Assembly: GCA_964551135.1 (NCBI GenBank)
Contig: CAZKAT010000003.1
Coordinates: 1,514 to 65,513 of the forward strand
Length of the DNA: 64,000 nt
Direction: 5' to 3'
From: an uncultured Gammaproteobacteria bacterium
GTDB taxonomy: Bacteria; Cyanobacteriota; Vampirovibrionia; LMEP-6097
Shown: positions 1 through 64,000 of the stretch, piece after piece
Layout: each line of letters begins with the position of its first letter
Numbering within the stretch: position 1 is the stretch's first letter
Made by a program: the position numbers and the translations under genes
The notes under the pieces: model-generated
What the model saw: the letters and a program-made list of their open reading frames with translations, nothing else
Databases searched by the model: none
What the model was told of the DNA's origin: nothing

Positions 1-574
1 ACTTGGATTAAACACTCTATCTGTAGCTCTATCATTAGCTACATCACGTCTCATAGCATTCACAGCTTTCACACCATCATATAGAGTCCATAAACCGGCC
101 AGCGGGAAAACGATCTGTGGCACTGAATTCATACCCATATAAGGAAGTACACTCGCTGCACCACCAGTACTCATTTGTTGAGCGATTTGAGCCATAGTTA
201 AACCACCATAAGTTTTCACACCTAGGTTCTGCGCTCTTGCTGCATTGATATCATACTGAGCTGCTTGTCCAGCAAACATAGGAATACGTCCCTGACTAGC
301 TCCTTGAGTAATACCACCAGACATAGAATTCATCACTTGATTAAATTGTCCTGCAAGCATTCCTTGCGATGTAGGAGCGATAGCTTGTTGCATATTAGAA
401 TCAAGGAAGCTATATCCTGGATTATTCATATAGCCATATGGTGATCCAGATCCATTTTGAGCCATTTGTGGTTGCCCATAAGGCTGTCCGTATGCTTGTC
501 CACCCATATCTTGACCATATGGTTGTCCATATTGTCCTCCGTATGGTTGTGCGTATGGCATTGTTTCGTACATA
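1..574 (-). CDS. Hypothetical protein with Gln/Gly/Tyr/Pro-rich low-complexity N-terminus (partial; C-terminus lies beyond window start)
   Basis: Reverse-strand ORF starting at ATG 574-572 (MYETMPYAQPYGGQYGQPYGQDMGGQAYGQPYGQPQ...), preceded by AAGAGG about 9 nt upstream; open to position 1. Not in the supplied track because it is truncated. Lies directly downstream of flgG on the same strand. Confidence 0.45.
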
Positions 575-594
575 TTTTTACCTCTTACCCTTTA

Positions 595-1395
595 CTAGAT
601 ATTTCTAGTGATTGTTGAATTCAAGTTTTCTTGCATTTGATCAAGAACTTTAATGATCTTCATTTCAGCTTTAATTGCGGTATTGATCTGAACTATATCA
701 GCCATCTTATCGATAATAGAAACATTAGCTTGCTCTAGATGTCCCTGTCTGACTTGAGTCTGACCTAACATTGGTCCAATCTCTAATTCATGTATGTCAC
801 CAGCTTGCTCAGTTGGAATATATAATCCATCACCAACATCATGTAAACCATCTACATTGGTAAAAGTTACTACACTAAGTTTACCGATAGTATCACCATC
901 ACTAGTTTTAAGAGTCCCGTCATTATCCATCATTACCGTTGAAGCCGTTGGAATGATCACAGCACCCGCATGTATACCAGCATCAAACGAAGGAGCAGCA
1001 CCATCAATCATATCATCATAGTTTTTAGCAATGAATTCAGGATTAGGATTAGCTGTGGTTATAGGATAACCTTGTGCAGAAAGTAACTGACCATCAGAGC
1101 CTATTTTAAAAGCACCATTACGAGTATAAGCTCTAGTACCATCTGGTAACTCTACTTCAAAAAATCCCTTACCTTCTATCGCAAAATCCAATTCTTGATT
1201 GGTTTTACCAGGGACTCCAGGTGTAAAATCCTTACGCTCAGTTACACGCAAACCATTCAAAGTATCATGAAAGGTATTTATTTTAGCTTGGTAGCCAGTA
1301 GTGAAAATATTACTGATATCAGTTACCTTATCACCGAGAACTTTCATGTGACGATTAACTGTACCTAAGCATTGATATGTGTACTGATTATACAT
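595..1395 (-). CDS. flgG: Flagellar basal-body rod protein FlgG
   Basis: 266 aa; C-terminal region GHLEQANVSIIDKMADIVQINTAIKAEMKIIKVLDQMQ matches the conserved C-terminal helix of FlgG/FlgF rod proteins; start codon overlaps the stop of the upstream rod gene (TAATG). Confidence 0.7.
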   Translation of the reverse strand: MYNQYTYQCLGTVNRHMKVLGDKVTDISNIFTTGYQAKINTFHDTLNGLRVTERKDFTPGVPGKTNQELDFAIEGKGFFEVELPDGTRAYTRNGAFKIGSDGQLLSAQGYPITTANPNPEFIAKNYDDMIDGAAPSFDAGIHAGAVIIPTASTVMMDNDGTLKTSDGDTIGKLSVVTFTNVDGLHDVGDGLYIPTEQAGDIHELEIGPMLGQTQVRQGHLEQANVSIIDKMADIVQINTAIKAEMKIIKVLDQMQENLNSTITRNI

Positions 1396-2057
1396 TATAC
1401 ATTCCTTCCATATGTTTCTATTAAAGCCTTATCTACACCGAGTTCCATCGACAGCATACTTTGCACAGTATCTATGTGTCTCTTGATTTGCATTATTTTA
1501 GTTATATTCGCTTGCAAATCTACGTTAGAAGTTTCTAACTTACCTTGAAGTATAAACGCTCTATCTCCAGGCATCTTAGCTTGATAGTCTATAGCGATAC
1601 GACCAACGTAATCTCCATCCACTCTCATTTCACCATTTTGATCGATAGCGATATTACCACCCTTGGACATTGTTTTCCAAGCTGGACTATTAATCTGCTT
1701 ATCAAGGATGACTAATGGTCTACCCGCAGAATCTACTATGTCTCCATCCTTATTAAAATTAAATTGGCCATCTCTAGTTCTAACAGGTTTGCCATCTTCA
1801 TCATCTACTAAGAAAAAAGCTTCAGCGCGCGTTAATGCTAGATCTAGTTTTTGATTAGTTTTAGTAAGAACTCCCTGAGATTCATCTCTGAACACCTCTC
1901 CCATTACGTCTGAAAACATCACCGACTCGGGGTGTATAGACTTAAAAGACACTGTATTAGCGTTCTCTAAGTTGGTCTGGATAATACCAATTCTCCTAAT
2001 GCTCTTTTCCATAGCATCATAGAGATTCGTTACTTCATGATTATATAATTCTGCCAT
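1395..2057 (-). CDS. flgF: Flagellar basal-body rod protein, FlgF-like
   Basis: 220 aa; N-terminal IIQTNLENANTVSFKS resembles the rod-protein N-terminal motif (ANNLANxNTxGFK) and C-terminal ETSNVDLQANITKIMQIKRHIDTVQSM resembles the rod C-terminal motif; AGGA-type RBS upstream; translationally coupled to flgG. Confidence 0.6.
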   Translation of the reverse strand: MAELYNHEVTNLYDAMEKSIRRIGIIQTNLENANTVSFKSIHPESVMFSDVMGEVFRDESQGVLTKTNQKLDLALTRAEAFFLVDDEDGKPVRTRDGQFNFNKDGDIVDSAGRPLVILDKQINSPAWKTMSKGGNIAIDQNGEMRVDGDYVGRIAIDYQAKMPGDRAFILQGKLETSNVDLQANITKIMQIKRHIDTVQSMLSMELGVDKALIETYGRNV

Positions 2058-2134
2058 TCTTTATCCTATATGGGTATAAAGTACTGTATTAGGGTTAAGA
2101 GTTAGTTAAACAAGCAGTTAAAAATTATTAAGTT

Positions 2135-4513
2135 ATGAGCTTTTCCGTCAGTTCTAAATTATTATCCAAGGTTCTAGTAGAAGAAGAAAACCTAGATATC
2201 CCTTTGGTTTTGGGGAAGTTCTTAGATGAATTACAGGATAAAGTATTCTGTGAGCAAGCATTTATAATCGATAAAAACCAAGGTAAGGTTTTCACTTGCT
2301 CTAATATCAGTCCAGCAGACATAAGTTGTTCAGGACAAGGTATTGAAAAATACCTTATCGAAGACTGGGGCTACTTATATGTAGTTAAAGCTGCTAAGAA
2401 AGAAGATGCTAGGTTTTGGGATGAAGTTACTGGATCTCTGTCACTGTTCTTACATAGCGCTGAACTTAAAATTCATACTCACCTCATTAGTAATCTCACT
2501 TCTGATATAAGACGCACTCTAAGACCGGATCTAGCATTAGAGAAGATGTATCAAGCATTGAAAGAATATGCTCAATTAAGTGGTTTTTATTTCTTCAAGA
2601 AACTCATTAACACTGATGATCATGAAAATATTTTCAAAGGATATAGTCTTTATTTTAAAGCTACTCATGATGACCTTAGTAAATTTAGCGAAGAGAGAAT
2701 TTTTAACTTAGATGAGATCAAAGAATTAGGATTCATAAGTAATGATTTAGAGATAGAAGTATTCCAATCTAAGGTTAGAGGCAGAGAATGGGGTATTTTA
2801 GTTGCTACGCGCCAAGAGCCTTGGACACCGGATTTGATCGAGACTTTCGAATTATTCTCAGAGCAAATGGCAAGTGTATTTAATCAACACGAGCTACACT
2901 CAGAGAGCTTAACCATGGCACAACGAGAATTCTTGCTGAACCAGATCACCACTAAGATCAGAGAGTCATTAGTTGTCGATAAAATTATCGAAACTGCAGT
3001 CGCAGAGATAGGACAAGTAATGGGAGTAGAATCCTGCGGTATCGTAGTGCTTAATCGTAAGATCAGAGGTAGCATTGGTCACCAAACTTGGTCTATAGAA
3101 GATGATTTCTCTTCTAAGATGACAGATGCTATTTATAGTACGCTGAGAACCGAATTAGAACCCAATTGGCTAGAGCCTTCTATTCAAGCGCCACGAGGAT
3201 TTCAAGATGGTGAAGAAACAGGAACTAATGGCTGGCAATCTATATCAAGCTTAGGTTTACAATCATATCTATGTTGTGGTTTATTCAGAGACAATACTAG
3301 AGAATTAATCGGTATCCTAGCAGTAGGATTCTTCAATCAAGTACGTAACTGGACTCACGATGAACAGTTACTACTAGAGGGTGTCGCCAAACAATTAGAG
3401 ATAGCACTTATTCAAGCTTCTATCTATCAAGAAGCTCAGCAAACCAAACGCCAAATGGCACTCCTACACAGGCTTAGCAGTGATATCAGAGACAGCTTAG
3501 ATATATCTATAGTATTAGGGCAGATTGCAAGTGGCATTGGTGAAGTATTAGGACTTAACAGATGCTTCGTAAGAAGATTCTCCAATGACTCTAATGTAAT
3601 TAAGACTGAAGAAGAATATTGCTCTAAGGGCTTTGATCCAAGTGCTGATATGATGTTTAATTTCGAGCGAGAGTGGATAACTGAGCTAGCTTCAGGTGAT
3701 AGCGCGCTTAAAGCTGTGGAAGTTCTCAATATAGCTTCAGTGGCATCCAAGCTCAGTGAAGAAAGTCCAGAACTCTTAAAGATAGCTGAGGCTATTCAGC
3801 TTAAAAGTTACCTTTCTATACCCCTAGTAGCACGTGGTAAGATCCTTGGCTCAATCATAGTTCACCAGTGTGATAGAGAACGAAACTTCCTGCCCGAAGA
3901 GATAGAGTTTATATTCAGAGTTGGATCTGAAGCTGCTATCGCTATCGAGCATGCTGAGTTGTTTGATACTATAAATAAATTTAATAAGACCGATCCTGAT
4001 ACTGGACTCTATAATAAACGTTATTTTAGAGAAATAGCAATGCAAGAAATTGCTAAAGCACAAAAAAACTCCAATCCTATATCTTTCATGTTAGTCGACG
4101 TAGACTACCTTAAAGAAATCAATGATGATCCAGATCATGGTGGACACGAAGCAGGTGACGAAGCGATTCAGATACTTGCTACCGTACTCACTAACACCGT
4201 CAGGCAGACTCCTGTAGATGAAGTTAGCAAGCGCATCTCTGATGTAGTTGGAAGATTTGGTGGTGATGAGTTTATGATACTCTTGCCTAATACTCCACTA
4301 GAAGGTGCAGCCACTGTCGCCAAGCGTATTGCAGAGCACTTAGCTAAGGCTAAACATAGTACTTGGAAACGAGCTCTCACTTGCAGCATTGGGATTTCTT
4401 CTGCTCCACATGATCCTTATGACTACGAGCAACTTAAGACCCTTGCCGATAAAGCTCTCTATCTCTCTAAGCATAAGGGTAGAAATGGGTTTAGTATTAC
4501 GACTGAGTTGTAA
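2135..4513 (+). CDS. GAF-domain diguanylate cyclase (GGDEF)
   Basis: 792 aa; C-terminal RFGGDEFMILLPNT GGDEF signature; long N-terminal region consistent with tandem GAF-type sensor domains. Confidence 0.8.
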   Translation: MSFSVSSKLLSKVLVEEENLDIPLVLGKFLDELQDKVFCEQAFIIDKNQGKVFTCSNISPADISCSGQGIEKYLIEDWGYLYVVKAAKKEDARFWDEVTGSLSLFLHSAELKIHTHLISNLTSDIRRTLRPDLALEKMYQALKEYAQLSGFYFFKKLINTDDHENIFKGYSLYFKATHDDLSKFSEERIFNLDEIKELGFISNDLEIEVFQSKVRGREWGILVATRQEPWTPDLIETFELFSEQMASVFNQHELHSESLTMAQREFLLNQITTKIRESLVVDKIIETAVAEIGQVMGVESCGIVVLNRKIRGSIGHQTWSIEDDFSSKMTDAIYSTLRTELEPNWLEPSIQAPRGFQDGEETGTNGWQSISSLGLQSYLCCGLFRDNTRELIGILAVGFFNQVRNWTHDEQLLLEGVAKQLEIALIQASIYQEAQQTKRQMALLHRLSSDIRDSLDISIVLGQIASGIGEVLGLNRCFVRRFSNDSNVIKTEEEYCSKGFDPSADMMFNFEREWITELASGDSALKAVEVLNIASVASKLSEESPELLKIAEAIQLKSYLSIPLVARGKILGSIIVHQCDRERNFLPEEIEFIFRVGSEAAIAIEHAELFDTINKFNKTDPDTGLYNKRYFREIAMQEIAKAQKNSNPISFMLVDVDYLKEINDDPDHGGHEAGDEAIQILATVLTNTVRQTPVDEVSKRISDVVGRFGGDEFMILLPNTPLEGAATVAKRIAEHLAKAKHSTWKRALTCSIGISSAPHDPYDYEQLKTLADKALYLSKHKGRNGFSITTEL

Positions 4514-5093
4514 TTGGCAACCCAAAAACTCTACGGAAATAATTTAGCAGAGGTTTAATCATATTTCCTTGCTCTAATTTACTAAAACCAATAATTTCGG
4601 CTGAATTAATAGATCCTTTCGGATATTTTTTATCAGCATCACTTGCAGTTAATACTGCTGGATCTTTAATTTCGTTAACTCCATATGCCGTTGTCTCAGT
4701 ACTGGTATAATTACCAGTAATCAGAGAAATTAAAAAATTATTCCAACCTGTTACTGTCTGCTCTACTTTTGTTTTAAATTCTTGCATTACCTTAACCGTG
4801 TCATTAAAAGTAGGTCCTAACATGTGACCATCAGAGCATACCAAGATATTAGTATTATTCATTGTATCTTTTTCTTTTGCATGCAAAGCATCTAAACCTA
4901 CTCTCAATTCTTCTGGATTGTTGCATTGAATAATATTATCCTTTTCAAATATCCCTGCACCCTTACAATGTTGATTAAGACCCCAGCGACATATTGGCTC
5001 ATCATCTACAATAAAACAATAATTTTTAACAGCGCCCATATCCAAGATAATATCATCTGCGCTATAAAAAAGCAACTGTAACCATTGCCACAA
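4497..5093 (-). CDS. Hypothetical protein, 3' segment of a frame interrupted by an in-frame TAA
   Basis: 198-aa ORF in the same frame and directly contiguous with ORF 5094..5618; the track start is a TTG immediately after the TAA stop; first ATG is at codon 19. No family recognised. Confidence 0.35.
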   Translation of the reverse strand: MWQWLQLLFYSADDIILDMGAVKNYCFIVDDEPICRWGLNQHCKGAGIFEKDNIIQCNNPEELRVGLDALHAKEKDTMNNTNILVCSDGHMLGPTFNDTVKVMQEFKTKVEQTVTGWNNFLISLITGNYTSTETTAYGVNEIKDPAVLTASDADKKYPKGSINSAEIIGFSKLEQGNMIKPLLNYFRRVFGLPITTQS

Positions 5094-5618
5094 TTATTTA
5101 AATAATTCATTGCACTTAGCTAATAATTTAGGTATTGCTACATGCCAAGTGCCAACTCCTCTGAAAATCTTAAATGGGTTTAAACCATTATTTATAGGTA
5201 AAGTTTCTATACCATCAACAGAATCTGCTTTTGGGATTTTTTCTGCACTTCCAGAATGTAATACAGAGAGGTATGAGCCATTATGTTCACTACTCCATTT
5301 TTCCAAAATTGGGTTGATAGCACTTGGATATTGATTTGATATTACTAATAGTTTATTACAATCTCTTTGTTGTTCAAGAATACTAGATAATTCATTAAGA
5401 TCAGAGACCGTCTGAACATCTAAATCCTTAATACCTTGATCATTTGCACTAGATTTTAGGCTACGTTTTGTTATAGGTAGTCCAGATTTGTAATTGTCAC
5501 AATAAATAACATCAAATTTAGCCATGATATAGATAATAGCATTTGTGCTATAAAAAGAGCAAGTGTCTACAATTGCCGCCATTATTACTGCCCCGGGAAA
5601 CGCCGCTGTATCTATCAT
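5094..5618 (-). CDS. Hypothetical protein, 5' segment of a frame interrupted by an in-frame TAA
   Basis: 174-aa ORF from ATG 5618; alternative ATG at 5525 (MAKFDV...) would avoid the 56-nt antisense overlap with the mnmE start. No family recognised. Confidence 0.35.
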   Translation of the reverse strand: MIDTAAFPGAVIMAAIVDTCSFYSTNAIIYIMAKFDVIYCDNYKSGLPITKRSLKSSANDQGIKDLDVQTVSDLNELSSILEQQRDCNKLLVISNQYPSAINPILEKWSSEHNGSYLSVLHSGSAEKIPKADSVDGIETLPINNGLNPFKIFRGVGTWHVAIPKLLAKCNELFK

Positions 5619-6876
5619 TAAGATCAGTGGTGAGCAGAGCTGGGCTATAGTCTCGTCATTGCGAGGAGATGATAAATTAACTCATCGTCATATAGAAATC
5701 TCATGGATACAAGATGGCGAGAATAAAATAGATCAAGTACTAATTCTTCCTTTCAAAGCACCATATAGTTATACAGGCGAAGATCTAATAGAAATCCATT
5801 CTCATGGTGGCATGTGGATTACCGAGAGAATTTTAAAATTAATTTTAGAAGCAGGAGCTAAGCTAGCTAAGCCTGGGGAGTTCACTGAGAGAGCGTTTCT
5901 AAATCACAAGCTAGATCTATCACAAGCAGAAGCGATCTTAGATATAATTCAAGCGCGCAGCGGTAAGGCTGGCGAAAATGCAATTAAACTTTATCAAGGT
6001 TATTTAGGCAATGCGATTAAAGAGATGCGCCTAACATTACTAAATCTCTTAGGAGAACTTACTGCTTGCATAGACTTCCCAGATGAGGTTGCTGACTACG
6101 ATATAGAGAAATATCAAAAACAAATAGCTAAACAAATACAAAAGATCGAAGAATTACTTGCAGGTGAAGAAGAGGGGCATATACTACGCGAAGGTTACAA
6201 AGTAGCAATAGTAGGTAATCCAAATACTGGTAAATCTACCTTGCTCAATACTCTACTGAAAAAAGAGCGAGCAATAGTTACAGATATACCAGGGACTACT
6301 AGAGATCTAATTGAAGAATCTTATAGTATTAAGGGTCTACCACTGATTCTTCTAGATACTGCAGGAATTCGCAATAGCTCAGACCGCGTAGAACAGATCG
6401 GCATGGAACGCAGTCAGAGAGCCATAGAAGAAGCAGATCTAGTTTTAGTTCTCAAAGAAGCGCAAGACTCAAGTCCTAATACTCAAGGCTCATTATTAGA
6501 TGTAAGTTTCAAATCTAAAAATCATTTAGTGATAGGAACCAAGTTAGATTTATATTCAAATGACAATCATAATGGCTTTGATATTTGTATTTCTTCTAAG
6601 ACTGGAACTAATATAGAAGAGCTTAAGGAATTAATATACTCACGTATCATACATGGCAGTAGCCAAAATCAAGTAAAGATTAATCACAGGCAAGCTGATC
6701 TGTTGCGTAAAGCTCAAGCTGCACTAGAGCACTCTATGAGCTCAACTCACTTAGCAATAGACTTCTGGACTATAGACCTGCGCGCTGCTATCGCTGCACT
6801 CGGTGAGATTACTGGTGAGTCGTTGACAGAAGAATTACTCGACAATATCTTCTCGAGGTTTTGTATTGGGAAATAA
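5563..6876 (+). CDS. mnmE: tRNA modification GTPase MnmE (TrmE)
   Basis: 437 aa; N-terminal TIAAIITAPGNAAVSIIKISG, G-domain P-loop GNPNTGKSTLLN and DTAGIR, C-terminal CIGK tetrapeptide typical of MnmE; GTG start. Confidence 0.9.
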   Translation: MSTIAAIITAPGNAAVSIIKISGEQSWAIVSSLRGDDKLTHRHIEISWIQDGENKIDQVLILPFKAPYSYTGEDLIEIHSHGGMWITERILKLILEAGAKLAKPGEFTERAFLNHKLDLSQAEAILDIIQARSGKAGENAIKLYQGYLGNAIKEMRLTLLNLLGELTACIDFPDEVADYDIEKYQKQIAKQIQKIEELLAGEEEGHILREGYKVAIVGNPNTGKSTLLNTLLKKERAIVTDIPGTTRDLIEESYSIKGLPLILLDTAGIRNSSDRVEQIGMERSQRAIEEADLVLVLKEAQDSSPNTQGSLLDVSFKSKNHLVIGTKLDLYSNDNHNGFDICISSKTGTNIEELKELIYSRIIHGSSQNQVKINHRQADLLRKAQAALEHSMSSTHLAIDFWTIDLRAAIAALGEITGESLTEELLDNIFSRFCIGK

Positions 6877-7449
6877 TAAAGCAACTTCTCTCATAAATTT
6901 ATCTACAAATGTAGCTATTGTTGGTATTCCTTGATTTAATCCCAATACAGAAGTATTTCTCTTCCTTGCATGAAAAGCAGAAGCTCTGTCTCTTATAACT
7001 TGATCCAGAGGATCAGTAGGATTAACTTTTGGAAATAACAGTTGATTTCGTATCGCCCAATCTCCAACAGTAAAATTTGGACTAATTTTCACAATAGCAA
7101 ATCTGTCAGTAGCTTTATATAAAGTTTCAAGAAGTTTATGATAAGTCTGAGACCAATCAGCACGTCTTCCTCCTCCAGTATTTTCTACTGCTTCCTCATC
7201 AACAAAAACTAAAACTGGTGTATTTTTATCTTCTGACATATTTTGCCAAAAATTCCTATTCTCATCGAAGTAAGAAGTTTGAGTACTAGAACCTCTAGAA
7301 TAAACTACTTGATCTTGTCCTAAATTACGAATAGCATTATCAAACCAACCTGCTAATGCGGAATCAGAGAAAACAGCTATTCTCGGTGTCGCTGCTGTTG
7401 GCTTGAATTCTTTTGTTGATTCTGTTGTAATAGGTGCTGTTATAGTCAT
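6835..7449 (-). CDS. Hypothetical protein (possible SGNH/GDSL-like hydrolase fold)
   Basis: 204 aa; IAVFSDSALAG weakly resembles SGNH block I; other blocks not convincing. Convergent with mnmE, overlapping its 3' end by 42 nt. Confidence 0.3.
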   Translation of the reverse strand: MTITAPITTESTKEFKPTAATPRIAVFSDSALAGWFDNAIRNLGQDQVVYSRGSSTQTSYFDENRNFWQNMSEDKNTPVLVFVDEEAVENTGGGRRADWSQTYHKLLETLYKATDRFAIVKISPNFTVGDWAIRNQLLFPKVNPTDPLDQVIRDRASAFHARKRNTSVLGLNQGIPTIATFVDKFMREVALLFPNTKPREDIVE

Positions 7450-7485
7450 AATAAGATATTATATAATATTTCTTATCTAAATAAA

Positions 7486-7977
7486 ATGTCTATATGTAAT
7501 AATAACTGGAAAATGAACGATAGTAAACCAGAATTCTCAATTAAAAATATCGGTGATGCCAAACTTGCAATCATAGTCGCTAGCTGGAATAAACAATTCA
7601 ACATGGAGATGTACGAATCTGGACGCGAAGTTCTTGAGAAAGCAGGAATAAAAAAAATTGATCTTTACGAAGCACCAGGTGCTTTTGAAATACCATTAAT
7701 CGCACAAAAACTTGCTGAGAGTGGTAAATATACTGGCATTATTTGTTACGGCACAGTAGTTCGCGGTGATACTAGACATTTTAAGATAGTGGCTGATGAA
7801 AGTGCACGAGGAGTAATGGATGTAATGCTAAAAACTGGCATACCTGTACTTAACGGTATACTTGCCTGCGAAAACGCTGGACAAGCGGAATTCAGAGCTT
7901 CACGCAAGAAAGAAGACAAGGGTAAGGAAGTTGCGCTTTCGGCATTAAGTTTACTTAGTACTTTAGCCTCATTATAA
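7486..7977 (+). CDS. ribH: 6,7-dimethyl-8-ribityllumazine synthase
   Basis: 163 aa; AKLAIIVASWN and APGAFEIPL motifs typical of lumazine synthase; size matches. Confidence 0.8.
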   Translation: MSICNNNWKMNDSKPEFSIKNIGDAKLAIIVASWNKQFNMEMYESGREVLEKAGIKKIDLYEAPGAFEIPLIAQKLAESGKYTGIICYGTVVRGDTRHFKIVADESARGVMDVMLKTGIPVLNGILACENAGQAEFRASRKKEDKGKEVALSALSLLSTLASL

Positions 7978-7992
7978 ATCTAGACACCTAAC

Positions 7993-9108
7993 TTACTTAG
8001 ATTTATTTGAGTTCATTAATTCTGTAAACTGCTTAAATAAATAATCACTGTCATGCGGTCCAGGAGAGGCTTCTGGGTGGTATTGAACTGAGAATATATC
8101 AGGACGATCCTTCAAACGAATACCAGCGACAGTATCATCATTAATATTCAAATGTGTTATTTCGAGGTTATCTGGTAGATTCTCCTTGCTCACTGCAAAA
8201 CCATGATTATGAGAAGCTATCTCTATATTAGTTGAATCAAGATTCTTGATAGGTTGATTAGAACCACGATGTCCAAACTTAAGCTTGAAAGTTTTCGCTC
8301 CACAAGCAAGTGCTAGAATCTGATGCCCTAAGCAAATACCAAAGATTGGTTTGCGAAATTTCTCTATCAAGGTTTTAACAGTCTCTATTGCATAAGTTAC
8401 GGCAGCTGGATCTCCAGGACCGTTACTAAGGAAAACTCCATCTGGATTAGCTTGAAGAATATAATCTGCTGGCGTAGTAGCAGGCACTACTTCTACCTCA
8501 CAACCATGAGCGAGAAGCTGATTCAGAATGTTTTGCTTAATTCCAAAATCGTAAGCAATAACTTTATAACGCGGATTGATTGATGTAGCTCCCAGAGCAG
8601 TGCTAGAAGCTTGAAACTTCTCCTTACAACTCACTGTAGAAGCTAGGTCTAGACCACTCATCACTGATGAAGCACGAATTTGTTTCAATAATTCACTATT
8701 ACTAATAGTGTCATCACTGCAGATAGCTGCCCGCATTGCACCTTTATTACGTATATGTTTGGTGATAGCTCTAGTATCTACATCATGAATAGCAATGATG
8801 CCATGTTGTTTCAAAAAATCATCTAAAGTTTCTTGTGATTTATAGTTACTTGCTACTGGGCTATAGTTCTTCATTACCATTCCTTTAGCAAAAGAACCCC
8901 TAGACTCCATGTCTTCAGAATTACAACCATAGTTACCTATCTCTGGATAAGTAAAAATTATAATCTGACCAGCATAACTAGGGTCAGTCATAATTTCCTG
9001 ATATCCTGTCATCCCTGTATTAAAAACTATCTCACCAAAACGACTTCCACGAGATCCTAAACCCTTACCTCTAAACTCTCTACCGTCTTCTAGTAATAAA
9101 CGCGCCAT
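7993..9108 (-). CDS. carA: Carbamoyl-phosphate synthase small (glutamine amidotransferase) subunit
   Basis: 371 aa; CarA N-terminal domain followed by class I glutamine amidotransferase domain with GICLGHQ catalytic cysteine motif and HPE. Confidence 0.9.
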
Positions 9109-9124
9109 AAGGCTATTATATCAT

Positions 9125-10768
9125 CTACCTATTTCTATCTATCGCGACTTTAACCAGGTCTAGATCAACATTAGTCATGATCTCAACTCTACCAATACTG
9201 GCTTTAGGGACAATAAATCTAGCCTTACCGTCTTCAACTTTTTTATCATATTTAAATGAATTAATTATATCTTTGGATTTAATATCTTCAGGCACTTTAT
9301 AAGTAAGTCCCAGTTGCTCCATTAAAGCTATTACCGCTTGAGTGTATTTAGACTTAAAGCAATTCAATTCTTCACCTAAGTAACATGCACAAATTACTCC
9401 AATAGCCACAGCTTCACCATGTGAATATCTCTTATAACCTGTAAGCTCTTCTATTGCATGCCCAAAAGTATGCCCCAGATTGAGATGCGCTCTGATGCCT
9501 TTCTCAGTCTCATCTTCAGCAACTACTCCAGCTTTAATTTTAAGACAATGATCTATCACTTCAGTAAGTACATCATGATCTCTATTATTAATCTGATCTA
9601 CATGACCTCGTACATATTCAAAAAAACTATCGCCAATAATATGATCCCATTGCATACCAAGTAAAGTATATTTCACGAGTTCACCTAAACCACATTTATA
9701 TTCTCTATCAGGTAAACTCTTGAGACAATTAACATCTATATGCACTAGATGCGGTTGATAAAAAGTACCAACTAAATTCTTGCCTTCAGGTACATTGATA
9801 GCAGTCTTACCACCTACAGAAGAATCAATCATAGAGAGCAATGTAGTAGGAACCTGCACATAATTAATACCTCGATAATAAGTTGAAGCAGCAAAACCCA
9901 CAGTATCACCAACAACGCCACCACCTAAAGCAAGTAAAGTATCCTTACGTTCGAATTTTAAAGCAAGGAGCTTTTGAATAATCAATTGATAAGTGAAAAA
10001 ATTCTTGGATTCTTCACCATCATCAATGATCATACTAGAGACCTTATATGACTCGCTTATGAGTTGATCTTTAAGCGTCTTAAGATAGTGCTTAGCGATT
10101 GGCTCCTGAGTCACAATGAAAACTTGCGAGCCAGGCTTAATAGTACTGAGATTTATTTTCTCTAGATCTTTATAGACAACCTTATAATCAGAATCAATTC
10201 TAGGAATCTTTATTTCAAGCTCTTGTATTTTAGGTTTACGTAAACCCAATGACTTAATGATTTCTAGGGCAATAACACTGATAGATTTATCAGTAGTGTC
10301 AATCTTAATATGACTATCCATATATGCTGGCTTACGCTCTTCCCATAGCTCCTCAAGAGTAGCTAATTGATCCTTACCCTTCAGTAAAGGACGATTCTTG
10401 CGGCGTTTAACACGATCATAGAGATCTGCCGGATCTGCGATTAAAGCAATCAAATGAGAACCCTTCTTAATAAGCTTACGGTTCTCATCATCAATAATGG
10501 CGCCACCACCAAGTGAAATGACCTGATTATCAACTTCAAGGACTTCTCTTACTAATTCTTTCTCTAGCTTACGAAAATATTTCTCACCATGTTCTTTAAA
10601 TATTTCATTGATAGTCGAACCTTCACGTGCTTCAATAAGGGCATCAGTATCTACGAAGTCTTTTTTCAATAAATACGCCAAATGACGGCCTATTGATGAC
10701 TTACCGCAGCCCATTAGGCCAGTAAGACTAATATTCTCATTATGATTCTTTAACTTAAGCTTAACCAT
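9125..10768 (-). CDS. aroKB: Bifunctional shikimate kinase / 3-dehydroquinate synthase (AroK-AroB fusion)
   Basis: 547 aa; N-terminal P-loop LMGCGKSSIGRHLA (shikimate kinase) followed by the dehydroquinate synthase region GGGVVGDTVGFAASTYYRGINYVQVPTTLLSMIDSSVGGKTAIN and HGEAVAIG. Confidence 0.85.
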   Translation of the reverse strand: MVKLKLKNHNENISLTGLMGCGKSSIGRHLAYLLKKDFVDTDALIEAREGSTINEIFKEHGEKYFRKLEKELVREVLEVDNQVISLGGGAIIDDENRKLIKKGSHLIALIADPADLYDRVKRRKNRPLLKGKDQLATLEELWEERKPAYMDSHIKIDTTDKSISVIALEIIKSLGLRKPKIQELEIKIPRIDSDYKVVYKDLEKINLSTIKPGSQVFIVTQEPIAKHYLKTLKDQLISESYKVSSMIIDDGEESKNFFTYQLIIQKLLALKFERKDTLLALGGGVVGDTVGFAASTYYRGINYVQVPTTLLSMIDSSVGGKTAINVPEGKNLVGTFYQPHLVHIDVNCLKSLPDREYKCGLGELVKYTLLGMQWDHIIGDSFFEYVRGHVDQINNRDHDVLTEVIDHCLKIKAGVVAEDETEKGIRAHLNLGHTFGHAIEELTGYKRYSHGEAVAIGVICACYLGEELNCFKSKYTQAVIALMEQLGLTYKVPEDIKSKDIINSFKYDKKVEDGKARFIVPKASIGRVEIMTNVDLDLVKVAIDRNR

Positions 10769-10940
10769 AGTTACTGTTGATTAATTGTGACATAAATTCA
10801 GGATTCTCATTTACCTGACTAGGGTTTTCGTACTAGACTAAAAGTTGAATTTTGCCAAATTGACTGCAGAGAATGCTCAGCTATCCGATAAACACATATA
10901 TAGCAATAGCAGATTTCATTAAGATTAGGAGAGAATAGCA

Positions 10941-11852
10941 ATGTTAGAACTCAACGCAGCAACCAAAAAAACACTTTTTACACTAGGCGTCGGTGCCTTT
11001 GGTAAGATGTCTGAATTAATTAAGGACACTGACTATCTCCCACAAAAGCCAGCATATTTATTTAAACTGCTAAGAATGGCATATTCCGTTGATATCAAAA
11101 ACAACGATATGGCACAAGAATTAACTAAAGACAAGGATGCAGTTGCACAAGTTCTCAATATTCCTTCTTTAAAAGATAACTATAATAGTATCGATCAAGA
11201 AGATATTGCTAATGCTATTTCTAATCTAGAAAGATCTTTTATTCAAAGTTCACTTGAAGTAGATTTTGCAAAAAAATATCATAGTGCTCTTGCTGATAGA
11301 TTAAATAATGATGCACAAAAAACTAAACTTAATCTTGCTCTTAAATCAGCTGTAATAGCTAAGTCTATTGCTAGATGGGTTGACTATCAGGATAAAGAAG
11401 TTGCATTCTTTGCTGCTTTACTTTCAGACTTACCTGCACAAGTGCTAAGTATTAATGATCCAGAATCACAAGAAAAAATAGATGACAAAATCAGCAAAGG
11501 TATGAGCGAAAAAGAAGCTGAAATGATAGTTCTTGGTTTTGATCATGCTGAGTTTGGAGCTAAATTACTTAAGTATTATTCAATGCCATCACCGGTAGTT
11601 GATTTAATACAAAATGATTTTAAAGCAGATAGAGTTAAACCTAAGAATGAGCAATTAGCTAAGATAGTTAACTTCTCTAAATTCTTAGCTAAATGTTTCT
11701 CTGATAGAACACAAACTCCTTCTAGCATTTGGCTTGAATCACAAAAATCCATTCAAAGTTTAGGATTAAATCTAAGCTCTGAGGAATGGGGTAATAAAAT
11801 TAGTCTTATGTTTGTTAAGGCTATCGAGTTTGAAATGTCTGTAACTGGTTAA
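10941..11852 (+). CDS. HDOD domain-containing signalling protein (degenerate)
   Basis: 303 aa; LGFDHAEFGAKLLKYYSMPSPVVDLIQ resembles the HDOD core (G-DH-E-G-LL--W-LP); the canonical HD residues appear degenerate. Confidence 0.5.
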   Translation: MLELNAATKKTLFTLGVGAFGKMSELIKDTDYLPQKPAYLFKLLRMAYSVDIKNNDMAQELTKDKDAVAQVLNIPSLKDNYNSIDQEDIANAISNLERSFIQSSLEVDFAKKYHSALADRLNNDAQKTKLNLALKSAVIAKSIARWVDYQDKEVAFFAALLSDLPAQVLSINDPESQEKIDDKISKGMSEKEAEMIVLGFDHAEFGAKLLKYYSMPSPVVDLIQNDFKADRVKPKNEQLAKIVNFSKFLAKCFSDRTQTPSSIWLESQKSIQSLGLNLSSEEWGNKISLMFVKAIEFEMSVTG

Positions 11853-11871
11853 TAGTGCTAAAATACGCCTT

Positions 11872-13311
11872 ATGGCAGTATTTTCCCAAGCTTCTAACTT
11901 ACATGATATTCACTTCGGTACCGATGGATGGCGAGCATTAATCGCTAAAGAGTTTACCTATAAAAACCTCAATATTTTCTTAGATGGATTAGCTAATTAT
12001 ATCCTTGAGAACTATGGCACCGATAAACCTTTAGTCATCAGTTATGACGCTAGATTTCTAGCCGATAAATTTGCGAAGTTTGCTTCTGAGATCATTAATT
12101 CTTGGGGCATTGATACTTTATGTACTGATCATCCTATACCGACACCAGTCGTAGCCTTTGCTGCTAAAGAATATAATTCATGCGGTGCTATAACCTTCAC
12201 TGCTAGTCATAACCCACCTGAGTACATGGGTATCAAATATATTCCAGAATACGCTGGTCCAGCTTCTAAAGCAATCACCGATGAAATCCTAGAACAAATA
12301 GAACTGGCTGCTCAAGGTGAACTAGTTAAGAGTGGTAAACAAGGTTCTAGCAGTGTCATCAATCCTAGAGAAGCTTATTTCGCTAAGATCAGAACCTTAG
12401 TAAACTTCGACGCTATCAAAGCAGCTAATCAAAAATCTAAAACTAAACTAATCTATGACCCGCTCTACGGCTGTGGTCGCAATTACACTAATAGATTATT
12501 AGAAGAAGCTGGTTTTCAAGTAGAAACCTTACACGATATTCATGATCCGACTTTCGGTGGTTCTATGCCAGATCCGAAAGAAAGCATATTACAAGAATTA
12601 AAAGCACGCATCATTAGTACTGGAGCTAATCTGGGAGCTGCTAATGATGGAGACTCTGATAGATTTGCATTTATGGATGAAGTAGGGAATTTTTATCCTG
12701 CTAATAAATCATTGCCAATTATTCTTAAATACTTAATTGAGAACCGTGGTTACAAGGGAGTGGTAGCGCGTACTGTAGCCACTACTCACTTACTAGATGA
12801 TGTAGCACATAAGCATGGATTTAATGTGATCGAAACAGCAGTAGGTTTCAAATGGCTTTGTGAAATCATGCGCAGAGAACCAACAATACTATGTGCTGAA
12901 GAATCAGGCGGTATGAGCATACTGGGACACATCCCAGAGAAGGATGGCATACTTGCTATCTTACTTATGGCAGAAGTTTTAGCTATCACTGGCAAGAAAC
13001 TTTCTCAATTATGGACAGAGGTACAGGAGTTTGTTGGTAAAAATTATTTTTATGATAGTTTAAATCTACACCTAGAAGGTGATGCTAAACAAGCTTTCAT
13101 GGATAAGTTTAATGATCCAAATCTAAAAGAAATCGCTAGCTTTAAAGTTCTTAATGTCGACAAGACTGAAGGTGTGAAGATCTATTTAGAACAAGGTACT
13201 TGGTTACTAGCCCGTCCTAGTGGTACAGAAGCCATGTGCAGAGTATATTTCGAGGGCAATGATAAGGCTATTCTAGATACTGTGGTTAAAGCAGTAAGTA
13301 ATATGATTTAA
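11872..13311 (+). CDS. Alpha-D-phosphohexomutase family enzyme (phosphoglucomutase/phosphomannomutase-like)
   Basis: 479 aa; GTDGWRALI N-terminus, catalytic-serine loop TASHNPPEYMG, metal-binding GANDGDSDR and sugar-binding EESGG motifs. Confidence 0.8.
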   Translation: MAVFSQASNLHDIHFGTDGWRALIAKEFTYKNLNIFLDGLANYILENYGTDKPLVISYDARFLADKFAKFASEIINSWGIDTLCTDHPIPTPVVAFAAKEYNSCGAITFTASHNPPEYMGIKYIPEYAGPASKAITDEILEQIELAAQGELVKSGKQGSSSVINPREAYFAKIRTLVNFDAIKAANQKSKTKLIYDPLYGCGRNYTNRLLEEAGFQVETLHDIHDPTFGGSMPDPKESILQELKARIISTGANLGAANDGDSDRFAFMDEVGNFYPANKSLPIILKYLIENRGYKGVVARTVATTHLLDDVAHKHGFNVIETAVGFKWLCEIMRREPTILCAEESGGMSILGHIPEKDGILAILLMAEVLAITGKKLSQLWTEVQEFVGKNYFYDSLNLHLEGDAKQAFMDKFNDPNLKEIASFKVLNVDKTEGVKIYLEQGTWLLARPSGTEAMCRVYFEGNDKAILDTVVKAVSNMI

Positions 13312-13326
13312 CTGGACAACTAAAAA

Positions 13327-13611
13327 ATGGACTGGAAAGATTTAAAAATTACCAGATATTTTCAAGAGCAGGTCTTAAAGAAGAGACCTTATTTAAAGCC
13401 AGAGTGGTGCTTAGCTCTTATGAAGGATAAAAGATACAGCGAAATACAAGAAGATGGTAGAATTCGTTTATGGGGTTATATTGAAGAAGAGAATAAATAT
13501 CTTCGATTGGTTCTGTTAGAAGACGGTCAAACTGTACATAATGCGTTTTTTGATAGAGATTTTAATGAGAAGGAGATGAACTATGAAGTTCCGTTATTAC
13601 CAAGAGACTGA
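13327..13611 (+). CDS. DUF4258-like small protein (putative toxin of a type II TA pair)
   Basis: 94 aa; pattern DGRIRLWGY...YLRLVLLEDGQTVHNAFFDRD matches the DUF4258 core; overlaps the downstream DUF2283-like ORF by 29 nt. Confidence 0.45.
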   Translation: MDWKDLKITRYFQEQVLKKRPYLKPEWCLALMKDKRYSEIQEDGRIRLWGYIEEENKYLRLVLLEDGQTVHNAFFDRDFNEKEMNYEVPLLPRD

Positions 13612-13813
13612 TTCACTGTATATAGACTTAGCTTTAAAAACAAGTTCAGAATCCATCGAAATCTCACCCGGCATAGTTGTTGACTATGATAAAGAAGGGG
13701 ATATCGTAGGTATCGATATAGATCAAGCTAGTACAAAAGTTGACATGTCTATTCTTGAAGCCGACTCACTACCATTTGGAAATTTATCAATTAAAAAAGA
13801 TACTGATGCTTAA
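13583..13813 (+). CDS. DUF2283-like small protein (putative antitoxin)
   Basis: 76 aa; MKFRYYQETDSLYIDL...GIVVDYDKEGDIVGIDID matches the DUF2283 consensus (MKIxYDxExDxLYI ... DxDxxGxIVGIEI). Confidence 0.55.
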   Translation: MKFRYYQETDSLYIDLALKTSSESIEISPGIVVDYDKEGDIVGIDIDQASTKVDMSILEADSLPFGNLSIKKDTDA

Positions 13814-14993
13814 GACTTCTAACTCAATTCTCAACAAAGCCCTAGAAGGCAAGTGCATTAGCGAAGCTGAGGCTGTAGAACTTTTCTATAAAGCTTCACC
13901 ACTAGATCTAGCTTATACCGCTAACGTATTGCGTGAGCGCAAACACGCTAACACTGAACCAACTACTTATGTAGTACAGCGCAATATTAATTACTCAAAT
14001 GTCTGCACTGCTAATTGCACTTTCTGTGCCTTTTATACACCACCATCTGATCCTAACCCTAAAAATCCCGCTTATGTTTTAGATTACGAAACACAAATGA
14101 AACCCAAGATAGAAGAATTAATCGCTATCAACGGCACAGAGATCTTACTACAAGGCGGTCACAATCCAGCTCTTGGCGTAGAATACTATACAGATTTATT
14201 CCAAAGAATTAAGCAAGATTTTCCTGGTATTACACTTCACGCTCTAAGTCCAGCAGAGATAATTCATATCACTGAGAAGAGAATTACTCCTGCAGAAGAT
14301 TATGGTGATGGTACTAATCGCAAGAGTATTAAAGCTCCTAATATGCAAGAGGTGAAAGAAACTTTACTCGCGCTTAAAGCAGCTGGCATGGATTCACTAC
14401 CAGGAGCAGGTGCTGAAGTATTAGTAGAATCTGTACGTAAGATTATTGCTCCGCTGAAGATTACTACTGAAACTTGGCTCAATGTTATGGAAACCGCTCA
14501 CAGTATAGGATTCCGTTCATCTGCAACTATGATGTACGGGCATGTGGAAACTTACGAAGATAGAGTAGAGCATTTCAGAACCTTGCGTGAATTACAAGAT
14601 CGTACTCACGGGTTCACGGCTTTCGTTACTTGGAACTTTCAACGCGGCGACACTCCGCTCGGTAAAATCATGGACTCAATGGAGAAACAAGGTAAATTGC
14701 CTGCTTATAACTCAAACTCTGGCGGCGAAGATTATTTACGTACTACTGCTATCGCTAGAATCTACTTAGATAATTTCGAGAATTTTCAAGCAAGCTGGGT
14801 AACTCAGGGGCATCAATTAGGACAAGTATCTCTTGCGTTTGGATGTAATGATTTAGGCGGTAATATGATGGAAGAGAACGTAGTCTCGGCTGCTAACACC
14901 ACTCATAAAGCCAGTGTTAATGAAATGCGCTACTATATTGAGGCTGCTGGCAAGCAAGCTCATCAGCGAGATACGCAGTATAATTTAGTTTGA
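13806..14993 (+). CDS. Radical SAM enzyme of the MqnC/MqnE/CofH family (probable futalosine-pathway menaquinone biosynthesis)
   Basis: CX3CX2C radical SAM motif (CTANCTFC); ILLQGGHNP, MMYGHVET...HGFTAFVTWNFQ and GCNDLGGNMMEENVVSAA blocks typical of this family. Start placed at ATG 13806 (MLKTSN...), which overlaps the upstream stop by 8 nt; the track start 13740 would overlap the upstream gene by 74 nt. Confidence 0.65.
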   Translation: MLKTSNSILNKALEGKCISEAEAVELFYKASPLDLAYTANVLRERKHANTEPTTYVVQRNINYSNVCTANCTFCAFYTPPSDPNPKNPAYVLDYETQMKPKIEELIAINGTEILLQGGHNPALGVEYYTDLFQRIKQDFPGITLHALSPAEIIHITEKRITPAEDYGDGTNRKSIKAPNMQEVKETLLALKAAGMDSLPGAGAEVLVESVRKIIAPLKITTETWLNVMETAHSIGFRSSATMMYGHVETYEDRVEHFRTLRELQDRTHGFTAFVTWNFQRGDTPLGKIMDSMEKQGKLPAYNSNSGGEDYLRTTAIARIYLDNFENFQASWVTQGHQLGQVSLAFGCNDLGGNMMEENVVSAANTTHKASVNEMRYYIEAAGKQAHQRDTQYNLV

Positions 14994-14994
14994 T

Positions 14995-16086
14995 ATGTAC
15001 CAAGGCACCATTCTTAAATATTCCGAGTACCTTTCTGTTGATAATCGCACACCGATTATTAGCATTAACGAAGGTCAGACTCCACTAGTACCAGCGCCGC
15101 ATATTGCCAAGCTCACTAGCGTACCAGGTCTGAAGGTTTATCTCAAAATAGAAGGACTCAATCCTACTGGTTCTTTTAAAGATCGTGGTATGACCATGGC
15201 TGTTTCTAAAGCTGTAGAAAAAGGTGCTAAGCGTATCATCTGTGCTAGCACTGGCAACACTTCCGCTTCAGCAGCAGCTTACGCAGCACGCGCTAGGGGA
15301 TTAGGTTACGAGCTAGATTGCTATGTGATTATTCCTGCAGGTTACGTTGCACTCGGCAAACTTTCTCAGGCAATGATTTATGGAGCGAAAGTTATACAGA
15401 TAGAAGGTAACTTCGATGCTGCTCTGAATATAGTAAAAGATCTTTCTAGTAACTATCCTATAGAGCTAGTGAACTCTATTAACCCTTATCGTATAGAAGG
15501 ACAGAAAACATCTGCTTATGAAATCTGTGACGAACTAGAAGCAGCTCCTGACTATCTCTGCATCCCCGTAGGTAATGCTGGTAACATTACCGCTTATTGG
15601 GCAGGTTTCAAGGACTATATCAAGAACCCAACAGCAAGACCTAAGATGTATGGCTTCCAAGCAGAAGGTGCAGCGCCAATAGTGAAAGGTCATATTATCG
15701 ATAAACCTGAAACAGTTGGAACAGCAATCCGCATCGGCAATCCAGCTAGCTGGAAACAAGCTGAAGCTGCGCGTGATGAATCTCAAGGACTTATAGACTC
15801 TGTTACTGATGATGAGATGCTTGAAGCTTACCGCATTATCCATGCTTCAGAAGGTTATGCTTGCGAACCTGCTTCTGCAGCGAGTGTCGCAGGTCTACTC
15901 AAAGCCGCTCGTCAAGGCAAGATCATTCCTGAATCTACCGTAGTCTGTGTGCTTACTGGTAACGGACTTAAAGATCCTAAGACTGCAATAGATCAGTCAG
16001 ATTTCAAATCAGCAGAGATAGTTTATAAAGCAGATATAAATGAGATAGCAAAAGCGCTATCGTTAGGTTCAGCATTGAAAGCTTAA
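14995..16086 (+). CDS. thrC: Threonine synthase
   Basis: 363 aa; PLP-lysine motif GSFKDRGMT and overall beta-family PLP enzyme layout matching threonine synthase. Confidence 0.85.
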   Translation: MYQGTILKYSEYLSVDNRTPIISINEGQTPLVPAPHIAKLTSVPGLKVYLKIEGLNPTGSFKDRGMTMAVSKAVEKGAKRIICASTGNTSASAAAYAARARGLGYELDCYVIIPAGYVALGKLSQAMIYGAKVIQIEGNFDAALNIVKDLSSNYPIELVNSINPYRIEGQKTSAYEICDELEAAPDYLCIPVGNAGNITAYWAGFKDYIKNPTARPKMYGFQAEGAAPIVKGHIIDKPETVGTAIRIGNPASWKQAEAARDESQGLIDSVTDDEMLEAYRIIHASEGYACEPASAASVAGLLKAARQGKIIPESTVVCVLTGNGLKDPKTAIDQSDFKSAEIVYKADINEIAKALSLGSALKA

Positions 16087-16090
16087 TCTT

Positions 16091-16888
16091 TTAAAACAGC
16101 AATAAAAATATTGCCAAAACCACCCGGTAGACAATAAAGCCCATTAAATTGTGGTTTTTGAGGAATTTGATCATGAAATCTATAGCTAAATAGCCAACAA
16201 TAAAACTTGTTATAAATCCCAAAAATAAGGGAATAATACTAGAATCAGAGTTTAATCCACCTTCAGCTAAATCTTTTAGTGCTAATAATCCTGCGCCGGC
16301 CACTGCAGGCAAACCTACCAAAAACGAAAATCTTGCAGCAGAGTCTCTACTTAGACCAGTAAATAAACCTGCAGATATAGTTGATCCAGAACGTGATACT
16401 CCTGGGAAAAGTGCAAGTGTTTGCATTAGACCCACGAAAAATATTTCTTTAATTGATAGATCTTCTATAGGCTTGTGTTCTTGACGCTTCTTAGTAAAAG
16501 CATCAGCACAGTACATCAAGACTGAACCGAGTAATAGAGTTATAACTATAGACATAGTAGACCTAATCATCTCAGATCCCCAGAACGCCTTGAAGCCAAA
16601 ACCAATAGCTATCACTGGTATAGTCGCTATCAAAATACCGATAGCAAGTTTACGTTCTGTAGGATTGTTAGAGATGAAACTCTTAAACATCACCAATACT
16701 TCCTTACGAAAATAAATTAGCGTTGCTGCAAGAGTTCCTAAATGCAAGAAAGCATCTACATCTAAGCCTGGGTCACAAAAGCCACAAAGCTTAGGAGCTA
16801 TTACTAAGTGAGCCGAGCTACTAATAGGTAAGAATTCTGTGAGTCCTTGGATAACAGCAAGTATAATTATTTCAATATATTTTTCCAT
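16091..16888 (-). CDS. uppP: Undecaprenyl-diphosphate phosphatase
   Basis: 265 aa polytopic membrane protein; N-terminal GLTEFLPISSSAHL motif characteristic of UppP/BacA. Confidence 0.85.
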   Translation of the reverse strand: MEKYIEIIILAVIQGLTEFLPISSSAHLVIAPKLCGFCDPGLDVDAFLHLGTLAATLIYFRKEVLVMFKSFISNNPTERKLAIGILIATIPVIAIGFGFKAFWGSEMIRSTMSIVITLLLGSVLMYCADAFTKKRQEHKPIEDLSIKEIFFVGLMQTLALFPGVSRSGSTISAGLFTGLSRDSAARFSFLVGLPAVAGAGLLALKDLAEGGLNSDSSIIPLFLGFITSFIVGYLAIDFMIKFLKNHNLMGFIVYRVVLAIFLLLF

Positions 16889-16901
16889 AATAAAATTATA
16901 T

Positions 16902-19900
16902 CTAGATACAAGCTCCAGCGGCTACAAGTCCAACCCAACTAGAACCATCAAAGAAGCATAATTCATTCGTATCAGAATCTACGTAAATATCTCCCAGAGA
17001 AGGCGAACTTGGTGCCGCTGACCTTGGTTCCAAACGCATAAGATCAGAAATATGAACAGTTCGCTGTGGAATATTAGTACCAACTCCTAATCGTTTATTC
17101 ACATTGTCCCAATATAAACTAGATTGGTCTTCAATAAGCACACCAGAAGTATTTGAGAATAATATTGAACCATTAGTAAAGTTACCGTCTAAATTAGCAC
17201 CATTAATAGTTGTGGCCTTAACAGTTGTGATATTACCCGTAGTAAAATTAGCTGTAACACCATTAATTTGTGCAGTTGCATTGATAGTACCAGTAACATC
17301 AAGAGCAGTTGCTGGGCTGGATTGATTTATACCAATCTTAACAGCGGAAGTATCTACATAGAGTTGATCGGTGTTAACAGCAAAATCTCCAGTAGTTGAA
17401 AGAGATACGTTTAAGTTAGTACCTGCTCCTGGGGTGATAGTCATGGCACCAGTACCAGTGAAAATAGTTGAAGCACCATCAAAACTTATATTAGGATCTG
17501 CAATAGAAACTGTCGTACTATTAATATCCAAAGGTGCATCCGCAGCCACAGTAAGAGTTTTACTAGCTTTAGTAAAACTCAATGCACCATTGCCTCCTAG
17601 AGCACTACTATCATTGAATTGAAAATTAGTATTAGCTCCTGCTGCCACAAACGATACACTACCATTAGTTAAATTATATTTAGTGCCACCATCATCCATA
17701 AAGTAAAGCTTAGAGTTAGCGGTATTAACATAGATCTGACCAAAGTTACTGATAGCGGTTCCAGGTGCAGCAACCTCATATAGAGCGGTAATACCATTGA
17801 CAGTAAGCAGAGCATCAGCATTAGTAGTACCCACTCCTAATCTATTAGCTGTTCTATTCCAGTAGAGTTTAGAATTATTCTGACTAATTATCCCAATATT
17901 ATTAGAGAAAAGTATGGAACCGTTAGTGAAATTACCATCTAAGTTAGCACCGTTTATAGTTGTAGAGTTAACCGTAGTTATATTGCCAGTAGTAGCTCCC
18001 ACGGTTGTAGCATTAACAGTAGTTATATTACCAGTAGTAGCTCCCACGGTTGTAGCATTAACAGTAGTTATATTAGCAGTAGTACCTGTATAGGTTCCTA
18101 CATAAGCGTTTGCAAAGCGAATTGCATTGGAACCTAAATCATATAACGCGTTACCATTAGGACCAATATTACCTACTACTTGTAATTTAAAACTACTAGG
18201 CAAGCTAGTTCCTATTCCTACATTCTGCGCAAAATATCCATTCTTAGTTACATGAAGATCACCTACGACATCCAAGTTATAAGCAGGAGTATTAGTTCCA
18301 ATTCCAAGTCTATTAAAAGCATCATCCCAAAAAAAGGATACTTCATCTGCATTAAAGGAACCTGGCGTAAGTCCTCTGAATTGAATTGCACCAGGGATAG
18401 TTCCCTGTGATGTATCAGATCCATTATTGACCACATTTACATTTGCCCAGTAAGCAAAGCCACTAGCATCAGTAGTGAGTACATAACCTACAGTTGCACC
18501 ATCCCTCATGGTAATTCCATTTGTAGTTAATAAACCTCTTACTTCTAATTTACTAGCTGGAGTATTAGTACCAATTCCCATTCTATTATTAGCACTATTC
18601 CAATAAACTTGAGAATTATTTTGGCTTATAGCTCCAGCAACATTTGAAAATAGAAGTGAGCCATTGGTAAAATTCAAATCAACTGTGTTGATATAAGCAT
18701 TTGCAAAGCGAGTTGTGTTTGTACCTAAATCATATAAAGCACTAGCATCAGGTCCAATACTACCTGCTACTTGCAATTTAAAACTACTTGGCGTAGCAGT
18801 CCCGATTCCAACATTAGTAGCGCTGGTATCTACATAAAGATGATTAGTGTTAACAGCAAAATCTCCAGTAGTAGCAAGAGACACATTTAAATTAGTACCA
18901 GCACCTGGAGTAATAGTCATAGCACCGGTCCCAGTGAAAGTAGTTGAAGCTCCATCAAAAGCAATATTAGTATCTGCAATAGAAACAGTTGTACTATTTA
19001 TGTCTAAAGGCGCATCAGCAGGGACAGTTAGAGTTTTACTTGCTTTAGTAAATGTTAGAGCTCCATTACCACCAAGAGCATTATTATCATTAAATTGAAA
19101 ATAAGTATTAGCTCCAGCTACCGTAGAAGCACTACCATTAGTTAGGCTGTAAACCACACCACTATCATCTTTAAAATACAATCTAGAGTTCGTAGAATTT
19201 ACATAAACTTGTCCAAAGTTACTCATTGTACTTGGCACTGTAGTTTTAAATAAAGCCAAAACCCCATTAATAGTCAGCATGGCATCAGCATTACTGGTTC
19301 CAACTCCTAATCTAGAATTAGTTCTATCCCAATAAAGCTTAGAATTGTTTTGAGAAATTACACCAGCAGCATTTGAAAACAGAAGCGAACCATTACTAAA
19401 GTCACCATCAAAGCTAGTCGTAGTACCGTTAAAAATACCAGAGACAATGACGTTAGTAAAGCTTGCATTAACACCATTCACAGAGCCAGATGAAAGAACC
19501 TTAGTTAAATTAGCAGTAGTACCATTAATATTAGTAGTAGATAAAACTTTATTGCTAGTGATAGTGCCGCTTAAATTTGCAGCAGTACCATTGAAATTAG
19601 TAGCTAAAACTGTACCTGCAATATAAGCATCATCATCTACCTCAAGATCATCGGCGGCAATAATATCACCAACACCATTTATAAAAGTAGCAATTCCTCC
19701 TCCTACATCTAATTGAGCTGCAGGACTACTGTCACCAATGGCTACCATATTAGTTGATCCTTGCGCAAAAATCAGATGAGTTTGACTGCTTCCTTCTACT
19801 CTAAAATTCACTGAATTAGCAGCTTCATTGAAAATTGCTCCACCATTAGCATTCAATATGATATCTGCTCCAGTTATAGTAGTACCTCCTATAACTGCAC

Positions 19901-21197
19901 TTTGATTTCCAGAACTAGCCCTAGGATATAAATATGTACCTTGATTAACCCATTCACTAGCAGTCGTAAGTAATTGAAGGTTTTGCCAACTAGCTAAACC
20001 GCTAGCATTAGAAACTAATATAAATCCTGCTCTTTGACTTCCATCTTTGATTTGCAATGATCCATTAAAAATTGCATTACCTTGTACTAATCCATTATGA
20101 GTAAAACTAAAAGGACCATTCACCAGGGTTCGTCCATTTAAAAAAGCATTCTGCAGCTTTCCATTACTAGTAAATGATAAAAGAGCATTTATATTACCAC
20201 CATTAGCAATAGAACCAAGAGGACCTTGCGCACCTTGGGGACCTGGGATACCTTGTGCTCCTGAACCACCTGGAATTCCTGCTGGTCCCCTCGGACCAAT
20301 AGGTCCCTGGGGTCCCTGAGAGCCAAGTATTGACCGCGTTCCATTGCTAGTAAAATAAAAATTTACACCATCGTATTCTATAGCTCCATCTACGATATTA
20401 TTAGTTAAAAGTCCTGCCTCAAATTTAATACCAGGACTTTCTCCATCACCAGCTTTAGCAGTAAAATAAGCAGGCTCAGTAATATCGATAACATTACCAT
20501 TACCTTGACCTCCACCAGATCCTTTGGAACTAGTTGATTTGATATATTGAATTCCTTTTATTGAAATTGGTATGGTAACTTTATAAAATCCCGATCTAGA
20601 TTTTATGACACTAGTAGTAATTTGTTTTTGTGGTTTAGCTTCAAAAACCACGTTATCAAAAATATATTGCAACTGACAATCATTAAAATTATTCTGATTA
20701 CAATCTGCATTAGTAAAGGCTTTCAGGGTTTCATTATTTTGGCCTGATAAATTTATAGCAGAGATAGTAGTTTGATAAGTATTTATTAGATTCTTATTAC
20801 TGTTATAAACTTCAAACTGAAGCGTTTTAGAATTCTTAGTAAAATATCCAATATTTATATTTAGTGTTCTGATTTTAGTTTCAGGAGCAAAGGTTATATT
20901 TTGAGTATTGAGAAATGTTCTAATATTGTTATTGATTTCAAAACAATCTATTTTAAAACTACTATTATTGTTGTTATTACTTATATAAAGATCTGTTGAA
21001 TCTATTTTAATATTAATACTATGCGTCTCTTTAAGATTAAGTTCTTGATCTTGCTTAAGTAAATAAAATTTTAGATTTGGATCAGAACCACTTATGAAAT
21101 CTATTGCAATATATGGATCAGATACGGCATTAACATAGCAAAAATTAAGAAGAAGCAAAAATATAAAAATTCTTCTGGTTAATTTATATTTATTCAT
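16902..21197 (-). CDS. Large secreted collagen-like repeat protein (possible surface fibre/adhesin)
   Basis: 1431 aa; N-terminal signal-peptide-like segment; collagen G-X-Y run (GSQGPQGPIGPRGPAGIPGGSGAQGIPGPQGAQGP); two roughly 240-aa near-identical internal modules; recurrent motif NGS(I/L)LFSN...LYW(D/N)...RLG(V/I)GT; very T/N/G/S-rich. Confidence 0.7.
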   Translation of the reverse strand: MNKYKLTRRIFIFLLLLNFCYVNAVSDPYIAIDFISGSDPNLKFYLLKQDQELNLKETHSINIKIDSTDLYISNNNNNSSFKIDCFEINNNIRTFLNTQNITFAPETKIRTLNINIGYFTKNSKTLQFEVYNSNKNLINTYQTTISAINLSGQNNETLKAFTNADCNQNNFNDCQLQYIFDNVVFEAKPQKQITTSVIKSRSGFYKVTIPISIKGIQYIKSTSSKGSGGGQGNGNVIDITEPAYFTAKAGDGESPGIKFEAGLLTNNIVDGAIEYDGVNFYFTSNGTRSILGSQGPQGPIGPRGPAGIPGGSGAQGIPGPQGAQGPLGSIANGGNINALLSFTSNGKLQNAFLNGRTLVNGPFSFTHNGLVQGNAIFNGSLQIKDGSQRAGFILVSNASGLASWQNLQLLTTASEWVNQGTYLYPRASSGNQSAVIGGTTITGADIILNANGGAIFNEAANSVNFRVEGSSQTHLIFAQGSTNMVAIGDSSPAAQLDVGGGIATFINGVGDIIAADDLEVDDDAYIAGTVLATNFNGTAANLSGTITSNKVLSTTNINGTTANLTKVLSSGSVNGVNASFTNVIVSGIFNGTTTSFDGDFSNGSLLFSNAAGVISQNNSKLYWDRTNSRLGVGTSNADAMLTINGVLALFKTTVPSTMSNFGQVYVNSTNSRLYFKDDSGVVYSLTNGSASTVAGANTYFQFNDNNALGGNGALTFTKASKTLTVPADAPLDINSTTVSIADTNIAFDGASTTFTGTGAMTITPGAGTNLNVSLATTGDFAVNTNHLYVDTSATNVGIGTATPSSFKLQVAGSIGPDASALYDLGTNTTRFANAYINTVDLNFTNGSLLFSNVAGAISQNNSQVYWNSANNRMGIGTNTPASKLEVRGLLTTNGITMRDGATVGYVLTTDASGFAYWANVNVVNNGSDTSQGTIPGAIQFRGLTPGSFNADEVSFFWDDAFNRLGIGTNTPAYNLDVVGDLHVTKNGYFAQNVGIGTSLPSSFKLQVVGNIGPNGNALYDLGSNAIRFANAYVGTYTGTTANITTVNATTVGATTGNITTVNATTVGATTGNITTVNSTTINGANLDGNFTNGSILFSNNIGIISQNNSKLYWNRTANRLGVGTTNADALLTVNGITALYEVAAPGTAISNFGQIYVNTANSKLYFMDDGGTKYNLTNGSVSFVAAGANTNFQFNDSSALGGNGALSFTKASKTLTVAADAPLDINSTTVSIADPNISFDGASTIFTGTGAMTITPGAGTNLNVSLSTTGDFAVNTDQLYVDTSAVKIGINQSSPATALDVTGTINATAQINGVTANFTTGNITTVKATTINGANLDGNFTNGSILFSNTSGVLIEDQSSLYWDNVNKRLGVGTNIPQRTVHISDLMRLEPRSAAPSSPSLGDIYVDSDTNELCFFDGSSWVGLVAAGACI
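17080..17900. repeat. Internal direct repeat, copy 2, within the collagen-like gene (approximate bounds)
   Basis: Near-identical antisense ORFs at 17371..17622 and 18847..19098 (about 90% identical over 83 aa) show two copies of a roughly 0.8-kb segment spaced 1476 bp apart. Confidence 0.7.
17986..18075. repeat. Perfect 45-bp tandem repeat (2 full units plus partial flanking copies) inside the collagen-like gene
   Basis: Units 17986-18030 and 18031-18075 are identical (ccagtagtagctcccacggttgtagcattaacagtagttatatta); encodes repeated TTVNATTVGATTGNI; unit length is a multiple of 3. Confidence 0.8.
18560..19380. repeat. Internal direct repeat, copy 1, within the collagen-like gene (approximate bounds)
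   Basis: Same as copy 2; protein-level modules NGSLLFSNAAGVISQNNSKLYWDRTNSRLGVGT... and NGSILFSNNIGIISQNNSKLYWNRTANRLGVGT... Confidence 0.7.
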
Positions 21198-21304
21198 ATA
21201 GTTTAACTTTTATTAAACTACCATTGAATCAAGTTTTCCGGACTTGTCTTTACGGTTCAACCAATTTCAAATAATATTAAATGATCGAAATATAAATAGC
21301 TATG

Positions 21305-22051
21305 TTATTTAGTTAGCTTAATCGCTTGTGTAAGTCTCCAAAGAAATATCTTCTTATGGTCTCCTTGTTCTAATACTTTCGGCACCTTCTCTCCTCTGAA
21401 GTCCGCTGGGCGAGTGTAATGGGGATATTCGGATAATTTTAAATTCTCTAAATCTTCTTTCTTTAGTCCGGTCTCATCAAGTAATGCTTGTAGTTCTCTC
21501 TTAGTAACTTGCAGCTCTTCTAGTTTCTTTAAATAATTTATTTCAGAATGGGTTTCTTCTTCGATACTAGTCTCGTCTCCTAACACTCCCGGGATATGGC
21601 GTAAAGTAGCATCGATAATAGTCAGCGCCGGCAACTCACCACCAGTGAGCACATAATCACCAACCGAGACTTCCATAGTCGCTCTATCTCTAATCCTCTG
21701 ATCAAAGCCTTCATAACGTCCACATAAAATTATCAGATGTTCTTTCTTTGATAATTCTTGAGCAAGTCTTTGATCAAACTTTCTGCCAGAAGGACTAGTA
21801 ACTATGATCTCAGCCTTAGCATAATTAGGAATAGCTTCCAAACAATCTATCATTGGCTGGCATTGTAAGACCATTCCAGCACCACCACCATAAGGAGTAT
21901 CATCTACACGCTTGTGCTTATCCTTAGTATAGTCACGAGGATTGTGCACATAAAGTTCATAGAGCTTTTGCACTTGAGCTATACCCAAGATACTTGCTTC
22001 ACAGTAGCTAGTGACCATATCTGGAAACAAACTTAGTACATCAATTCTCAT
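21305..22051 (-). CDS. trmD: tRNA (guanine37-N1)-methyltransferase
   Basis: 248 aa; MRIDVLSLFPDM N-terminus, YGGGAGMV and C-terminal YPHYTRPADFRG...VP motifs typical of TrmD. Confidence 0.9.
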   Translation of the reverse strand: MRIDVLSLFPDMVTSYCEASILGIAQVQKLYELYVHNPRDYTKDKHKRVDDTPYGGGAGMVLQCQPMIDCLEAIPNYAKAEIIVTSPSGRKFDQRLAQELSKKEHLIILCGRYEGFDQRIRDRATMEVSVGDYVLTGGELPALTIIDATLRHIPGVLGDETSIEEETHSEINYLKKLEELQVTKRELQALLDETGLKKEDLENLKLSEYPHYTRPADFRGEKVPKVLEQGDHKKIFLWRLTQAIKLTK

Positions 22052-22055
22052 ATAC

Positions 22056-23180
22056 CTATAGATCCAAGAGCTCAGTGATAAGTTTAATCTTAGAAGATCT
22101 AAGATACTTAGCTCTAAAAGAGACCTGTATCAAATCTTCTAATCTATCTTGATTAAGTTTCTCAGTAAAAATCACTTTCTTAAAGCTAGCGAGCAAGAAA
22201 TCATATTTCATTTCTTTTTTGGTCATTCTTTGTAAATGTGCCTGAATCAAGCTTATAGACTCTGCTTGATTAGTTTGAAGATATTTAAGTACTTGATCTT
22301 GTTCTTTCACAAAATTATCTACTAGATCTTTATTTATCTCATAGAACTCGCTATCTACAACCAGTAGTGTAGTAGGAAACTTATTAATAAATTTCAATTG
22401 ATCAAAAATAAACGCATTCTCACTACCTTCTAATTCTTCTATGACACCATAAGGTGGTCTTTCAGCCAGCTCTGTTACATTAATCATGCCTTTAGAAGTA
22501 AGTAAAGTACCCCAAGGCTCAGCAACTAAAGCAGCATCTATAGAGCCAGTGAAGAATGCCATCTCTAACTCAGCAGGGTGTATCGGAATATATTGCAATT
22601 TTTTATCAAATGATATTAACGGTAACTCCATTAATGACTGGATCTGAGGATGAGAAGCATCATATCTCTTAGCTTGATCTTGCAAACGATTCACCAGAAT
22701 CTTAGCTAGCAAATCTTGAGTATTACCCCACTGCGGCACTGCGATCTTCTTAACATTGAAACCCTTATCAGGTTCATAGTAGCTAGGTAATATCAAACTA
22801 TTACCACCAATGCAGCTAAGCTTAAGTAACTTGAGTTTCACGCCTTTACTGAGAGCATTAATATATGGACCAGGACCTATATAACCTAAATCCAGATTAT
22901 GAGTTAGAAGTGCATCTAATAAATAACCACCCGAGGTAAATGATAATGACTTTGTCTTCGTGAACTTACCAGCTTCCAAACCCACTATAGGGACAGCATG
23001 CGTCATATTCAGTAAATAACCTAGGCGTAATTTATCAACCTTAGTCACTTGCATGCGCTTAGAGCATGACGTTAGAAATAAGGATAGACCTATAATCAGC
23101 ACGAAGGTAGGTGCCGTCATCCTGAGGAGCCTGCGAAGCAGGCGACGTAAGGATCCACTTATACTAAAGTTTTTCTCCAT
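22056..23180 (-). CDS. Substrate-binding lipoprotein, NMT1/SsuA-like (ABC transporter periplasmic component)
   Basis: Lipoprotein signal with lipobox LTSC; body resembles NMT1/THI5/SsuA-type binding proteins. Start set at ATG 23180 (MEKNF...); alternatives are 23120 and the track start 23330. The N-terminal region overlaps palindromic element A. Confidence 0.5.
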   Translation of the reverse strand: MEKNFSISGSLRRLLRRLLRMTAPTFVLIIGLSLFLTSCSKRMQVTKVDKLRLGYLLNMTHAVPIVGLEAGKFTKTKSLSFTSGGYLLDALLTHNLDLGYIGPGPYINALSKGVKLKLLKLSCIGGNSLILPSYYEPDKGFNVKKIAVPQWGNTQDLLAKILVNRLQDQAKRYDASHPQIQSLMELPLISFDKKLQYIPIHPAELEMAFFTGSIDAALVAEPWGTLLTSKGMINVTELAERPPYGVIEELEGSENAFIFDQLKFINKFPTTLLVVDSEFYEINKDLVDNFVKEQDQVLKYLQTNQAESISLIQAHLQRMTKKEMKYDFLLASFKKVIFTEKLNQDRLEDLIQVSFRAKYLRSSKIKLITELLDL

Positions 23181-23226
23181 TATAGTGGATCCTGACGGTC
23201 GGGCTTCGCCCTCCCTCAGGATGACG
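23115..23226. repeat. GC-rich palindromic element A (RPE-like), 112 bp
   Basis: Perfect 13-bp terminal inverted repeat CGTCATCCTGAGG (23115-23127) / CCTCAGGATGACG (23214-23226) plus inner inverted GGATCCACT/AGTGGATCC; GC-rich island in AT-rich DNA; related to elements at 39469-39577 and 41697-41797. Confidence 0.75.
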
Positions 23227-23262
23227 ATTTTCGACTTACGTTTATGCTTATGCATTACTTTG

Positions 23263-23941
23263 TTACTTTGCTTTCTTGTTGTTATGATTCCAAGACTTAA
23301 CACCAGAAGTTTTAATAGAAACCACTGCACCAGGCTTACCTGAAACTGGTCCCTTAACTAATAAAAGTCTTTGCTCTGGGTCATACTTAACTACTTTCAC
23401 TTTAGTGATAGTTACTACATTGTCACCCATTCTTGCAGGCATGCGCTTACCAGGAAACACACGACCTGGAGTTGTACCAGCACCAAGTGAACCAATGATA
23501 CGCTTAGATTTAGAACCGTGACTACGTCTACCAACTCTCATGTTATAGAGCTTAATACCACTCTGAAACCCTTTACCAATCGAAGTGCTAGTAATATTAA
23601 CTTTCTCAAGATCTTTGAAAAAATCTTCAGCATTAACTGCATCCCCAATATTCACACCTTCGATATTCTCGTTAGTTCTAAATTCTTGTAACTTAGATAA
23701 ACTTGGTAAATTTTTCTTTTGTAAATTTCCTCTTTCAGGTTTAGTTAAAAGTGTGTCTCTCTTCTTGAAAGCTCCAAGTTGAAGCGCATAATAACCATCA
23801 CGCTCTTTAGTTTTAATATCAGTTATGATGTTCTCTGCAATCTGAATAACTGTTACTGGTACTACGTCACCCTCAGCATCAAAGACTTGAGTCATGCCTA
23901 GTTTCTTACCGATTAATCCGAAATCTTTAGTTGTTGTTGCC
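23263..23941 (-). CDS. rplC: 50S ribosomal protein L3
   Basis: Start at ATG 23941 (MATTTKDFGLIGKKLGMTQVF) preceded by AGGAGA RBS; conserved L3 blocks KGFQSG, HGS, PGRVFPGKRM; the track start 24000 adds 19 non-conserved residues. Confidence 0.85.
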
Positions 23942-24147
23942 ATAATTTTCTCCTGTTTTTTTATTAGACTTTGTTTCACATTAGAGTAATTCCGAGACAA
24001 GTCTATCTATACAAGGCCCTAATAAATTAAGACCTACACCTAAGCACAGTATTCTATGGCTAGAACCTTCATGCATAAGGCGTAAGGCTAGATTCTAGCA
24101 ATTGAAGATGCCTAAGTATTATTAAGAAAAGATTCAACAATAGTATC

Positions 24148-24177
24148 TTGACAGGTTCACAAAAAATCTGACATAAT
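24148..24177 (+). promoter_or_regulatory. Sigma70-like promoter candidate upstream of the 24210 ORF
   Basis: TTGACA (24148-24153), 18-nt spacer, CATAAT (24172-24177), about 30 nt upstream of the ATG at 24210. Confidence 0.35.
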
Positions 24178-24209
24178 GATACCGCTCAGATCAAATAAGA
24201 TTCAAAATT

Positions 24210-25925
24210 ATGACAAGAATTCCTCGAACAACTCCCGACAGATCATTTCGCCCTATAATTCCAGGACATTATCATAGTCGCAGTTATATTACTTCCACTG
24301 AGGATACTTTTCTAAATTATGATGATTACACTCCACGAATAAGACCTGTCGTTATTAGTCATGATTTTAAACCTCAACGAACAATTGAAATAAACAATGC
24401 TCAATCTAGACAAAAAATTAAGCATCAAATTTACAAAGCCTTAGTAAAGGAAAAGGTTAAAGACGATGCATTAATAGCAATATCTGAAGTTCACGGTGGC
24501 ACAAATAGCTCTCTTATTTACTCAGGTATCAAAGATCCTACAAAACCTGCCGAAACTTTACACTCTCTTCAATTTAAATTAAAGGGTGATCATCCTGAGC
24601 ACGATATTTCTATCGCCAGGGACATTATTGGACAAGTTGGACGCCAAGCTAAGAACTGTGGAGATCTATTTGGTGAACTCTGTGTTGCAAGCTGGCATAA
24701 AGGCGGTAAAGCAGATATTGCTAATGATGATGCTTCAGACTGGAAACACAAGCCAGGCTATTGGGCACATGTCAATCGTGCAATTGTTGATAGAGCTAAA
24801 GATTACGGTAAAAACGAACCATATAGTTTTGGAGAAGCTACTCAAAGTCGATTCGATGACCATTCATTAAACTTACATTCTAGTGTCACTAACGGTCCAG
24901 ATGGAACCCATCACTTATCAGCTAAAAATAAGCAAGGTATTGCTAGAAGGTATCACTCCAATATACAAAACGATGGTAGCTATGGACTCCAGTCATTTAG
25001 AGACTTATATGGAATACCAAAAGAAGAAACCATTGCAACTTTAATTTATGGTTCTGGTTATAACACCAATATCGGGCAGGGAAATATGATTGTTAATACC
25101 GAGAATGGACATATCACCAGGAAAACTTGTCCTGCATTACAGCAAGACTGGGATCAATATGGTCAATTTTTAGAACTGCAGAGAGTTGGTTCTAGCCAAG
25201 AGTTTGGTAATCTTGAAAGACATGAATTAATAGTCGCTGGAGGTAATACTGATAATCAATATGCTGGTCCTAAATTAGCAGCAAACAATATTATCAACTC
25301 AATTACTGAAGACTTAGCTCGTGATGGACAAGCTTCTGCAGTTACAAGTCAAATGTTGAAACTATTAGGGATTAGCTTTGAAGATGCTAAAGTAAGTGAT
25401 TTAATTGATATTAAACGAGAAAGAAATATTGACAATCCAGATATAGATAGAAGTATTCTTACTAATTACAATGACGGAACAGTGTCCCAGAAAGGCTTAC
25501 TGGCACTGAAAATATATGAAAACTTAGCTCATAGAGCTGGAACTATACTTGCTAAATTCTTCGATGACAGTCAAGTTAAGAAGGAACAAGAATTAACTAT
25601 TGATTTTAGAAAAGCAACTAAGATCGGTATCATTGGAAGCCAAGGCAAAGGAATGTATGATAGGAAAATGCCACCATCAATTCTAGGAAATTTCGTTAAT
25701 GCTCTCAATCAAGTTAGACCTAACAATCCATTATATGCAAACGATGTAATAATTCATGCACCGATACAAGACGGTGCCTATGCTGCAGCTCTAGCAAGAT
25801 TAGGAATTCAAATGCGATCATCTGACATTCAAGTTTCTAGCAACATAGATTCTGAAACTGAAGTTGCTAACACTATTAGAGGAGGAGGGTTTAGAGGTGT
25901 GAAGCATCTTGCACAAACTTCTTAA
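24210..25925 (+). CDS. Hypothetical protein (571 aa), no recognisable family
   Basis: Long ORF with a promoter-like element upstream; no motif recognised by eye. Confidence 0.45.
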   Translation: MTRIPRTTPDRSFRPIIPGHYHSRSYITSTEDTFLNYDDYTPRIRPVVISHDFKPQRTIEINNAQSRQKIKHQIYKALVKEKVKDDALIAISEVHGGTNSSLIYSGIKDPTKPAETLHSLQFKLKGDHPEHDISIARDIIGQVGRQAKNCGDLFGELCVASWHKGGKADIANDDASDWKHKPGYWAHVNRAIVDRAKDYGKNEPYSFGEATQSRFDDHSLNLHSSVTNGPDGTHHLSAKNKQGIARRYHSNIQNDGSYGLQSFRDLYGIPKEETIATLIYGSGYNTNIGQGNMIVNTENGHITRKTCPALQQDWDQYGQFLELQRVGSSQEFGNLERHELIVAGGNTDNQYAGPKLAANNIINSITEDLARDGQASAVTSQMLKLLGISFEDAKVSDLIDIKRERNIDNPDIDRSILTNYNDGTVSQKGLLALKIYENLAHRAGTILAKFFDDSQVKKEQELTIDFRKATKIGIIGSQGKGMYDRKMPPSILGNFVNALNQVRPNNPLYANDVIIHAPIQDGAYAAALARLGIQMRSSDIQVSSNIDSETEVANTIRGGGFRGVKHLAQTS

Positions 25926-25927
25926 GC

Positions 25928-27355
25928 TCAAGAATATAAGAGACGCGCCATAGCCATCTTACCTTCTAATACATCGATAAGACCATCCATAGCACCACGA
26001 TCATGCTTGAGAATTTTTAGATCGTTTAAACCATGTTTAGCTCTAAATTTTTGAATAGTACCGATAAACGCATTTTCTCCACCAGGTACTTCTAAAATAC
26101 CATGTAGTAAATGAGATCCGACCATAGCAAACGCAGTAGTCTTAGAGTTTTTCAAGAAATCTGCAAATTTAGTTATAGTAAAGTTTGCCGAACGCTCTGC
26201 TAGAGACAGAGTTAGAGCTAATGCTAAAGAATCACCTTTCTTAGCTTCTTTTTCTATCTCCTCTGCTTTATCTTTTATAGCTAAATCTGGTGAACTTACA
26301 ATTTGAAGTATTTTAGGATTATATTCAATAAAATTAGGAGAACCTAATGTCCCAACTGTTAATTTATGAGTACCATTTATAATAGATATGGCTAACTGTT
26401 TCTCCACTGGCAGATATTTATTCAAGTGTAATAGAACATTTGGAATATTTAGCATGTTCTCTCTTGTAGTTGCATTTTCCAATATCGATTTCAAAGTTTG
26501 ACATTGTCTAACTAATGATCCACCAGCAAGAACCTCTTCTGTATTAAGATCTTTATTTGCTCCTTCATAAATTGCATCTAAAGGAGATTTAAATTTATAG
26601 ATAGATTGATTAGCTTCTGTATTAGGAAGTGGGGGCTGACCTGATTCTGTGTTTTGGGTTCTTCTGAACTGACCAGTCCTAGTGTCATAATCTTCACCAA
26701 TACCTAAATTAAATCCAGTACCATCTACTAGACCAAGTGCGTTTTCACCTTCTTTAAGATGTTGGCCAGCACTAGCTGCAATCGCAACAGTATCGTTTAA
26801 TACAGTAGCTCTTAATCCAGTTTCAGTATCTAAATTACTAATACAATCAATATGATCATTCATTGCTTCATCTCGGTAACTAAGACTGATCTCAGCTCCA
26901 TTAGCTATGTCTCTCATATCACCTAAGGCATCCCAATTAAGTCCTGCCTTATCATTAGCGTTAGCCATGTATATATGTCCTTCTTCTGGGACTTGTGAAC
27001 ATAGTTGATTCAAGGCAACATTCTCTTTTGCATTAGTCGCATATCCTGCTACACCAAAGACTAGATCCATTATTGGTTGACTGACTGCTTTAGCTTGCTT
27101 GACGCAAGTTGCAAGTATCTCCTTCACTACTTTTAAGTCAGCCGTATGGTTAGCTATCGTTGACTTTGATCTCTCAGCTTTGATATCAATATGAATTGGA
27201 TCTTTATGCAAACCTGAAACTGCCATATCAACGCCACTACCACCAACTCTAACTACTGCAGCAAGAGGCTGTTTAGACTCAATAGATTGAGACTGAAGCC
27301 AGTTTGTCCAGTCTGCCGAACTAGTAATATTTACATCTGTAGTATTCATTGCCAT
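25928..27355 (-). CDS. Hypothetical protein (475 aa), possibly actin-like ATPase / sugar-kinase fold
   Basis: Gly-rich segments VVRVGGSGVDMAV and LGLVDGTGFNLGIG loosely resemble phosphate-binding loops of ASKHA-superfamily kinases; assignment weak. Confidence 0.3.
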   Translation of the reverse strand: MAMNTTDVNITSSADWTNWLQSQSIESKQPLAAVVRVGGSGVDMAVSGLHKDPIHIDIKAERSKSTIANHTADLKVVKEILATCVKQAKAVSQPIMDLVFGVAGYATNAKENVALNQLCSQVPEEGHIYMANANDKAGLNWDALGDMRDIANGAEISLSYRDEAMNDHIDCISNLDTETGLRATVLNDTVAIAASAGQHLKEGENALGLVDGTGFNLGIGEDYDTRTGQFRRTQNTESGQPPLPNTEANQSIYKFKSPLDAIYEGANKDLNTEEVLAGGSLVRQCQTLKSILENATTRENMLNIPNVLLHLNKYLPVEKQLAISIINGTHKLTVGTLGSPNFIEYNPKILQIVSSPDLAIKDKAEEIEKEAKKGDSLALALTLSLAERSANFTITKFADFLKNSKTTAFAMVGSHLLHGILEVPGGENAFIGTIQKFRAKHGLNDLKILKHDRGAMDGLIDVLEGKMAMARLLYS

Positions 27356-27406
27356 AACAGCTAGATAATATCATCCCGAGATAAGATTTACAAGATAAAG
27401 AGTTAT

Positions 27407-29452
27407 TTAACCCTTCACAAAGCCCTTAACCTCAGAAACATAAGGCATAAATCCTTGTTGTACTTCAGCAGGCAAATCTACTAATCCATAATTTTTAGAA
27501 TCTACAAACATTAGTATTTGTTTACCCTTACCCACTAATTCACCCTTAAGGTCAAGTATCTGATGTTCAAGAGTAACAAACTTACGATTGTAATCAGCAA
27601 TCCTAATCTGGATAGTCACTTCATCAAACTCCTTAATCTCCTTCTGGAATTTATGATCAATACTACGAGTAAGAATTAAATATGGTGAGGTCTTAGGATC
27701 AAAGTTAGGCAAGACATGCGCAAAAAATAATTCACGAGTTTTACCAACCCACATTAAATACATTGCAAAGTAAACATTACCAACAGAATTAGTATCCTGA
27801 TAAGTAGGAATAAAGCTGTGTACAAACCAATGATCCTTAATGTAGCAACCCTTAATACTCACAGGAACTGCACCTACAGGTAAATGACTAAGATCAACAG
27901 GTTTAATCTCTATAGCTTGAAAACCACCAATCTCTACTCTTGATTCAGGAATAAGCTTGCCTTCATTAATAATCCCAGACTGGGTTTGCGAGATCTTATT
28001 AGTTTCAATAGTCCAACCATACCAAAAAGGCATCAATGCAGCAATGCCCATAAGAATAGGATTCTCACTAAAATAACCAATTCCGAAGATCGCTATACTA
28101 GAAAGAGCTGAAGCAAAAAGCTTGAGAGAAGAGAAAGTTTCTCTAGGAGCCAGTCTTCCCGAAACAGCTCTATAAAGCACTACTGAATACACTAAGAAAA
28201 AAGATGCAAAGAACGCTAGATAGTATTCAAGTTCAAATCTGAAGAATCTCTCCAGGTTTGGATCAAAACGTGCAATAAACTTACCTGCTTCAGTAAAGTG
28301 CAAAGTACAGATAGCAGAAACTACACAAAAGGTAAACCAAAGTATTCCAGAATTAAGCAACTTCACTGGCACAAACGAAAATATAAGATTCTTAGAATCT
28401 TTCAGAATTGATTCTGTATACCATTTATAAGTTATATAACCACTATCGAAGGTAGCAAGCACGGCAAAACCAATAAAGGTCATATAGAAACTTAATAAGT
28501 AATTAAAACTAGGCTCCCATTTCAAAACTTGAGTAATAGTACTTTTAGCAGAAAATAGTAAACTACTACTATCTATATGAGAAAGACTTGCAAGCACTTC
28601 TGGGAAAGTAGTTTGACCATACATGTAACAAGCGAGGGCAATCATACCATCAGCCATCAATACTAACCAGAAAATTAAACCAGCAACAATATAACTCTTA
28701 GCTACAGAAGTATTCTCCTTCTTGATTTGCACCACACGCTGCCAATTCTGTAAGTCAAGCCAAGGACCACAAAGGAAACCAAGCAGAATCGGAATCCAAA
28801 ACATATAGTAAGCAAGTGCTGACTTGAAATGAAATAGACCTGGATAATTAAAAGCCTTCTCAAACCAAGATAGAGTCTCTTGATTCAAGGAGACTTTCGC
28901 AACTAAACCAGTATCATCTGAATTGAATACAGCAGAAATTAAAGAATCATTACTAAAGAGTTTAGAGTCCAAAAGCACCCATAGGGAAACAAACATAATC
29001 AATGCATAAGCAGCATGACTATATTTGATCTTATTAATAGGAAATTCTTCACCCAAAAATATCACCGCTCCGATAAACATCATGGCTACAAGGAAGGAAA
29101 AAATTCCCAGTGGCAAGGTTATATATTTAAGACAGCAGAATATAGTTAAAGTTATAGCTAAGAATTGATAGAAGAGTAGCGCAAACTTAAAATTGGCAGC
29201 TTGTTTCAAAAATTCTTTCTCGAATTCTTCGCCGCTAGCATAATGACTGGTAATCTTTGCATTAATAAGCCCAAACAAGGTCAGCCCCAGAGCATCAATA
29301 GTTACAAAAGCAATCAAAGCCTGAAAGCCAAACTGAATCGCCACCTGTACCGCAAAAAATAAACCAATACCCCAAGTCCAAGTTAAAGCAACTGAGTTAC
29401 CCCATAGTATGGTGTTAGTTGCTCTAGAAATAAAGTTAGATTTGGCTTGCAT
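27407..29452 (-). CDS. Polytopic membrane protein with C-terminal hotdog-fold (4HBT-like) thioesterase domain
   Basis: 681 aa; roughly 500 aa of repeated hydrophobic helices, then a soluble C-terminal domain (VGNVYFAMYLMWVGKTRELFF...) resembling 4HBT/YbgC-type acyl-CoA thioesterases. Confidence 0.45.
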   Translation of the reverse strand: MQAKSNFISRATNTILWGNSVALTWTWGIGLFFAVQVAIQFGFQALIAFVTIDALGLTLFGLINAKITSHYASGEEFEKEFLKQAANFKFALLFYQFLAITLTIFCCLKYITLPLGIFSFLVAMMFIGAVIFLGEEFPINKIKYSHAAYALIMFVSLWVLLDSKLFSNDSLISAVFNSDDTGLVAKVSLNQETLSWFEKAFNYPGLFHFKSALAYYMFWIPILLGFLCGPWLDLQNWQRVVQIKKENTSVAKSYIVAGLIFWLVLMADGMIALACYMYGQTTFPEVLASLSHIDSSSLLFSAKSTITQVLKWEPSFNYLLSFYMTFIGFAVLATFDSGYITYKWYTESILKDSKNLIFSFVPVKLLNSGILWFTFCVVSAICTLHFTEAGKFIARFDPNLERFFRFELEYYLAFFASFFLVYSVVLYRAVSGRLAPRETFSSLKLFASALSSIAIFGIGYFSENPILMGIAALMPFWYGWTIETNKISQTQSGIINEGKLIPESRVEIGGFQAIEIKPVDLSHLPVGAVPVSIKGCYIKDHWFVHSFIPTYQDTNSVGNVYFAMYLMWVGKTRELFFAHVLPNFDPKTSPYLILTRSIDHKFQKEIKEFDEVTIQIRIADYNRKFVTLEHQILDLKGELVGKGKQILMFVDSKNYGLVDLPAEVQQGFMPYVSEVKGFVKG

Positions 29453-29469
29453 AAGTAATACATTATAAC

Positions 29470-29964
29470 TTATTTATAAGCACAACCCTTATCATGATCA
29501 TTAACCATACCTACTGCTTGCATGAAAGCATAACAAATAGTCGCTCCGACAAATTTAAACCCATGCTTCTTAAGATCCTTGCTCATAGTATCAGCATCTT
29601 TAAAAGACCAAAGATAATCATTAAAGCTTAGACCTTCTTTCTTGAGCTGTAAGTATGCTTTAGCGTTGATGATCACAGAGTTAATTTTAAGTCTATTGCG
29701 AATGATACCAGCATTATTCATAAGCTTCTCTACCTGCTTTTCAGTAAACTTAGAGACCTTCACTGGATCGAAATTCATAAACGCCTTTCTATAATTCTCG
29801 CGCTTATTAAGCACAGTCTCCCAGCTCAATCCAGCCTGTGCACCTTCAAGGCAAAGCATCTCAAACAATTTCTGATCATCATAGATAGGTACTCCCCATT
29901 CCTTATCATGATAGTCAACGTATAAGGGGTTAGCCAAATTAACCCAATGACAACGCTTCTTCAT
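29470..29964 (-). CDS. tag: DNA-3-methyladenine glycosylase I
   Basis: 164 aa; YHDKEWGVP and LEGAQAGLSWETVL motifs typical of Tag; start overlaps the mutS stop by 4 nt. Confidence 0.85.
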   Translation of the reverse strand: MKKRCHWVNLANPLYVDYHDKEWGVPIYDDQKLFEMLCLEGAQAGLSWETVLNKRENYRKAFMNFDPVKVSKFTEKQVEKLMNNAGIIRNRLKINSVIINAKAYLQLKKEGLSFNDYLWSFKDADTMSKDLKKHGFKFVGATICYAFMQAVGMVNDHDKGCAYK

Positions 29965-32717
29965 AGACTCGATTCAAACAACGGCAACTTACCTATATCA
30001 AGCGAACCATCTTCACTAATAGCATCAGTAATATCGTGCTGATCAAGTTGCTTTTTAGTCATACCAAGCTTGCGGCTACGCTGTGCCTGAAGCTGATTAT
30101 TAATCGCTTTCGCTCTATCCAATACTGACTTCGGCAAACCTGCTAAGCGAGCGACTTCTATACCATAGCTGCGATCAGCTGAACCTTCCACTACTTTATG
30201 CAAGAACTCTATTCTAGTCTTAGCATTAGGACTATCATTTTCTACTACTAATACTTGATAGTTTTTAATACAAGGATATAACCTGTCTAAATTTGCAAGC
30301 TCATGATAGTGAGTTGCAAATATAGTGCGCGCTTGAGTAGTCTTAGCAATATGCTCAACTATAGACCAAGCAATCGCTACACCATCATAAGTACTAGTAC
30401 CTCTACCGATCTCATCTAAAACTATAAAACTTCTATCAGTCATAGAATTAATTATGGTCGCTGTCTCGTTCATCTCCACCATAAACGTAGATCTACCAGA
30501 TGCTAGATCGTCACTTGCGCCAATACGCGTGAAAATTCTATCTACTAATCCAATACATGCTTTAGTCGCTGGCACATAGCTACCCATCTGCGCAAGCAGG
30601 ATGATAAGAGCATTTTGGCGCATATAAGTACTTTTACCTGCCATGTTGGGACCAGTTAAAATCATCAGCTTACATTCCCTGCGAAAATCGTCATCTGCTG
30701 CGTTACGCTCGTCCCTCGAACTGCTCATTGACGTTCTAGTCAACTCCGCGTTCTCGGGACTCGCAAGCCTTGCATCTGAACGATTTTCGGCGGGGATATT
30801 TCCCACACCGAGCGTTATATCATTCGGCACAAACTCTCCAAACTTAAGCTTCTGCTCAAGAACAGGATGTCTTCCTTCTTCGATATACAGTTCATGAGAA
30901 TTAAGAAGTTCAGGACGCTTATAGTTTCTTTCTAGTGCAAGTAATGCCATAGACAGTAAAGCATCTAGCTGTGCGACTTGCAGTGCTATTTGTTTAATAA
31001 TCGGTGACTTAATTGCAAGTGATTTACGTAAACCAGAATAGATCTCATATTCTAAAGCATTACGCCTAGATTCTGCATGAGTAACTTTCTCCTCAAACTC
31101 AATTAGTTCCTCGGTTACAGCTCTGATGGTATTCACCATGGTCTGCTTGATCACATAGTGCTCTGGAAGTTTCTTTTCATTAAGTCTAGAGGTCTCGATA
31201 AAATAACCGTGTACCTTATTAAAACTTACTTTAAGGTTTTTAATGCCAAGCTTCTCTCGCTCAGCATCTTCAAAGTTCTTCATCCAAGCTTCAGAATCTT
31301 CTACTAAAGAAATCAATTCATCCAACTCTGCATTATAACCATGTTTAAGAATATTACCCTCGGTAACAGCAAGAGCCGGATCATCTTTCACCGCATTATC
31401 CACTACTCTAATAAAGTCCAAAGCTTGCTCTGGAATATATTTCAAGCTTGTAAGCAAACCAGATTGCAAACCCTGCATCAAAGCAGAGAGCTGCGTCACT
31501 ATAACCATTGAATGTTTCAATGCCACAGCTTCGCGTGGACTGATAAGTTCACTTGCAAGTCTATTAGAAAGCCTATCTATATCATAAGTCTGTGCTAGTA
31601 AATCCTTAAGTTCATTACATAGACTTGGATCTGAGACCAGTTCAGTAACAGCATCCAATCTAGCGTTAATAGCAGGGATATCATATAGTGGTTGCTCCAT
31701 CCATGCACGCAGTTTACGTCTGCCAAGTTTCGAAGACGTGCGATCTATCGCTGAGAAAAACGAACCAGCACTATTACCTCCCAAGGTTTTATTAAGCTCA
31801 AGATTGCGGCGAGTGCTTGCATCAAGCATCATATACTCACTTACATGATAGCTACGAATTTGATCAAAATTCTTAGCTGAGTTATTAGAGAACTCTGCTC
31901 CTTGAGTTTCTTTCAGATATTCAATAATCGCACCAGCAGCACGAAGTGCATAGCCATTGCTTTCTGTGCCCAAACTATCCTCAATCTGTTTCACTGAATT
32001 AAGCTTGAAGAGATCTTCTATATTTTGCACCGCAAGCTTAGTATCAAAATTCCGGTAATTAAATCCACTCAGATAAAATTCAATATTCAACTGATCTAAA
32101 TTAAACATCAATTCTTCTTCTCTGACGATTTGTCCTTCTAGCTTGCCGGCAGGTTTAGATGGCACTATGATTTCTGAAGCATTAATTCTTGCTAACTCTT
32201 GTTCTAAGTATTCAGCTTTAATTTCAGTAAGATAGAACTCGCCTGTAGAGATGTCTGCATAAGCCAAACCATAATGAGAATATGGAGTAGTCGAGTAAAT
32301 CGCGAGAATAAAATTATTCTGATATGAATCTAGAAACTCGAGATCATTGATAGTGCCAGGAGTGAAAACTTTAGTAATCTCGCGCGGCACTAAACCCTTG
32401 CAAGTTTTAGGGTCAGCCATCTGCTCAGCGATATAAACCTTATAATTGCGCTCGAGTAATTTAGCGACATAAGGTCTAATAGCGCGTGCTGGCACTCCTG
32501 CCATAGGAATACGCCCACCTGGATAAGTACTTTCAGGACGTCCGGTTAGAGTTATTTCCAGTTCTTTAGCAATAGTCTCAGCATCTTCAAAAAAGGTCTC
32601 ATAAAAATCCCCCATTCTAAATAAAAGTACTGCTCTACCTTGAAGCCTAAGCCTGGCATTGAGGTATTGCTGCATTACTGGAGTAAAATTAGAGAAATCT
32701 TGAGTTGGGGTCGACAT
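29961..32717 (-). CDS. mutS: DNA mismatch repair protein MutS (carries an in-frame repeat-element insertion)
   Basis: 918 aa; N-terminal mismatch-binding region (MQQYL...GDFYE) and ABC ATPase Walker A GPNMAGKST; about 33 extra residues immediately N-terminal of the Walker A are encoded by repeat element C. Confidence 0.9.
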   Translation of the reverse strand: MSTPTQDFSNFTPVMQQYLNARLRLQGRAVLLFRMGDFYETFFEDAETIAKELEITLTGRPESTYPGGRIPMAGVPARAIRPYVAKLLERNYKVYIAEQMADPKTCKGLVPREITKVFTPGTINDLEFLDSYQNNFILAIYSTTPYSHYGLAYADISTGEFYLTEIKAEYLEQELARINASEIIVPSKPAGKLEGQIVREEELMFNLDQLNIEFYLSGFNYRNFDTKLAVQNIEDLFKLNSVKQIEDSLGTESNGYALRAAGAIIEYLKETQGAEFSNNSAKNFDQIRSYHVSEYMMLDASTRRNLELNKTLGGNSAGSFFSAIDRTSSKLGRRKLRAWMEQPLYDIPAINARLDAVTELVSDPSLCNELKDLLAQTYDIDRLSNRLASELISPREAVALKHSMVIVTQLSALMQGLQSGLLTSLKYIPEQALDFIRVVDNAVKDDPALAVTEGNILKHGYNAELDELISLVEDSEAWMKNFEDAEREKLGIKNLKVSFNKVHGYFIETSRLNEKKLPEHYVIKQTMVNTIRAVTEELIEFEEKVTHAESRRNALEYEIYSGLRKSLAIKSPIIKQIALQVAQLDALLSMALLALERNYKRPELLNSHELYIEEGRHPVLEQKLKFGEFVPNDITLGVGNIPAENRSDARLASPENAELTRTSMSSSRDERNAADDDFRRECKLMILTGPNMAGKSTYMRQNALIILLAQMGSYVPATKACIGLVDRIFTRIGASDDLASGRSTFMVEMNETATIINSMTDRSFIVLDEIGRGTSTYDGVAIAWSIVEHIAKTTQARTIFATHYHELANLDRLYPCIKNYQVLVVENDSPNAKTRIEFLHKVVEGSADRSYGIEVARLAGLPKSVLDRAKAINNQLQAQRSRKLGMTKKQLDQHDITDAISEDGSLDIGKLPLFESSL
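30692..30790. repeat. Repeat element C (about 97 bp), in frame within mutS
   Basis: About 90% identical to 38316-38412 in gatB (shared core catctgctgcgttacgctcgt...cattgacgt...agtcaactccg...actcgcaagccttgcatctg); GC-rich relative to flanks. Confidence 0.8.
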
Positions 32718-32751
32718 CTAAACCTAATAATAGCGTACCTTAAGTAGTAAA

Positions 32752-33222
32752 TTAATTGTACGGAGTGAGTAGGCTACCTGCTCTTTCTCGTGCTGCTTCA
32801 CGTTCTGGAGAAACTTCAACTTTCCCATTTCCTTGTCCTAGACAATGCTGGTTTATGTAAGCATTAAATTGTCTAGTTCCCACAGAACCCTTCGTTGTAG
32901 CTACTGGCGTAGTAGAACCATTTCTAAAATAACACAAATAAGGTATGTGTTGACTATAAAAATGACTATCAATGTCTTTAACTTTATCTGAGTCAATTTT
33001 TAGTATATTGACTTTGCTAGCAAAATTTTGAGCTAGGGTAGGTAAAGCCCTATCTACTGTCCGGCAAGGCGGACACCAATCAGCTCCAATTTTCAAGAAA
33101 CTGGGCTTATCTGTTGTTCTTAAAAAATCAAGAAGACTATCTAAGCTAGTAAATTCAATTATATTATCAAAACTTCGACTGTATGCCGGAGGTCCCACTA
33201 AATTAGTTTGAGAAATTTCCAT
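32752..33222 (-). CDS. Thioredoxin-family protein
   Basis: 156 aa; WCPPCR active-site motif (variant of WCGPCK). Confidence 0.7.
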   Translation of the reverse strand: MEISQTNLVGPPAYSRSFDNIIEFTSLDSLLDFLRTTDKPSFLKIGADWCPPCRTVDRALPTLAQNFASKVNILKIDSDKVKDIDSHFYSQHIPYLCYFRNGSTTPVATTKGSVGTRQFNAYINQHCLGQGNGKVEVSPEREAARERAGSLLTPYN

Positions 33223-33276
33223 AATAGAAGTAATGATAATACCTTTATATTAAAACTACAAGCCCTAAAAGAAAAA

Positions 33277-33314
33277 ACACCTCAGACCGACCAAATCTGA
33301 GGTGTTTTTATTTT
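33277..33314. terminator. Intrinsic (rho-independent) terminator-like hairpin, potentially bidirectional
   Basis: Perfect 10-bp stem ACACCTCAGA/TCTGAGGTGT with 9-nt loop, followed by TTTTTATTTT on the plus strand and preceded by an A-run (T-run on the minus strand). Confidence 0.5.
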
Positions 33315-33495
33315 CAAATTTAAATCCAAAAACAAACTTTTTTTTAAAATTGTGGTTTTCGGCTTGCACCGGTTGTCCCACCGAGTTGTTTCTGAACCTT
33401 ACTTAAATGATAGTAGCACAGTTTCCTTAAGATTTCACTATTTTTTTATAAATTCTTTTTAATGTTACAATTAAAATTGTAGAGAGGAAATCGTG

Positions 33496-33744
33496 ATGTC
33501 CAAACAAGCAACACTCAATAAAGAAGAGAAAGAGTTAAACAAATTAGTAGACGTTTACCAAAAACATATTAAAGACAAAGGCGAAATAGAGAGTTGGTCA
33601 GACTCTTTTCTAATGACGATACGTGACAAATTTAGAAAAATAGCAAGAATAACCAGGGGTTATTGGACTTTTGACTTCTATGAAACTTTACAAGCTATAA
33701 ATAAGGAAAGCATTAAAAGAGACCTAGTGGCTGAAACTAAATAA
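33496..33744 (+). CDS. Small hypothetical protein (82 aa)
   Basis: ATG at 33496 with GAGAGGAAA RBS 5 nt upstream; basic/acidic helical-looking sequence; no family recognised. Confidence 0.4.
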   Translation: MSKQATLNKEEKELNKLVDVYQKHIKDKGEIESWSDSFLMTIRDKFRKIARITRGYWTFDFYETLQAINKESIKRDLVAETK

Positions 33745-33778
33745 GAAAACCAATGCTGGAGACAAAAAGCTGGTTAAA

Positions 33779-33967
33779 TTATTGTTGAGCTGGTTCTTCG
33801 GCTGCTTTATAAGAGCATTCTGCTGTATCTGCAAACTCTAGAACTTCCCCAAGTCCTTTAAGTTTATTTTCGTACTTGATTATTAAACTATCAAGTTCTT
33901 TTCTTGTTCGATAAAGAGTACCCAATTCCTTAGCGTACTTTTTGAACTCATCGACTATATTTTCCAT
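33779..33967 (-). CDS. Small hypothetical protein (62 aa)
   Basis: ORF only; coiled-coil-like sequence; no family recognised. Confidence 0.25.
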   Translation of the reverse strand: MENIVDEFKKYAKELGTLYRTRKELDSLIIKYENKLKGLGEVLEFADTAECSYKAAEEPAQQ

Positions 33968-34191
33968 TCCATATCTCCTACGTCAGTCATTACCTAAATT
34001 GAAAAGCGAGCAAGGCCACTAGAATATTCAGTTAGCAGCACTCCCTCTTTATAATCGGACAGTCGGGCGCAAAACTTGAGCTCTATTTAGCTGAATTTTT
34101 GCTGCATAATCTATATTTTATTATACGTATGACGGATCTAGAAGGCTTTTGAGCAAAAATACGCTAAATGATCTAGGTCAAATGGGGGAGA

Positions 34192-36714
34192 CTAGAGGCT
34201 AAACACTGACTTCTCTTCCGCTTCTGGAGCTATTTCTAGCTTAGGTCTATATTTTTCTATATCTGCAGGACTTGCAAGCCTATCATAACCACAACCCTTA
34301 GTATCAGAGCAGGCTACTTTATCACCACGCTTAAGAGTTTTATACATCATTAATTTATTGCATTGCGGGCAATGCTCATTGATTGGCGGATACCAGAACA
34401 CTGCATCACACTTAGTCTTAGACCAAGAGTTACAACCATAGAAAATCTTACCGAAGCGTGATTTCTTCTCAACTATCTCACCTTCACAACCTTCTTTAGG
34501 ACAATGTACACCAGTTTTCTTTTGTATAGGCGAAGTATGTTTGCAATCCTTAGTAGTACAAGCAAGGTAGTCACCATAACGTCCATAACGAATCACTAGC
34601 GAACCGTGCTTCTTACAGTCAGGACAATCTTCCTCTGCATAAGGTCTATCATCTGGAGCAGGCTTGCCTTCCTTAGTTAAATTAATAATGGTCTGACAAT
34701 CTGGATACTTAGAACAACCTAAGAAGGGTCCGAAACGAGATGACTTGAGATTCATAGTCGCACCACAACTAGGACAGTTATATTCTGTTGGTATAACAAT
34801 ATTCTCTATCTCACCTGATGCTTTCTTGACTATATCAATGAAGCCAGGGTCTAAACCTTCAGCAGGATCTTTCTCAACCTTAGCAGTCTTAGCATCTGAA
34901 TCTTCTTTTTTCTTCTTGCCGCCACGTTTAGGTTTGATCTTCTCTTTTTTCTTCCAATCTTTACCGAAATAAAATTCCTTGAGCATCACTATCCAATCTT
35001 GACCATGCTCTGCTACTGCATCTAAGCCGCTCTCCATCTGCGAAGTGAAATCTACATTAATATACTTACCAAAGTACTGTACCAATAACTCATTAACTTG
35101 CACACCGAGTCGGGTAGGTCTGAGTGCAGTACCATTCTCTACTTTCTCAACATACTTACGATCTTGAATAGTAGCAATAGTCGGTGCATAAGTAGAAGGT
35201 CTTCCTATGCCCAATTCCTCTAATACCTTCACCAAGCTTGCTTCATTGAACCTTGGTGGACCTTCAGTGAAATGTTGTTCTGGGCTAGCTTTGATCAGCT
35301 TGATTAGAGTGCCTTCTTTAATATCATCAGAGAACTTAGAATCTACTTCTTGAGCTTCCATATCCTCATTAATCTCATGACCACCATCAAATACTATTGA
35401 ATAACCTGCAAATATTTTCTTGGAGTTACTTGCTCTAAATAGCAGATCGCCCTTCTCAGATTCAATCTCCACAGTCTGTATCTCAAGCTTCATTGCCGTC
35501 ATCTGAGACGACATAAACCTCTGCCAGATTAGCTTATAGAGCTTGTATTGTTCATCAGTCAGATAGCTCTTAATTGATTCAGGAGTTTTGTCGATATAAG
35601 TAGGTCTAATCGCCTCGTGTGCATCTTGTTCGTTTGCTTTTTTGACCTTACCGTAAATATTTGGAGGATCAGGATAGTATTTATCTCCCCACTTATTAAG
35701 AATGTATTGTTTAGCTTCTGCCTGAGCTTCTTCAGCAATGCGTAAGCTATCAGTTCTCATATAGGTAATCAAACCAACTTGATCATTGCCACCAAGCTTG
35801 ACACCCTCATAAAGCCCCTGCGCTACCTGCATAGTACGTCTAACGGTAAATCCAAGCGCATTACTTGCTGCTCGCTGTAAAGTAGAAGTCTTAAAAGGAG
35901 CTTGTGATTTCTTGCTATTAGGTTTAGTAGAGATCTTAGTAACACTGAGCTTTGCAGATTTAATACGCTCAGTAATCTTATCCACTTCTGCTTTAGAACT
36001 AATCACCATCGCCTTAGTAGCATCGTAATCCTTCAGTGGGCTAACGATACGTTTAGAATCGACTTGCGCTAAAGCAACTCTAAAAGGATGATCTTTAGCA
36101 GCTTCTGTGACATCAGCATCTACTGACCAATATTCTTCAGGTATAAACTTAAGTATCTCTGCTTCTCTTTCACAAATTAATCTCACCGCAATAGACTGTA
36201 CTCTACCAGCACTACGTCCACCAATCTTGCGCCATAATAACGGACTGATCTTATAACCAACTAACCTATCCAAAATTCTTCGAGCTTGCTGAGCATCTAC
36301 CAGAGCTTGATTGATCTCCCTTGGATGCGCCACAGCACTTTTAACAGCATCAGGAGTGATTTGATTAAACGCAATTCTAGAAAACTTTTTACTCTTAATA
36401 ATCTGAGATAAATGCCACGCAATAGCTTCTCCTTCACGGTCAGGGTCGCTTGCTAGATAGATATGCTCAGCCTTCTTAGCAAACTCATTAAGCTCATCAA
36501 CAACCTTCTTCTTACCGGTCATAATCTCATAGCTTGGCTCAAAGTTATTCTTAACATCTATGCCTAAACCCTTAGCTGCAAGATCACGAATATGTCCAAC
36601 ACTTGATTTAACCAAGAAATCAGCCCCTAGTATCTTCGTAAGGGTCTTGGATTTAGCAGGTGACTCAACTATCACCAGGTATTTAAAATCTTTCTCTGAA
36701 CTTGTTTTAGCCAT
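34192..36714 (-). CDS. topA: DNA topoisomerase I
   Basis: 840 aa; N-terminal TOPRIM (LVIVESPAKSKTL), type IA topoisomerase core, C-terminal Cys4 zinc-ribbon repeats (CPSCGATM...CSKYPDC). Confidence 0.9.
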   Translation of the reverse strand: MAKTSSEKDFKYLVIVESPAKSKTLTKILGADFLVKSSVGHIRDLAAKGLGIDVKNNFEPSYEIMTGKKKVVDELNEFAKKAEHIYLASDPDREGEAIAWHLSQIIKSKKFSRIAFNQITPDAVKSAVAHPREINQALVDAQQARRILDRLVGYKISPLLWRKIGGRSAGRVQSIAVRLICEREAEILKFIPEEYWSVDADVTEAAKDHPFRVALAQVDSKRIVSPLKDYDATKAMVISSKAEVDKITERIKSAKLSVTKISTKPNSKKSQAPFKTSTLQRAASNALGFTVRRTMQVAQGLYEGVKLGGNDQVGLITYMRTDSLRIAEEAQAEAKQYILNKWGDKYYPDPPNIYGKVKKANEQDAHEAIRPTYIDKTPESIKSYLTDEQYKLYKLIWQRFMSSQMTAMKLEIQTVEIESEKGDLLFRASNSKKIFAGYSIVFDGGHEINEDMEAQEVDSKFSDDIKEGTLIKLIKASPEQHFTEGPPRFNEASLVKVLEELGIGRPSTYAPTIATIQDRKYVEKVENGTALRPTRLGVQVNELLVQYFGKYINVDFTSQMESGLDAVAEHGQDWIVMLKEFYFGKDWKKKEKIKPKRGGKKKKEDSDAKTAKVEKDPAEGLDPGFIDIVKKASGEIENIVIPTEYNCPSCGATMNLKSSRFGPFLGCSKYPDCQTIINLTKEGKPAPDDRPYAEEDCPDCKKHGSLVIRYGRYGDYLACTTKDCKHTSPIQKKTGVHCPKEGCEGEIVEKKSRFGKIFYGCNSWSKTKCDAVFWYPPINEHCPQCNKLMMYKTLKRGDKVACSDTKGCGYDRLASPADIEKYRPKLEIAPEAEEKSVFSL

Positions 36715-36929
36715 CTTGGTCTTAAATTTTAGTTGATTGATATTCCTTATATATGTTTCTAAGCAGGTCTAATATTACATAGCTATACCACAATTTTTAA
36801 AACTAGTAGAGAAATAAATTATTAATAGGTGTTTTCATTCATATTATTTATGATTATCGTAACGGAGCTATACAAATTAGATCTCAATACGCTAATATTA
36901 ATACATATTAACAGTTTAAGGAGTTGAAT

Positions 36930-37025
36930 ATGATCAAGCAATTAATCGCTGAAATCTTGGCCACAATCACTAATCTGATTCTGGGCCGAAGATATGCATA
37001 TCAAGTAGTGAAACGTAAATCCTAA
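36930..37025 (+). CDS. Candidate small hydrophobic peptide (31 aa)
   Basis: ATG 36930 preceded by AAGGAG with 6-nt spacer; encodes MIKQLIAEILATITNLILGRRYAYQVVKRKS; below the length cutoff of the supplied ORF track. Confidence 0.3.
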   Translation: MIKQLIAEILATITNLILGRRYAYQVVKRKS

Positions 37026-37057
37026 GGAGTCCGACCATAGTACCAGCTAACCTACAA

Positions 37058-37882
37058 GTGAATACAAACTCTAGGCGTGATGCTGATTATGATTTCTCAC
37101 GCCGTTCTAGAATAGATCCTATTTTCAGTCAGACACAAAAACCAAAAAGTTTCATTGCTGATAATGGTGGAAGTTTTATGGGGGATTTACACAATCCTCT
37201 CTTAGAAAACAGTATACATGCCCCTGCTAGATTAGATTACAGACCTAAATTTACTGAATATGGCTTAGATGATTTAATGCATCCAGAAACAATAGACAAA
37301 GCAAAAGACTGGACTGAAAAAATTACCGACTTCTTTAAGATCGCAGGTGATGCTACAAACAAAGTATTCTCACAACTCGGAGATATAACTAATGTTGGAA
37401 TTAATAAAACAGCAAGCAATCCTATGATCGTTACTGCTGGTGCAGCAATCGTAGGATTAATAGCTGGACTTAAAGCTGTAAAAAATATTCTCCATGGTAT
37501 TAAAGTAGCAATGGATCCTAAAAGTGATCCTAAACTAGGCTGGTTGCCACATGAGATATTAGGTATATTACAGGGTGGTTTATTCTTTGGTCTAACTTCT
37601 TCATTCTTTGGTAAGAGAAATTTCCTTACTGAATTCCAAAATGGTAAGCCAGTAGTAAAAGTCAAATCAATTATAGGAGTAGGCGTAGCTGCCCTTGGTT
37701 TAAGTGTCGCAATGGCACTCGCTAAGAGCACTTCAGTATTCCGCAAAGTTCCATTAATAGGACCTGCTATGCAAGAAATCAGTGAAACTGTATTTGGAGC
37801 AGCTAAAGAAGTAACTGTACCAACAGAAGACAATCAGAATGCTGCTGGACACGGAGCTGCTTTACCTGGAATGCCAGGCTAG
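37058..37882 (+). CDS. Hypothetical membrane protein
   Basis: 274 aa with several Gly/Ala-rich hydrophobic helices; start uncertain (GTG 37058 or ATG 37178 with GGTGGAAG upstream). Confidence 0.4.
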   Translation: MNTNSRRDADYDFSRRSRIDPIFSQTQKPKSFIADNGGSFMGDLHNPLLENSIHAPARLDYRPKFTEYGLDDLMHPETIDKAKDWTEKITDFFKIAGDATNKVFSQLGDITNVGINKTASNPMIVTAGAAIVGLIAGLKAVKNILHGIKVAMDPKSDPKLGWLPHEILGILQGGLFFGLTSSFFGKRNFLTEFQNGKPVVKVKSIIGVGVAALGLSVAMALAKSTSVFRKVPLIGPAMQEISETVFGAAKEVTVPTEDNQNAAGHGAALPGMPG

Positions 37883-39444
37883 AGTAATTTAGCAAGTATC
37901 TCATTTACCATTGCTGGCGAAGCTTTACCCTGCGTAAGTTTCATAACCTGTCCCACAAAAAACCCTTGAATCTTTGCGTTACCAGATTTATATTGTTCTA
38001 CTTGTTTTGGATTAGCAGAGATCACTTCTTTAATAACAGTCTCCAAAGCTCCTGTATCAGTAATCTGTGCTAGACCTTTATCATCAATTAACTTCTGCAC
38101 TGAACCACCATTAACCAAAAGCTCATTAATAATATCGTTCTTAGCAATATTATCCGAAATAATGCCTTGATCTATCAGTTTAATCATCTCAGCTAGTAGA
38201 GTTGCTGTAAGTTTAGTTTCTCTGATACTGAGTTTACTCTCGTTGAGGTAAGCAGCTACAGGACCTACCAACCAATTAGCAGCCTTAACAGCATTAGAGC
38301 CTATCCGCAAAGTCCCATCTGCTGCGTTACGCTCGTTCCTCGGACTACTCATTGACGTCTCAGTCAACTCCGTGTCCTCGGAACTCGCAAGCCTTGCATC
38401 TGGGAGCTTTTCGGATAGGCTCTTAATAACCTCTTCAAAATAGATCGCCGTATCCACTTCATCTGTAAGCGTAGTCGCTGTATCTTCATTAATATTAAAC
38501 TCTGCTATATATCTACTACGCTTCTGTTGCGGTAATTCTGGCAGAGAAGTTTTAGCTGTATCAATTTGCTTTTGGTTTAAAGTGAGAGGTAATAAATCTG
38601 GCTCAGGGAAATATCTATAATCATGAGCATCTTCTTTCGATCTCATAGAATGGGTTTTACCAGTGTTCTCATCGAAAAGTCTAGTCTCTTGAACCACAGT
38701 ACCAGCTTGATCTAATATTTCTGATTGACGTTTATATTCATACTCTATAGCGCGAGAAATAGATCTAAAGCTATTAACATTCTTGATCTCAGCGCGAGTA
38801 CCGAACTTCTCAGCACCAGGTTTATTCAATGAAATATTAATATCACATCTAAGCGAGCCTTCTTGCATATTGCCATCACATACTCCTATATATAGAAGTA
38901 TTTTACGCAACTCTTTCACGTAAGCCACAGCCTCATCAGCAGAACGTATATCAGGCTCTGAAACTATCTCTATAAGCGGCGTTGAAGCACGATTAAGATC
39001 TACTAGTGAATAATCTGAACCATGTAATCTCTCAGCACCTGAGTGTACTAACTTACCCGCATCTTCTTCCATGTGAATTCTTAATATGCGCACATCTTTA
39101 GAACCAATATTTAGCTTGCCATGATTACAGATAGGCTTATCGTATTGAGAGATCTGGTAACCCTTAGGTAGATCTGGATAGAAGTATTGCTTGCGATCGA
39201 ATTTAGAATTAAGATCTATCTGACAACCTAATGCTAGTCCAGCTTTAATCGCATACTCTACTGCGCGCTCATTCAATACTGGTAAAACTCCTGGATAACC
39301 CATACATACTGGGCAGGTATTCGCGTTCGGCTCTGCTCCAAACTTAGTAGAACAAGAACAAAATAACTTAGACTCAGTTCTGAGCTGAGCATGGACTTCT
39401 AGTCCGATAACGATTTGGTATTTTAATGCAGTTTCTGTTGCCAT
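37879..39444 (-). CDS. gatB: Asp-tRNA(Asn)/Glu-tRNA(Gln) amidotransferase subunit B (carries an in-frame repeat-element insertion)
   Basis: N-terminal YQIVIGLEVHAQL and CSC...CPVCMGYPG motifs; start set at ATG 39444 (MATETALKYQ...) matching canonical GatB N-termini; the track start 39522 would extend into palindromic element B. Confidence 0.9.
   Translation of the reverse strand: MATETALKYQIVIGLEVHAQLRTESKLFCSCSTKFGAEPNANTCPVCMGYPGVLPVLNERAVEYAIKAGLALGCQIDLNSKFDRKQYFYPDLPKGYQISQYDKPICNHGKLNIGSKDVRILRIHMEEDAGKLVHSGAERLHGSDYSLVDLNRASTPLIEIVSEPDIRSADEAVAYVKELRKILLYIGVCDGNMQEGSLRCDINISLNKPGAEKFGTRAEIKNVNSFRSISRAIEYEYKRQSEILDQAGTVVQETRLFDENTGKTHSMRSKEDAHDYRYFPEPDLLPLTLNQKQIDTAKTSLPELPQQKRSRYIAEFNINEDTATTLTDEVDTAIYFEEVIKSLSEKLPDARLASSEDTELTETSMSSPRNERNAADGTLRIGSNAVKAANWLVGPVAAYLNESKLSIRETKLTATLLAEMIKLIDQGIISDNIAKNDIINELLVNGGSVQKLIDDKGLAQITDTGALETVIKEVISANPKQVEQYKSGNAKIQGFFVGQVMKLTQGKASPAMVNEILAKLL
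38316..38412. repeat. Repeat element D (about 97 bp), in frame within gatB
   Basis: About 90% identical to 30692-30790 in mutS; encodes ARLASSEDTELTETSMSSPRNERNAADG, paralleling ARLASPENAELTRTSMSSSRDERNAADD in MutS. Confidence 0.8.
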
Positions 39445-39468
39445 ATATGGAGATTTTATCATATTAGT

Positions 39469-39577
39469 CGTCATCGCGAGGAGCGAGCGCAGCGAGTGAC
39501 GTCGCGATCCAGACGAATGCACAATATTTATGACTGGATCCCGACGTCGTCCACTTCGTGGACTCCTCGGGATGACG
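39469..39577. repeat. GC-rich palindromic element B (RPE-like), 109 bp
   Basis: Terminal inverted repeats CGTCATCGCGAGGAG (39469-39483) / CTCCTCGGGATGACG (39563-39577) and inner GGATCCAG/CTGGATCC; same family as element A; sits between gatB and nfi, and the nfi ORF terminates inside it. Confidence 0.75.
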
Positions 39578-40289
39578 GAACTAAAATATCTCCTACTTTT
39601 ACAAGCTTCTTTACTTCCTTGGAATACTGATCCGCTAACCTGGTTGCCTTGGGTATTCTATAGCCATCACAAAATTTAGTAATTATTTCTAAACTAGTTG
39701 GATGATCGATAAGATATCCAGGTGAAATAAAGACCGGATTACATTTAGCTTTAGTTCTGAGTACCGTACCAATAAGTTCATGGCTTTTAGGATCAAGAAG
39801 TTTGGAAGTGGAGAATCGTTCTTCAGCAAGCTTAGAATATTCACCATAGAGTAAAGATTTAGCGCAACCAATGGTCGGTTTATTTATCATCAAACCCATA
39901 TGCGAAGCAATTCCCAAGCGCCTTGGATGAGCGACTCCCTGTCCATCAAAGATATAAATATCAGCATTAATATTATGCTGCTCTATCAGTGCTAAATATA
40001 GAGAACATTCGCGAAAGCTCAGTAAGCCTGGAATATAAGGGAACTTAATCTCACCCACATAGTAATAACGATTAATAATTTCAAGCTCAGGGAAACTAAA
40101 AAGAACAGAAACAGCATAAGCTTGTCCCTGAGCTGTTCCAGCAGAAATAAACCTAGGATTAAGTTCTAAAGCTAAATCAAAAGCAGCTATAGTCTTGATC
40201 TCATCTAAAGAACCAAAAGAATTTTTTAAAACAATTTGTGAGGTCAATTGTTTTTGCAATTGGATTGCATCTTGAGGAGAAACTAGCAT
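39528..40289 (-). CDS. nfi: Endonuclease V
   Basis: 253 aa; AAFDLA, YIPGLLSFRE, HPRRLGIASHMG and PTIGCAKS motifs typical of endonuclease V; the last about 17 codons lie inside palindromic element B. Confidence 0.8.
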   Translation of the reverse strand: MLVSPQDAIQLQKQLTSQIVLKNSFGSLDEIKTIAAFDLALELNPRFISAGTAQGQAYAVSVLFSFPELEIINRYYYVGEIKFPYIPGLLSFRECSLYLALIEQHNINADIYIFDGQGVAHPRRLGIASHMGLMINKPTIGCAKSLLYGEYSKLAEERFSTSKLLDPKSHELIGTVLRTKAKCNPVFISPGYLIDHPTSLEIITKFCDGYRIPKATRLADQYSKEVKKLVKVGDILVPSSRGVHEVDDVGIQS

Positions 40290-40326
40290 TAAGCGTTAAT
40301 TATAGCTATTTGCTATTATATTATGT

Positions 40327-41124
40327 ATGCTTGGAATCTATATCACCGCTGGCTACCCAAATACTCAGAGCACTATTAAAGCTCTCAAAATTCTTGACGA
40401 GGCTAATGTTGATTTAATAGAACTTGGAGTTCCTTTCTCTGATCCTTTAGCTGACGGTCCAGTAATTCAAAAAGCTGCATATCAAGCACTGCAGCAAGGC
40501 ATGAACCTGGATAAAATTTTTGCTCTATTAGAAGAAGCTCGCAGCCAAGGTATCAAGGCAAGTTCAGGCAAAGGCTTAAACAATGTAATCTTGTTCTCCT
40601 ACTATAATCCACTCTATGCTTATGGCTGGGATAAGTTAATCAAACAATGTCAAGCACATCAAATACGCGGCGCACTAATTCCTGACTTACCTGTAGATGA
40701 AGCAGAAGTTCTATCTAAAAAATTTAAAGATGCTGGATTAGATTTAATTCTACTAGCAGCTATAACCAGTACTGATGAGCGCTTGCGTAAGATCTATGAT
40801 CTATCATCACCATTTATTTACTTAGTTAGCCGCATTGGTATCACTGGAAGCGACAGTGATGTTCAATCCTTGAAAGGTAACAGCTCTACTAGCGTTGACC
40901 GTCCGCTCTCAAGTGTTATTAGCAAGCTTAAGTCTTTTGGTAATAAGCCTATTGCTTTAGGTTTTGGTATAGATTCACGCACCAAAGTAGAAGATGCTTA
41001 TAAGACAGGAGCAGATATGGCAATAGTAGGAACCAAGGCGGTAAGAGTGCTTGAAGCCTGCGATGAAAGCTTGAATTGTTTTAAAGAATTTATTAAAGCT
41101 CTAAGAGCACCAGTAGAGGTATAA
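40327..41124 (+). CDS. trpA: Tryptophan synthase alpha chain
   Basis: 265 aa; ELGVPFSDPLADGPVIQ signature; no trpB adjacent. Confidence 0.85.
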   Translation: MLGIYITAGYPNTQSTIKALKILDEANVDLIELGVPFSDPLADGPVIQKAAYQALQQGMNLDKIFALLEEARSQGIKASSGKGLNNVILFSYYNPLYAYGWDKLIKQCQAHQIRGALIPDLPVDEAEVLSKKFKDAGLDLILLAAITSTDERLRKIYDLSSPFIYLVSRIGITGSDSDVQSLKGNSSTSVDRPLSSVISKLKSFGNKPIALGFGIDSRTKVEDAYKTGADMAIVGTKAVRVLEACDESLNCFKEFIKALRAPVEV

Positions 41125-41126
41125 TA

Positions 41127-41606
41127 GTGGACTTCTCACCTTATCAATTAATTGATTATTCAGCTGAATATCATGACGAGCTGATAGTGTTTCTAGATCA
41201 AGGTTATAAGTTTGTTGGTTACACTAGTTTAGAATTAGATACTTTAGATGATGATCTGTTGAATATAGAAGAAGTTTATGCTCAGCCATCTTGTTTTAAA
41301 TTATTACTAAAAGGCGAAAGCATTATAGGCAGTGTCGCTGTAAAAATTAGTGCTAATGAAGCAGAACTGAAAAGAGTCTTCGTTAATCCCAGTCTCCATG
41401 GTCAAGGCATAGGTAAGAATCTCTCACTCTGGGCATTTGACTATGCTAAAGAGCAAGGTTGCCATACTATGCATATCTGGTCTGGCACCCTCTGTGAAAC
41501 AGCCCATAGCCTCTACGAATATTTAGGCGCAACAAACACTCAAGAGCAACGTTTTATAGGTGGGCAGGATGATTGCTATGAATACTACTTCATAAAGAAG
41601 CTTTAA
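41127..41606 (+). CDS. GNAT-family N-acetyltransferase
   Basis: 159 aa; acetyl-CoA binding motif RVFVNPSLHGQGIGKNL. Confidence 0.75.
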   Translation: MDFSPYQLIDYSAEYHDELIVFLDQGYKFVGYTSLELDTLDDDLLNIEEVYAQPSCFKLLLKGESIIGSVAVKISANEAELKRVFVNPSLHGQGIGKNLSLWAFDYAKEQGCHTMHIWSGTLCETAHSLYEYLGATNTQEQRFIGGQDDCYEYYFIKKL

Positions 41607-41696
41607 ACATAGTCTTAATCAGGGAATGATATAATCAATAGCAACTAAGGTATTTAGTCTGTAAACTGACAATTTGGTAAACCCAATAATTATAAG

Positions 41697-41797
41697 ACGC
41701 AGTTATTTTGTCATTATTCGAGGCAGTTTGCTCCTGAGCGACCGGAGTGTATATGAACATACATGAGGATCGCGAAGGAGCAAACTAACGAAGAAGA
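41697..41797. repeat. Palindromic element E (about 100 bp), upstream of ssrA
   Basis: Imperfect inverted repeat TTTTGTCATTATTCGAGGCAGTTTGCTCCTGAGCGA / TCGCGAAGGAGCAAACTAACGAAGAAGAATGACAAAAG; termini resemble the GTCAT...GAGG ends of elements A and B. Confidence 0.6.
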
Positions 41798-41823
41798 ATG
41801 ACAAAAGAACAAGTCTTCTTTAT

Positions 41824-42228
41824 GGGGGCGTATAGCTTTGACAGGGGTCAGAGATGGTAAAACGCGAGTCCAGGTAGCCTAGGTCCTGGTAAAGCCAAGG
41901 CAAAACATAAGTGTAAATGAATTTGAAGTAACTGTAGCGCAAGCTACACCTGCTGAGCGTTTCGCTCAAGCAGCTTAGTCCCGACATACTGCGGACACTT
42001 CCTCGCTGCTTAACGGCTAACCGGTTAGGATTGTGAGGCACTAAACAGGTCAGTGCATGAATCATACTTTGATAAGTTTAGTATGAGGAGTAAAGATCAT
42101 AAGCTTAGAACCCGTTGAGTGTCTATGCTCTTAAGCACGGCAACAGCTTAGATTTATAGACTACACTCGTAGTGGTTTATCGTTGAAAACTTTTGGACGC
42201 GAGGGGCAGTTCCTCGCCGCCTCCACCA
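41824..42228 (+). ncRNA. ssrA: tmRNA (transfer-messenger RNA), standard one-piece form
   Basis: 5' GGGGGCG pairs with 3' CGCCUCC (7-bp acceptor stem with G3:U70 alanine identity pair) followed by encoded ACCA; 5' GGGGGCGUAUAGCUUUGACAGGGG resembles the tmRNA tRNA-like domain; T-arm GCGAGG/CCUCGC; internal open frame ending ...AQATPAERFAQAA then UAG, consistent with an Ala-Ala-terminated tag. The overlapping 81-aa minus-strand ORF is considered spurious. Confidence 0.75.
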
Positions 42229-42288
42229 TTTTTAATTAAAATATCCAAAATCTAGACATAATCATCAATTTTAGATAATATTACAATT

Positions 42289-43602
42289 ATGAGTACCAAT
42301 ATTATAAATGGAACTTTTATTCAAAGCCCAATGGTAGAAAGTCCTACCAAACCAAATTCTTATTTAGGTAAACGAATAAGAAAGATAACGCCACCTCTTA
42401 AATTACATCATAGACAATTACATTTATCTACAAAAGACTTGTTAAAACTTAGTCTTGAAAAACTCTTTAAAACAAATCCCAATCCAGATGTTGACCAAAT
42501 TTCTGCAGCCATAGACCCAATATTAGTTCCAAGCGAATATGAGCAAGCTTCTAATTCACAACTAATTTGCAAACTATGTGTGCATCGTATTAATGATGCT
42601 TGGGATATTTTTCAAAAATTAAAATCTGATTTGAAACTTGAAAATCCTCAAATAGACTTGGAGTTTGCAAAATCTATTCATGAATCTTATATAACATTAG
42701 TTGAGTCAGAACAAGATCCATTGTCAAACGAAGAGCTAGCGGAGCTAACTCTTAAGGTTATTAAAAAAACTAAATTCATGATAGATCCACGTATTTATAA
42801 AGCTATATTTGGAAACAATGGTAGCTTTAATGTCAAATCTTTTTTGATTCCAGTAACAATTCATGATCAAGCAATTAGACCTGATTCTTCTGAACACAAT
42901 GATTTAAAAAGATTTTTTAAAAATTATGATATAGATATCTCTAATATAGAAATTCCTCCACTGATTGAAACTGATACAGCGTCTGAAGTTGCAGGTCATT
43001 GTGCCACAAATTATATAATTTCTTACCCTCTTGATTCATCTAAAAAGTTATATAGGGAAACTATTGAAACACTTAGAGACTCTTCATTAAAAACACAACT
43101 ATTGTATGAAATAAATAACTATAGTAGCAGTGTTCTATCACATGAACTAACTCATTATTTCCTTAAAGTTAAAGTGCCAAATATTAGGTCTACAGAACCA
43201 ACAGATTTAAACGCAAAAATCTATATTTCGCCTGAAAATTATATTAATTGTGTTATACCTTCAAATGAAATGGCTCGTGAAATGATTGCATATACTATGA
43301 GCTTGTTTACTGATCCAATTTTTTCTATTGCTACAATGCTCGAAAGTAAAGATTCTTGCTTAGAACTTAGCAAGCCAATAATAATAATTTGCAAGGGATT
43401 GGCTTTAGGGTCTCTAGCAAAGGATCAAGCTGAGTTTGATGCAGATTTACAACTCTTACGCAATATGACTGGGATTAACTATATGATTTATATGTTTCAT
43501 AGACTAGGTCAAGAAAAATTTGATCAGTTTGTTAAAACAGTCCAAGAAGTTTTTAAATCTATTTCAGGGCAATTGCTAGCTCAGACACAAGCTCAAAAGT
43601 AG
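42289..43602 (+). CDS. Hypothetical protein with HExxH motif (possible zinc metalloprotease)
   Basis: 437 aa; SHELTHYF HExxH motif with a downstream Glu (PSNEMAREM) that could be a third ligand; otherwise unrecognised. Confidence 0.4.
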   Translation: MSTNIINGTFIQSPMVESPTKPNSYLGKRIRKITPPLKLHHRQLHLSTKDLLKLSLEKLFKTNPNPDVDQISAAIDPILVPSEYEQASNSQLICKLCVHRINDAWDIFQKLKSDLKLENPQIDLEFAKSIHESYITLVESEQDPLSNEELAELTLKVIKKTKFMIDPRIYKAIFGNNGSFNVKSFLIPVTIHDQAIRPDSSEHNDLKRFFKNYDIDISNIEIPPLIETDTASEVAGHCATNYIISYPLDSSKKLYRETIETLRDSSLKTQLLYEINNYSSSVLSHELTHYFLKVKVPNIRSTEPTDLNAKIYISPENYINCVIPSNEMAREMIAYTMSLFTDPIFSIATMLESKDSCLELSKPIIIICKGLALGSLAKDQAEFDADLQLLRNMTGINYMIYMFHRLGQEKFDQFVKTVQEVFKSISGQLLAQTQAQK

Positions 43603-43643
43603 TAACTAAAGCAAGACTGGATTGTATCTAGCTAGGATCCTAG

Positions 43644-44843
43644 TTAATTTGATGCAGCAGCCAATTGTTTTTGTTTTTGATAATAAAGCGTTGCCATAAC
43701 TTTGGCACCATTATGGTCATTCTCTATAGCTATAGGACTATCACTTAATCTATGAAGTTGAGAACCTTTAAACTCCTCAAGGAAAGCTTTTTTATTCTCA
43801 TCATTCGATAAAACATTAGTCAGTGGACTTGCTTGAACAATAAATTGAGCTTGTTGAATTTTAGAATTAGCTTTTATTACATAAGCTAAAACTTTCGCTA
43901 CAACAATTTGAATAGCTTGAAATACTATATCGTCTGTCTGTGGATTAAAGACTTGAGCCATACCATATTTATCACCATTAGTACCTATCTCAGAAGCTTG
44001 TATCTTATGCCTATCAGTTTTCAAATATTCCTCTAATTGTTCAATCAATTTAGGAGTATTAATTACACTTCTTAATTTAGCTAAAGCCACGTCTCTAGAT
44101 CTATTTAAGAGACTAACTATATGCTTTGCAATCGCAAGCAAACCTTCTCGCTCATTAGTTGGCGAGAATAATTCACCCAATTTCACAGCAACTTTTGGTA
44201 ATAGATCTTCAAAAACACCTTGAGGCTTGAATTCTGCATCGTAAAGATTGTGTTTAATTATTCCTTTATTGAAATCATTTTTTTCTTGATTAACATCTTG
44301 ACCCTCTGTTACAGTAAATTTCCCTGAACCAAGATCTATGAAAGCAAGATTCTGAGCAACTTGTATACTTGGAATAGATAAACCTGCAAAGAGTTTAGCA
44401 ATATTTGCACCAATAACTTTAATCTCTAAACCAGCTGCTTTAACACAATCTGATAAAGTTTCTAATGTCTTGCTTAGCGAAGCTTGAAAAACATCTTCAA
44501 ATTTTAAAAGATCTTGAGAATAAGTAGCATTTGGATCCACAAAAAATAATGTAGATGGTCTTTCTAATTTATGAAATTCATAATCAAGATTGGTTAAATT
44601 AGTTAAAGATTGTTTTAATCTAGTGTTCTCTCTATTTAATATCACAGCATTATAAGAACTTGGCTGAACAGATTTTTGGGGATCTCTTGGCAACTCTGAA
44701 TAATTTTGAATAGTTAAATCACCCTTAGTTTTCTTAGCAGAAGGCGGTTCATGCAAAACACAAGCTTTAAAAGACAAGCCTGCTGGTTGCGAAGTATGGG
44801 TACCGGTAATAAAAGACGTTTGCACGACATAATAGACTAGCAT
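43644..44843 (-). CDS. Hypothetical protein (399 aa)
   Basis: ORF only; AFIDLGSGKFTV loosely resembles a phosphate-binding loop of actin-like/Ppx-GppA ATPases but the context is unconvincing. Confidence 0.4.
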   Translation of the reverse strand: MLVYYVVQTSFITGTHTSQPAGLSFKACVLHEPPSAKKTKGDLTIQNYSELPRDPQKSVQPSSYNAVILNRENTRLKQSLTNLTNLDYEFHKLERPSTLFFVDPNATYSQDLLKFEDVFQASLSKTLETLSDCVKAAGLEIKVIGANIAKLFAGLSIPSIQVAQNLAFIDLGSGKFTVTEGQDVNQEKNDFNKGIIKHNLYDAEFKPQGVFEDLLPKVAVKLGELFSPTNEREGLLAIAKHIVSLLNRSRDVALAKLRSVINTPKLIEQLEEYLKTDRHKIQASEIGTNGDKYGMAQVFNPQTDDIVFQAIQIVVAKVLAYVIKANSKIQQAQFIVQASPLTNVLSNDENKKAFLEEFKGSQLHRLSDSPIAIENDHNGAKVMATLYYQKQKQLAAASN

Positions 44844-44975
44844 GAATTACCTGTAAATAACAATCTATGCTGCATTGCCACTATTCATCTTTCTACATAA
44901 TATTCCCAGCATTTGTCTAATGTCTAGCTATGACCCAATTACTTAACCTATTAAATCAAACAACATAATTCATAT

Positions 44976-47888
44976 GTGATAAAATCCACATTCGAAATGT
45001 TGATTAAACCACAATTAATTTTTCAAGCACCAGATAAGGATTTACCAGGCGTAAATCCTAAATCTGGTAATACCAATATTCCAAGTAATTCTTCTTTGCA
45101 ATTAAGACGTAATCTAGCAGCAACGTTATTAACTTATGAAGATACCAGACGTGCCAAATTTTTTGGAGCCATTAATGGAACTCCTCTGGAGTCTTATTTA
45201 CCTAAAGTAAAGTCTCCAATAGAAAAATTCCTGAAAACTAATCCCAGTGATAAATTAATTCAGGCTTGTGCTACAGATTTGCGTAATGGTAGTAGGGAAG
45301 AAGCTATATTAAAAGAAACATTGTCTATTTACGAATCTTTATCCAAAGCCAAGATAGATGATCGCTTTATACCTGTGTTTCAGTCTTTAGTCCGTGCAAA
45401 TGAAGACAATAAACAATATTCTAGACCTCAATTAGTAGAAGTAGTAATAGTTCCTCTATCAAGAATACAAAATTTTAGTGATAAATTACTAACCAAAGCT
45501 ACTAATGATTTAAGTTATTTAGTTGGTAAAAATGGACAAGATGAATCTAAGTTGGCTGAATATATAAAAGTAGCCCAAAATATAGCTGGATACAAACCTA
45601 CTGCTGACATTCGGAATCTTTACAACAATATCCTTAATGCTGTCTGTGCTACTAATGCAGAAGAGTTGAGATTAACAGCAGATTTAAATCGATTCTTCAA
45701 ACGACTTTCAAATTTATCGATATCCTATGATGTTCAAACTGAATTAGAGAAACAAATTCAATATACTGGTACTCAATTTGGATCAGTACCAAATAGCATA
45801 GATAAATATTTATTATCAGTTATAACTTCTTTTATAAACTTTAATGATCGCCTAACTATGTTTTCATCTGATCGTAGAACTCAAGTCGTAGCACATTACA
45901 ATGAATTAGTTCAAATTACAAAAGATTCTGGCATGCATTTGGATACTCTTAATGATTTATTTACAAGAGGAATAAAAGACGATTTTATAACTGAAGAACT
46001 GGATATTGCAAATTCACTTTATCGATCTTCTTTACATTCCACTAAAAGTGGTCTAGCTGATTTAATTGCATATAGAGGAGAGTCTGCTTTAGAGTTAAAA
46101 CGAAGCCTTCGTGACTTGTATCTTAAAGCAAATGACAAAGATAATGCAGTAGCTAAATCGCTGATCTCTAATTTCAACTCGCTTGCTTTATACTGTCCCA
46201 CTAATTGGGTGTCTGATCCTGGTTCATCTACTTTATATGAAGTACCCAACTTAAAACCTTTATTACCGATAGTTAAATGTTTCGACGCCTTAATCGATTC
46301 TAATAATTTCCGTAACAATACTGTTCATATTTTAACTGAAAGATTCAAAGATTCACTGGATGAAAGTCACTATCCATCAGATCTTGCTTATAACAAATTC
46401 GTTAGTGCTATCAAAGCAAAAGGTTATGATGCAGCTCAATTGAAGCGTCAATTAATATTGATTACTGCACATGATATTTTAATGCACAATATCTCTAACA
46501 CGGGAAAGGTACCAGATTGGAAATATTTTAGTGAAATATTCCATAATGGTGATCTTCCTTTTCGTCATGGTACTCCAGAATATGATCAATGCCTGAGAGA
46601 AAGCCAAATTATTATGAGAGCTAGTTTCAATGCTCACTATGGTTTTGGAGCTTTAGCAAACGATGCCAAAGGTTGGAAAGATTCCATCCTGGCAAGATTT
46701 GGAAGAGATGTTGCATTTCAAGAAGTACAGGCACCTCGTTGTAAAGATGGTAATGCTTTTCCTGGAATGGGTTATGTGATAACTGGTCTCAATGATGATT
46801 TTTTACGTATTCCTGATCCAGCAAGAGAGATGAATGGTGATGAGGCATATCAAGACTTTTTAGCAAATTATCCTTTCTTAGCTGCTGTTGCTGATGATAT
46901 AAGTTCTACTCAGTTTACATTTCTTAGGGGAATGGTGGTAATAACTAATACAAAAGATAAATATTGTTTGCCAGATCGTAATCATCAAATGATACCTTAC
47001 TCTCTCGTTATTTATAATGATCATTTTCATAATAATGGTTATGATATTGCTTTCTTAGTTCCTTCAAAAATACTTTTAGATAAAATGAAACCGACCTTAT
47101 TCTCTATCTATGATACAGATGCGCCTGCTACAATACCCCAAAATATTAATGATGTACCACTTGATATTGAGAGTCTTAGAAAAGAAGCTCATGACATGAA
47201 TGCAAGCATTCTTAGTTTAGGTTCATCATCTAATATTGCAGGCTTAAGTAATGCTTGGGAGCCTAATAGAAGACCATATTGGGCATGGGAAGCTGAAAAA
47301 AATCAAGATTGGCGAGACCTTGATGGACATAAACATAAATGGTTTGCGATGGCACGTCATGAACGGTTTTGGACCCCAGAGAATGAAGAAGAAATGAAAC
47401 CTTTTCAAAGAGTACATAAAGAAGTTTATGGAGTTGCAAAATCATTATTTGATAATTTAAATTCATTTAAATTATTTCTCTCAGCTTACAAGCATGGTTA
47501 TTTAGGTAATTTTGCTAGCAAAAAAAGTTCAGCTACAAGGGATGAATCAATAAGAACGTTTGCTAGTTCAGACAGTTTTCAAACCAGTTCTGACAACGAT
47601 ATGATGTTTGATCAAGCATATCTACTAAGGCAAGCAGCTTTAAAAAGAAAAGCCACAAATTTCCCTAAATTAGTTGTTTATGATACTTATAAATGGTCTT
47701 CCGAACCTATTGAAGGTTTTGAGCTTGATTTAGCTAATATGCAATTAACTTGGAATGGACAGACTCATCAATTAAATTTGGATAAACCAACAGCTACAGA
47801 TAGATCCTTATGGAGAAGAGTATTTAACCAATTTACAGGTTTGAATTATGATTTTAGATTTTATGAAAAGGGTTTAAATCAACATTAA
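44976..47888 (+). CDS. Large hypothetical protein (970 aa)
   Basis: Long uninterrupted ORF without recognisable motifs; no signal peptide apparent. Confidence 0.45.
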   Translation: MIKSTFEMLIKPQLIFQAPDKDLPGVNPKSGNTNIPSNSSLQLRRNLAATLLTYEDTRRAKFFGAINGTPLESYLPKVKSPIEKFLKTNPSDKLIQACATDLRNGSREEAILKETLSIYESLSKAKIDDRFIPVFQSLVRANEDNKQYSRPQLVEVVIVPLSRIQNFSDKLLTKATNDLSYLVGKNGQDESKLAEYIKVAQNIAGYKPTADIRNLYNNILNAVCATNAEELRLTADLNRFFKRLSNLSISYDVQTELEKQIQYTGTQFGSVPNSIDKYLLSVITSFINFNDRLTMFSSDRRTQVVAHYNELVQITKDSGMHLDTLNDLFTRGIKDDFITEELDIANSLYRSSLHSTKSGLADLIAYRGESALELKRSLRDLYLKANDKDNAVAKSLISNFNSLALYCPTNWVSDPGSSTLYEVPNLKPLLPIVKCFDALIDSNNFRNNTVHILTERFKDSLDESHYPSDLAYNKFVSAIKAKGYDAAQLKRQLILITAHDILMHNISNTGKVPDWKYFSEIFHNGDLPFRHGTPEYDQCLRESQIIMRASFNAHYGFGALANDAKGWKDSILARFGRDVAFQEVQAPRCKDGNAFPGMGYVITGLNDDFLRIPDPAREMNGDEAYQDFLANYPFLAAVADDISSTQFTFLRGMVVITNTKDKYCLPDRNHQMIPYSLVIYNDHFHNNGYDIAFLVPSKILLDKMKPTLFSIYDTDAPATIPQNINDVPLDIESLRKEAHDMNASILSLGSSSNIAGLSNAWEPNRRPYWAWEAEKNQDWRDLDGHKHKWFAMARHERFWTPENEEEMKPFQRVHKEVYGVAKSLFDNLNSFKLFLSAYKHGYLGNFASKKSSATRDESIRTFASSDSFQTSSDNDMMFDQAYLLRQAALKRKATNFPKLVVYDTYKWSSEPIEGFELDLANMQLTWNGQTHQLNLDKPTATDRSLWRRVFNQFTGLNYDFRFYEKGLNQH

Positions 47889-47907
47889 AATATGCTATTA
47901 TGTTGCC

Positions 47908-48213
47908 ATGATTAAGAATCAAATAATTTATACTGGCCTCAATAAACCTTTCTATGAAAGAACTCTACCTGTTATTGCACCTGAATCTAATTCTATAAGC
48001 ACATTGAGCAGTAGAGACTTACGTAATATTTTTATACCAGTCAATATGCCTGCCTCTCCTCTTCCAGATGCTCCTACAACTCCAACTACTCCAACTCCTG
48101 ATAAAGATGTACCAACAAGAAGCGTACCTTTACCAGCAAACCCTCAACAAGATCCCGATGGTGCTCCAAGTTCGGTACCTTGTCCTCCTAGTGAATGTCC
48201 TCATCCAAGATGA
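47908..48213 (+). CDS. Small Pro/Thr-rich hypothetical protein
   Basis: 101 aa; C-terminal PTTPTTPTPD...CPPSECPHP low-complexity; 20 nt downstream of the 970-aa ORF. Confidence 0.3.
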   Translation: MIKNQIIYTGLNKPFYERTLPVIAPESNSISTLSSRDLRNIFIPVNMPASPLPDAPTTPTTPTPDKDVPTRSVPLPANPQQDPDGAPSSVPCPPSECPHPR

Positions 48214-48271
48214 AACTCTTTGATTAAGACCATTTCAAAGCTACGTTTAGCATTTTAAATCTCTTAGCAAA

Positions 48272-49432
48272 TTAGTTAAAAATATACCAATCAATTATTT
48301 TCCACACATCTTGATTACCAAGCTCTGATGCCATCTCTAATCTAGATTGTGCCGCTGTCTTGCCAACACAGTAAATGCCTGCTTGACTAAGATTTCCTAT
48401 CATTTCGACAAGATGTTCTTGAGCTAATTTGTCTCCTGGAAATAGCTTTGGCATATAAGCATGAACCATATTTTGTAAAATAGCATTGAAAGTAAATAGA
48501 GTTGGCCAAGTGATCATTTCTGCTCTAGTTCTATCTCTGAGCTTTCCTAAGTCATCAGGATTAATTCCTTTCTTAAGTTCTCCGGCAATTACATCTCTTA
48601 AAATATATGCTGAACCAACTATCCCTCCTAAAGCTTTTCCTGAACTAGCATTCAGCTTTAAACCTAACGCAAAACTCAATCCAAAAATCAATAAATCAAT
48701 TGCTGATCTTTTCAAATTGAGTTCTTTTGTAGAAATTTTCTCAATACCCTCATTAGCTTTTTCAAGATCTTTTTTTCTTTCACAAAGATTTTTTACTAAT
48801 ATAGTTAAAGGAATATTTCTCGGGTCGTTTCTATATTCATCTGGATACTTATTTAATTCTGCTTTTACAACGTCACGAAGTTCACTAAGGATAGGATTTC
48901 TGAGATATTTAACTTCTCCAATAATAGTATAGTAACTAAGCATGCTGGCAAATCTAGATTGCATTTGCACAGAATCTGTAAATGATGCAGCAAGAAAATT
49001 AGCAGGATATCTTGCAAGCAGGGCACCTAACTGTATAATCAAACCAGCCCAGGGCCTGCAATAAGCATCAGCATTATCATAACGAAGTGCATCTTCAGAA
49101 CTATGAGGATCTTCTGCATGCTTAACAAAATTATTAGCAATTAAAACTTTCGCTTCATAAAATTCAGCTCCAATAGCAGGCAATGATGAACTAAGGGTGG
49201 GATTAACACAATGCATTACATGATTAACTAATGGAGCTTTTGTTTTTTTATTAGTCTTTTGTGCTAATGCTTTATTAGTTAGCTCTTCAGCATTAGATTG
49301 ATTTTTTTGCTCAGGTTGTTTTTTAATTTCATTTGTTGCATGACCACTAACCGTAAGCAAACCTAGGGGCAAAACTTTTAAAAAATTTCTTCTACTTATT
49401 GGGTGAACCAGCACTGGGCAAAATAATATCAC
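48272..49432 (-). CDS. Hypothetical protein with twin-arginine (Tat) signal
   Basis: 386 aa; N-terminal ISRRNFLKVLPLGLLTVSGHA matches the Tat consensus (S/T-R-R-x-F-L-K plus hydrophobic region and AxA-like site); GTG start. Confidence 0.5.
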   Translation of the reverse strand: MILFCPVLVHPISRRNFLKVLPLGLLTVSGHATNEIKKQPEQKNQSNAEELTNKALAQKTNKKTKAPLVNHVMHCVNPTLSSSLPAIGAEFYEAKVLIANNFVKHAEDPHSSEDALRYDNADAYCRPWAGLIIQLGALLARYPANFLAASFTDSVQMQSRFASMLSYYTIIGEVKYLRNPILSELRDVVKAELNKYPDEYRNDPRNIPLTILVKNLCERKKDLEKANEGIEKISTKELNLKRSAIDLLIFGLSFALGLKLNASSGKALGGIVGSAYILRDVIAGELKKGINPDDLGKLRDRTRAEMITWPTLFTFNAILQNMVHAYMPKLFPGDKLAQEHLVEMIGNLSQAGIYCVGKTAAQSRLEMASELGNQDVWKIIDWYIFN

Positions 49433-49483
49433 AAGAACACGCGCAACCTGTTATTTTAATCATCATGCTATTATTTTTAATCT

Positions 49484-50788
49484 GTGAAAATAGCTGAAGT
49501 TCAAAAATTAGTAAATAGAACAGAAATAGTGGGTCAGAAAAGACCTACAATTCTTGAAGATCTTTTTGCCTATTTAAACACTCTAGTTACTCAATTTCAC
49601 AAAGCAAAGCAAAATATTTTTGATAAAACTGAGATTGATTTTCAAGAGCCTCTAAAAATAGTAGCAAATGATTTACAAATTAATAATCTTCAACCAATAG
49701 TAGAAACAGAAGATTTCAATTTAGTACGGAATTTAAATTTGGTAGATTTTGCTACATTCCTGGATATAGTAATTAGGACTGTTGCCGTAAAAAATTCTGA
49801 TTTGATTAAGCTTACAGATTTAGCTGCTAAGAATATTTTTAGAACTCATATTAATAAACAAATTTCAGATAGATTAGGAAAAATGTTTTTTGAAGATCAT
49901 TTGGAACCATGGACAAATGATTACATTGATTCATTATCAAGTTCTGAAATTAGCCTTGAAACTCAAGATTTACAGAAAACAATGTTTGATCATGAGAGAA
50001 ATCATTTTTATATTTTTGATATTGATGGAACTCTTAAAGAAGAAGAATCAAATTGTGTAAGCCATGTTATACCAAACATAGATGATCAAGTTAGAAAGGA
50101 TTTGATTACTCTTAGCCAAAAACCTAACACCACCGTCTTAATATTAACATCAAGACCTACGGATGCAATCCAGGAGTCTAATCTACCATATAATATAATC
50201 CCTATGATTACTGGTGCTGGTCGAGAACTTATTAATGGTAATAGACATGAAGTCTTAGTTGGTGATGCATTAATGTCAGAGACAGAAAAGTTTGTAAATC
50301 ATTTACATACTCTGTTAAAGAATCTAAATATATCAAGAGATAAGTATCTTATAAGACAATATGCTGGCTCTCTTTATATTCAGTTCATAGAAAATAATTT
50401 CACTAAAGCAAAAGTTACAGCTATGAAAGCATTGGAAGTATTAATGGCAAACTCTCTTTCAGGCTGGTCAATTGAAAATAGTGATAGTAAATATATCTAC
50501 TTTAAGAACTCTCAATTTCAATATGACAAAGGAATGGCATTGAAAGAAATTCTTACTAATTATAGAGATCAAATAAATGATAAAACGAATATCTATGTTC
50601 TTGGTGATACTTCAAGTGATTATACCGCTATGAAAGCTCTTAAAGAAGCTGATCTGCCAAATGGAGTTAGAAAAGTTAATATTGCAGTTGGTAAAGAATT
50701 AACTGATACAAAGAAATATCCACATGTAGATAAGAGATTAAGTTCGTATCATGCTGTAGCAGATCTATTAAACTGGCTTGCAGTATAA
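49484..50788 (+). CDS. HAD-IIB family phosphatase-like protein (trehalose-phosphatase/Cof-like C-terminal domain) with unknown N-terminal domain
   Basis: 434 aa; HAD motif I FDIDGTL, motif II LILTSR, and motif IV YVLGDTSSD preceded by conserved KG. Confidence 0.5.
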   Translation: MKIAEVQKLVNRTEIVGQKRPTILEDLFAYLNTLVTQFHKAKQNIFDKTEIDFQEPLKIVANDLQINNLQPIVETEDFNLVRNLNLVDFATFLDIVIRTVAVKNSDLIKLTDLAAKNIFRTHINKQISDRLGKMFFEDHLEPWTNDYIDSLSSSEISLETQDLQKTMFDHERNHFYIFDIDGTLKEEESNCVSHVIPNIDDQVRKDLITLSQKPNTTVLILTSRPTDAIQESNLPYNIIPMITGAGRELINGNRHEVLVGDALMSETEKFVNHLHTLLKNLNISRDKYLIRQYAGSLYIQFIENNFTKAKVTAMKALEVLMANSLSGWSIENSDSKYIYFKNSQFQYDKGMALKEILTNYRDQINDKTNIYVLGDTSSDYTAMKALKEADLPNGVRKVNIAVGKELTDTKKYPHVDKRLSSYHAVADLLNWLAV

Positions 50789-50848
50789 TTATTAAGTGGA
50801 CAATTTCCTTTAATTTCAACTCAAATCATTTGAGGTATAATATACTTA

Positions 50849-51913
50849 ATGCCAAAACTAGAATTGAAACCTAGGACATATATAATTCTAGCTATCATCA
50901 TAGCTTTAATAATTGTCGTGCATTTGTATTTAGCAGTATGGGTGAAACATTATGTCAATAAAAAGATGGCAGATTTAAACGGATATAGTGGTTCAATAGA
51001 AAAAATTGAAATACATCTATGGCGAGGAGCTTATAAAATTGACGGTCTGAATATTTATAAAGAACTGGGTGGACTGAAAAAGCCTTTTTTCTCCACAGAA
51101 ACTATGGATATCTCTGTTGATTGGCGTGCACTGTTGAAGGGTGCCATAGTTGCAGAGATTACGTTTAATAAGCCTAAAATTAATTTCGCTAAAACCCAGA
51201 CGGGAGAAAACGCTGGATGGGGTGATTTTATTGACTCACTTGCTCCTTTTGAAATCAACCGTCTAAATGTAAAAAAAGGGAAATTATCCTATATCGATTA
51301 TTCAGCTGAACCAGATGTAAATCTATTTATTGACAATGTTAACGCACAGGTCACTAATCTTAATAACATTGATCATAAGAGTAATGCCCTTCCTTCAACT
51401 CTTAGGGTAACTGGTAAATCTATTGGCAATGGTAATTTAACAGTAAATGGAAGTATGAATATTTTGACTGATATACCAAGTTTTGATCTTGATTTAAAAC
51501 TTACCAAAGCCAAATTAACTGCATTCAATGATTTTATACATGATGCAGCTGGCATAACTTTTGAAGAAGGGAATATAGGAATCTTCTGTGAACTAGCTTC
51601 TACTAAAGGAGAAGTGAAAGGCTATGTTAAGCCTATTCTTACCCATGTTCGCATAATAGATATTAAAAAGGATAAAAATCCATTTAACCTAATCTGGGAA
51701 TCACTTGTATCAGTATTTATGGAAGCCTTCAAAAATCAGCATAAGGACCAATTCGCTATGCGTATACCAATAGAGGGTAAACTAGAAAATCCAAAAGAAG
51801 ATTCATGGAGAGGCTTCTTGAGCATTTTCAGTAATGCTTTTAAACATGCCTTCAAAAGAAATGTAGACGGAACTATAAGCTACAAGGATATACTTGTAGA
51901 AGCCAGAACCTGA
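50849..51913 (+). CDS. DUF748/AsmA-like membrane-anchored protein
   Basis: 354 aa; single N-terminal TM helix (YIILAIIIALIIVVHLYLAVW) followed by a beta-rich region resembling DUF748/AsmA-family proteins. Confidence 0.4.
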   Translation: MPKLELKPRTYIILAIIIALIIVVHLYLAVWVKHYVNKKMADLNGYSGSIEKIEIHLWRGAYKIDGLNIYKELGGLKKPFFSTETMDISVDWRALLKGAIVAEITFNKPKINFAKTQTGENAGWGDFIDSLAPFEINRLNVKKGKLSYIDYSAEPDVNLFIDNVNAQVTNLNNIDHKSNALPSTLRVTGKSIGNGNLTVNGSMNILTDIPSFDLDLKLTKAKLTAFNDFIHDAAGITFEEGNIGIFCELASTKGEVKGYVKPILTHVRIIDIKKDKNPFNLIWESLVSVFMEAFKNQHKDQFAMRIPIEGKLENPKEDSWRGFLSIFSNAFKHAFKRNVDGTISYKDILVEART

Positions 51914-51939
51914 ATACCTGATAAAATTTATAATGCTCG

Positions 51940-53257
51940 ATGTTTGAACTATGGTTAAAGCGTATATTTTTCTCTAAGATAGACATCTCTATTATTGCTT
52001 ATTTCAGAATTGTTTTTGGACTCTGCATGTTAATCAATAGTATCCAGCTCTTTACTGAAGATTACATTGAATATTACTGGTTGAGACCACGTTTTCATTT
52101 TCATTACCTAGGTCTAGAATGGATACATGCTCTACCAGGTAAGGGCATGTATATTCTATGCTTTATTATTAGTCTGAGTTCTTTGTTTATAATGCTTGGA
52201 TTCTTCTATCGATTAAGTATTATAGTTTTTTTCTTCAGTTGGACTTATACATGGTTAATCGGTCAGAGTACTTATAACAATCATTATTACCTTATTTCCC
52301 TTCTTAGTTTTCTAATGATTTTCATTGCAGCTAATGGAAAGTATGCATTAGATGACATGATATTCCCAAATATCCAAACAGACGAACTAGCGTCCTGGAC
52401 TTTATTTATACTGCGTTTCCAGATTGCGATTCCTTATATCTATGGAGGTATCGCTAAACTTAATGAAGATTGGTTTCATGGTGAACCAGTAAGAACATGG
52501 TTAACAAACACAGGAGGATTTGTTGATCAAGAATGGTTTGTATATTTTGTTTCATATGGAGGACTGATCTTTGACTTGACTATTATTCCTTTACTTATTT
52601 GGCAAAGAACAAGGTTGCTAGCATTTATCGCAGTTATTGGCTTTCATCTTAGTAATCACTTCGCGTTTTCAGATATCAGTATTGGAATATTTCCATGGTT
52701 GATGATTGCAGCGACTGCCTTGTTTTTTGAGCCTAGTCAATTCTCCAAATTATTTATGAGGATTAAGCATGTTAAGTAAAATAGAAAAACTAATTTCCTT
52801 ACTCTTAATTTTGTTCATTTTGATACAGATCATTGTTCCTTTTCGATATTTATATTACCCAGGACCTTCTGCCTGGAATGAAGAAGCACATAAATTTATT
52901 TGGCATATGAAACTCGCACACAAGAAGGCTTACGCTCAATTTATCGTATTCAGCCCAAGTCTGAACAAATCATATAAAGTTGATACAAGAAAATTTCTTA
53001 CTAGCTGGCAATATGAAGTGATGGTATCCAATCCCAGATTGATACTACAGTTTGCTCACTATTTAAGAGACTTATATAAAGAACGGGGCATCAATGACAT
53101 AGTAATTAAAGTTGAAGCCAAAACTTCACTCAATAATAGACCGCTACAATATCTCGTAGACCCTAATGTAGATTTAGCCAAGAAAGAAAACACTTTAAAG
53201 CATTTTGATTGGATTATGCCGTTAAATGTTAAGGTAGTACCTAAACATTCATTATAA
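51940..53257 (+). CDS. HTTM-domain (vitamin K-dependent gamma-carboxylase-like) membrane protein, apparently split by a +1 frameshift into ORFs 51940..52779 and 52769..53257
   Basis: First ORF carries HTTM hallmarks (AYFRIVFG, PRFHFHYLGLEW, LGFFYRLS, NNHYYL); second ORF (overlapping by 11 nt in another frame) begins ...PFRYLYYPGPSAWNEEAHKFIWHMKL, which reads like the continuation of the same domain. Confidence 0.5.
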
Positions 53258-53289
53258 TTTCTAATAATGACAAATAACTCTTTCTCAAT

Positions 53290-53478
53290 ATGTCCCTCAG
53301 GTATCATTCAAATACAAGTGCTAGATTAAACTCTTTTATTCAAACAAGAAATAAAACACTAAAACTAATCGAAAACTTAAATGAAGAAGATGCTTACATT
53401 CAGTCCATGCCAGATGTAAGTCACATTAAGAGTGGAATAGCTCTAATTCTTATAGTTTTATTTTTCTGTTCAATTTAA
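53290..53478 (+). pseudogene. Remnant of an egtB-like N-terminus (truncated paralogous fragment)
   Basis: SFIQTRNKTLKLIENLNEEDAYIQSMPDVS aligns with LFIQVRNKTLDLVRDLNEEDTCLQSMTDAS at the N-terminus of the egtB gene at 53867, then diverges and terminates. Confidence 0.5.
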
Positions 53479-53641
53479 ATTCTACCGAGTCACCTTCATC
53501 TTGTTTAACTTCTGGCTGCACTACTCTGACGGTTTCTTTAATAACATCAGGTTGTTTTACTTTGTTTTTATCTATGATTAAGTAAATACCCACCATAACC
53601 AATACTGTTAATAGGGCGATAATAATTCCATTGTTGTTCAT
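53450..53641 (-). CDS. Candidate small membrane protein (63 aa)
   Basis: N-terminal TM helix IIIALLTVLVMVGIYLII, charged tail; AAAGGAA RBS about 7 nt upstream. Confidence 0.3.
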   Translation of the reverse strand: MNNNGIIIALLTVLVMVGIYLIIDKNKVKQPDVIKETVRVVQPEVKQDEGDSVEFKLNRKIKL

Positions 53642-53866
53642 AAGAAATTCCTTTTAGTTCAATACATTACTACTCAAAACTTTTTTGTAATTTCATACAA
53701 AACAAATCTCAAATATATGTTCTATAGACTATTATACACCTTATTATGCCATTTATCACGCATTTCAGATCATATAATAACAGTAATTCTAGATATAGGC
53801 TTCATAATTTAATAATTTGATGTATAATCATTTGTATTCAAACTAAATGGGGTATAAGTTTTATAT

Positions 53867-55201
53867 ATGCATTTAATCAATCCACAAACTCCTAAAATAA
53901 ATTCAACTAGTACAAATACTATATTAAATCTATTTATTCAAGTAAGGAATAAAACTTTAGATTTAGTTAGAGATTTAAATGAAGAAGATACTTGCTTACA
54001 ATCAATGACAGATGCAAGTCCCACTAAATGGCACCTAGCACATAGCTCGTGGTTCTTTGAAACTTTCTTACTTAAAAAATTTAAAACTAATTACAAAGAG
54101 TTTAATCCTGATTTTAATTTTCTATTTAACTCTTACTACAACTCTATAGGTAGAAACCGCTTCCCGCGTTCAAAACGAGGCTTAATCTCAAAACCAACTC
54201 TCCAAGAAGTTATAAATTATAGAAAACATATTGATAATAGCATCATAGAATTAATGGAGAAAGGTCTTCTAGAATCCAAAGCAAACACTGTGCATGAGAT
54301 TATTAGCATATTAACCTTAGGAATTCATCATGAACAACAACATCAAGAACTAATCATTACTGATATTAAGCATGTTCTATCGAAGAATCCGCTGAAGCCT
54401 ATTTTCTCAGACTATACACGTAAAATAATTTTAGGTAGCAAATCTACAATTAGCAAAAAGTCTGAATATATATACCAGCCAGGCGGCATAGTCGAAATTG
54501 GTTATCGAGACGGGGACTCTACTACTGATTTTTGTTTTGATAATGAAATACCAAGCCATCCAGTCTATCTTGAACCATGTTTGATTAGCTCTCAATTAGT
54601 TACTAATAGTGAGTTTCAAGAATTTATGGAAGATGATGCTTATAATCGTCCTGAATTATGGCTAGCAGATGGTTTTGATTTTATTAAAGCTAATAATATT
54701 CATTGTCCACTATATTGGTTTAAAGAAGATAGTAAATGGCAAATCTTTACACTTGGTGGCGTATTCAAACTGAATCCTAAGGAACCAGTTGTACATGTCA
54801 GTTTCTATGAAGCAGAAGCCTTTGCTAGATGGCGTAAAGCAAGGTTAGTGCGTGAAGCAGAATGGGAATCTTTTGCAGAAGAACCATTTAGTAAGAGAAA
54901 TATACTAACTAGTAATTTCCAAGAAAATAATATTTTCCATCCTCTCGCTACTAACGAGTTACAAGTATATGGCAACCTATGGCAATGGACCATGAGTGCA
55001 TATAGTCCATATCCAGGTTATAAAGAACTACCAGGGGCGCTAGGAGAATATAACGGTAAATTTATGATCAATCAAATGGTACTCAAAGGTGGTTCCTGTG
55101 CGACTCCTAGATCACATATTAGATCAAGCTATCGCAATTTTTTCTATCCTCAGCAAAGATGGCAATTTATGGGGATTAGACTTGCCCAAGATGTTTCATA
55201 A
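53867..55201 (+). CDS. egtB: Ergothioneine biosynthesis sulfoxide synthase EgtB-like (DinB_2 plus FGE-sulfatase domains)
   Basis: 444 aa; N-terminal DinB-like metal site (HLAHSSWFFETF, GIHHEQQHQEL) and C-terminal FGE-like domain (GNLWQWTMSAY...KGGSCATP...RWQFMGIRLA). Confidence 0.75.
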   Translation: MHLINPQTPKINSTSTNTILNLFIQVRNKTLDLVRDLNEEDTCLQSMTDASPTKWHLAHSSWFFETFLLKKFKTNYKEFNPDFNFLFNSYYNSIGRNRFPRSKRGLISKPTLQEVINYRKHIDNSIIELMEKGLLESKANTVHEIISILTLGIHHEQQHQELIITDIKHVLSKNPLKPIFSDYTRKIILGSKSTISKKSEYIYQPGGIVEIGYRDGDSTTDFCFDNEIPSHPVYLEPCLISSQLVTNSEFQEFMEDDAYNRPELWLADGFDFIKANNIHCPLYWFKEDSKWQIFTLGGVFKLNPKEPVVHVSFYEAEAFARWRKARLVREAEWESFAEEPFSKRNILTSNFQENNIFHPLATNELQVYGNLWQWTMSAYSPYPGYKELPGALGEYNGKFMINQMVLKGGSCATPRSHIRSSYRNFFYPQQRWQFMGIRLAQDVS

Positions 55202-55212
55202 AGGAGAAAGAT

Positions 55213-56184
55213 ATGAGAAATACAATGACAATGATGAAGACTTACTTAGAACCTAACTTAGCTATTTGCAATGAAATTTATAACAGTTTAAGCCAAGTTA
55301 ATAAATCTCTTTCAAGTAAATTTTTCTATGATGAATATGGTTCAAAACTTTTTGAAGATATATGTGAACTTGATGAGTACTATGTGACCAGAGCTGAGAT
55401 GGAAATTATGGAAAAACAACTATCAGTGTTTGCAAACCTAGCAAAGAAAAAACTATTAGTGATTGAATTAGGTAGTGGTAACACTACTAAAATACGACAC
55501 TTATTGGACAATTTTCCCAATATTCAAACCTATCTCCCCATTGATATTTCAGGAGATTACCTCAAAATCCAAACAGAGAAATTAGCTAATAACTATATAA
55601 ATCTTAATATTCAAATGCTAGCAGCTGACTACACGCATCCTTTTGTTTTACCTAGATTAGAAAATAATTTCGAAGAGATTTTAATTTATTATCCAGGTTC
55701 TTCTATTGGTAATTTTGAACCAATGCAAGCTAGGGTAATCTTACAAAGAATCATTACTTTAATTAAAGAGAGCTATACCTCTTTACCAGTGAAGATGTTA
55801 ATTGGAGTTGACTTGATTAAGGACTCGCAGATTCTTAATCAAGCCTATAATGATTCAAAAGGCATTACTGCTAAATTTAATTTAAATCTTCTTAATAACT
55901 TAAATAATATAGCTGCAACTGATTTCGATTTAAATAAATGGGCACACTTTGCTTATTATAATAATCTACAGAAACGCATTGAAATGCATTTAATTAGCCT
56001 TCATCAACAAACAATCAAAATTGATAATAGAGAGATCTCTATACTGCCTGGTGAAAACATTCGCACTGAATATTCTTACAAATATACAATTGAAGATTTC
56101 TCACAATTATTCGAACCAGTATTTAAACTCGAAAAATGCTTAACCGATGCGAATAATTATTTTGGATTGTTCTTATTCTCCTAA
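55213..56184 (+). CDS. egtD: L-histidine N-alpha-methyltransferase EgtD-like
   Basis: 323 aa; EYYVTRAEMEIM and LVIELGSGNTTKIRHLL motifs typical of EgtD-type SAM methyltransferases; 11 nt downstream of egtB. Confidence 0.75.
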   Translation: MRNTMTMMKTYLEPNLAICNEIYNSLSQVNKSLSSKFFYDEYGSKLFEDICELDEYYVTRAEMEIMEKQLSVFANLAKKKLLVIELGSGNTTKIRHLLDNFPNIQTYLPIDISGDYLKIQTEKLANNYINLNIQMLAADYTHPFVLPRLENNFEEILIYYPGSSIGNFEPMQARVILQRIITLIKESYTSLPVKMLIGVDLIKDSQILNQAYNDSKGITAKFNLNLLNNLNNIAATDFDLNKWAHFAYYNNLQKRIEMHLISLHQQTIKIDNREISILPGENIRTEYSYKYTIEDFSQLFEPVFKLEKCLTDANNYFGLFLFS

Positions 56185-56290
56185 AAACATATTGGGTGAT
56201 AGCTCTAGGACTTTAACTAAAAATTCTTAGATCCAAGGAAATTATGATCTTTAGCTTCAACTATATGCTTATAAGCATTGTGCAATAAAG

Positions 56291-57067
56291 TCATTGAAGT
56301 TTTAGCCGAACTAGAAACTGCCTAGCTAATATACCTCCTTCAAACTTGAATCTATTTTTTTGTTCTTCTTGTCTTTTCTTTTCTAAATGATCAAAATGCT
56401 CCTCATCAGCTTTTCTTCTTTCTCTCATCTTGCTGGGTTTTGAACCTCTACTAATTATTCCTTGAATCTCATTTTTCATTTTTGCTTTTCCATTTTCATC
56501 ATCTGGATTAAGATTTAAAGCACGCTTAGCTAAATCAGCAAGCACTGTTACATTAGAATCATTCTCTAAAGTATCTGGATTAAGTGTATAAGGAATTTCA
56601 CCTTTGATAGCTTCTGGAGGATAATCTGGGGTTCTATAACCTAAAGCGGCTTTTAAAGATTCTATTTGTGCTTCATCCAGTACTCTACTTCTAATTAATA
56701 CTCCTATTTCATTCTGAGCTTGGTTTAAATCTTGAATTACTATGTTAGTTAAAATACTGATGATGATAGTCTCTCTACCTTCTTTCTTGGCTCTTAATTT
56801 TTCATGCTCTTGTTCAGCTGGGATGATTTCATTAATTTGCTTTAAAAGCCAATCTCTGTCAGCTTGATTAATTTCATGCATTGCAAATGCCTTATTAACA
56901 AGTTTAGTATTAGCTTCATCAATAACAGGCTTAGCTAATTCTTCAGGACTAACTTTTACTTTAGTCGTCACAGGATTTGGTTTAGCAACTTCTTTAGTGC
57001 AACCTAAAGCTAAAACTGGCATTAATGCCATAGAAGTAATAGTTCTCAAATTATTGCCTAGAAACAC
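56291..57067 (-). CDS. Hypothetical lipoprotein
   Basis: 258 aa; signal with lipobox LALGC (likely start at internal M, MALMPVLALGC); charged, helical C-terminal half. Confidence 0.45.
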   Translation of the reverse strand: MFLGNNLRTITSMALMPVLALGCTKEVAKPNPVTTKVKVSPEELAKPVIDEANTKLVNKAFAMHEINQADRDWLLKQINEIIPAEQEHEKLRAKKEGRETIIISILTNIVIQDLNQAQNEIGVLIRSRVLDEAQIESLKAALGYRTPDYPPEAIKGEIPYTLNPDTLENDSNVTVLADLAKRALNLNPDDENGKAKMKNEIQGIISRGSKPSKMRERRKADEEHFDHLEKKRQEEQKNRFKFEGGILARQFLVRLKLQ

Positions 57068-57091
57068 AATTCACAATAATACTACATATGC

Positions 57092-58213
57092 TTAGTATGG
57101 CGCAACTACATATTCTGCATAAAGTACTAGCTTTCCAGCAGTAAGCGCTTCACCAGCCACTACCATTGTGATATTGCGGCTTGCGGTAGTCTTCTCGGAG
57201 ATATTAGTTACTAAGCCATTCTGAATAGTACTATGTGCACCCAACGCCCATGGAGTAGTACCGTCAGAGATAGCAATAGGAGCCAAAATACCATTAGCAT
57301 CATCAGTTGGAATACTGAAAGATATAGTGGAAGCACCAGATGCAGAAGTGAGAGCCGTGAGAACCTCATACCAAGCACGAGTGACACGCGCTTTATTTGG
57401 CAGAGTAGCATTACGTAGAGTAATACTACCTACAGTACCACCATCGGTAGCAAAACTATATTCACCACGTAAAGTTCCAGCTATAAATCCAGCACTTGGC
57501 AAAGTGATACTTACAGCACCATTACCACTATTCAGTAACATTCTGTTAGTACCAGCTACAGAGAGTGTTGTATTGCCATTACTAATACTTGCAGCTTGTA
57601 TCTTACCAGCACCTGTAGAAATCACATGACTGTTCCATGACAATGCACCATTATATGAGCTAAGTACAATACCATTCATGGTAATTTTTTTAGGCACTAA
57701 GGTACCAGTATTGTCTACAACTTTTTTACTATTCCAAAGTAAATTACCATTAGCATCTCCTGATAAAGGAGTATCTTGGAAAACAACACTACCAGTTGTA
57801 ACAGTTGTCACATTAAGCTCGTCATCTGGTGGATCAGGATCAGGAGAACTTAAATCAGGTGTATTAAAAATCACTAAAGGAAAATCTTGAGGCTCTTCTT
57901 CTTTTACATCTCCACCAGTTACTCTCAGAATAAGAGTTTTGGTAGAAGTAACTGTAGGTGCTGTAAATTTAAATTTAGTAGGAGCAAGAGTTAATTCCAG
58001 GTCTTCTCCAAATTGTTCAGCATTGCCATCTATTAAGATTGCTCTGACAGGATTAGCAGCAGAAGTAAACTTCAGACCAGTTGCTATAACAGTGTTGCCT
58101 TCAAAAACAAAACTTGAAGAAAGTTTATTGACCTTAGCATTAACTAGTCCCATGCTAGTGATAAGTAGTAAAAACAAAAATAAACGCAGCATATTTCCAA
58201 TATACCATGACAT
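57092..58213 (-). CDS. Secreted Thr/Ser/Gly/Asn-rich hypothetical protein (beta-rich surface protein candidate)
   Basis: 373 aa; N-terminal signal-peptide-like LRLFLFLLLITSMGLVNA; low-complexity T/S/G/N-rich body. Confidence 0.45.
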   Translation of the reverse strand: MSWYIGNMLRLFLFLLLITSMGLVNAKVNKLSSSFVFEGNTVIATGLKFTSAANPVRAILIDGNAEQFGEDLELTLAPTKFKFTAPTVTSTKTLILRVTGGDVKEEEPQDFPLVIFNTPDLSSPDPDPPDDELNVTTVTTGSVVFQDTPLSGDANGNLLWNSKKVVDNTGTLVPKKITMNGIVLSSYNGALSWNSHVISTGAGKIQAASISNGNTTLSVAGTNRMLLNSGNGAVSITLPSAGFIAGTLRGEYSFATDGGTVGSITLRNATLPNKARVTRAWYEVLTALTSASGASTISFSIPTDDANGILAPIAISDGTTPWALGAHSTIQNGLVTNISEKTTASRNITMVVAGEALTAGKLVLYAEYVVAPY

Positions 58214-58237
58214 ATATTTTTAGGATATGTCAGCATC

Positions 58238-59350
58238 TTAGTGCCACATTTTTTGCAACGCCTCTCCGGCCTTATTCAGTGCTTCATTAACCGCCTGCGT
58301 TGCAACTTGTCCCACAGCTCCCACTAAATCAGGACGAATTTGTGGTTTATCAGTACGTCCTGTGATTTTAAGAGGAATGGTACCGCCAGGTAGTACTTGA
58401 CCAACTTTAAGGGGAACAATTCTATCAAGTCCATGGACAAATATACTTAAGTCCATATTATTGTCAAACCCAATAGAGCCTTGTCCTGTTGCCGAAAGTA
58501 ATTTATTGGAGAGTGATAAATTAGAAAGGTAAACTTTCTGATCACGAATGGAGAAGTTACTACTTAGCTTATCAAAATTATCACCTTGCTCTACTTCGCT
58601 TGACTCAGAAGATACTTTCAAACTATCAATTATAGGTTTTATTAAATTAATAAATTTAAATTCTCCTTGATATAAATTAAAACTTCCTTGACCAGTAATA
58701 TTGGTTAAAGGATCAATCTTGTCACTAGCGCTAAAACTGAGTTCAAATTTAGGGACTTCTACCTCTGCTCTAATCTGGTCAGTATCAGCATTTAAGCACG
58801 CTAATGTTTTGTTCAATGCTCCACGTGATAAAGCTCCATGCAATTGCACTATAGAAACTTCTGTCTTCATATCAGTATCCACTACACCATTTGCATGCAA
58901 ATTACTATTACCTAATGTCAATAAAGCATTACTAATAATGATATGTGGATTCTTTTGTTTTTCAGGAATATAAGGGACACATATAAAATCCAAACCACCA
59001 CTGCAACCAGAGATCGCTCGATGCCCTAGATAGATCTTCTCAGCAGCAGCATGACCATCTAAACAATAATTAGGTTGATAAGTATTTTTAGCGATTCTAG
59101 TAATCTCAATATTCTCAAGATTGATAGTTGCTTCTCCTTCGCCTACCGCTAAAAGCTTCAGAGTTATTTTCCTCTGCTCTTTGCTGAATGATTTAGCTAA
59201 ATTAAAGTTCGCACCTCGAACTTTAATTGGCATTTTAAAATCTTTTGTCAATTGGTATGAAATGATTTGATCTTTTACATAAAAGAAAAATACCAAAATC
59301 AATATGGCAACAATTAATATTGCAATCAAAGCTGTAGTCTTCTTATTCAT
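58238..59350 (-). CDS. AsmA-family-like membrane-anchored protein
   Basis: 370 aa; N-terminal TM anchor (ALIAILIVAILILVFFFY); C-terminal region (GTIPLKITGRTDKPQIRPDL) resembles the conserved AsmA C-terminus. Confidence 0.45.
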   Translation of the reverse strand: MNKKTTALIAILIVAILILVFFFYVKDQIISYQLTKDFKMPIKVRGANFNLAKSFSKEQRKITLKLLAVGEGEATINLENIEITRIAKNTYQPNYCLDGHAAAEKIYLGHRAISGCSGGLDFICVPYIPEKQKNPHIIISNALLTLGNSNLHANGVVDTDMKTEVSIVQLHGALSRGALNKTLACLNADTDQIRAEVEVPKFELSFSASDKIDPLTNITGQGSFNLYQGEFKFINLIKPIIDSLKVSSESSEVEQGDNFDKLSSNFSIRDQKVYLSNLSLSNKLLSATGQGSIGFDNNMDLSIFVHGLDRIVPLKVGQVLPGGTIPLKITGRTDKPQIRPDLVGAVGQVATQAVNEALNKAGEALQKMWH

Positions 59351-59448
59351 AAATGATTATTGTAGCAAAAATAGCTTGAAAACTAAAGATTCGTACTGAT
59401 ATTATTAATGCTATAATATTAACCAGAAATTTACTCAAGGAGAATCAA

Positions 59449-59898
59449 ATGACAACTACAATCAAGAAATCAAAAACAGTAACTGAGCTTAAGAATTGCT
59501 TGGCTGATACTTACACACTGCTACTTAAAACACATAATTATCATTGGAATGTTACTGGTCCTAACTTTTTTAGTCTGCATACTTTATTTGAAGGGCAATA
59601 CAATGAGTTATTTCTAGCAGTAGATGAGATAGCTGAAAGAATCAGAGCTTTAGGAGAAAAATCCCCTGGATCATTCTCAGAGTTCTCAAACTTAAGTCAC
59701 ATTACTGAAGCTAATAGTAATCTAGATGCTAGCGCTATGATTCAAGATCTTTACAATAGTAATGAACAAGCAATTGAAACTCTTATCAAGCTAAGAGATA
59801 CTGCTGAAGAAGAGAATGATGCTGAAACTGAAGATTTAGCTATAGCTAGAATTAAAGCTCATCAGAAAAGCGCTTGGATGTTAAAGTCAAGTAAGTAA
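59449..59898 (+). CDS. dps: Dps-family DNA-protection / ferritin-like protein
   Basis: 149 aa; ferroxidase-centre region THNYHWNVTGPNFFSLHTLFEGQYNEL...DEIAERI typical of Dps. Confidence 0.8.
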   Translation: MTTTIKKSKTVTELKNCLADTYTLLLKTHNYHWNVTGPNFFSLHTLFEGQYNELFLAVDEIAERIRALGEKSPGSFSEFSNLSHITEANSNLDASAMIQDLYNSNEQAIETLIKLRDTAEEENDAETEDLAIARIKAHQKSAWMLKSSK

Positions 59899-59902
59899 TT
59901 AA

Positions 59903-60547
59903 TTAGGTAAGTCTTCTAAACACAATGATATTCTTATCATTGCTATGTATTATTTCCATGGAGAATAATTCAGCAAGCTTCTCAAAAGTTTGCCTTGAAT
60001 AAAAAGCAATATGCGTTACATCATCTTTATAACGCCATGCTTTGAAATCTTCATAAGAGCAAGCAAAGCTAGTCATAATGGCAAGATAGCCTCTAGACTT
60101 AAGCAAACCTGTAATGAGCTTAAACTCTTTTAACGGATCTTGAAAATGCTCAAAAGTTTCTGTGGAAACTATCAAATCATACTGAGATTGTTTAATTAGA
60201 TCTCTTGGAGCATAATAAGGATCGTAGATATCTACATCATATTTGCAGTCTTTAAGTAGTTTAGCTAGAACAGGATTAGGTCCAGATCCATAATCCAATA
60301 GCTTATGGACTACATAAGGCTTAATTGCAATTTCAATAAAATCACTTAGTAACTTTAAATATCTAGAATCTTCTAAGGAGTTTTCATGCTTATCGTAACG
60401 CGCCTTCTCTTCATCTACACTAAGCAAGGAGTGTGAATCAATACTAATAAATCCACATGCATCACAATGATAAAAAATCCGAGAATTTTTTAGAGTAGTT
60501 AATTTCTCAATTGATGCTTTACAGATTTTACAATTGGGATTAATCAT
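59903..60547 (-). CDS. Class I SAM-dependent methyltransferase with N-terminal zinc-ribbon
   Basis: 214 aa; CKICK...CDACG Cys4 ribbon and methyltransferase motif I LDYGSGPN. Confidence 0.6.
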   Translation of the reverse strand: MINPNCKICKASIEKLTTLKNSRIFYHCDACGFISIDSHSLLSVDEEKARYDKHENSLEDSRYLKLLSDFIEIAIKPYVVHKLLDYGSGPNPVLAKLLKDCKYDVDIYDPYYAPRDLIKQSQYDLIVSTETFEHFQDPLKEFKLITGLLKSRGYLAIMTSFACSYEDFKAWRYKDDVTHIAFYSRQTFEKLAELFSMEIIHSNDKNIIVFRRLT

Positions 60548-60651
60548 GATCGAATATTATCATACACATGACTGCCATCGAATTCTTAAATATTAGAAGA
60601 TTCGCATATAGCACTTGTTTAAATTTGTTCAACAGTTCAGAATATTAGACT

Positions 60652-61629
60652 ATGGACATAGGAACGAGTATCGCGAATAATTTTCTGCACCCACCTGTTT
60701 TATTCTTTGTCTTGGGTTTACTTGCCGTAGTAGTCAAGTCGGACTTAGAAATACCACCAGCAATTGGTAAATTTTTAGCTCTATATTTACTGTTTGATAT
60801 TGGTCTTAAAGGTGGCGAAGAGCTCTTCCATAGTGGTTTTACTCTATCTATAATCCAAGTATTAATTACTTGTGTTGCATTATCACTGTTTATACCTTTA
60901 ATTTGCTACAAAATTTTAAGATTAAAACTAGATCCATATAATGCTGGTGCTATCGCAGCAACGTATGGTTCTATTAGCGCCGTTACCTTTATCACAGCTT
61001 CTTCCTTCCTTGATGCTCACCACATACCTTTTAGTGGTTTCATGGTAGCTTGTATGGCATTAATGGAGTCTCCAGCAATTATTTCTGGACTATTGATTAT
61101 TAAATCTGCAATTAAAGATGAAAACGGTAAAAAACAAAACTCTATTATGCATGTACTGCATGAAGCATTTACCAATGGTTCAGTTTTTCTTTTAATGGGT
61201 AGCTTGGTAATTGGTTATATCTCAGGTAGTGCAGGTGAAGCTGAACTTAAACCCTTTATTAGTGATATTTTCAAAGGAATGCTTTCTTTATATATGTTAG
61301 ACATGGGGCTTATTGCTGGTAGTAAACTTTCTAGTCTTAAACAATCTGGCTTATTCTTAAGTGGTTTTGCTTTATTCTATCCTATATGTGCATCGATCCT
61401 AGGTATCACACTTGCAAAATTACTAGGATTAGAGCCAGGTAATGCTCTATTGCTCACAATACTGACAGCTAGTGCTTCCTATATCGCAGTACCAGCAGCC
61501 ATGAGACTTGCCGTACCACAAGCTAACTTAAGCTTACTATTACCAATGAGCTTAGGTATCACCTTCAGCTTCAATGTTATTTTTGGGATACCACTTTACT
61601 ATTCAGTCATTGAAAGATTCTGGCAATAA
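60652..61629 (+). CDS. SbtA-like permease (DUF897, sodium-dependent bicarbonate transporter family)
   Basis: 325 aa polytopic membrane protein; N-terminus LHPPVLFFVLGLLAVVVKSDLEIP...LFDIGLKGGEEL matches the SbtA/DUF897 N-terminal signature. Confidence 0.5.
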   Translation: MDIGTSIANNFLHPPVLFFVLGLLAVVVKSDLEIPPAIGKFLALYLLFDIGLKGGEELFHSGFTLSIIQVLITCVALSLFIPLICYKILRLKLDPYNAGAIAATYGSISAVTFITASSFLDAHHIPFSGFMVACMALMESPAIISGLLIIKSAIKDENGKKQNSIMHVLHEAFTNGSVFLLMGSLVIGYISGSAGEAELKPFISDIFKGMLSLYMLDMGLIAGSKLSSLKQSGLFLSGFALFYPICASILGITLAKLLGLEPGNALLLTILTASASYIAVPAAMRLAVPQANLSLLLPMSLGITFSFNVIFGIPLYYSVIERFWQ

Positions 61630-61640
61630 GCATCTTAAGC

Positions 61641-63800
61641 TTATACGTTTAAAACAACTACTGGACATTTAGCATGTTGAATCATATATTCAATTCTTGA
61701 ACCAAGGAATAATCTATCAGAGCCTGATTTAACGCTAGTACCAAGAATTATTAAATCAGCCTTTTCTATCTCTGAAATTTTTAGTATGGTTGATTCGACA
61801 TCATCACCAATTTCAATTATATCTTTGACTGCAACCTCATATATTGAGGCTAATTGCTTAATATTATTAATAGCATTAACAGCTACTTCTGTTTGCCTAT
61901 CAAATGCATACTGATTTACATTCTGCGACCAAGCGGAATTTGTTCCAGTTAAGACACTTAGCAGTGTCACAGTATTAGAAGGTCCAGCGATAGACAATCC
62001 AAGTTCAGCAGCATATTTGGTAGCAGGAGAATTACTCACAGCAATTAAAATATTATGGGGTTGCCAATCTGGATCCAAATGATTTGCATAAATCAAAACT
62101 GTTGGACAAGGTGACATACGAACAACATCACTAATAATGGGGGAAAAGAAATCTATTGATTGTCCTTGATTAGTCGATCCCAAAACCATCAAATCATAAC
62201 CCTTTTCTGCTTCATCCAATATAGCAGTAGATATTTCACTACTCTTACTCTTTGCTATCTTCAAAGCAACATCAAGCTTCCAATTATTTTCATTTATTAA
62301 ATTCAAAGTCTTTTTACCATCGGATTTCTCACTGATTATAGGATTAACATGCAATATCGTAAGTGAAAGCTTCCTCTTACTTGCAATTCTCTCCAAAATT
62401 TTAAATCTCAAAATTTGCCAATCTGATAATTTATCTTCCCTAGGCTCTCTAATTGGTAATAAAACTCTTTGCATTTTAGCAATCGGACTCTCATGCAATA
62501 ATTTCTCTTCTTCAAGTCGTTTCAATTCTTCATCGACTGGTTCCATATGCTTGAGAATCGTTTGCAACAATGCTGGCGCCATTACTGATGTAGTTAACGC
62601 CATAATAACAATGATGGAGAACATTTCTTGAGATAGAATTCCTGCAGCCAGTCCGATAGTAGCTATGATAATTTCCATTGCACCACGAGCATTCAGTGCT
62701 GCACCAAACCCAAGTGCAGTCCAATGATCTGTATGTCCTATAAACCTTGCCCCCAGATAGGCTCCTACAACTTTCCCGAAGCAGGCAACAGCAATAACAG
62801 CTAAAGTTATTAGCATATAATCTATAGTCATTAGGTTATAAATATTAACTTTCAAACCAGCAATAGCAAAAAATACCGGTGAAAAAATAGCCATGGCAAT
62901 ACTTTGCAATTTAGCTTTTACTTCGTAATGGAAACGAGGGATTTCTCCAATAATAATTCCTACTATAAACACTCCGAGTAAAGGTTCAAAGGAAAGAGAC
63001 TTGCTAAGTGAGCCCCAGAGAAAAGCTAACCCAACTATCAAAGTTAAAAACTTATCTTGCGATTTCACTTCATCTTGTACAAAATTAAAGACTACTTCTA
63101 TACACCACTTACCAATAGTAAAACTGAAAATAATGAATCCAGAGATAACCATGAGTGGAGTCATTACCGACATTAAATCAATCTTCTGTCCGCTTGCCAC
63201 CCCTGTTACTAAGGACAATAAAATCCAACCAACAGTATCATCTATCATTCCTGCTGCAATTATGCTCTGTCCTAAATTACGTCGCATTAATTTCATATCA
63301 ATCAATACTCTTGAAATTACGGGGATAGCAGATATAGACATCGCAGTCGCAAGGAACAAAGTAAAAACCAATCTACGATTAGGATCTGCAAGTAAATAAT
63401 CAGGAATAAAATATTGTCCTAATATAAACCCAGAGATGAATGGTAGAAATATTCCTCCAAGAGCAGTGCCTAAAGTAAATCTAGCTAATCTTTTGATTAA
63501 AGGAAGATCAGTTTCAAGACCAGTGATTAACAAGAGAAACATTGCACCGAACAAACCGACCACTTCCAGTAAATGTCCCTGTATTTTAGTAGCAGGCAGT
63601 GCAAAGCCTATTAACTCTGGGAAAATTCTCCCAAGAAAAGATGGACCCCAAAAAACGCCAGCCAAAATTTCACCAATAACTGAAGGTTGCCCGCATCTCT
63701 GGAAAATTTCACCAAAAATTCTCGCGGTAAACAGTAGTACGCTAATCTGAGTAATTAGCCCCAAGATATCTTGATAAGGTGCTGCGGTGAAAACTGGCAT
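61641..63800 (-). CDS. Cation:proton antiporter with C-terminal universal-stress-protein (Usp) domains
   Basis: 719 aa; N-terminal roughly 420-aa Na+/H+-exchanger-type membrane domain, then two Usp-like alpha/beta modules (VLLPIREP..., ILIAVSNSPAT...DLIILGTSVKSG). Confidence 0.7.
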   Translation of the reverse strand: MPVFTAAPYQDILGLITQISVLLFTARIFGEIFQRCGQPSVIGEILAGVFWGPSFLGRIFPELIGFALPATKIQGHLLEVVGLFGAMFLLLITGLETDLPLIKRLARFTLGTALGGIFLPFISGFILGQYFIPDYLLADPNRRLVFTLFLATAMSISAIPVISRVLIDMKLMRRNLGQSIIAAGMIDDTVGWILLSLVTGVASGQKIDLMSVMTPLMVISGFIIFSFTIGKWCIEVVFNFVQDEVKSQDKFLTLIVGLAFLWGSLSKSLSFEPLLGVFIVGIIIGEIPRFHYEVKAKLQSIAMAIFSPVFFAIAGLKVNIYNLMTIDYMLITLAVIAVACFGKVVGAYLGARFIGHTDHWTALGFGAALNARGAMEIIIATIGLAAGILSQEMFSIIVIMALTTSVMAPALLQTILKHMEPVDEELKRLEEEKLLHESPIAKMQRVLLPIREPREDKLSDWQILRFKILERIASKRKLSLTILHVNPIISEKSDGKKTLNLINENNWKLDVALKIAKSKSSEISTAILDEAEKGYDLMVLGSTNQGQSIDFFSPIISDVVRMSPCPTVLIYANHLDPDWQPHNILIAVSNSPATKYAAELGLSIAGPSNTVTLLSVLTGTNSAWSQNVNQYAFDRQTEVAVNAINNIKQLASIYEVAVKDIIEIGDDVESTILKISEIEKADLIILGTSVKSGSDRLFLGSRIEYMIQHAKCPVVVLNV

Positions 63801-64000
63801 TTATCAACTCCTGTTCATTTTCAGAACAATTTCTTCCAAAAAGAAGAAAACTTTTTCTTCTTACTTCTGTATCTTACATGCTTGGTATTAACGCAAGAAT
63901 TTGGTTTTAAGATAGTAATATTTGGATAATGAATTAATCTGGCTCTTAATTGATCCAAGTTACTGCAATTAATAGTACGATTGAAACGCAGATCAACTGA

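Follow-up and report, generated by a model that had tools for sequence, protein, structure and literature searches.

An ancient relocation of rplC in Vampirovibrionia and a covarying RNA leader upstream of the relocated gene

Introduction

Few gene orders in bacteria are as well conserved as that of the S10-type cluster, and the clean excision of a gene from inside it, here rplC, is therefore uncommon. We examined a 64,000-nucleotide stretch of DNA (the window) from a MAG assigned to the Caenarcaniphilales/Caenarcanales group of Vampirovibrionia (Melainabacteria), non-photosynthetic relatives of cyanobacteria, in which rplC is followed by a binding-lipoprotein gene and trmD. How did a ribosomal-protein gene come to stand in this company, and what drives its expression there? 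An initial annotation of the window took this order, together with a trpA gene that lacks trpB, as a sign of extensive genome rearrangement mediated by repeat elements. Our analysis points instead, with good probability, to an old and conserved operon into which repeats were inserted later, and which is headed by a putative promoter and a covarying RNA leader.

Results

Gene content of the rplC block

The block comprises the following genes, in order of transcription:

23263..23943, minus strand: rplC, 50S ribosomal protein uL3, 226 aa (TIGR03625)
22056..23180, minus strand: SBP, an orphan SsuA/TauA/NMT1-type substrate-binding lipoprotein gene (PF13379), probable start at 23120
21305..22051, minus strand: trmD, tRNA m1G37 methyltransferase, 248 aa (TIGR00088, NF000648)
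16902..21197, minus strand: gene for a 1431-aa collagen-like/repeat protein, absent from relatives, a strain-specific insertion between trmD and uppP
16091..16888, minus strand: uppP/bacA, undecaprenyl-diphosphatase, the ancestral fourth gene of the block (TIGR00753)

Profile matches agreed with the identities and order first assigned to rplC, the lipoprotein gene and trmD. The rplC product is a full-length, equivalog-level uL3, scoring 226.4 bits against TIGR03625 (cut-off 142.9) over model positions 1-202 of 202, and its nearest named homologues belong to Melainabacteria/Caenarcaniphilales. TrmD scores 276.8 bits against TIGR00088 (cut-off 195) and 278.5 against NF000648 (cut-off 220) and matches PDB TrmD chains at E about 1e-54 in two stretches; both the SPOUT N-domain and the C-domain are present, with an insertion of ~36 aa in the interdomain linker (residues 170-205). 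UppP reaches 239.8 bits against TIGR00753 (cut-off 217.5). The region delimited in the initial annotation ends at 23941, where the rplC start codon has its last base (ATG, 23943-23941).

The lipoprotein gene is less easily placed. Its product scores 36.6 bits against PF13379 (NMT1_2), and its 89.6 bits against TIGR01728 (SsuA family) lie under the cut-off of 163.5, below a family-level assignment. The longest sensible reading frame starts at 23180, with the probable start codon at ATG 23120-23118. The protein carries the lipobox LFLTSC, and a lipobox is present in every orthologue. An AlphaFold2 model (pLDDT 92.7) is predicted to adopt the class-II periplasmic-binding-protein fold, its best Foldseek matches being TauA (6ssy, E = 1.6e-14) and SsuA (3ksx and 2x26) at TM scores of about 0.6-0.7 (0.61/0.73 for 2x26). 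A sequence search of the PDB was nearly empty, and the fold search returned generic SsuA, TauA, Thi5 and NrtA neighbours that suggested no ligand. No ABC permease or ATPase genes were called in the window or ~8-10 kb past either end, nor were any found in the rplC-SBP loci of relatives; a distant SBP homologue from another Melainabacteria genome (P0201) lies within an SBP-permease-ATPase operon. Other ribosomal-protein genes were likewise absent from the window and the same ~8-10 kb beyond it, as the initial annotation had noted of the immediate neighbourhood.

The gene order is conserved across the clade

We compared the window with 13 related genomes, whose L3 proteins are 56-92% identical to that of the window and whose SBP proteins are as little as about 37% identical across clade loci (L-numbers below denote loci from other genomes). 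The pair rplC-SBP was present in all 13, and the trio rplC-SBP-trmD in 11 genomes with a readable gene after SBP, namely the window's and those of L003, L004, L005, L008, L009, L010, L011, L098, L101 and L105. L090 has rplC-SBP and lacks trmD after SBP, so trmD linkage does not hold throughout the clade; the contigs of L006 and L007 run out within these genes or shortly past them. Downstream, uppP lies after trmD wherever a clade genome has trmD and sufficient sequence. The 1431-aa gene is missing in L003, L004, L005, L008-L010, L098 and L105, in which trmD is followed directly by uppP. Across genomes with L3 62-92% identical, the genes form a collinear block, mutS-...-4HBT-[variable genes]-rplC-SBP-trmD-uppP-thrC-mqnC-pgm; most relatives share the order over all of the 20-kb neighbourhood, and the rplC-SBP-trmD-uppP core is kept even where the outer flanks differ.

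The spacing of these genes is tight. The L3 stop overlaps the SBP start or is separated from it by at most 12 nt in L005, L007, L009, L010, L011 and L090, and the SBP stop overlaps the trmD start (by ATGA, or by 11 nt) in L005, L008, L010 and L011; in the window, trmD starts 4 nt past the SBP stop codon. We found no terminator-like sites inside the block. Spacing and conservation suggest that the region is a lineage-specific putative operon, rplC-SBP-trmD(-uppP). Among clusters at 90% identity, L3 and SBP matched in the length of their longest contig at least 21 times and L3 and TrmD at least 24 times, including contigs of 2-5 kb, and the same gene order occurs in independent ENA, NCBI and Logan assemblies; since it recurs in independent assemblies, the arrangement is not an assembly artefact.

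For the ancestral context of rplC we used three outgroup Vampirovibrionia MAGs (L012, L013 and L082), whose L3 proteins are nearer to other groups than to the window's clade. All three retain (tuf)-rpsJ-rplC-rplD-rplW-rplB-.... In the window and 12 relatives, rplC lacks this context of rpsJ upstream and rplD-rplW-rplB downstream, and has hypothetical genes upstream and SBP-trmD downstream. Because the new order is conserved in the clade and the rpsJ-rplC-rplD order is kept in the outgroups, the relocation is ancient and fixed: a single departure of rplC from the rpsJ-rplC-rplD cluster, in the clade's ancestor, gave the new order, which has been kept since. The proposal of rearrangement thus holds for the displacement of rplC from its S10 context, which the outgroups keep, and fails as to "extensive", as the block is collinear in the clade.

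We considered whether the stand-alone rplC might be an extra copy, paralogous or horizontally acquired, with the canonical gene still in rpsJ-rplC-rplD elsewhere. No clade locus examined showed rpsJ/rplD, and the L3 of the clade forms a long branch, with no more than 54% identity to any L3 from elsewhere, as such a copy might. Against this, a genome scan seeded on the conserved motif MTQVFDAE, of which we took the best 80 loci, down to 44% identity, found exactly one L3 locus per genome in 9 clade genomes, and the same scan recovered the L3 of outgroup Vampirovibrionia and cyanobacteria. The protein is also a full-length, equivalog-level uL3, and its next-best relatives come from Melainabacteria, followed by cyanobacteria, as vertical descent predicts. 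We regard an extra copy as quite improbable.

The contexts of trmD and trpA

The initial annotation had measured these genes against their usual operon contexts, which are those of E. coli. In the window, trmD is flanked by SBP and the 1431-aa gene, with neither rimM/rpsP nor rplS beside it, and in relatives by SBP and uppP. Two further loci, L094 and L095, lack rplC-SBP upstream and have a Fic or a Na/sulfate symporter gene before trmD, and in both uppP still follows. None of rpsP, rimM and rplS was found near trmD in any Vampirovibrionia locus examined; beyond the clade, the best 120 TrmD matches came from unrelated phyla.

The trpA gene lies elsewhere in the window:

40327..41124, plus strand: trpA (TIGR00262), with no adjacent trpB, in a conserved gatB-nfi-trpA-GNAT context

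Its product scores 216 bits against TIGR00262 (cut-off 102). The same neighbours surround trpA in L096 (TrpA 79% identical), and gatB-trpA is kept in L097 (64%). In none of these three loci is trpB adjacent, the neighbours being nfi/gatB and GNAT, and we confirmed that no trpB lies near the window's trpA. The only PALP-fold gene in the window, at 14995-16086, was considered as trpB and proved to be the threonine synthase gene thrC (TIGR00260, 308.8 bits). In cyanobacteria the trp genes are dispersed. Dispersed trp genes have been described in marine bacteria generally, in a paper whose main text does not mention cyanobacteria (PMC2395257). As the trmD and trpA contexts are conserved in relatives, the E. 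coli contexts are not a baseline for this phylum.

Palindromic repeats were inserted into existing spacers

The initial annotation had correctly placed a palindrome between rplC and the lipoprotein gene, where we find nested inverted repeats:

23115..23226, no strand: 112-nt nested palindrome, REP/MITE-like, in the rplC-SBP spacer
39469..39577, no strand: second copy of the palindrome, at the nfi/gatB junction

The first has the terminal inverted repeat CGTCATCCTGAGG at 23115-23127 and 23214-23226 and an inner repeat at 23146-23159 and 23184-23197, and the probable SBP start codon (ATG 23120-23118) comes from its terminal repeat. The window holds two full copies and one solo end. No transposase or target-site duplication was identified for these elements.

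Copies between rplC and SBP and near trpA, in a family mobile enough to occupy differing sites in L003, L004, L008, L088, L096 and L097, are what one would look for if palindromic repeats had driven a recent, extensive rearrangement and now marked its breakpoints. The junctions themselves argue otherwise. In the rplC-SBP spacer, the window and L003 carry the full palindrome, L004 carries half of it and L005 none, and all four have the same gene order; L096 has the same nfi-gatB order with ~10 nt between the genes and no palindrome there; and L004 carries an extra copy between SBP and trmD that is missing in the window. Identical order therefore occurs at junctions without the repeat (L005 and others, L096), it is kept down to 56% L3 identity, and the 20-kb neighbourhood is collinear in most relatives. 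Since presence varies at orthologous spacers and order does not, the repeats entered pre-existing junctions later and did not create the gene order. Rearrangement of this kind is hardly credible, and the role given to the repeats as mediators or breakpoint marks has to be withdrawn. The synteny comparison instead identifies the gene order as the conserved ancestral arrangement for the lineage, an outcome that the initial annotation had itself set against its proposal.

A conserved promoter-like box and a covarying leader precede rplC

Having identified an old block headed by rplC, we turn to the sequence upstream of it, in which three features were defined:

24092..24100, minus strand: extended -10 box TGCTAGAAT (TGnTAnnWT), conserved in the clade, putative promoter of the rplC operon
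24041..24078, minus strand: structured 5' leader RNA motif, defined by covariation and conservation
23944..24040, minus strand: remainder of the rplC 5' UTR, with two hairpins, an A-rich stretch and the Shine-Dalgarno AGGAG (MFE fold)

TGnTAnnWT, expected by chance about 0.06 times per 45 nt, precedes the leader motif by 14-38 nt (mostly 21-23) in 12 of 13 clade genomes, and is the likely promoter of the relocated rplC. The leader motif itself was found 7-101 nt upstream of rplC in all 13 loci with sufficient upstream sequence. It is an irregular hairpin, with which the rplC transcript would begin, and in which a helix P1 (GCAU/GUGC) and a hairpin P2 (UUCUA GCCA UAGAA) are separated by an internal loop formed by an invariant AUGAAG(G) and (U)UACUGU. 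RNAalifold recovered P1 and P2 unaided, with compensatory changes in 6 of 8 pairs, and in an alignment of 12 sequences 94.8% of the cells were paired. The covariation score, drawn from a sample of only 12-13 related sequences, was 0.765, against 0.319 for shuffles (0/500 reached 0.765) and at most 0.237 for slid controls. A covariance model of the clade leader (R1) found three loci outside its training set (L098, 35 bits; L105, 26.8 bits; L101, 21.2 bits), and within the clade it matched upstream of rplC only, with none elsewhere in ~0.8 Mb of related DNA. An Rfam scan at gathering thresholds returned only the tmRNA in the window, and an E-value scan of the clade leader and one cyanobacterial rplC leader gave nothing credible. 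The structured leader is thus conserved and covarying, and we infer that it has a function.

Could the motif act as DNA, as an operator or promoter, or encode a short leader peptide (MK...), rather than fold as RNA? It does contain an invariant ATG-AAG, and TACTGT resembles a -10 hexamer. Neither a DNA site nor a peptide needs compensatory changes, however, and both helices stay complementary through compensatory double changes in 6 of the 8 pairs. We rejected TACTGT as a -10 box in favour of the better conserved TGnTAnnWT upstream; no Shine-Dalgarno precedes the ATG, and indels in P2 shift the frame of TACTGT relative to it (21 nt in the window, 22 in L008), which speaks against a leader peptide. 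A DNA- or peptide-level element is accordingly very improbable.

What the leader would sense

As L3 is the sole ribosomal protein encoded in the operon, we take it as the putative ligand, following the rule that the product of an operon's one ribosomal-protein gene is the likeliest ligand (the "Only" basis; PMC7247131). Surplus L3 would bind the internal loop of the leader and lower translation or mRNA stability, and trmD, uppP and SBP would ride on the growth-rate-coupled rplC promoter. We advance this as a tentative proposal, one possibility among several, in which the leader is a candidate L3-responsive ribosomal-protein leader. No L3-specific leader was found in Rfam 15 or in the ribosomal-leader surveys PMC3616713 and PMC7247131.

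The leader might instead be a genuine RNA structure that does not sense L3: it could stabilise the 5' end or serve as a processing site, or it could be bound by some other factor, for instance L4, another RNA-binding protein or a small molecule. The 5' UTR fold bears on this directly. The segment between motif and rplC ranges from 7 to 101 nt across the clade, and the Shine-Dalgarno is adjacent to, or overlapped by, the 3' strand of P1 in three lineages. In the window's sub-lineage, 97 nt separate the motif from the Shine-Dalgarno downstream, and the MFE fold, which contains P1/P2 and two downstream hairpins (z = -2.1), leaves the Shine-Dalgarno unpaired, so that simple occlusion of the ribosome-binding site is impossible there. 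Searches for rRNA mimicry in E. coli 23S rRNA and the Rfam consensus structure did not demonstrate any: R1 found nothing convincing in E. coli 23S rRNA (rrlH; best match 7.6 bits), UGAAGG...UACUA at the 23S H99-H101 junction pairs differently in the Rfam consensus structure, and for AUGAAGG at 23S ~50-56 (an H5/H6 look-alike) that structure does not reproduce the leader's pairing. The E. coli S10 operon, moreover, is controlled by L4 and not by L3 (PMC3616713). On the other side, rplD is not in the operon, so feedback by L4 would act on a gene that does not encode it; the unpaired nucleotides stay unchanged over deep divergence, pointing to sequence-specific recognition and not a generic stabilising hairpin; and the motif occurs nowhere else in the ~0.8 Mb of related DNA. 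A leader that senses something other than L3 is possible, and we consider it rather unlikely.

Discussion

Our results describe a ribosomal-protein gene that has been fixed, over deep divergence, with genes for a tRNA methyltransferase, a lipoprotein and a cell-wall lipid phosphatase, a case of operon rebuilding. What is new is the conserved extended -10 box and leader RNA on the relocated rplC, the leader being absent from Rfam, limited to the clade and found upstream of rplC only. We see the leader as a more useful result than the relocation: with a single ribosomal-protein gene in the operon, the assignment of its ligand is directly testable. For genome scans, the locus is a caution that a gene out of its E. 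coli context does not equal a recent rearrangement, and for annotation it illustrates how a small palindromic repeat can contribute a start codon or the end of an ORF with gene order undisturbed.

REP/MITE-like families include the Rickettsia palindromic elements and the neisserial Correia elements. The window's repeats resemble such families in form, being nested palindromes of ~110 nt, present in many copies in the spacers of co-directional genes, variable in presence among close relatives and able to extend or supply ORF ends. The SBP shares the class-II fold, the Pfam NMT1_2 match and the lipoprotein signal with SsuA/TauA/NrtA-type lipoproteins, and differs from them in scoring under the SsuA cut-off and in lacking adjacent permease and ATPase genes.

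In E. coli the trmD operon is rpsP-rimM-trmD-rplS, and trmD is driven by a ribosomal-protein promoter. Clade trmD is similarly joined to a ribosomal-protein gene and its promoter, assuming that the block is co-transcribed, but its partners are rplC, SBP and uppP. The E. coli S10 operon (rpsJ-rplC-rplD-rplW-rplB-...) is under L4-mediated autogenous control (PMC3616713). There as here, rplC lies within a ribosomal-protein transcription unit with a structured leader ahead; in the clade, by contrast, rplC stands alone, without rpsJ and rplD and followed by non-ribosomal genes, L4 is not encoded, and the leader bears no similarity to the L4 leader (no Rfam match).

The closest comparison is with cyanobacteria, in most of which a covarying leader structure is reported to lie upstream of rplC (PMC12873609), visible in L014-L079 as GGAUACUG-[hairpin]-YAAGUCC. 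The two leaders belong to the same phylum-level group, precede the same gene and are small hairpins interrupted by an internal loop; by inspection, over a core of ~7 nt, both set 5'-UACU-3' opposite 5'-AAG-3' with a U.G closing pair. They differ in that the two strands have changed places with respect to the hairpin cap (permuted), in that the loop is 2x1 in cyanobacteria and 2x2 in the clade, and in that the cyanobacterial element stands about 250-290 nt from the start codon, ahead of a long rplC-rplD-... operon. A covariance model built from 15 cyanobacterial leaders (R2), scoring 43-48 bits in cyanobacteria, found nothing upstream of clade rplC, R1 found nothing in cyanobacteria, and neither matched outgroup Vampirovibrionia or Gloeobacterales. 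As neither model crosses over, we set aside shared ancestry of the two leaders, and the likeness of the loops by inspection remains. A bolder reading, that the clade leader is the first L3-responsive ribosomal-protein leader and that L3, not L4, regulates the S10-type operon across Cyanobacteriota/Melainabacteria, seems to us doubtful at present; if true, an rplC that moved away from rplD together with a cyanobacterial-like leader loop would be a natural experiment naming L3 as the regulator.

Displacement of rplC within the clade

The initial annotation had placed rplC and trmD outside their usual operons, on either side of a binding-lipoprotein gene, with a palindrome between rplC and that gene, and family scores together with gene calls confirmed this arrangement:

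Genes and repeat of the rplC block, with trpA
23263-23943, minus strand: rplC (TIGR03625, 226.4 bits against a cut-off of 142.9, full length)
22056-23180, minus strand, probable start 23120: substrate-binding lipoprotein gene (SBP; NMT1_2/SsuA family, lipoprotein signal)
21305-22051, minus strand: trmD (TIGR00088, 276.8 bits against a cut-off of 195)
23115-23226: nested palindrome of 112 nt, between rplC and the SBP gene
40327-41124: genuine trpA, with trpB not adjoining

Gene calls and Pfam marks, covering the window and ~8-10 kb past both ends, revealed neither a further ribosomal-protein gene nor an ABC permease or ATPase gene. The window is a portion of a 288-kb metagenomic contig (ENA ERZ3430527 NODE_13), and the closest named homologues of its L3, SBP and TrmD belong to 'Candidatus Melainabacteria' and 'Candidatus Caenarcaniphilales' MAGs; in the NCBI taxonomy copy, the latter order name has given way to Candidatus Caenarcanales, class Vampirovibriophyceae. 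Six related MAGs from study SRP150892 (L003-L005, L007-L009) are titled 'uncultured Gammaproteobacteria bacterium', which looks like a taxonomy label error, their L3, SBP and TrmD sequences and synteny pointing to Melainabacteria/Caenarcanales.

We sampled relatives by a scan with one genome per GTDB species, yielding nine genomes whose L3 is 62-92% identical to that of the window. With the window's proteins as tblastn queries, all nine shared, as far as each contig extends, the order mutS-(adenine glycosylase)-4HBT-[variable hypothetical genes]-rplC-SBP-trmD-uppP-thrC-mqnC-pgm. The core rplC-SBP-trmD(-uppP) recurred in 3/3 further members, L098, L101 and L105 (L3 identity of 61%, 56% and 64%, respectively), with other genes on the outer flanks in L098. 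Other genes follow rplC-SBP in the clade locus L090 (GCA_013216135), where six genes at 3040-8868, one of them for an AAA_10 (conjugation-type ATPase) protein, take the place of trmD-uppP and could represent a mobile-element insertion or replacement. Two Melainabacteria contigs carry X-trmD-uppP without rplC-SBP, which suggests that rplC-SBP and trmD-uppP existed as units before they were joined. Linkage is indirectly backed by protein clusters of equal longest-contig size (at least 21 for L3/SBP and at least 24 for L3/TrmD), some of the contigs being merely 2-5 kb.

The genes are packed as in an operon: in six relatives the stop of L3 and the start of SBP overlap or are at most 12 nt apart, in four relatives SBP overlaps trmD, the two being separated by 4 nt in the window, and no terminator-like site was found inside the block. 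In the outgroup Vampirovibrionia L012, L013 and L082, rplC still stands between rpsJ and rplD. We conclude that rplC moved once, in the ancestor of the clade, and that the new arrangement was kept.

The SBP gene is orphaned in the clade between rplC and trmD. Its product has the predicted fold (pLDDT 92.7) of a class-II binding protein, with TauA and SsuA the closest structures; among the homologues that come next in similarity, from other Melainabacteria, one lies within an SBP-permease-ATPase operon beside mqn-like genes. Compared with all solved TrmD structures, the window's TrmD carries a charged, helical-looking insertion of ~36 aa in the interdomain linker (residues ~170-205), which is lineage-typical and variable, since the clade's TrmD proteins range from 246 to 318 aa.

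Several neighbouring genes differ among relatives. A gene inserted between trmD and uppP (16902-21197, minus strand) encodes a protein of 1431 aa that includes a collagen-like Gly-X-Y stretch and long internal repeats and has no Pfam match; L003 and L004, both close relatives, lack this gene, as does every other clade locus, uppP coming directly after trmD in all of them. Immediately upstream of the putative rplC promoter, 24210-27355 holds two genes (571 aa, plus strand; 475 aa, minus strand) without a family match, and it is here that the neighbourhood varies (identities of 67% and 55% in close relatives, duplicated in L004, elsewhere absent or different). An MqnC-like radical-SAM gene at 13740-14993 (plus strand) was matched by its NCBIfam model in two stretches, at 406.9 bits, slightly below the cut-off of 428.1; beside it stand small DUF2283-type genes in the window and a HepT/MNT toxin-antitoxin pair in L105. 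Farther along the plus strand, an HTTM domain gene and a gene with a vitamin-K-dependent gamma-carboxylase lumenal-like domain (51940-53257) precede an EgtB-like (DinB_2 and FGE-sulfatase) and EgtD-like (Methyltransf_33) pair (53867-56184), which suggests ergothioneine synthesis.

Palindromic repeats and the trmD and trpA contexts

The rearrangement had been tentatively attributed to repeat elements, a reading at odds with the spacers themselves: whether they hold a full, half or no element, gene order is the same. The palindrome is one of a family. The rplC-SBP spacer holds it in full in the window and in L003, holds half of it in L004 and none of it from L005 onwards; L004 has an extra copy in the SBP-trmD spacer, where the window has none. 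A second full copy lies at the nfi/gatB junction (39469-39577) and a solo end near 5654; in the relative's trpA locus L096, the nfi-gatB gap measures ~10 nt with no element in between. The repeats are later insertions into short spacers between co-directional genes, not breakpoints. Both candidate SBP start codons (23118-23180) fall inside the palindrome, the ATG at 23180 in its central part and that at 23120-23118 in a terminal repeat; the ORF therefore owes its 5' end to the element. The second copy reaches into both flanking ORFs, nfi at its 3' end and gatB (longest ORF) at its 5' end, and makes them longer than in L096, with Nfi aligned only to residue 228 of 253 and GatB from residue 24.

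The trmD and trpA settings are anomalous only against E. coli. Neither of the two trmD arrangements seen in the class has rpsP, rimM or rplS near trmD. The absence of trpB beside trpA was borne out, the sole PALP-fold gene of the window, examined as a trpB candidate, being thrC. L096 has the order topA-hyp-gatB-nfi-trpA-GNAT (trpA 79% identical), and in a second relative, L097, trpA (64%) adjoins gatB. Genes for tryptophan synthesis and those of the trmD operon are dispersed in cyanobacteria too, for example in Synechocystis. Fully dispersed trp genes were described in marine bacteria generally by a metagenome study (PMC2395257). Downstream of trpA-GNAT lies a tmRNA gene (41824-42228, plus strand; Rfam, 93.6 bits), and the spacer ahead of it (41702-41810) contains another pair of nested inverted repeats.

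Of the rearrangement reading, then, the displacement of rplC from its ancestral context stands, whereas a recent scramble does not: the displacement dates far back, has become fixed in operon form and has no connection with the repeats, and conservation of the order across the clade is the outcome that the initial annotation had itself named as refuting. Gene order alone is of modest interest; the part that merits pursuit is a candidate L3 leader.

A candidate leader RNA upstream of rplC

Alignment of the clade's rplC upstream regions revealed an invariant AUGAAG(G)...(U)UACUGU around a variable hairpin (window 24041-24078, minus strand). Unguided RNAalifold predicted two helices, P1 and P2, of 4 bp each, with compensatory double changes in 6/8 pairs. 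Across 12 sequences, 94.8% of cells were paired and the covariation score was 0.765, compared with 0.319 for shuffles (0/500 reached 0.765) and at most 0.237 with partners slid. The clade covariance model, R1, matched solely upstream of clade rplC in 795 kb that included outgroups and many cyanobacteria, and detected the motif where it was expected in three loci outside its training set (L098, 35 bits; L105, 26.8; L101, 21.2). An extended -10 box, TGnTAnnWT, occurs 14-38 nt upstream of the motif in 12/13 loci (chance expectation 0.06), and the rplC transcript would therefore begin with the structure. No Rfam 15 family matches the clade leader. A conserved leader peptide is excluded by reading-frame shifts between clade sequences, and the kept complementarity speaks against a DNA operator.

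The element is built like a ribosomal-protein leader. Its ligand would most likely be L3, because the operon encodes just one ribosomal protein, a circumstance used as a ligand criterion (PMC7247131). In L090 and the relatives L006 and L009, the P1 3' strand runs up to or into the Shine-Dalgarno sequence, the distance to the ATG being 7, 11 and 24 nt, respectively, such that protein bound to the leader could block initiation. In the window, where the Shine-Dalgarno sequence is unpaired and 97 nt from the motif, regulation would have to take a different route, for example mRNA stability or entrapment. L3 binds domain VI of 23S rRNA (PMC1919493); attempts to detect rRNA mimicry by the leader failed or gave no clear outcome.

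Comparison with the cyanobacterial rplC leader

A covarying leader ahead of the rplC-rplD-... operon has been reported for cyanobacteria (PMC12873609), and in the loci retrieved here it takes the form GGAU-AC-UG[hairpin]CA-A-GUCC. This element (GGAUACUG-hairpin-YAAGUCC) covaries and lies ~250-290 nt ahead of rplC in the cyanobacterial loci L014-L079; it has no Rfam 15 family, and the Gloeobacterales locus L027 yielded no such element. Its strands are swapped relative to the hairpin cap when compared with the clade leader, and R1 and the cyanobacterial covariance model gave no cross-matches. What the two leaders have in common is a loop core of 5'-UACU-3' opposite 5'-AAG-3' with a U.G closing pair, a resemblance that we regard as a lead and not as a result.

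Follow-up and report, generated by a model that had tools for sequence, protein, structure and literature searches.

Three palindromic elements, here called A, B and E, were noticed within the 64,000 nucleotides of DNA analysed in this study (the whole stretch, referred to below as the window), and they raise the question of whether they form a single family of mobile sequences that alters the genes around it and, if so, of what kind. An earlier note had described all three as one family of miniature inverted-repeat elements that remodels gene termini. The host is likely a Cyanobacteria-related, AT-rich lineage of Melainabacteria/Caenarcaniphilales type; 'Gammaproteobacteria', as NCBI labels the sister MAG, was judged unlikely, given that the named homologues of two proteins are found only in Cyanobacteria, Caenarcaniphilales and Melainabacteria MAGs. 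Elements A and B, and the units of which they are built, are as follows.

23115-23226, no strand assigned: element A, 112 nt, two CGTC-tagged units arranged head-to-head as a doublet, family 1
23115..23157, plus strand: left unit of A, CGTC / ATCCTGA / GG-AGCCTGCGAAGCAGGC-GACG / TAAGGAT / CCA
23158..23185, no strand assigned: AT-rich spacer of A, in which lies the M51 start codon of the long lipoprotein ORF (ATG at 23180-23178, minus strand)
23186..23226, minus strand: right unit of A, the 'alpha arm' CGTCATCCTGAGGGAGGGCGAAGCCCGACCGTCAGGATCCA
39469-39577, no strand assigned: element B, 109 nt, a head-to-head heterodimer of CGTC-tagged units, family 1
39469..39511, plus strand: left unit of B, stem ATCGCGA / TCGCGAT, tail CCA
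39512..39534, no strand assigned: spacer of B, containing the nfi stop TAA (39530-39528, minus strand)
39535..39577, minus strand: right unit of B, stem ATCCCGA / TCGGGAT, tail CCA, encoding most of the Nfi tail

A and B belong to one, probably dispersed, repeat family and are far above chance. A is bounded by a perfect terminal inverted repeat of 13 nt (CGTCATCCTGAGG), and the terminal repeats of B (CGTCATCGCGAGGAG and CGTCATCCCGAGGAG) match at 14 of 15 positions; inner GGATCCA / TGGATCC repeats occur in both elements, and the motif CGTCATCNNGAGG has four exact occurrences in the 64-kb window compared with 0.01 expected from shuffles. When folded as single-stranded DNA, A and B give z-scores of -7.6 and -4.7, respectively, with none of 200 shuffles folding as well, and both are GC-rich (54% and 59%) in relation to the window (36%). 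The coordinates, inverted repeats and GC-rich island character that the earlier note gave for these two elements are therefore upheld, including in the comparison with shuffled sequence that it had proposed. The sequence of B is the same in three independent assemblies. An nhmmer arm profile run over the whole window detected no arms beyond those of A and B, and one-mismatch matches to the motif at 5654 and 57820, which have no partner arm, were taken as chance. A further GC island, at 20211-20348, is a collagen-like Gly-X-Y coding run and no repeat element.

The terminal repeats of A and B arise because two REP-like hairpin units lie head-to-head within each element. The units are 41-43 nt long, are separated by spacers of 28 nt (A) and 23 nt (B), and share a common plan, CGTC / ATCNNGA / structured loop / TCNNGAT / CCA, which fits all four arms in the window. 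The stem consists of five invariably paired bp and two often-unpaired positions, and the loop, of 16-34 nt, contains a small GC hairpin that on the opposite strand forms a miniature 'CGTC + stem + loop + TCC' hairpin. Across 21 distinct arms, taken from the window, from relatives and from other MAGs, pairing at the three variable positions of the stem is kept throughout, with 4, 9 and 6 double-sided changes and no single-sided (G-U type) change, while pairs 5-42 (A-U) and 6-41 (U-A) are invariant. None of 500 shuffles reaches the observed covariation score, which collapses when the alignments are slid by 1-3 columns. The covarying helix sits within each arm and not between arms; the two arms of B differ from each other (GC vs CC), yet each keeps its own stem. 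Covariation restricted to Watson-Crick pairs fits DNA pairing better than RNA pairing. The tag is CGTC in 20 of the 21 aligned arms, including all four of A and B, and TGTC in the other, and the tail is CCA in all four window arms and in 17 of 21 overall, the rest having CTA or CTC. Copies in L012, L045, L120, L125 and L129 are the same tags-outside doublets with 20-100-bp spacers.

Both elements overlap the ends of coding sequences, and the genes concerned are the following.

22056..23120, minus strand: gene for an NMT1/NitT-TauT-type substrate-binding lipoprotein, starting at ATG 23120 (in the GATGACG terminus of A) or ATG 23180
23263..24000, minus strand: rplC, its stop codon being, in transcriptional orientation, 36 nt upstream of A
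37879..39444, minus strand: gatB, true start ATG 39444, as in relatives, with an in-frame insertion of family 2 (F2)
39528..40289, minus strand: nfi, coding for the 253-aa endonuclease V, with B providing the stop codon and residues 238-253

The nfi frame runs into B, as the earlier note had claimed; the element encodes the last 16 residues (PSSRGVHEVDDVGIQS; about 17 in that note) and the TAA stop in the central spacer (39528-39530), and Nfi homologues finish at ...SKEVKK. The overlap of A with the 5' region of the lipoprotein gene is likewise confirmed, in that all ATG starts upstream of the lipobox LTSC lie within A, namely M71 in the GATGACG terminus (23120-23118) and M51 in the spacer (23180-23178), and 'LLRMT' of the signal peptide is encoded by the A terminus. 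The gene caller's gatB start is also an ATG in such a terminus, at the GATGACG end of the left unit of B (39474-39472, minus strand). For annotation, this means that callers start gatB and the lipoprotein gene at GATGACG-terminus ATGs and carry nfi into the repeat. The remodelling of gene termini ascribed to all three palindromes consequently stands for A (signal-peptide start) and B (Nfi tail and stop), but E falls outside this family. The features that bear on E are listed below.

41706..41806, no strand assigned: element E, a palindrome with TGTCAT ends, taken as a diverged orthologue of F2 copies, in the GNAT-ssrA spacer
41824..42228, plus strand: ssrA (one-piece tmRNA), with E ending 17 nt upstream
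30677..30795, minus strand: F2 palindrome in mutS, in-frame, directly before the Walker A motif (..PAENRSDARLASPENAELTRTSMSSSRDERNAADDDFRR..)
38296..38423, minus strand: F2 palindrome in gatB, an in-frame 117-nt, 39-aa insertion absent in L004, L125 and L127

E is a real palindrome (TTTTGTCAT...ATGACAAAA; fold z = -5.7) with a TGTC tag, its sequence is the same in three independent assemblies, and its position just upstream of ssrA agrees with the earlier note, although the coordinates given there (41697-41797) were ~9 nt off. Its grouping with A and B was rejected, the local-alignment z-scores of 0.9 and 1.9 not being significant, and E shares nothing with them beyond the GTCAT/ATGAC end. In L125 and L127, too, the GNAT-ssrA spacer holds homologues of E (z = 13). 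Judged by these alignments, E is assigned to a second palindromic family, F2, which the earlier note had missed, so that its single family is reduced to A and B. An Rfam search at gathering score over the window and seven loci returned the tmRNA only, and a relaxed search with A gave a plant miRNA hairpin far below threshold (27 bits against a 135-bit cut-off); a tRNA scan found none.

A search for more copies by pattern and a comparison with empty sites had both been suggested alongside the original claim. A pattern scan over species-representative genomes matched at least 120 loci. Among the matches listed, Bradyrhizobium, Rhodopseudomonas, Afipia and Xanthobacteraceae predominate, alongside small numbers from Flavobacteriales and other MAGs; although the pattern itself made no demand for an intra-arm stem, one is present in 219 of 256 arms among these matches, compared with 69 of 256 in the shuffled control. 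Bradyrhizobium-type copies among the matches listed have tails that mostly start with G and not CCA. Similarity across phyla could in part represent convergence on a short motif. In the sister MAG CAZELI01, copies are ~80% identical to A (one arm 100%), and the alpha arm is identical in three of them. The window holds two doublets in 64 kb, L125 two doublets and one intragenic unit in 19 kb, and L012, a locus picked by the pattern itself, three copies in 8 kb. BLAST of A against plasmids gave no match, and a search of papers for the literal motif turned up unrelated primers only.

With regard to empty sites, the expectation was borne out at B, which is missing from the orthologous site of the syntenic relative L004, but not at site A, which is filled in all four relatives in differing forms, among them a complete doublet in which one arm is different (L129), a unit by itself (L130) and a remnant (L131), with no empty allele among these four. 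In L125, copies follow topA and precede mutS where the window, L004, and L127 or L128 have none; L125 also has one unit in-frame in trpA, and in L128 the mutS frame contains a 77-nt doublet. Different families are found at one site in different relatives (mutS, the GNAT-ssrA spacer), and several close relatives share one sample and differ in element occupancy.

The closest described counterparts of A and B are the CGTC-tagged REPs of Di Nocera, De Gregorio and Rocco (2013). The portions of that work drawn on here (PMC3733652) define families CGTC-1 to CGTC-4, equate RPE-4 with CGTC-4 and RPE-6 with CGTC-1, and describe repeats with a CGTC tag, AT-first stems and CCA tails that mostly form tags-outside dimers with 20-100-bp spacers, occur also within genes, and have no linked transposase. 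Measured against these portions, A and B agree in the outer CGTC (or TGTC) tag, the A-T then T-A start of the stem and the CCA tail; in the prevalence of head-to-head, tags-outward dimers with 20-100-bp spacers, among which heterodimers are common; in their placement just downstream of ORFs between co-directional genes; in the presence of copies inside genes, repair genes among them; in a reading frame that matches the peptides given there (VI...(D)P here; VIPAKAGI and VIAGLDPAIH there); and, as far as the ORFs searched go, probably also in having no linked transposase. They differ in that the canonical 8-9-bp stem and 4-5-nt loop are replaced by a stem of 5-7 bp and a loop of 16-34 nt with a nested mini-hairpin, the same portions restricting odd loops to Bradyrhizobium CGTC-1 and two further species, and in that Melainabacteria-like hosts such as the present one are not named in those parts of the text and supplement (PMC3733652). 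Because stem and loop sizes depart from the canonical ones, A and B are a structural variant of the superfamily, outside CGTC-1 to CGTC-4 as defined.

By description, and through the equation of RPE with CGTC families in the same portions of PMC3733652, A and B can also be likened to RPE-4 and RPE-6. RPE-4/6/7 carry an ATGAC motif, and different RPE groups share sites in orthologues (PMC3767692); like A and B, they are ~95-140-bp palindromes rich in ATGAC/GTCAT and GC-rich within an AT-rich host, and as with the repeats described here, they lie at the ends of genes and, in-frame, within housekeeping and repair genes, with differing groups at orthologous sites (PMC3767692). The RPE-like in-frame insertions of family 1 found here are at the Nfi C-terminus (window), in mutS (L128) and in trpA (L125). 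RPE hosts are Rickettsiales, whereas the present host is not, and the in-frame mutS and gatB copies of the window are assigned to F2. The repeat kind is thus already described as CGTC-tagged REPs and RPE-4/6/7, and no new kind of system is involved; what is added is a long-loop nested variant, now in a Cyanobacteria-related lineage, together with clean natural experiments in the form of the empty B site, differing families at one site in sister genomes, and in-frame insertions in mutS, gatB and trpA.

Two further classes of bacterial repeat are similar in part. REPINs, which Bertels and Rainey in 2011 reportedly found to be mobilised by RAYTs, resemble A and B as pairs of inverted REP hairpins that lie a short spacer apart and are able to fold together as one long hairpin, and they form dispersed, non-autonomous populations within genomes; they have GTAG-type tags and a single-copy RAYT flanked by REPs, whereas A and B have CGTC tags and no RAYT (Y1 HUH transposase) was found in the window ORFs or in the ORFs flanking the CAZELI01 copies. 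We know of no RAYT for CGTC repeats, nor, since the 2013 catalogue, of any mobilising enzyme for repeats of this type. Bacterial MITEs (Correia/NEMIS, Nezha, RUP) are comparable in size (~100-150 bp), terminal inverted repeats, foldability and effects on neighbouring genes, but come with target-site duplications and with the transposase of a cognate IS; for A and B neither was seen, and the half-element hairpin is the functional unit.

Our preferred reading, to which we give a probability of roughly 0.8, is that A and B are head-to-head, tags-outward doublets of non-autonomous CGTC-tagged REP-like hairpin units of the Di Nocera kind, to which RPE-4 and RPE-6 of Rickettsia and the CGTC repeats abundant in Bradyrhizobium and Rhodopseudomonas also belong. 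That they are instead classical MITEs, internally deleted from an IS and moved, with target-site duplications, through recognition of the 13-15-bp terminal repeats by a DDE transposase, is very unlikely. Such an origin would suit the near-perfect terminal repeats, the length of ~110 bp, the polymorphism of insertion and the GC-rich islands within AT-rich surroundings, but the covarying helix lies inside each arm, with each of the differing B arms having its own stem, single units and very short doublets occur (the L130 singleton, the 77-nt doublet of L128), and no IS with A/B ends is present in ~64 kb of window and ~150 kb of relatives. Direct repeats or target-site duplications were likewise absent at A, B and the L125, L128 and L129 copies, where exact junctions and target duplications are unreadable because the flanks have diverged, which limits precision. 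The 'miniature inverted-repeat element' label is therefore not the best description.

It is also unlikely that, instead of being mobile DNA, the palindromes serve the host as selected structural or regulatory signals (mRNA 3'-end stabilisers, attenuators, processing, protein or gyrase sites), kept for their tuning of neighbouring genes. Their strong folds, their position between co-directional genes (the upstream stop being 36 nt away for A, 0 nt for B and ~100 nt for E), which matches the bias described for REPs, and the occupation of site A and the ssrA-upstream site in every relative examined would be expected of such signals. The confinement to one lineage each of B, of the copy at topA and of the one upstream of mutS, the different families at one site, the copies within mutS, trpA and gatB coding sequence, and the lack of G-U intermediates all argue the other way, and scans around A, B and E found neither promoters nor terminators, including terminator-like T-runs, above shuffles. 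Function could have been acquired secondarily by the elements. A chance or local origin of three unrelated inverted repeats, with which the dissimilarity of E to A and B would agree, is exceedingly improbable in view of the motif excess, the fold z-scores (-4.7 to -7.6), the copies in many genomes and the E homologues at the orthologous site of two relatives.

Taking A and B as REP-like doublets, such doublets would have been gained, lost and replaced at gene ends and within genes in the host lineage, with B taking over the nfi end (16 new codons and a stop) and a terminus of A furnishing the start region of the lipoprotein signal peptide; in-frame read-through of an insertion is possible because several element frames are open. 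Pfam-based searches found no transposase (HUH/Y1 or other) in 20 window ORFs and 10 ORFs flanking the CAZELI01 copies, nor in the called genes at the relatives' loci, the sequence covered being a small part of any one genome. Because neither a transposase nor a target duplication was found, we infer the mobilising mechanism: by analogy with GTAG REPINs, and from covariation confined to Watson-Crick pairs, the units may move as single-stranded DNA hairpins through a trans-acting HUH/Y1-type (RAYT or IS200-like) or other enzyme.

Tentatively, and with some doubt, two nested CGTC/TGTC-tagged families may still be turning over in this small-genome AT-rich clade, with a preference for shared hot spots, where they insert or replace each other, and with translated insertions in the essential genes mutS, gatB, trpA and nfi. 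'Coding palindromes' of Rickettsia are a textbook oddity, and such turnover, if true, would take the RPE-like 'protein-coding palindrome' phenomenon beyond Rickettsiales and could allow comparative genomics to reveal the mobilising enzyme of CGTC repeats. Three hot spots are proposed: the loop that precedes Walker A in MutS, the spacer between GNAT and ssrA, and that between rplC and the lipoprotein gene.

Elements A and B, two GC-rich palindromes of the window, belong to a population of repeats (family 1) in which hairpin units form doublets. They are listed here with a third palindrome, E, which the earlier note had grouped with them.

23115-23226: element A, 112 nt, 54% GC
39469-39577: element B, 109 nt, 59% GC
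41706-41806: element E, palindrome TTTTGTCAT...ATGACAAAA

CGTCATCNNGAGG has four exact matches in the 64-kb window, one at each end of A and of B, against an expected count of 0.01 in dinucleotide-preserving shuffles of the window. Folded as single-stranded DNA, A reaches -33.7 kcal/mol (z = -7.6) and B -32.4 kcal/mol (z = -4.7), and none of 200 shuffles matches the fold strength of either, so that the inverted repeats exceed what shuffled sequence yields. Both had been placed exactly by the earlier note, and its description of them as GC-rich islands agrees with a GC content of 36% for the window. E is likewise a significant palindrome (fold z = -5.7), although its true span lies about 9 nt to the right of that first assigned, and its grouping with A and B does not hold, since alignment to them shows no significant similarity (z = 0.9 and 1.9). 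B and E have the same sequence in three independent assemblies and are thus not assembly artefacts; one short contig ends within B, a break inside the element being typical at repeats.

The unit of family 1, here also called an arm, measures 41-43 nt and reads CGTC-ATCNNGA-GG..(small GC hairpin)..GACG-TCNNGAT-CCA. In A and B two units face each other with their CGTC tags outward, and the AT-rich spacer between them measures 28 nt (A) or 23 nt (B). Inside each arm is a conserved helix, in which the NN positions of ATCNNGA and TCNNGAT covary, the pairs seen being CT/AG, GC/GC, CC/GG and TT/AA, together with TGC/GCA in ATTGC variants. When 21 distinct arms (window, relatives and unrelated MAGs) are aligned, all three variable stem pairs are Watson-Crick in 21/21 arms; both sides of these pairs change together 4, 9 and 6 times, and a change on one side alone never occurs. 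None of 500 shuffles equals the observed covariation or percentage paired, and the covariation signal is lost when the 3' partner is slid by 1-3 columns; the stem covaries in a DNA-type manner. The two arms of B are unlike each other (GC vs CC), so that the long hairpin of B is mismatched there, yet each arm retains a perfect 7-bp stem. A miniature inverted-repeat element with terminal inverted repeats, as had been proposed, would also present inverted ends, but it is not the best model, because these ends are merely the outer parts of two inverted units and the conserved helix lies within each arm.

On the opposite strand, the loop hairpin together with GACG forms a small hairpin of its own (CGTC, 6-bp stem, 3-nt loop, TCC), which can be read straight from the sequence, as in the following arm loops.

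23128-23150, opposite strand: arm loop with mini-hairpin
39482-39504, opposite strand: arm loop with mini-hairpin
39542-39564, opposite strand: arm loop with mini-hairpin

Since the loop is itself a CGTC-tagged mini-hairpin, the family-1 unit looks like one REP nested within another.

Repeats of this kind have already been described. CGTC-tagged REPs were catalogued by Di Nocera, De Gregorio and Rocco (BMC Genomics 2013; PMC3733652), and in that catalogue the tag is CGTC, at times TGTC or CCTC, the stems open with A-T, T-A, and the 3-nt tail is mostly CCA. According to the same source, most are head-to-head dimers with tags outside and spacers of 20-100 bp that may have structure, and heterodimers are frequent; copies sit directly after ORFs, where neighbouring genes are co-directional or convergent, and also within genes, often those for replication and repair. 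A and B match this layout but differ in size, having stems of 5-7 bp and structured loops of 16-34 nt where canonical CGTC units have 8-9-bp stems and 4-5-nt loops (PMC3733652). Because of this misfit in stem and loop, A and B are assigned to a long-loop variant inside the CGTC superfamily, not to CGTC-1 to CGTC-4; Rfam holds no family for them. REP-encoded peptides in the supplement of the catalogue include VIPAKAGI, VIAGLDPAIH and WIPAFAGMT, among others (PMC3733652), and the same GTC-AT... frame yields VILRS...KDP and ...LLRMT in the window. In Rickettsia conorii, according to the catalogue, CGTC-1 corresponds to the Rickettsia palindromic element (RPE) RPE-6 and CGTC-4 to RPE-4 (PMC3733652). 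The motif ATGAC marks RPE-4/6/7, and orthologues bear different RPE groups at the same sites (Matsutani et al., PMC3767692); both features recur in the window lineage. What is new is the host lineage, the long-loop nested unit, and a natural collection of sites that are filled, empty or replaced.

An exact-pattern scan of species-representative genomes (CGTCATCNNGAGG, 70-100 nt, CCTCNNGATGACG) returned at least 120 loci. Among the matches listed, most loci came from Bradyrhizobium, Rhodopseudomonas, Afipia, Nitrobacter, Pseudolabrys and other Xanthobacteraceae (60-69% GC), a few from Flavobacteriales MAGs and other MAGs, and three from the AT-rich MAG CAZELI01. The intra-arm stem, which lies outside the search pattern and was scored at ≤2 mismatches of 7, was present in 219/256 arms among these matches, against 69/256 with shuffled arm interiors. 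Eight IMG/VR viral or prophage contigs (L132-L139; 65-68% GC) carry Bradyrhizobium-type CGTC doublets, and such carriage is a possible route of spread between genomes.

By sequence comparison, CAZELI01 (GCA_964512985.1) is a sister of the window organism; its GatB is 83% identical to that of the window, the loci are syntenic, and the ENA sample of the window also contains one of the CAZELI01 contigs. Overall, the CAZELI01 copies share about 80% identity with A, and the arm CGTCATCCTGAGGGAGGGCGAAGCCCGACCGTCAGGATCCA is 100% identical at three separate CAZELI01 loci. The window itself is part of a 288-kb metagenome contig; flagellar rod genes are present, and the tmRNA is one-piece. NCBI labels the sister MAG (contig CAZELI010000021.1, L126) 'uncultured Gammaproteobacteria bacterium'. 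This label is doubtful and probably wrong, because the named homologues listed for GatB (68-54% identity), whose ortholog lies on that contig, and the closest named ones of the NMT1/NitT-TauT-type binding lipoprotein (39-29%), are all Cyanobacteria, Candidatus Caenarcaniphilales or Candidatus Melainabacteria MAGs.

Occupancy of the sites is polymorphic among relatives, as set out below.

Occupancy of element sites in the window and in loci from relatives
nfi-gatB: B in the window; empty in L004
Downstream of topA: empty in the window, L004 and L127; doublet in L125
Upstream of mutS: empty in the window, L004 and L128; doublet in L125
mutS before Walker A: second-family (F2) copy in the window; 77-nt family-1 doublet in-frame in L128; internally shortened F2 in L125
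trpA: none in the window; in-frame unit ASLRGAERSEAILTSPSGSSG in L125
Site A (rplC-lipoprotein spacer): A in the window; filled in 4/4 relatives

The earlier note had asked for a comparison of empty sites in relatives, and the B site provides one: in L004, 9 nt separate the nfi stop from the gatB gene that follows, and the window is longer here by about 141 nt, made up of B and 28 AT-rich nt. Site A holds a full doublet with an ATTGC-type arm in L129, a single unit TGTCATTGCGAGGAGCGCAGCGACGAAGCAATCTAG in L130, and a remnant CTCCTCGCAATGACG in L131. The L004 MutS is 44 aa shorter than that of the window, which suggests an empty mutS site, the L004 sequence stopping just short of it. Such a pattern means that the elements turn over and are not statically conserved. 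None of their junctions shows a target-site duplication, the flanks being too diverged for base-exact junctions. L125 and L127 have no nfi at all (trpA-gatB interval 6959-7835 in L125 and 1697-2222 in L127), and in L127 a ParE/RelB toxin-antitoxin pair stands in its place. The in-frame family-1 units of the sisters lie at 8397-8473 in mutS (L128) and 7193-7254 in trpA (L125).

The elements are read through into proteins. Homologues of endonuclease V (Nfi) finish at ...SKEVKK plus 1-3 residues, whereas that of the window runs on as LVKVGDILV-PSSRGVHEVDDVGIQS; its last 16 codons (about 17 in the earlier estimate) lie in the right arm of B and its TAA stop in the B spacer. A gene caller put the gatB start at the ATG in the GATGACG end of B; the true start is the ATG at 39444, as in relatives. 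The 424-aa lipoprotein ORF reaching into rplC is an artefact of the open frame through A. The overlap of A with the 5' region of this gene was borne out, as both candidate starts upstream of the LTSC lipobox lie in A: M71 (the ATG of GATGACG) yields a signal peptide of 19 aa that lacks a charged N-region, and M51 (A spacer) one of 39 aa with an Arg-rich N-region. LLxMT, just before the hydrophobic core, is encoded by the element terminus in the window, L129 and L131. With the Nfi tail, the lipoprotein signal peptide and the occupancy differences, the proposal of a dispersed palindromic family that remodels gene ends is upheld for A and B.

E aligns (z = 13) to palindromes in the same GNAT-ssrA spacer of L125 and L127, which are clear members of F2. 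Two GC-rich palindromic F2 copies in the window, missing from the earlier note, are 87% identical over a 99-nt core.

30677-30795, minus strand: F2 copy in-frame in mutS, just before Walker A
38296-38423, minus strand: F2 copy in-frame in gatB

These in-frame copies resemble the 'coding palindromes' of Rickettsia. In gatB the copy forms a clean insertion of 117 nt (39 aa) that three relatives lack. Two more distant homologues have the peptide module ..DARLA.SE..ELT..SM...ERNAA.. elsewhere in gatB, and a third has it near the window's position; these differing positions indicate independent insertions. The ssrA-upstream site of L004 carries a family-1 element instead of an F2-type one. The F2 ends (AAAATCG[T/C]C...) and the TGTCAT ends of E hint weakly at a loose relationship with the same tag superfamily.

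Family-1 units would move as single-stranded hairpins by means of a trans-acting enzyme; analogy with GTAG REPs and REPINs would make it a Y1/HUH transposase. The units may preferentially target palindromes that are nested or adjacent, a preference that would account for the hot spots as well as for the nesting. The limited sequence examined yielded no Y1/HUH-type mobilising enzyme; the CGTC catalogue describes these REPs as lacking an associated transposase, and no mobilising enzyme is known for them in the literature (PMC3733652). A regulatory role of the palindromes at the RNA level is possible but unsupported.

In L004, the JACCDV relative, an integrated element (L004 1-7040) that is absent from the window adjoins ssrA and encodes a serine recombinase, a SEFIR/TIR-domain protein, DUF3854/DUF5906 and an HTH protein; L004 and L130 come from a very fragmented assembly (GCA_013565675.1), probably, we infer, of a eukaryote-associated sample. 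Elsewhere in the window, the sizeable ORFs at 37058-37882 (plus strand), 42289-43602, 43644-44843, 24210-25925 and 25928-27355 have no Pfam match; among them, the 274-aa ORF adjoining gatB keeps its position in all relatives. A 1431-aa ORF (16902-21197, minus strand) contains internal repeats of about 740 nt, and its collagen-like run of Gly-X-Y (20211-20348) is the most extensive GC island of the window. A direct repeat of 117 nt (53313-53429 and 53911-54027) is 74% identical between copies 598 nt apart.

Follow-up and report, generated by a model that had tools for sequence, protein, structure and literature searches.

A palindromic repeat inserted in frame in the signal-peptide region of an NMT1/SsuA-type lipoprotein gene and its possible translation as part of the secretion signal

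The window analysed here, a 64-kb stretch of DNA, carries on its minus strand the gene of an NMT1/SsuA-type ABC substrate-binding lipoprotein between rplC (ribosomal protein L3; 23263..23943, with a GGAG Shine-Dalgarno sequence) and trmD (21305..22051), and the same gene order is found in the loci of relatives. The open reading frame of the lipoprotein spans 22056..23330, its longest supported form is 22056..23255, and Pfam matches it to NMT1_2 (PF13379; E 4.8e-9). Homologues number 96, some annotated as NitT/TauT substrate-binding protein, with the best named ones in Caenarcaniphilales and Melainabacteria. The stop codon of rplC lies 7 nt before the ATG at 23255, and trmD starts 4 nt past the stop of the lipoprotein gene, a spacing that fits a coupled operon. 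The hydrophobic core and lipobox, APTFVLIIGLSLFLTSC (23064..23114), form an 18-residue uncharged stretch followed by L-T-S-C, which matches the lipobox pattern [LVI][ASTVI][GAS]C; the Cys (codon 23066-23064) is conserved in every orthologue read. Directly before this core stands the Arg-rich segment SLRRLLRRLLR. A Tat signal (S/T-R-R-x-F-L-K) was considered for this segment and rejected, as it contains RR but has Arg at the hydrophobic +3 position.

The 5' end of the gene is occupied by the first of the two window copies of a palindromic repeat, element A, at 23116..23225 of the minus strand (110 nt; 23115-23226 with its flanking C and G). Its outer stem is formed by the rplC-side arm CGTCATCCTGAGG (minus strand, 23214..23226), which is complementary at 13 of 13 positions to the gene-side arm CCTCAGGATGACG (23115..23127). 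The latter contains an in-frame ATG (23120-23118) that is itself part of the terminal repeat (..GGATGAC) and is thus enclosed in the outer stem. Inside it, a distal side hairpin, GGGC-GAA-GCCC (23201..23211), is supported by sequence and fold, and a gene-proximal one, GCCTGC-TTC-GCAGGC (23129..23143), encodes part of RRLLRRLL; at the latter position, other family copies differ in stem sequence and keep the pairing. The inner stem pairs 23184..23197, which has an SD-like AGGA, with 23146..23159, which has a GGATCC core (13 of 14 positions complementary), and closes an AT-rich central loop (23160..23183) holding an in-frame ATG (23180-23178, MEKNF...) 9 nt downstream of the AGGA. The RNA fold is predicted at −72.5 kcal/mol (z = −8.8), with none of 200 shuffles as stable; shuffling gives expected counts of 0.00 for the 44-nt arm and 0.13 for the 12-nt terminus. 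Together with the next base, the element amounts to 37 codons exactly (VILREGEARPSGSTIMEKNFSISGSLRRLLRRLLRMT), in register with the lipoprotein gene, and phase 0, the only open phase of the element, is the phase of that gene. The gene-proximal arm encodes SLRRLLRRLLR in the same frame as TAPTFVLIIGLSLFLTSC. The proposals of the first-pass annotation that one arm encodes this n-region and that a candidate start lies in the central loop are thus both borne out. A TATAAT hexamer (23184-23179) overlaps the loop ATG. A promoter within the element was rejected, as this hexamer has no −35 match and lies across the ATG rather than ahead of it, and as a scan of the gene strand of the element for promoter-like and terminator-like sites returned none. 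An intrinsic terminator for rplC was rejected too, since the element has neither a T-run nor a terminator-like site.

The second copy lies between nfi and gatB (39470..39576), and both copies match the family pattern GTCATYGCGAGG ... CGTnnnGATCCA ... TGGAT ... CTCnnnATGAC. The shared architecture comprises a terminal inverted repeat, a GC side hairpin in each arm, an inner GGATCC/GGATTG stem and a variable AT-rich loop, and it recurs in at least 118 stretches of other genomes from many bacterial phyla; 110 full copies were extracted for comparison. The first window copy is 82% identical to a copy in locus L006, the first 47 nt of the second are identical to one in L097, and up to four copies occur in one 7.5-kb locus (L023). 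A canonical copy matches 14 places on a Novosphingobium megaplasmid, and the places on Novosphingobium plasmids are unannotated; the window copy itself had no match in the plasmid collection. In Rfam, neither the window element nor the canonical copies matched any family, the sole match being a sub-threshold miRNA hairpin (27 bits against a gathering score of 135). A literature search by terminal sequence strings returned only unrelated primer matches, and one on Melainabacteria palindromic repeats found nothing relevant. The element A family is without a name, absent from Rfam and spread across many phyla. The element is MITE-like in its 13-bp perfect terminal repeats and small size (110 nt) and in having no transposase coding capacity. 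No direct target-site duplication was found in the flanks of the 110 copies, and the usual c before and g after the element only lengthen the palindrome by one pair. Vertical orthology between the window element and that of a sister species (L001) was considered and rejected, as the elements are 67% identical and their flanks 76–84%.

How the element is expressed depends on where translation starts. The frame contains three ATGs, at 23255, 23180 and 23120, none of which lies beyond the element; the only start past it, GTG 23102, would leave a 12-residue signal. The earlier choice between 23180 and 23120 was therefore incomplete, since it missed the ATG just past the rplC stop. It had also been suggested that the element would be irrelevant to the protein if translation began at 23120 on a transcript starting downstream of the element; this arrangement is impossible, because ATG 23120 lies inside the terminal repeat, and the element thus cannot be irrelevant to the lipoprotein. 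Judged by a lipoprotein signal rule of the PROSITE PS51257 type (Lys or Arg in the first 7 residues, Cys at position 15–35), none of the three starts in the window passes in full: the Cys falls at 19 from ATG 23120, with no Lys or Arg ahead of it, at 39 from ATG 23180 and at 64 from ATG 23255. The predicted energy needed to open the ribosome-binding window is 5.8 kcal/mol at ATG 23255, 24.8 at 23180 and 30.7 at 23120, and that for the codon alone is 7.5 at 23180 and 18.5 at 23120, whose codon lies in the outer stem. Shine-Dalgarno sequences precede only 8 of 36 open reading frames, and a −10 box 4–11 nt before the ATG is found in 17 of 36. The lipoprotein gene and trmD have neither and start 4–7 nt past the upstream stop, as expected for coupling.

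Comparison with relatives bears directly on this choice. Full, half or remnant copies of the element are present at the rplC/lipoprotein junction of eight orthologous loci, and the comparison with orthologues lacking the element that had been called for is provided by L124, L125, L127 and L129-131, which carry plain Sec-type signals such as MKKIFILLLFLTLNSC. In L203, L208 and L209, a GTG-CAT start overlaps the rplC stop, and the distance from the GTG to the core is 42, 51 and 51 nt, respectively, each divisible by three. No other in-frame start in L203 or L209 leaves a usable hydrophobic core, and the sole alternative in L208, a TTG, is itself within the half-element. A workable signal peptide in any of these three orthologues therefore requires that the half-element (e.g. 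RHCERKRSNPV) be translated to form the N-terminal region. The MHGSKLLAMTSVCLLLALSSC of L201 (90% identical) fits both lipoprotein rules only if translation is taken to run from the upstream ATG across a 14-nt element terminus, the terminal ATG alone giving 12 residues. Read from the upstream start, L201, L203, L206 and L209 all satisfy the lipoprotein rule. The earlier either-or claim, that the element either provides part of the secretion signal or structures the start region, stands: every ATG lies in or upstream of the element, and three orthologues can form a signal peptide only by translating a half-element. The sequence caaagtaATGCATaa of the window matches the rplC end caaagtGCATAA of L203, L208 and L209 and also aagtaATGCAC of L201, an ATG-CAT correspondence that is a short alignment in a spacer that evolves fast. 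From this alignment, we propose that ATG 23255 and the nine codons after it (MHKHKRKSKI; 23226..23255), upstream of the element, may represent the ancestral start and N-terminal positive region. ATG 23255 is the best-supported start of the three, by its place just past the rplC stop, its positional agreement with the ATG/GTG-CAT start of relatives and its opening energy, by far the lowest.

We favour, at a probability of about one half, the reading that element A, as a non-autonomous palindrome of RPE/MITE type, is inserted in frame as 37 codons in the signal-peptide region and read from ATG 23255, probably on a transcript shared with rplC. Initiation would occur at ATG 23255 by termination-reinitiation, 7 nt past the rplC stop, and ribosomes would translate straight across the hairpin. 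The product would begin with a 63-residue signal peptide composed of MHKHKRKSKI, 37 element-encoded residues, the hydrophobic core and the LTS/C lipobox. The gene-proximal arm would place RRLLRRLLR directly before the core, so that the positive-inside requirement would still be met. Signal peptidase II would then cut off the entire insert and leave the mature protein unchanged. That the insert is discarded with the signal peptide would explain why the insertion is tolerated, and it also means that proteomics of the mature protein would miss a translated insert. The frame of the element is open from ATG 23255 throughout into the lipoprotein gene, and its single open phase agrees with both the gene and ATG 23255, which by a rough estimate would happen by chance in about 7% of cases; translation across the element is the only model that predicts both agreements. 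Translation of palindromes also appears to be tolerated in this genome, to judge from a second repeat, element B, which lies in frame in gatB and mutS. In gatB, it is a 43-residue insert (residues 352-394) with no counterpart in solved structures, the protein having 527 aa here and 483 aa in its closest relatives, 44 residues shorter; in mutS, it lies within a 49-residue unmatched stretch (residues 627-675), again with no counterpart in solved structures. No further copies of element B were found in the fetched loci. Several observations count against reading across element A. A 63-residue signal with Cys at 64 is far beyond the usual 15–35, ATG 23255 has no Shine-Dalgarno sequence, and the predicted −72 kcal/mol hairpin, 30 nt into the reading frame, could stall ribosomes. 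Furthermore, in L001 the equivalent site reads TGT-CAT, with nothing but GTG codons farther upstream. Nor does an open frame by itself count for much as evidence of translation, because the family is ORF-permissive, its ATG phase being open in 144 of 220 element orientations.

Two other readings keep translation within the element. In one, the loop ATG 23180 is the start (MEKNFSISGSLRRLLRRLLRMT...), so that the element gives the start codon, the SD-like AGGA and the whole Arg-rich N-terminus, and its distal half becomes a 5' leader. A public gene call of the same sequence (P0097, 374 aa) begins there, the codon itself sits in frame in the apical loop and is cheap to open, and the resulting peptide has a net charge of +5 ahead of the uncharged stretch that runs through the core to the lipobox. 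The full ribosome-binding window, on the other hand, is costly because the AGGA sits in the inner stem; the Cys falls past the usual 35; and coupling is no help 82 nt from the rplC stop. The loop ATG is also no family feature and is out of frame in L001, and a start there leaves the in-frame ATG 23255 unexplained. We consider this start unlikely. Equally doubtful is a start at ATG 23120, with the rest of the element acting as an untranslated hairpin that throttles or insulates expression after the highly expressed rplC, or that is cut by RNase III in a Correia-like manner to free the start; RNase III processing is documented for the Correia/NEMIS repeat hairpins (PMC2229807). This ATG, from the terminal GGATGAC, gives MTAPTFVLIIGLSLFLTSC, the only candidate of normal length, and at both window copies the terminal ATG shares the frame of the gene downstream. 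The right terminus is moreover read in a single frame: it gives L-x-M-T in the window and in L001, L201 and L122, and the degenerate terminus of L206 (CTCGCAATGGC) gives L-A-M-A. A general rule of start-codon donation by the terminal ATG was rejected, as two of four informative element ends are in frame, which is uninformative. Against the 23120 start, its N-terminal region has no Lys or Arg, the codon is buried in the perfect 13-bp stem, and it lacks a Shine-Dalgarno sequence, a −10 box and a coupling partner. In L001, L201, L122 and L206, the equivalent ATG would place only 8–12 residues ahead of the Cys, fewer than a signal peptide needs; the terminus must therefore be internal coding sequence there.

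The insertion could instead be neutral or harmful junk in a poorly expressed or decaying gene, with its in-frame layout due to chance. The ORF-permissive family, the failure of all three starts to fit the textbook lipoprotein rule and the hypervariability of the region between rplC and the lipobox among orthologues about 90% identical would all agree with this. It is nevertheless very improbable, given that the mature protein is an intact reading frame, about 90% identical to three orthologues and with 73 invariant columns across 17 sequences, that synteny and the tight trmD spacing are preserved, and that in-frame element sequence is kept at the junction in several lineages. A broader and quite speculative idea, to which we assign a low probability, is that the junction is a long-maintained dual-use module, in which the hairpin sets the translation passing from rplC to the transporter gene and the arms are repeatedly co-opted as a charged signal N-terminus, refreshed by repeat copies from across phyla. 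Hints of this are that sister species carry different subfamily copies at the same site and that a copy in a gammaproteobacterial MAG shares a stretch of 47 identical nt.

The element family resembles known repeats to differing degrees. Rickettsia palindromic elements (RPE) are found both between genes and, in frame, within conserved protein-coding genes (PMC2229807, PMC10969869), and they share with the present family the multi-copy palindromes of about 100–150 nt, terminal inverted repeats and an open reading phase. In-frame insertion is seen here for element B in gatB and mutS and is probable for element A in the lipoprotein gene. The likeness would be one of architecture, in another host and across many phyla rather than one genus, and element A would lie in a cleavable signal peptide rather than in a folded protein body. 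Rickettsiales MAGs (L014, L028, L110 and L119) carry the element A family, which does not prove identity with RPE. The closest functional parallel is a Yersinia YPAL/RU-2 MITE fused to YPO1552, where the repeat forms part of a predicted signal peptide (Delihas review, PMC2229807). As with element A, it is a small palindromic repeat, in frame and part of an exported protein's predicted signal. The Yersinia repeat contributes a hydrophobic cluster that helps to create a putative new exported protein, whereas element A is inserted in the existing signal of a conserved lipoprotein, gives the charged N-terminus and the L-L-x-M-T start of the hydrophobic core, and has orthologues that keep differing fragments. 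Correia/NEMIS repeats of Neisseria form long hairpins that can serve as RNase III substrates and alter downstream expression (PMC2229807). Element A is likewise palindromic, probably co-transcribed with its neighbours and, as a long hairpin, a candidate RNase III substrate, and this likeness is the basis for the leader model with a start at 23120. Correia elements, however, have TA target duplications and 24-bp terminal repeats with an IHF site or promoter, whereas neither a duplication nor a promoter-like site was found for element A. ERIC/IRU and other small mobile sequences of enterobacteria form stem-loops with open phases and are sometimes fused to genes in frame (PMC2229807); ERIC/IRU and element A share stable stem-loops and open reading phases but are unrelated in sequence, termini and hosts, ERIC being mostly intergenic.

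What is directly shown at this locus is the anatomy and frame of the element, its predicted RNA structure, the correspondence of the start codon with that of relatives and the need for element translation in three orthologues; we infer which start this genome uses, that the gene is co-transcribed with rplC, and that the lipoprotein is exported and cleaved. Taken together, this is a clear, though not unprecedented, case of selfish DNA that has become part of a secretion signal, and pieces of the repeat occupy the equivalent site in relatives. To the protein-coding palindromes, of which those of Rickettsia are best known, it adds a case from a lineage of non-photosynthetic cyanobacteria (Melainabacteria/Caenarcaniphilales-like), and it points to a repeat family that is common to many phyla, without a name and not in Rfam. 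It also shows that automatic start-codon calls beside such repeats are unreliable. The series of orthologues, with the full element, its left half, its right terminus only or no element, offers material on how selfish DNA turns into coding sequence. A cleavable signal peptide would be a natural safe harbour for such repeats, as the insert can give the positive N-terminus and is then discarded.

The lipoprotein gene (22056..23330 on the minus strand) encodes a substrate-binding protein with an NMT1_2 domain (PF13379, E 4.8e-9), and the named ones among its 96 homologues are annotated as NitT/TauT or ABC substrate-binding proteins. Its 5' region contains the first copy of element A (A1), a 110-nt palindrome at 23116-23225. 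The outer arms (CGTCATCCTGAGG/CCTCAGGATGACG) pair at 13/13 positions and the inner arms, with a GGATCC core, at 13/14; each arm has one small GC hairpin and an AT-rich loop lies at the centre. Its RNA fold reaches -72.5 kcal/mol (z = -8.8), a stability equalled by none of 200 shuffles, and both arm sequence and terminus are absent or almost absent from shuffled sequence. As the first-pass annotation claimed, SLRRLLRRLLR is in frame with TAPTFVLIIGLSLFLTSC; it comes from the gene-proximal arm. Together with one base, A1 makes exactly 37 codons. It has one open phase in each orientation, and this is the phase in use relative to the lipoprotein gene and to ATG 23255 alike. Since two of three phases are open in most members of the family, an open frame through A1 is weak evidence by itself. 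The canonical in-frame starts are confined to ATG 23255, ATG 23180, ATG 23120 and GTG 23102, the last leaving only 12 residues before the lipobox Cys. The earlier choice between 23180 and 23120 named two ATGs that are indeed in frame, the former within the A1 loop as then read, but overlooked ATG 23255, which lies 7 nt past the rplC stop (TAA 23265-23263) and from which the frame is open across all of A1.

Orthologues free of the element have short, ordinary lipoprotein signals directly after rplC (MKKIFILLLFLTLNSC, with GGAGG upstream; MKPFLYFCLVLALNSC; MMRGLISKIL...NCSC). Element-A sequence occurs at exactly this junction in eight other orthologous loci. Full elements are present in L001 (90% protein identity), where the element is from another subfamily, and in L122, where an additional solo terminus follows. 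The left arm alone is present in L002, upstream of a GTG start, and in L203, L208 and L209, where it is read in frame. L206 has a short, degenerate element whose middle contains the start ATG, and L201 (90% identity) has only the right terminus, 14 nt long. L203, L208 and L209 share a GTG-CAT start lying across the rplC stop (aaaGTGCATAA), 42, 51 and 51 nt, respectively, from the hydrophobic core. L203 and L209 have no further in-frame start that leaves a workable core, and the sole alternative in L208, a TTG, likewise falls within the half-element. Because no workable start avoids it, these three must use the translated half-element (RHCERKRSNPV and similar) as their N-terminal region. L201 (MHGSKLLAMTSVCLLLALSSC) satisfies both lipoprotein rules, Lys/Arg within the first 7 residues and Cys at position 15-35, only if reading begins at the ATG that overlaps the rplC stop and continues across the element terminus. 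In the window as in L001, L201 and L122, the right terminus reads L-x-M-T, in the same frame and immediately ahead of the hydrophobic core; the degenerate terminus of L206 gives L-A-M-A. Since the window's caaagtaATGCATaa aligns with the relatives' caaagtGCATAA and with aagtaATGCAC of L201, ATG 23255 seems to be the gene's conserved start. Different repeats occupy the junction in other orthologues, which marks it as a general hotspot: another GGATCC-cored palindrome (CTTAAGGATCCGCT...AGCGGATCCTTAAG) lies there in L128 (370-500), and four tandem copies of ccgttca in L202 (255-345).

The unusual order rplC, lipoprotein gene, trmD, bacA is kept across the clade (including L001, L002, L203 and L206); rplC itself is isolated here (window 21305-24000), outside any S10 operon. 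It has a GGAG Shine-Dalgarno sequence. Both this signal and a -10-like one are missing ahead of the lipoprotein gene and of trmD, each of which starts 4-7 nt past the preceding stop. This is a translationally coupled operon layout, and the lipoprotein gene is presumably co-transcribed with rplC; A1 has no promoter-like or terminator-like site on the gene strand. After the rplC TAA, CAAAGTAATGCATAA (23226-23265) resembles a relic of the relatives' rplC 3' end (CAAAGTGCATAA, ending in QSA and the stop), and the rplC stop appears to have shifted upstream in this lineage. Across the window, a Shine-Dalgarno sequence precedes only 8 of the 36 clear ORFs. In 17/36 (starts examined include 9108, 16888, 29452, 40289 and 50849), a -10-like hexamer (at least 5/6 matches to TATAAT) ends 4-11 nt 5' of the ATG, against 8.3% of all ATGs, a pattern pointing to frequent leaderless mRNAs in this Melainabacteria-like genome. 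The window is part of a 288-kb metagenome contig; for GatB and the binding protein, the best relatives with a name are MAGs labelled Cyanobacteria bacterium, Caenarcaniphilales and Melainabacteria.

Element B, a palindromic family distinct from A, is inserted in frame in gatB (38296-38423, gene 37879..39462, minus) and in mutS (30674-30797, gene 29961..32717, minus), in the latter just before the Walker A motif; protein-coding palindromes are therefore a fact of this genome. The two copies share a 99-nt core at 87% identity. GatB residues 352-394, encoded by the element, are unmatched in Aquifex GatB, and the protein has 527 aa here versus 483 aa in the closest relatives. The 17-18-nt inverted repeats around the core differ between copies; because in each pair one arm belongs to the native coding sequence, the other looks like an inverted, not direct, target-site duplication. 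A third, different palindrome lies at 41702-41810, with 18-nt outer arms (89%) and 28-nt inner arms (75%); the tmRNA gene (41824-42228, Rfam RF00023) follows 14 nt downstream. The product of ORF 16902-21197 (minus), 1431 residues long, contains a collagen-like G-x-y run (GPQGPIGPRGPAGIPGG...), and the ORF has long internal repeats in 300-nt units spaced by about 1.47 kb.

We give a probability of about 0.5 to ATG 23255 as the start used, with ribosomes reading through A1, because it adjoins the rplC stop, is accessible and matches the relatives' starts, and because of the double in-frame condition and the tolerance of in-frame palindromes in this genome. When the rplC-SBP transcript is modelled over 321 nt, opening the -18..+12 window costs 5.8 kcal/mol at ATG 23255, 24.8 at ATG 23180 and 30.7 at ATG 23120. 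The corresponding N-termini place Cys at 64, 39 and 19, with net charges before the core of +10, +5 and 0; Lys/Arg occurs in the first 7 residues of the first two and not of the third, and none of the three conforms in full to the textbook lipoprotein rule. Initiation at the loop codon ATG 23180, the start chosen in the public gene call and one with an SD-like AGGA, is unlikely, as it sits in RNA structure. ATG 23120 is an equally doubtful start: it lies in the A1 outer stem, and the hairpin would first have to melt or be taken away, with RNase III cutting of the kind shown for Correia elements (PMC2229807) as one possible way; its equivalents in four orthologues would give signals far too short to function. 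This codon belongs to A1's own terminal repeat (..CCTCAGGATGAC), and thus no transcript or start makes A1 irrelevant to the lipoprotein, contrary to the proposal that a transcript beginning downstream and translated from 23120 would do so. With read-through from ATG 23255, A1 would separate the hydrophobic core from the original positive N-terminus by an insert of 37 residues, in which the proximal arm keeps positive charge adjacent to the core. On export, predicted cleavage between LTS and the Cys would remove the entire A1-encoded insert, and its being thrown away would explain why the insertion is tolerated.

A pattern from the two window copies, scanned over a species-representative genome collection, gave at least 118 matching stretches in other genomes. 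Hosts among the matches listed, with MAG taxa as given in record titles, include Rhodomicrobium and other Alphaproteobacteria, Rickettsiales, Micavibrio, Gammaproteobacteria, Elusimicrobium, Planctomycetaceae, Acidobacteriaceae, Bdellovibrionales, Opitutales, Chlorobiaceae, Caenarcanales, Gastranaerophilales, Babeliales and Patescibacteria MAGs; the element is also found in the isolate Solimonas flava. The 110 full copies extracted among these matches span 79-167 nt, with all three mod-3 length classes represented, and the canonical order is GTCATCGCGAGG, GC hairpin, CGTGGCGATCCAG, a 15-40 nt loop, CTGGATTGCTTCG, an optional hairpin and CTCGCAATGAC. Side hairpins vary in sequence with pairing kept (GCCTGC-TTC-GCAGGC, GCAACC-TAC-GGTTGC, GTCCAC-TTC-GTGGAC, TCTGCC-TAC-GGCAGA). 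Rfam holds no matching family, copies on a Novosphingobium megaplasmid carry no annotation, and a literature search by terminal sequence strings found nothing relevant. We treat element A as an unnamed repeat family of MITE/RPE type; it shares terminal repeats with classical MITEs but lacks their direct target duplication, none being visible at the flanks of the 110 copies, which are mostly c on one side and g on the other.

A1 and the L001 element are 67% identical, whereas their flanks are 76-84% identical, and each is nearer to other copies: the L001 element to the second window copy (A2, 75%) and to Gammaproteobacteria MAG copies (77-78%), and A1, whose closest match among those listed is another copy in the same Gammaproteobacteria MAG, to that copy (82%). 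Judged from these identities, therefore, the site is one re-occupied or converted by other family members, and not a single drifted insertion. A2 (39470-39576) lies between nfi (endonuclease V) and gatB, and its first 47 nt (window 39530-39576) are 100% identical to L097 3838-3884. Copies in the 'uncultured Gammaproteobacteria' MAG (CAZELI, GC 38%; loci L097, L006, L015, L026, L044 and L064) are 79-83% identical to the window copies. Such sequence relationships suggest either that copies were recently exchanged across phyla or that contigs are mis-binned or mislabelled. The nfi frame enters A2 for 15 codons (SSRGVHEVDDVGIQS), ending at a stop in the loop, and the terminal ATG of A2 shares the gatB frame and lies 5' of the native start (MATETALKYQ).

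Protein-coding palindromes have been described for Rickettsia RPEs (PMC2229807, PMC10969869), and in-frame palindromic repeats are known from these as well as from ERIC and YPAL elements (PMC2229807); a Yersinia repeat forms part of a predicted signal peptide in YPO1552 (PMC2229807). The in-frame palindrome is a shared feature; the lineage here is a new one, and the repeat family appears to be a different one. What is unusual in the present case is that the palindrome sits in what would be a cleavable lipoprotein signal, and that it belongs to a series of orthologues, each keeping different fragments of the element.
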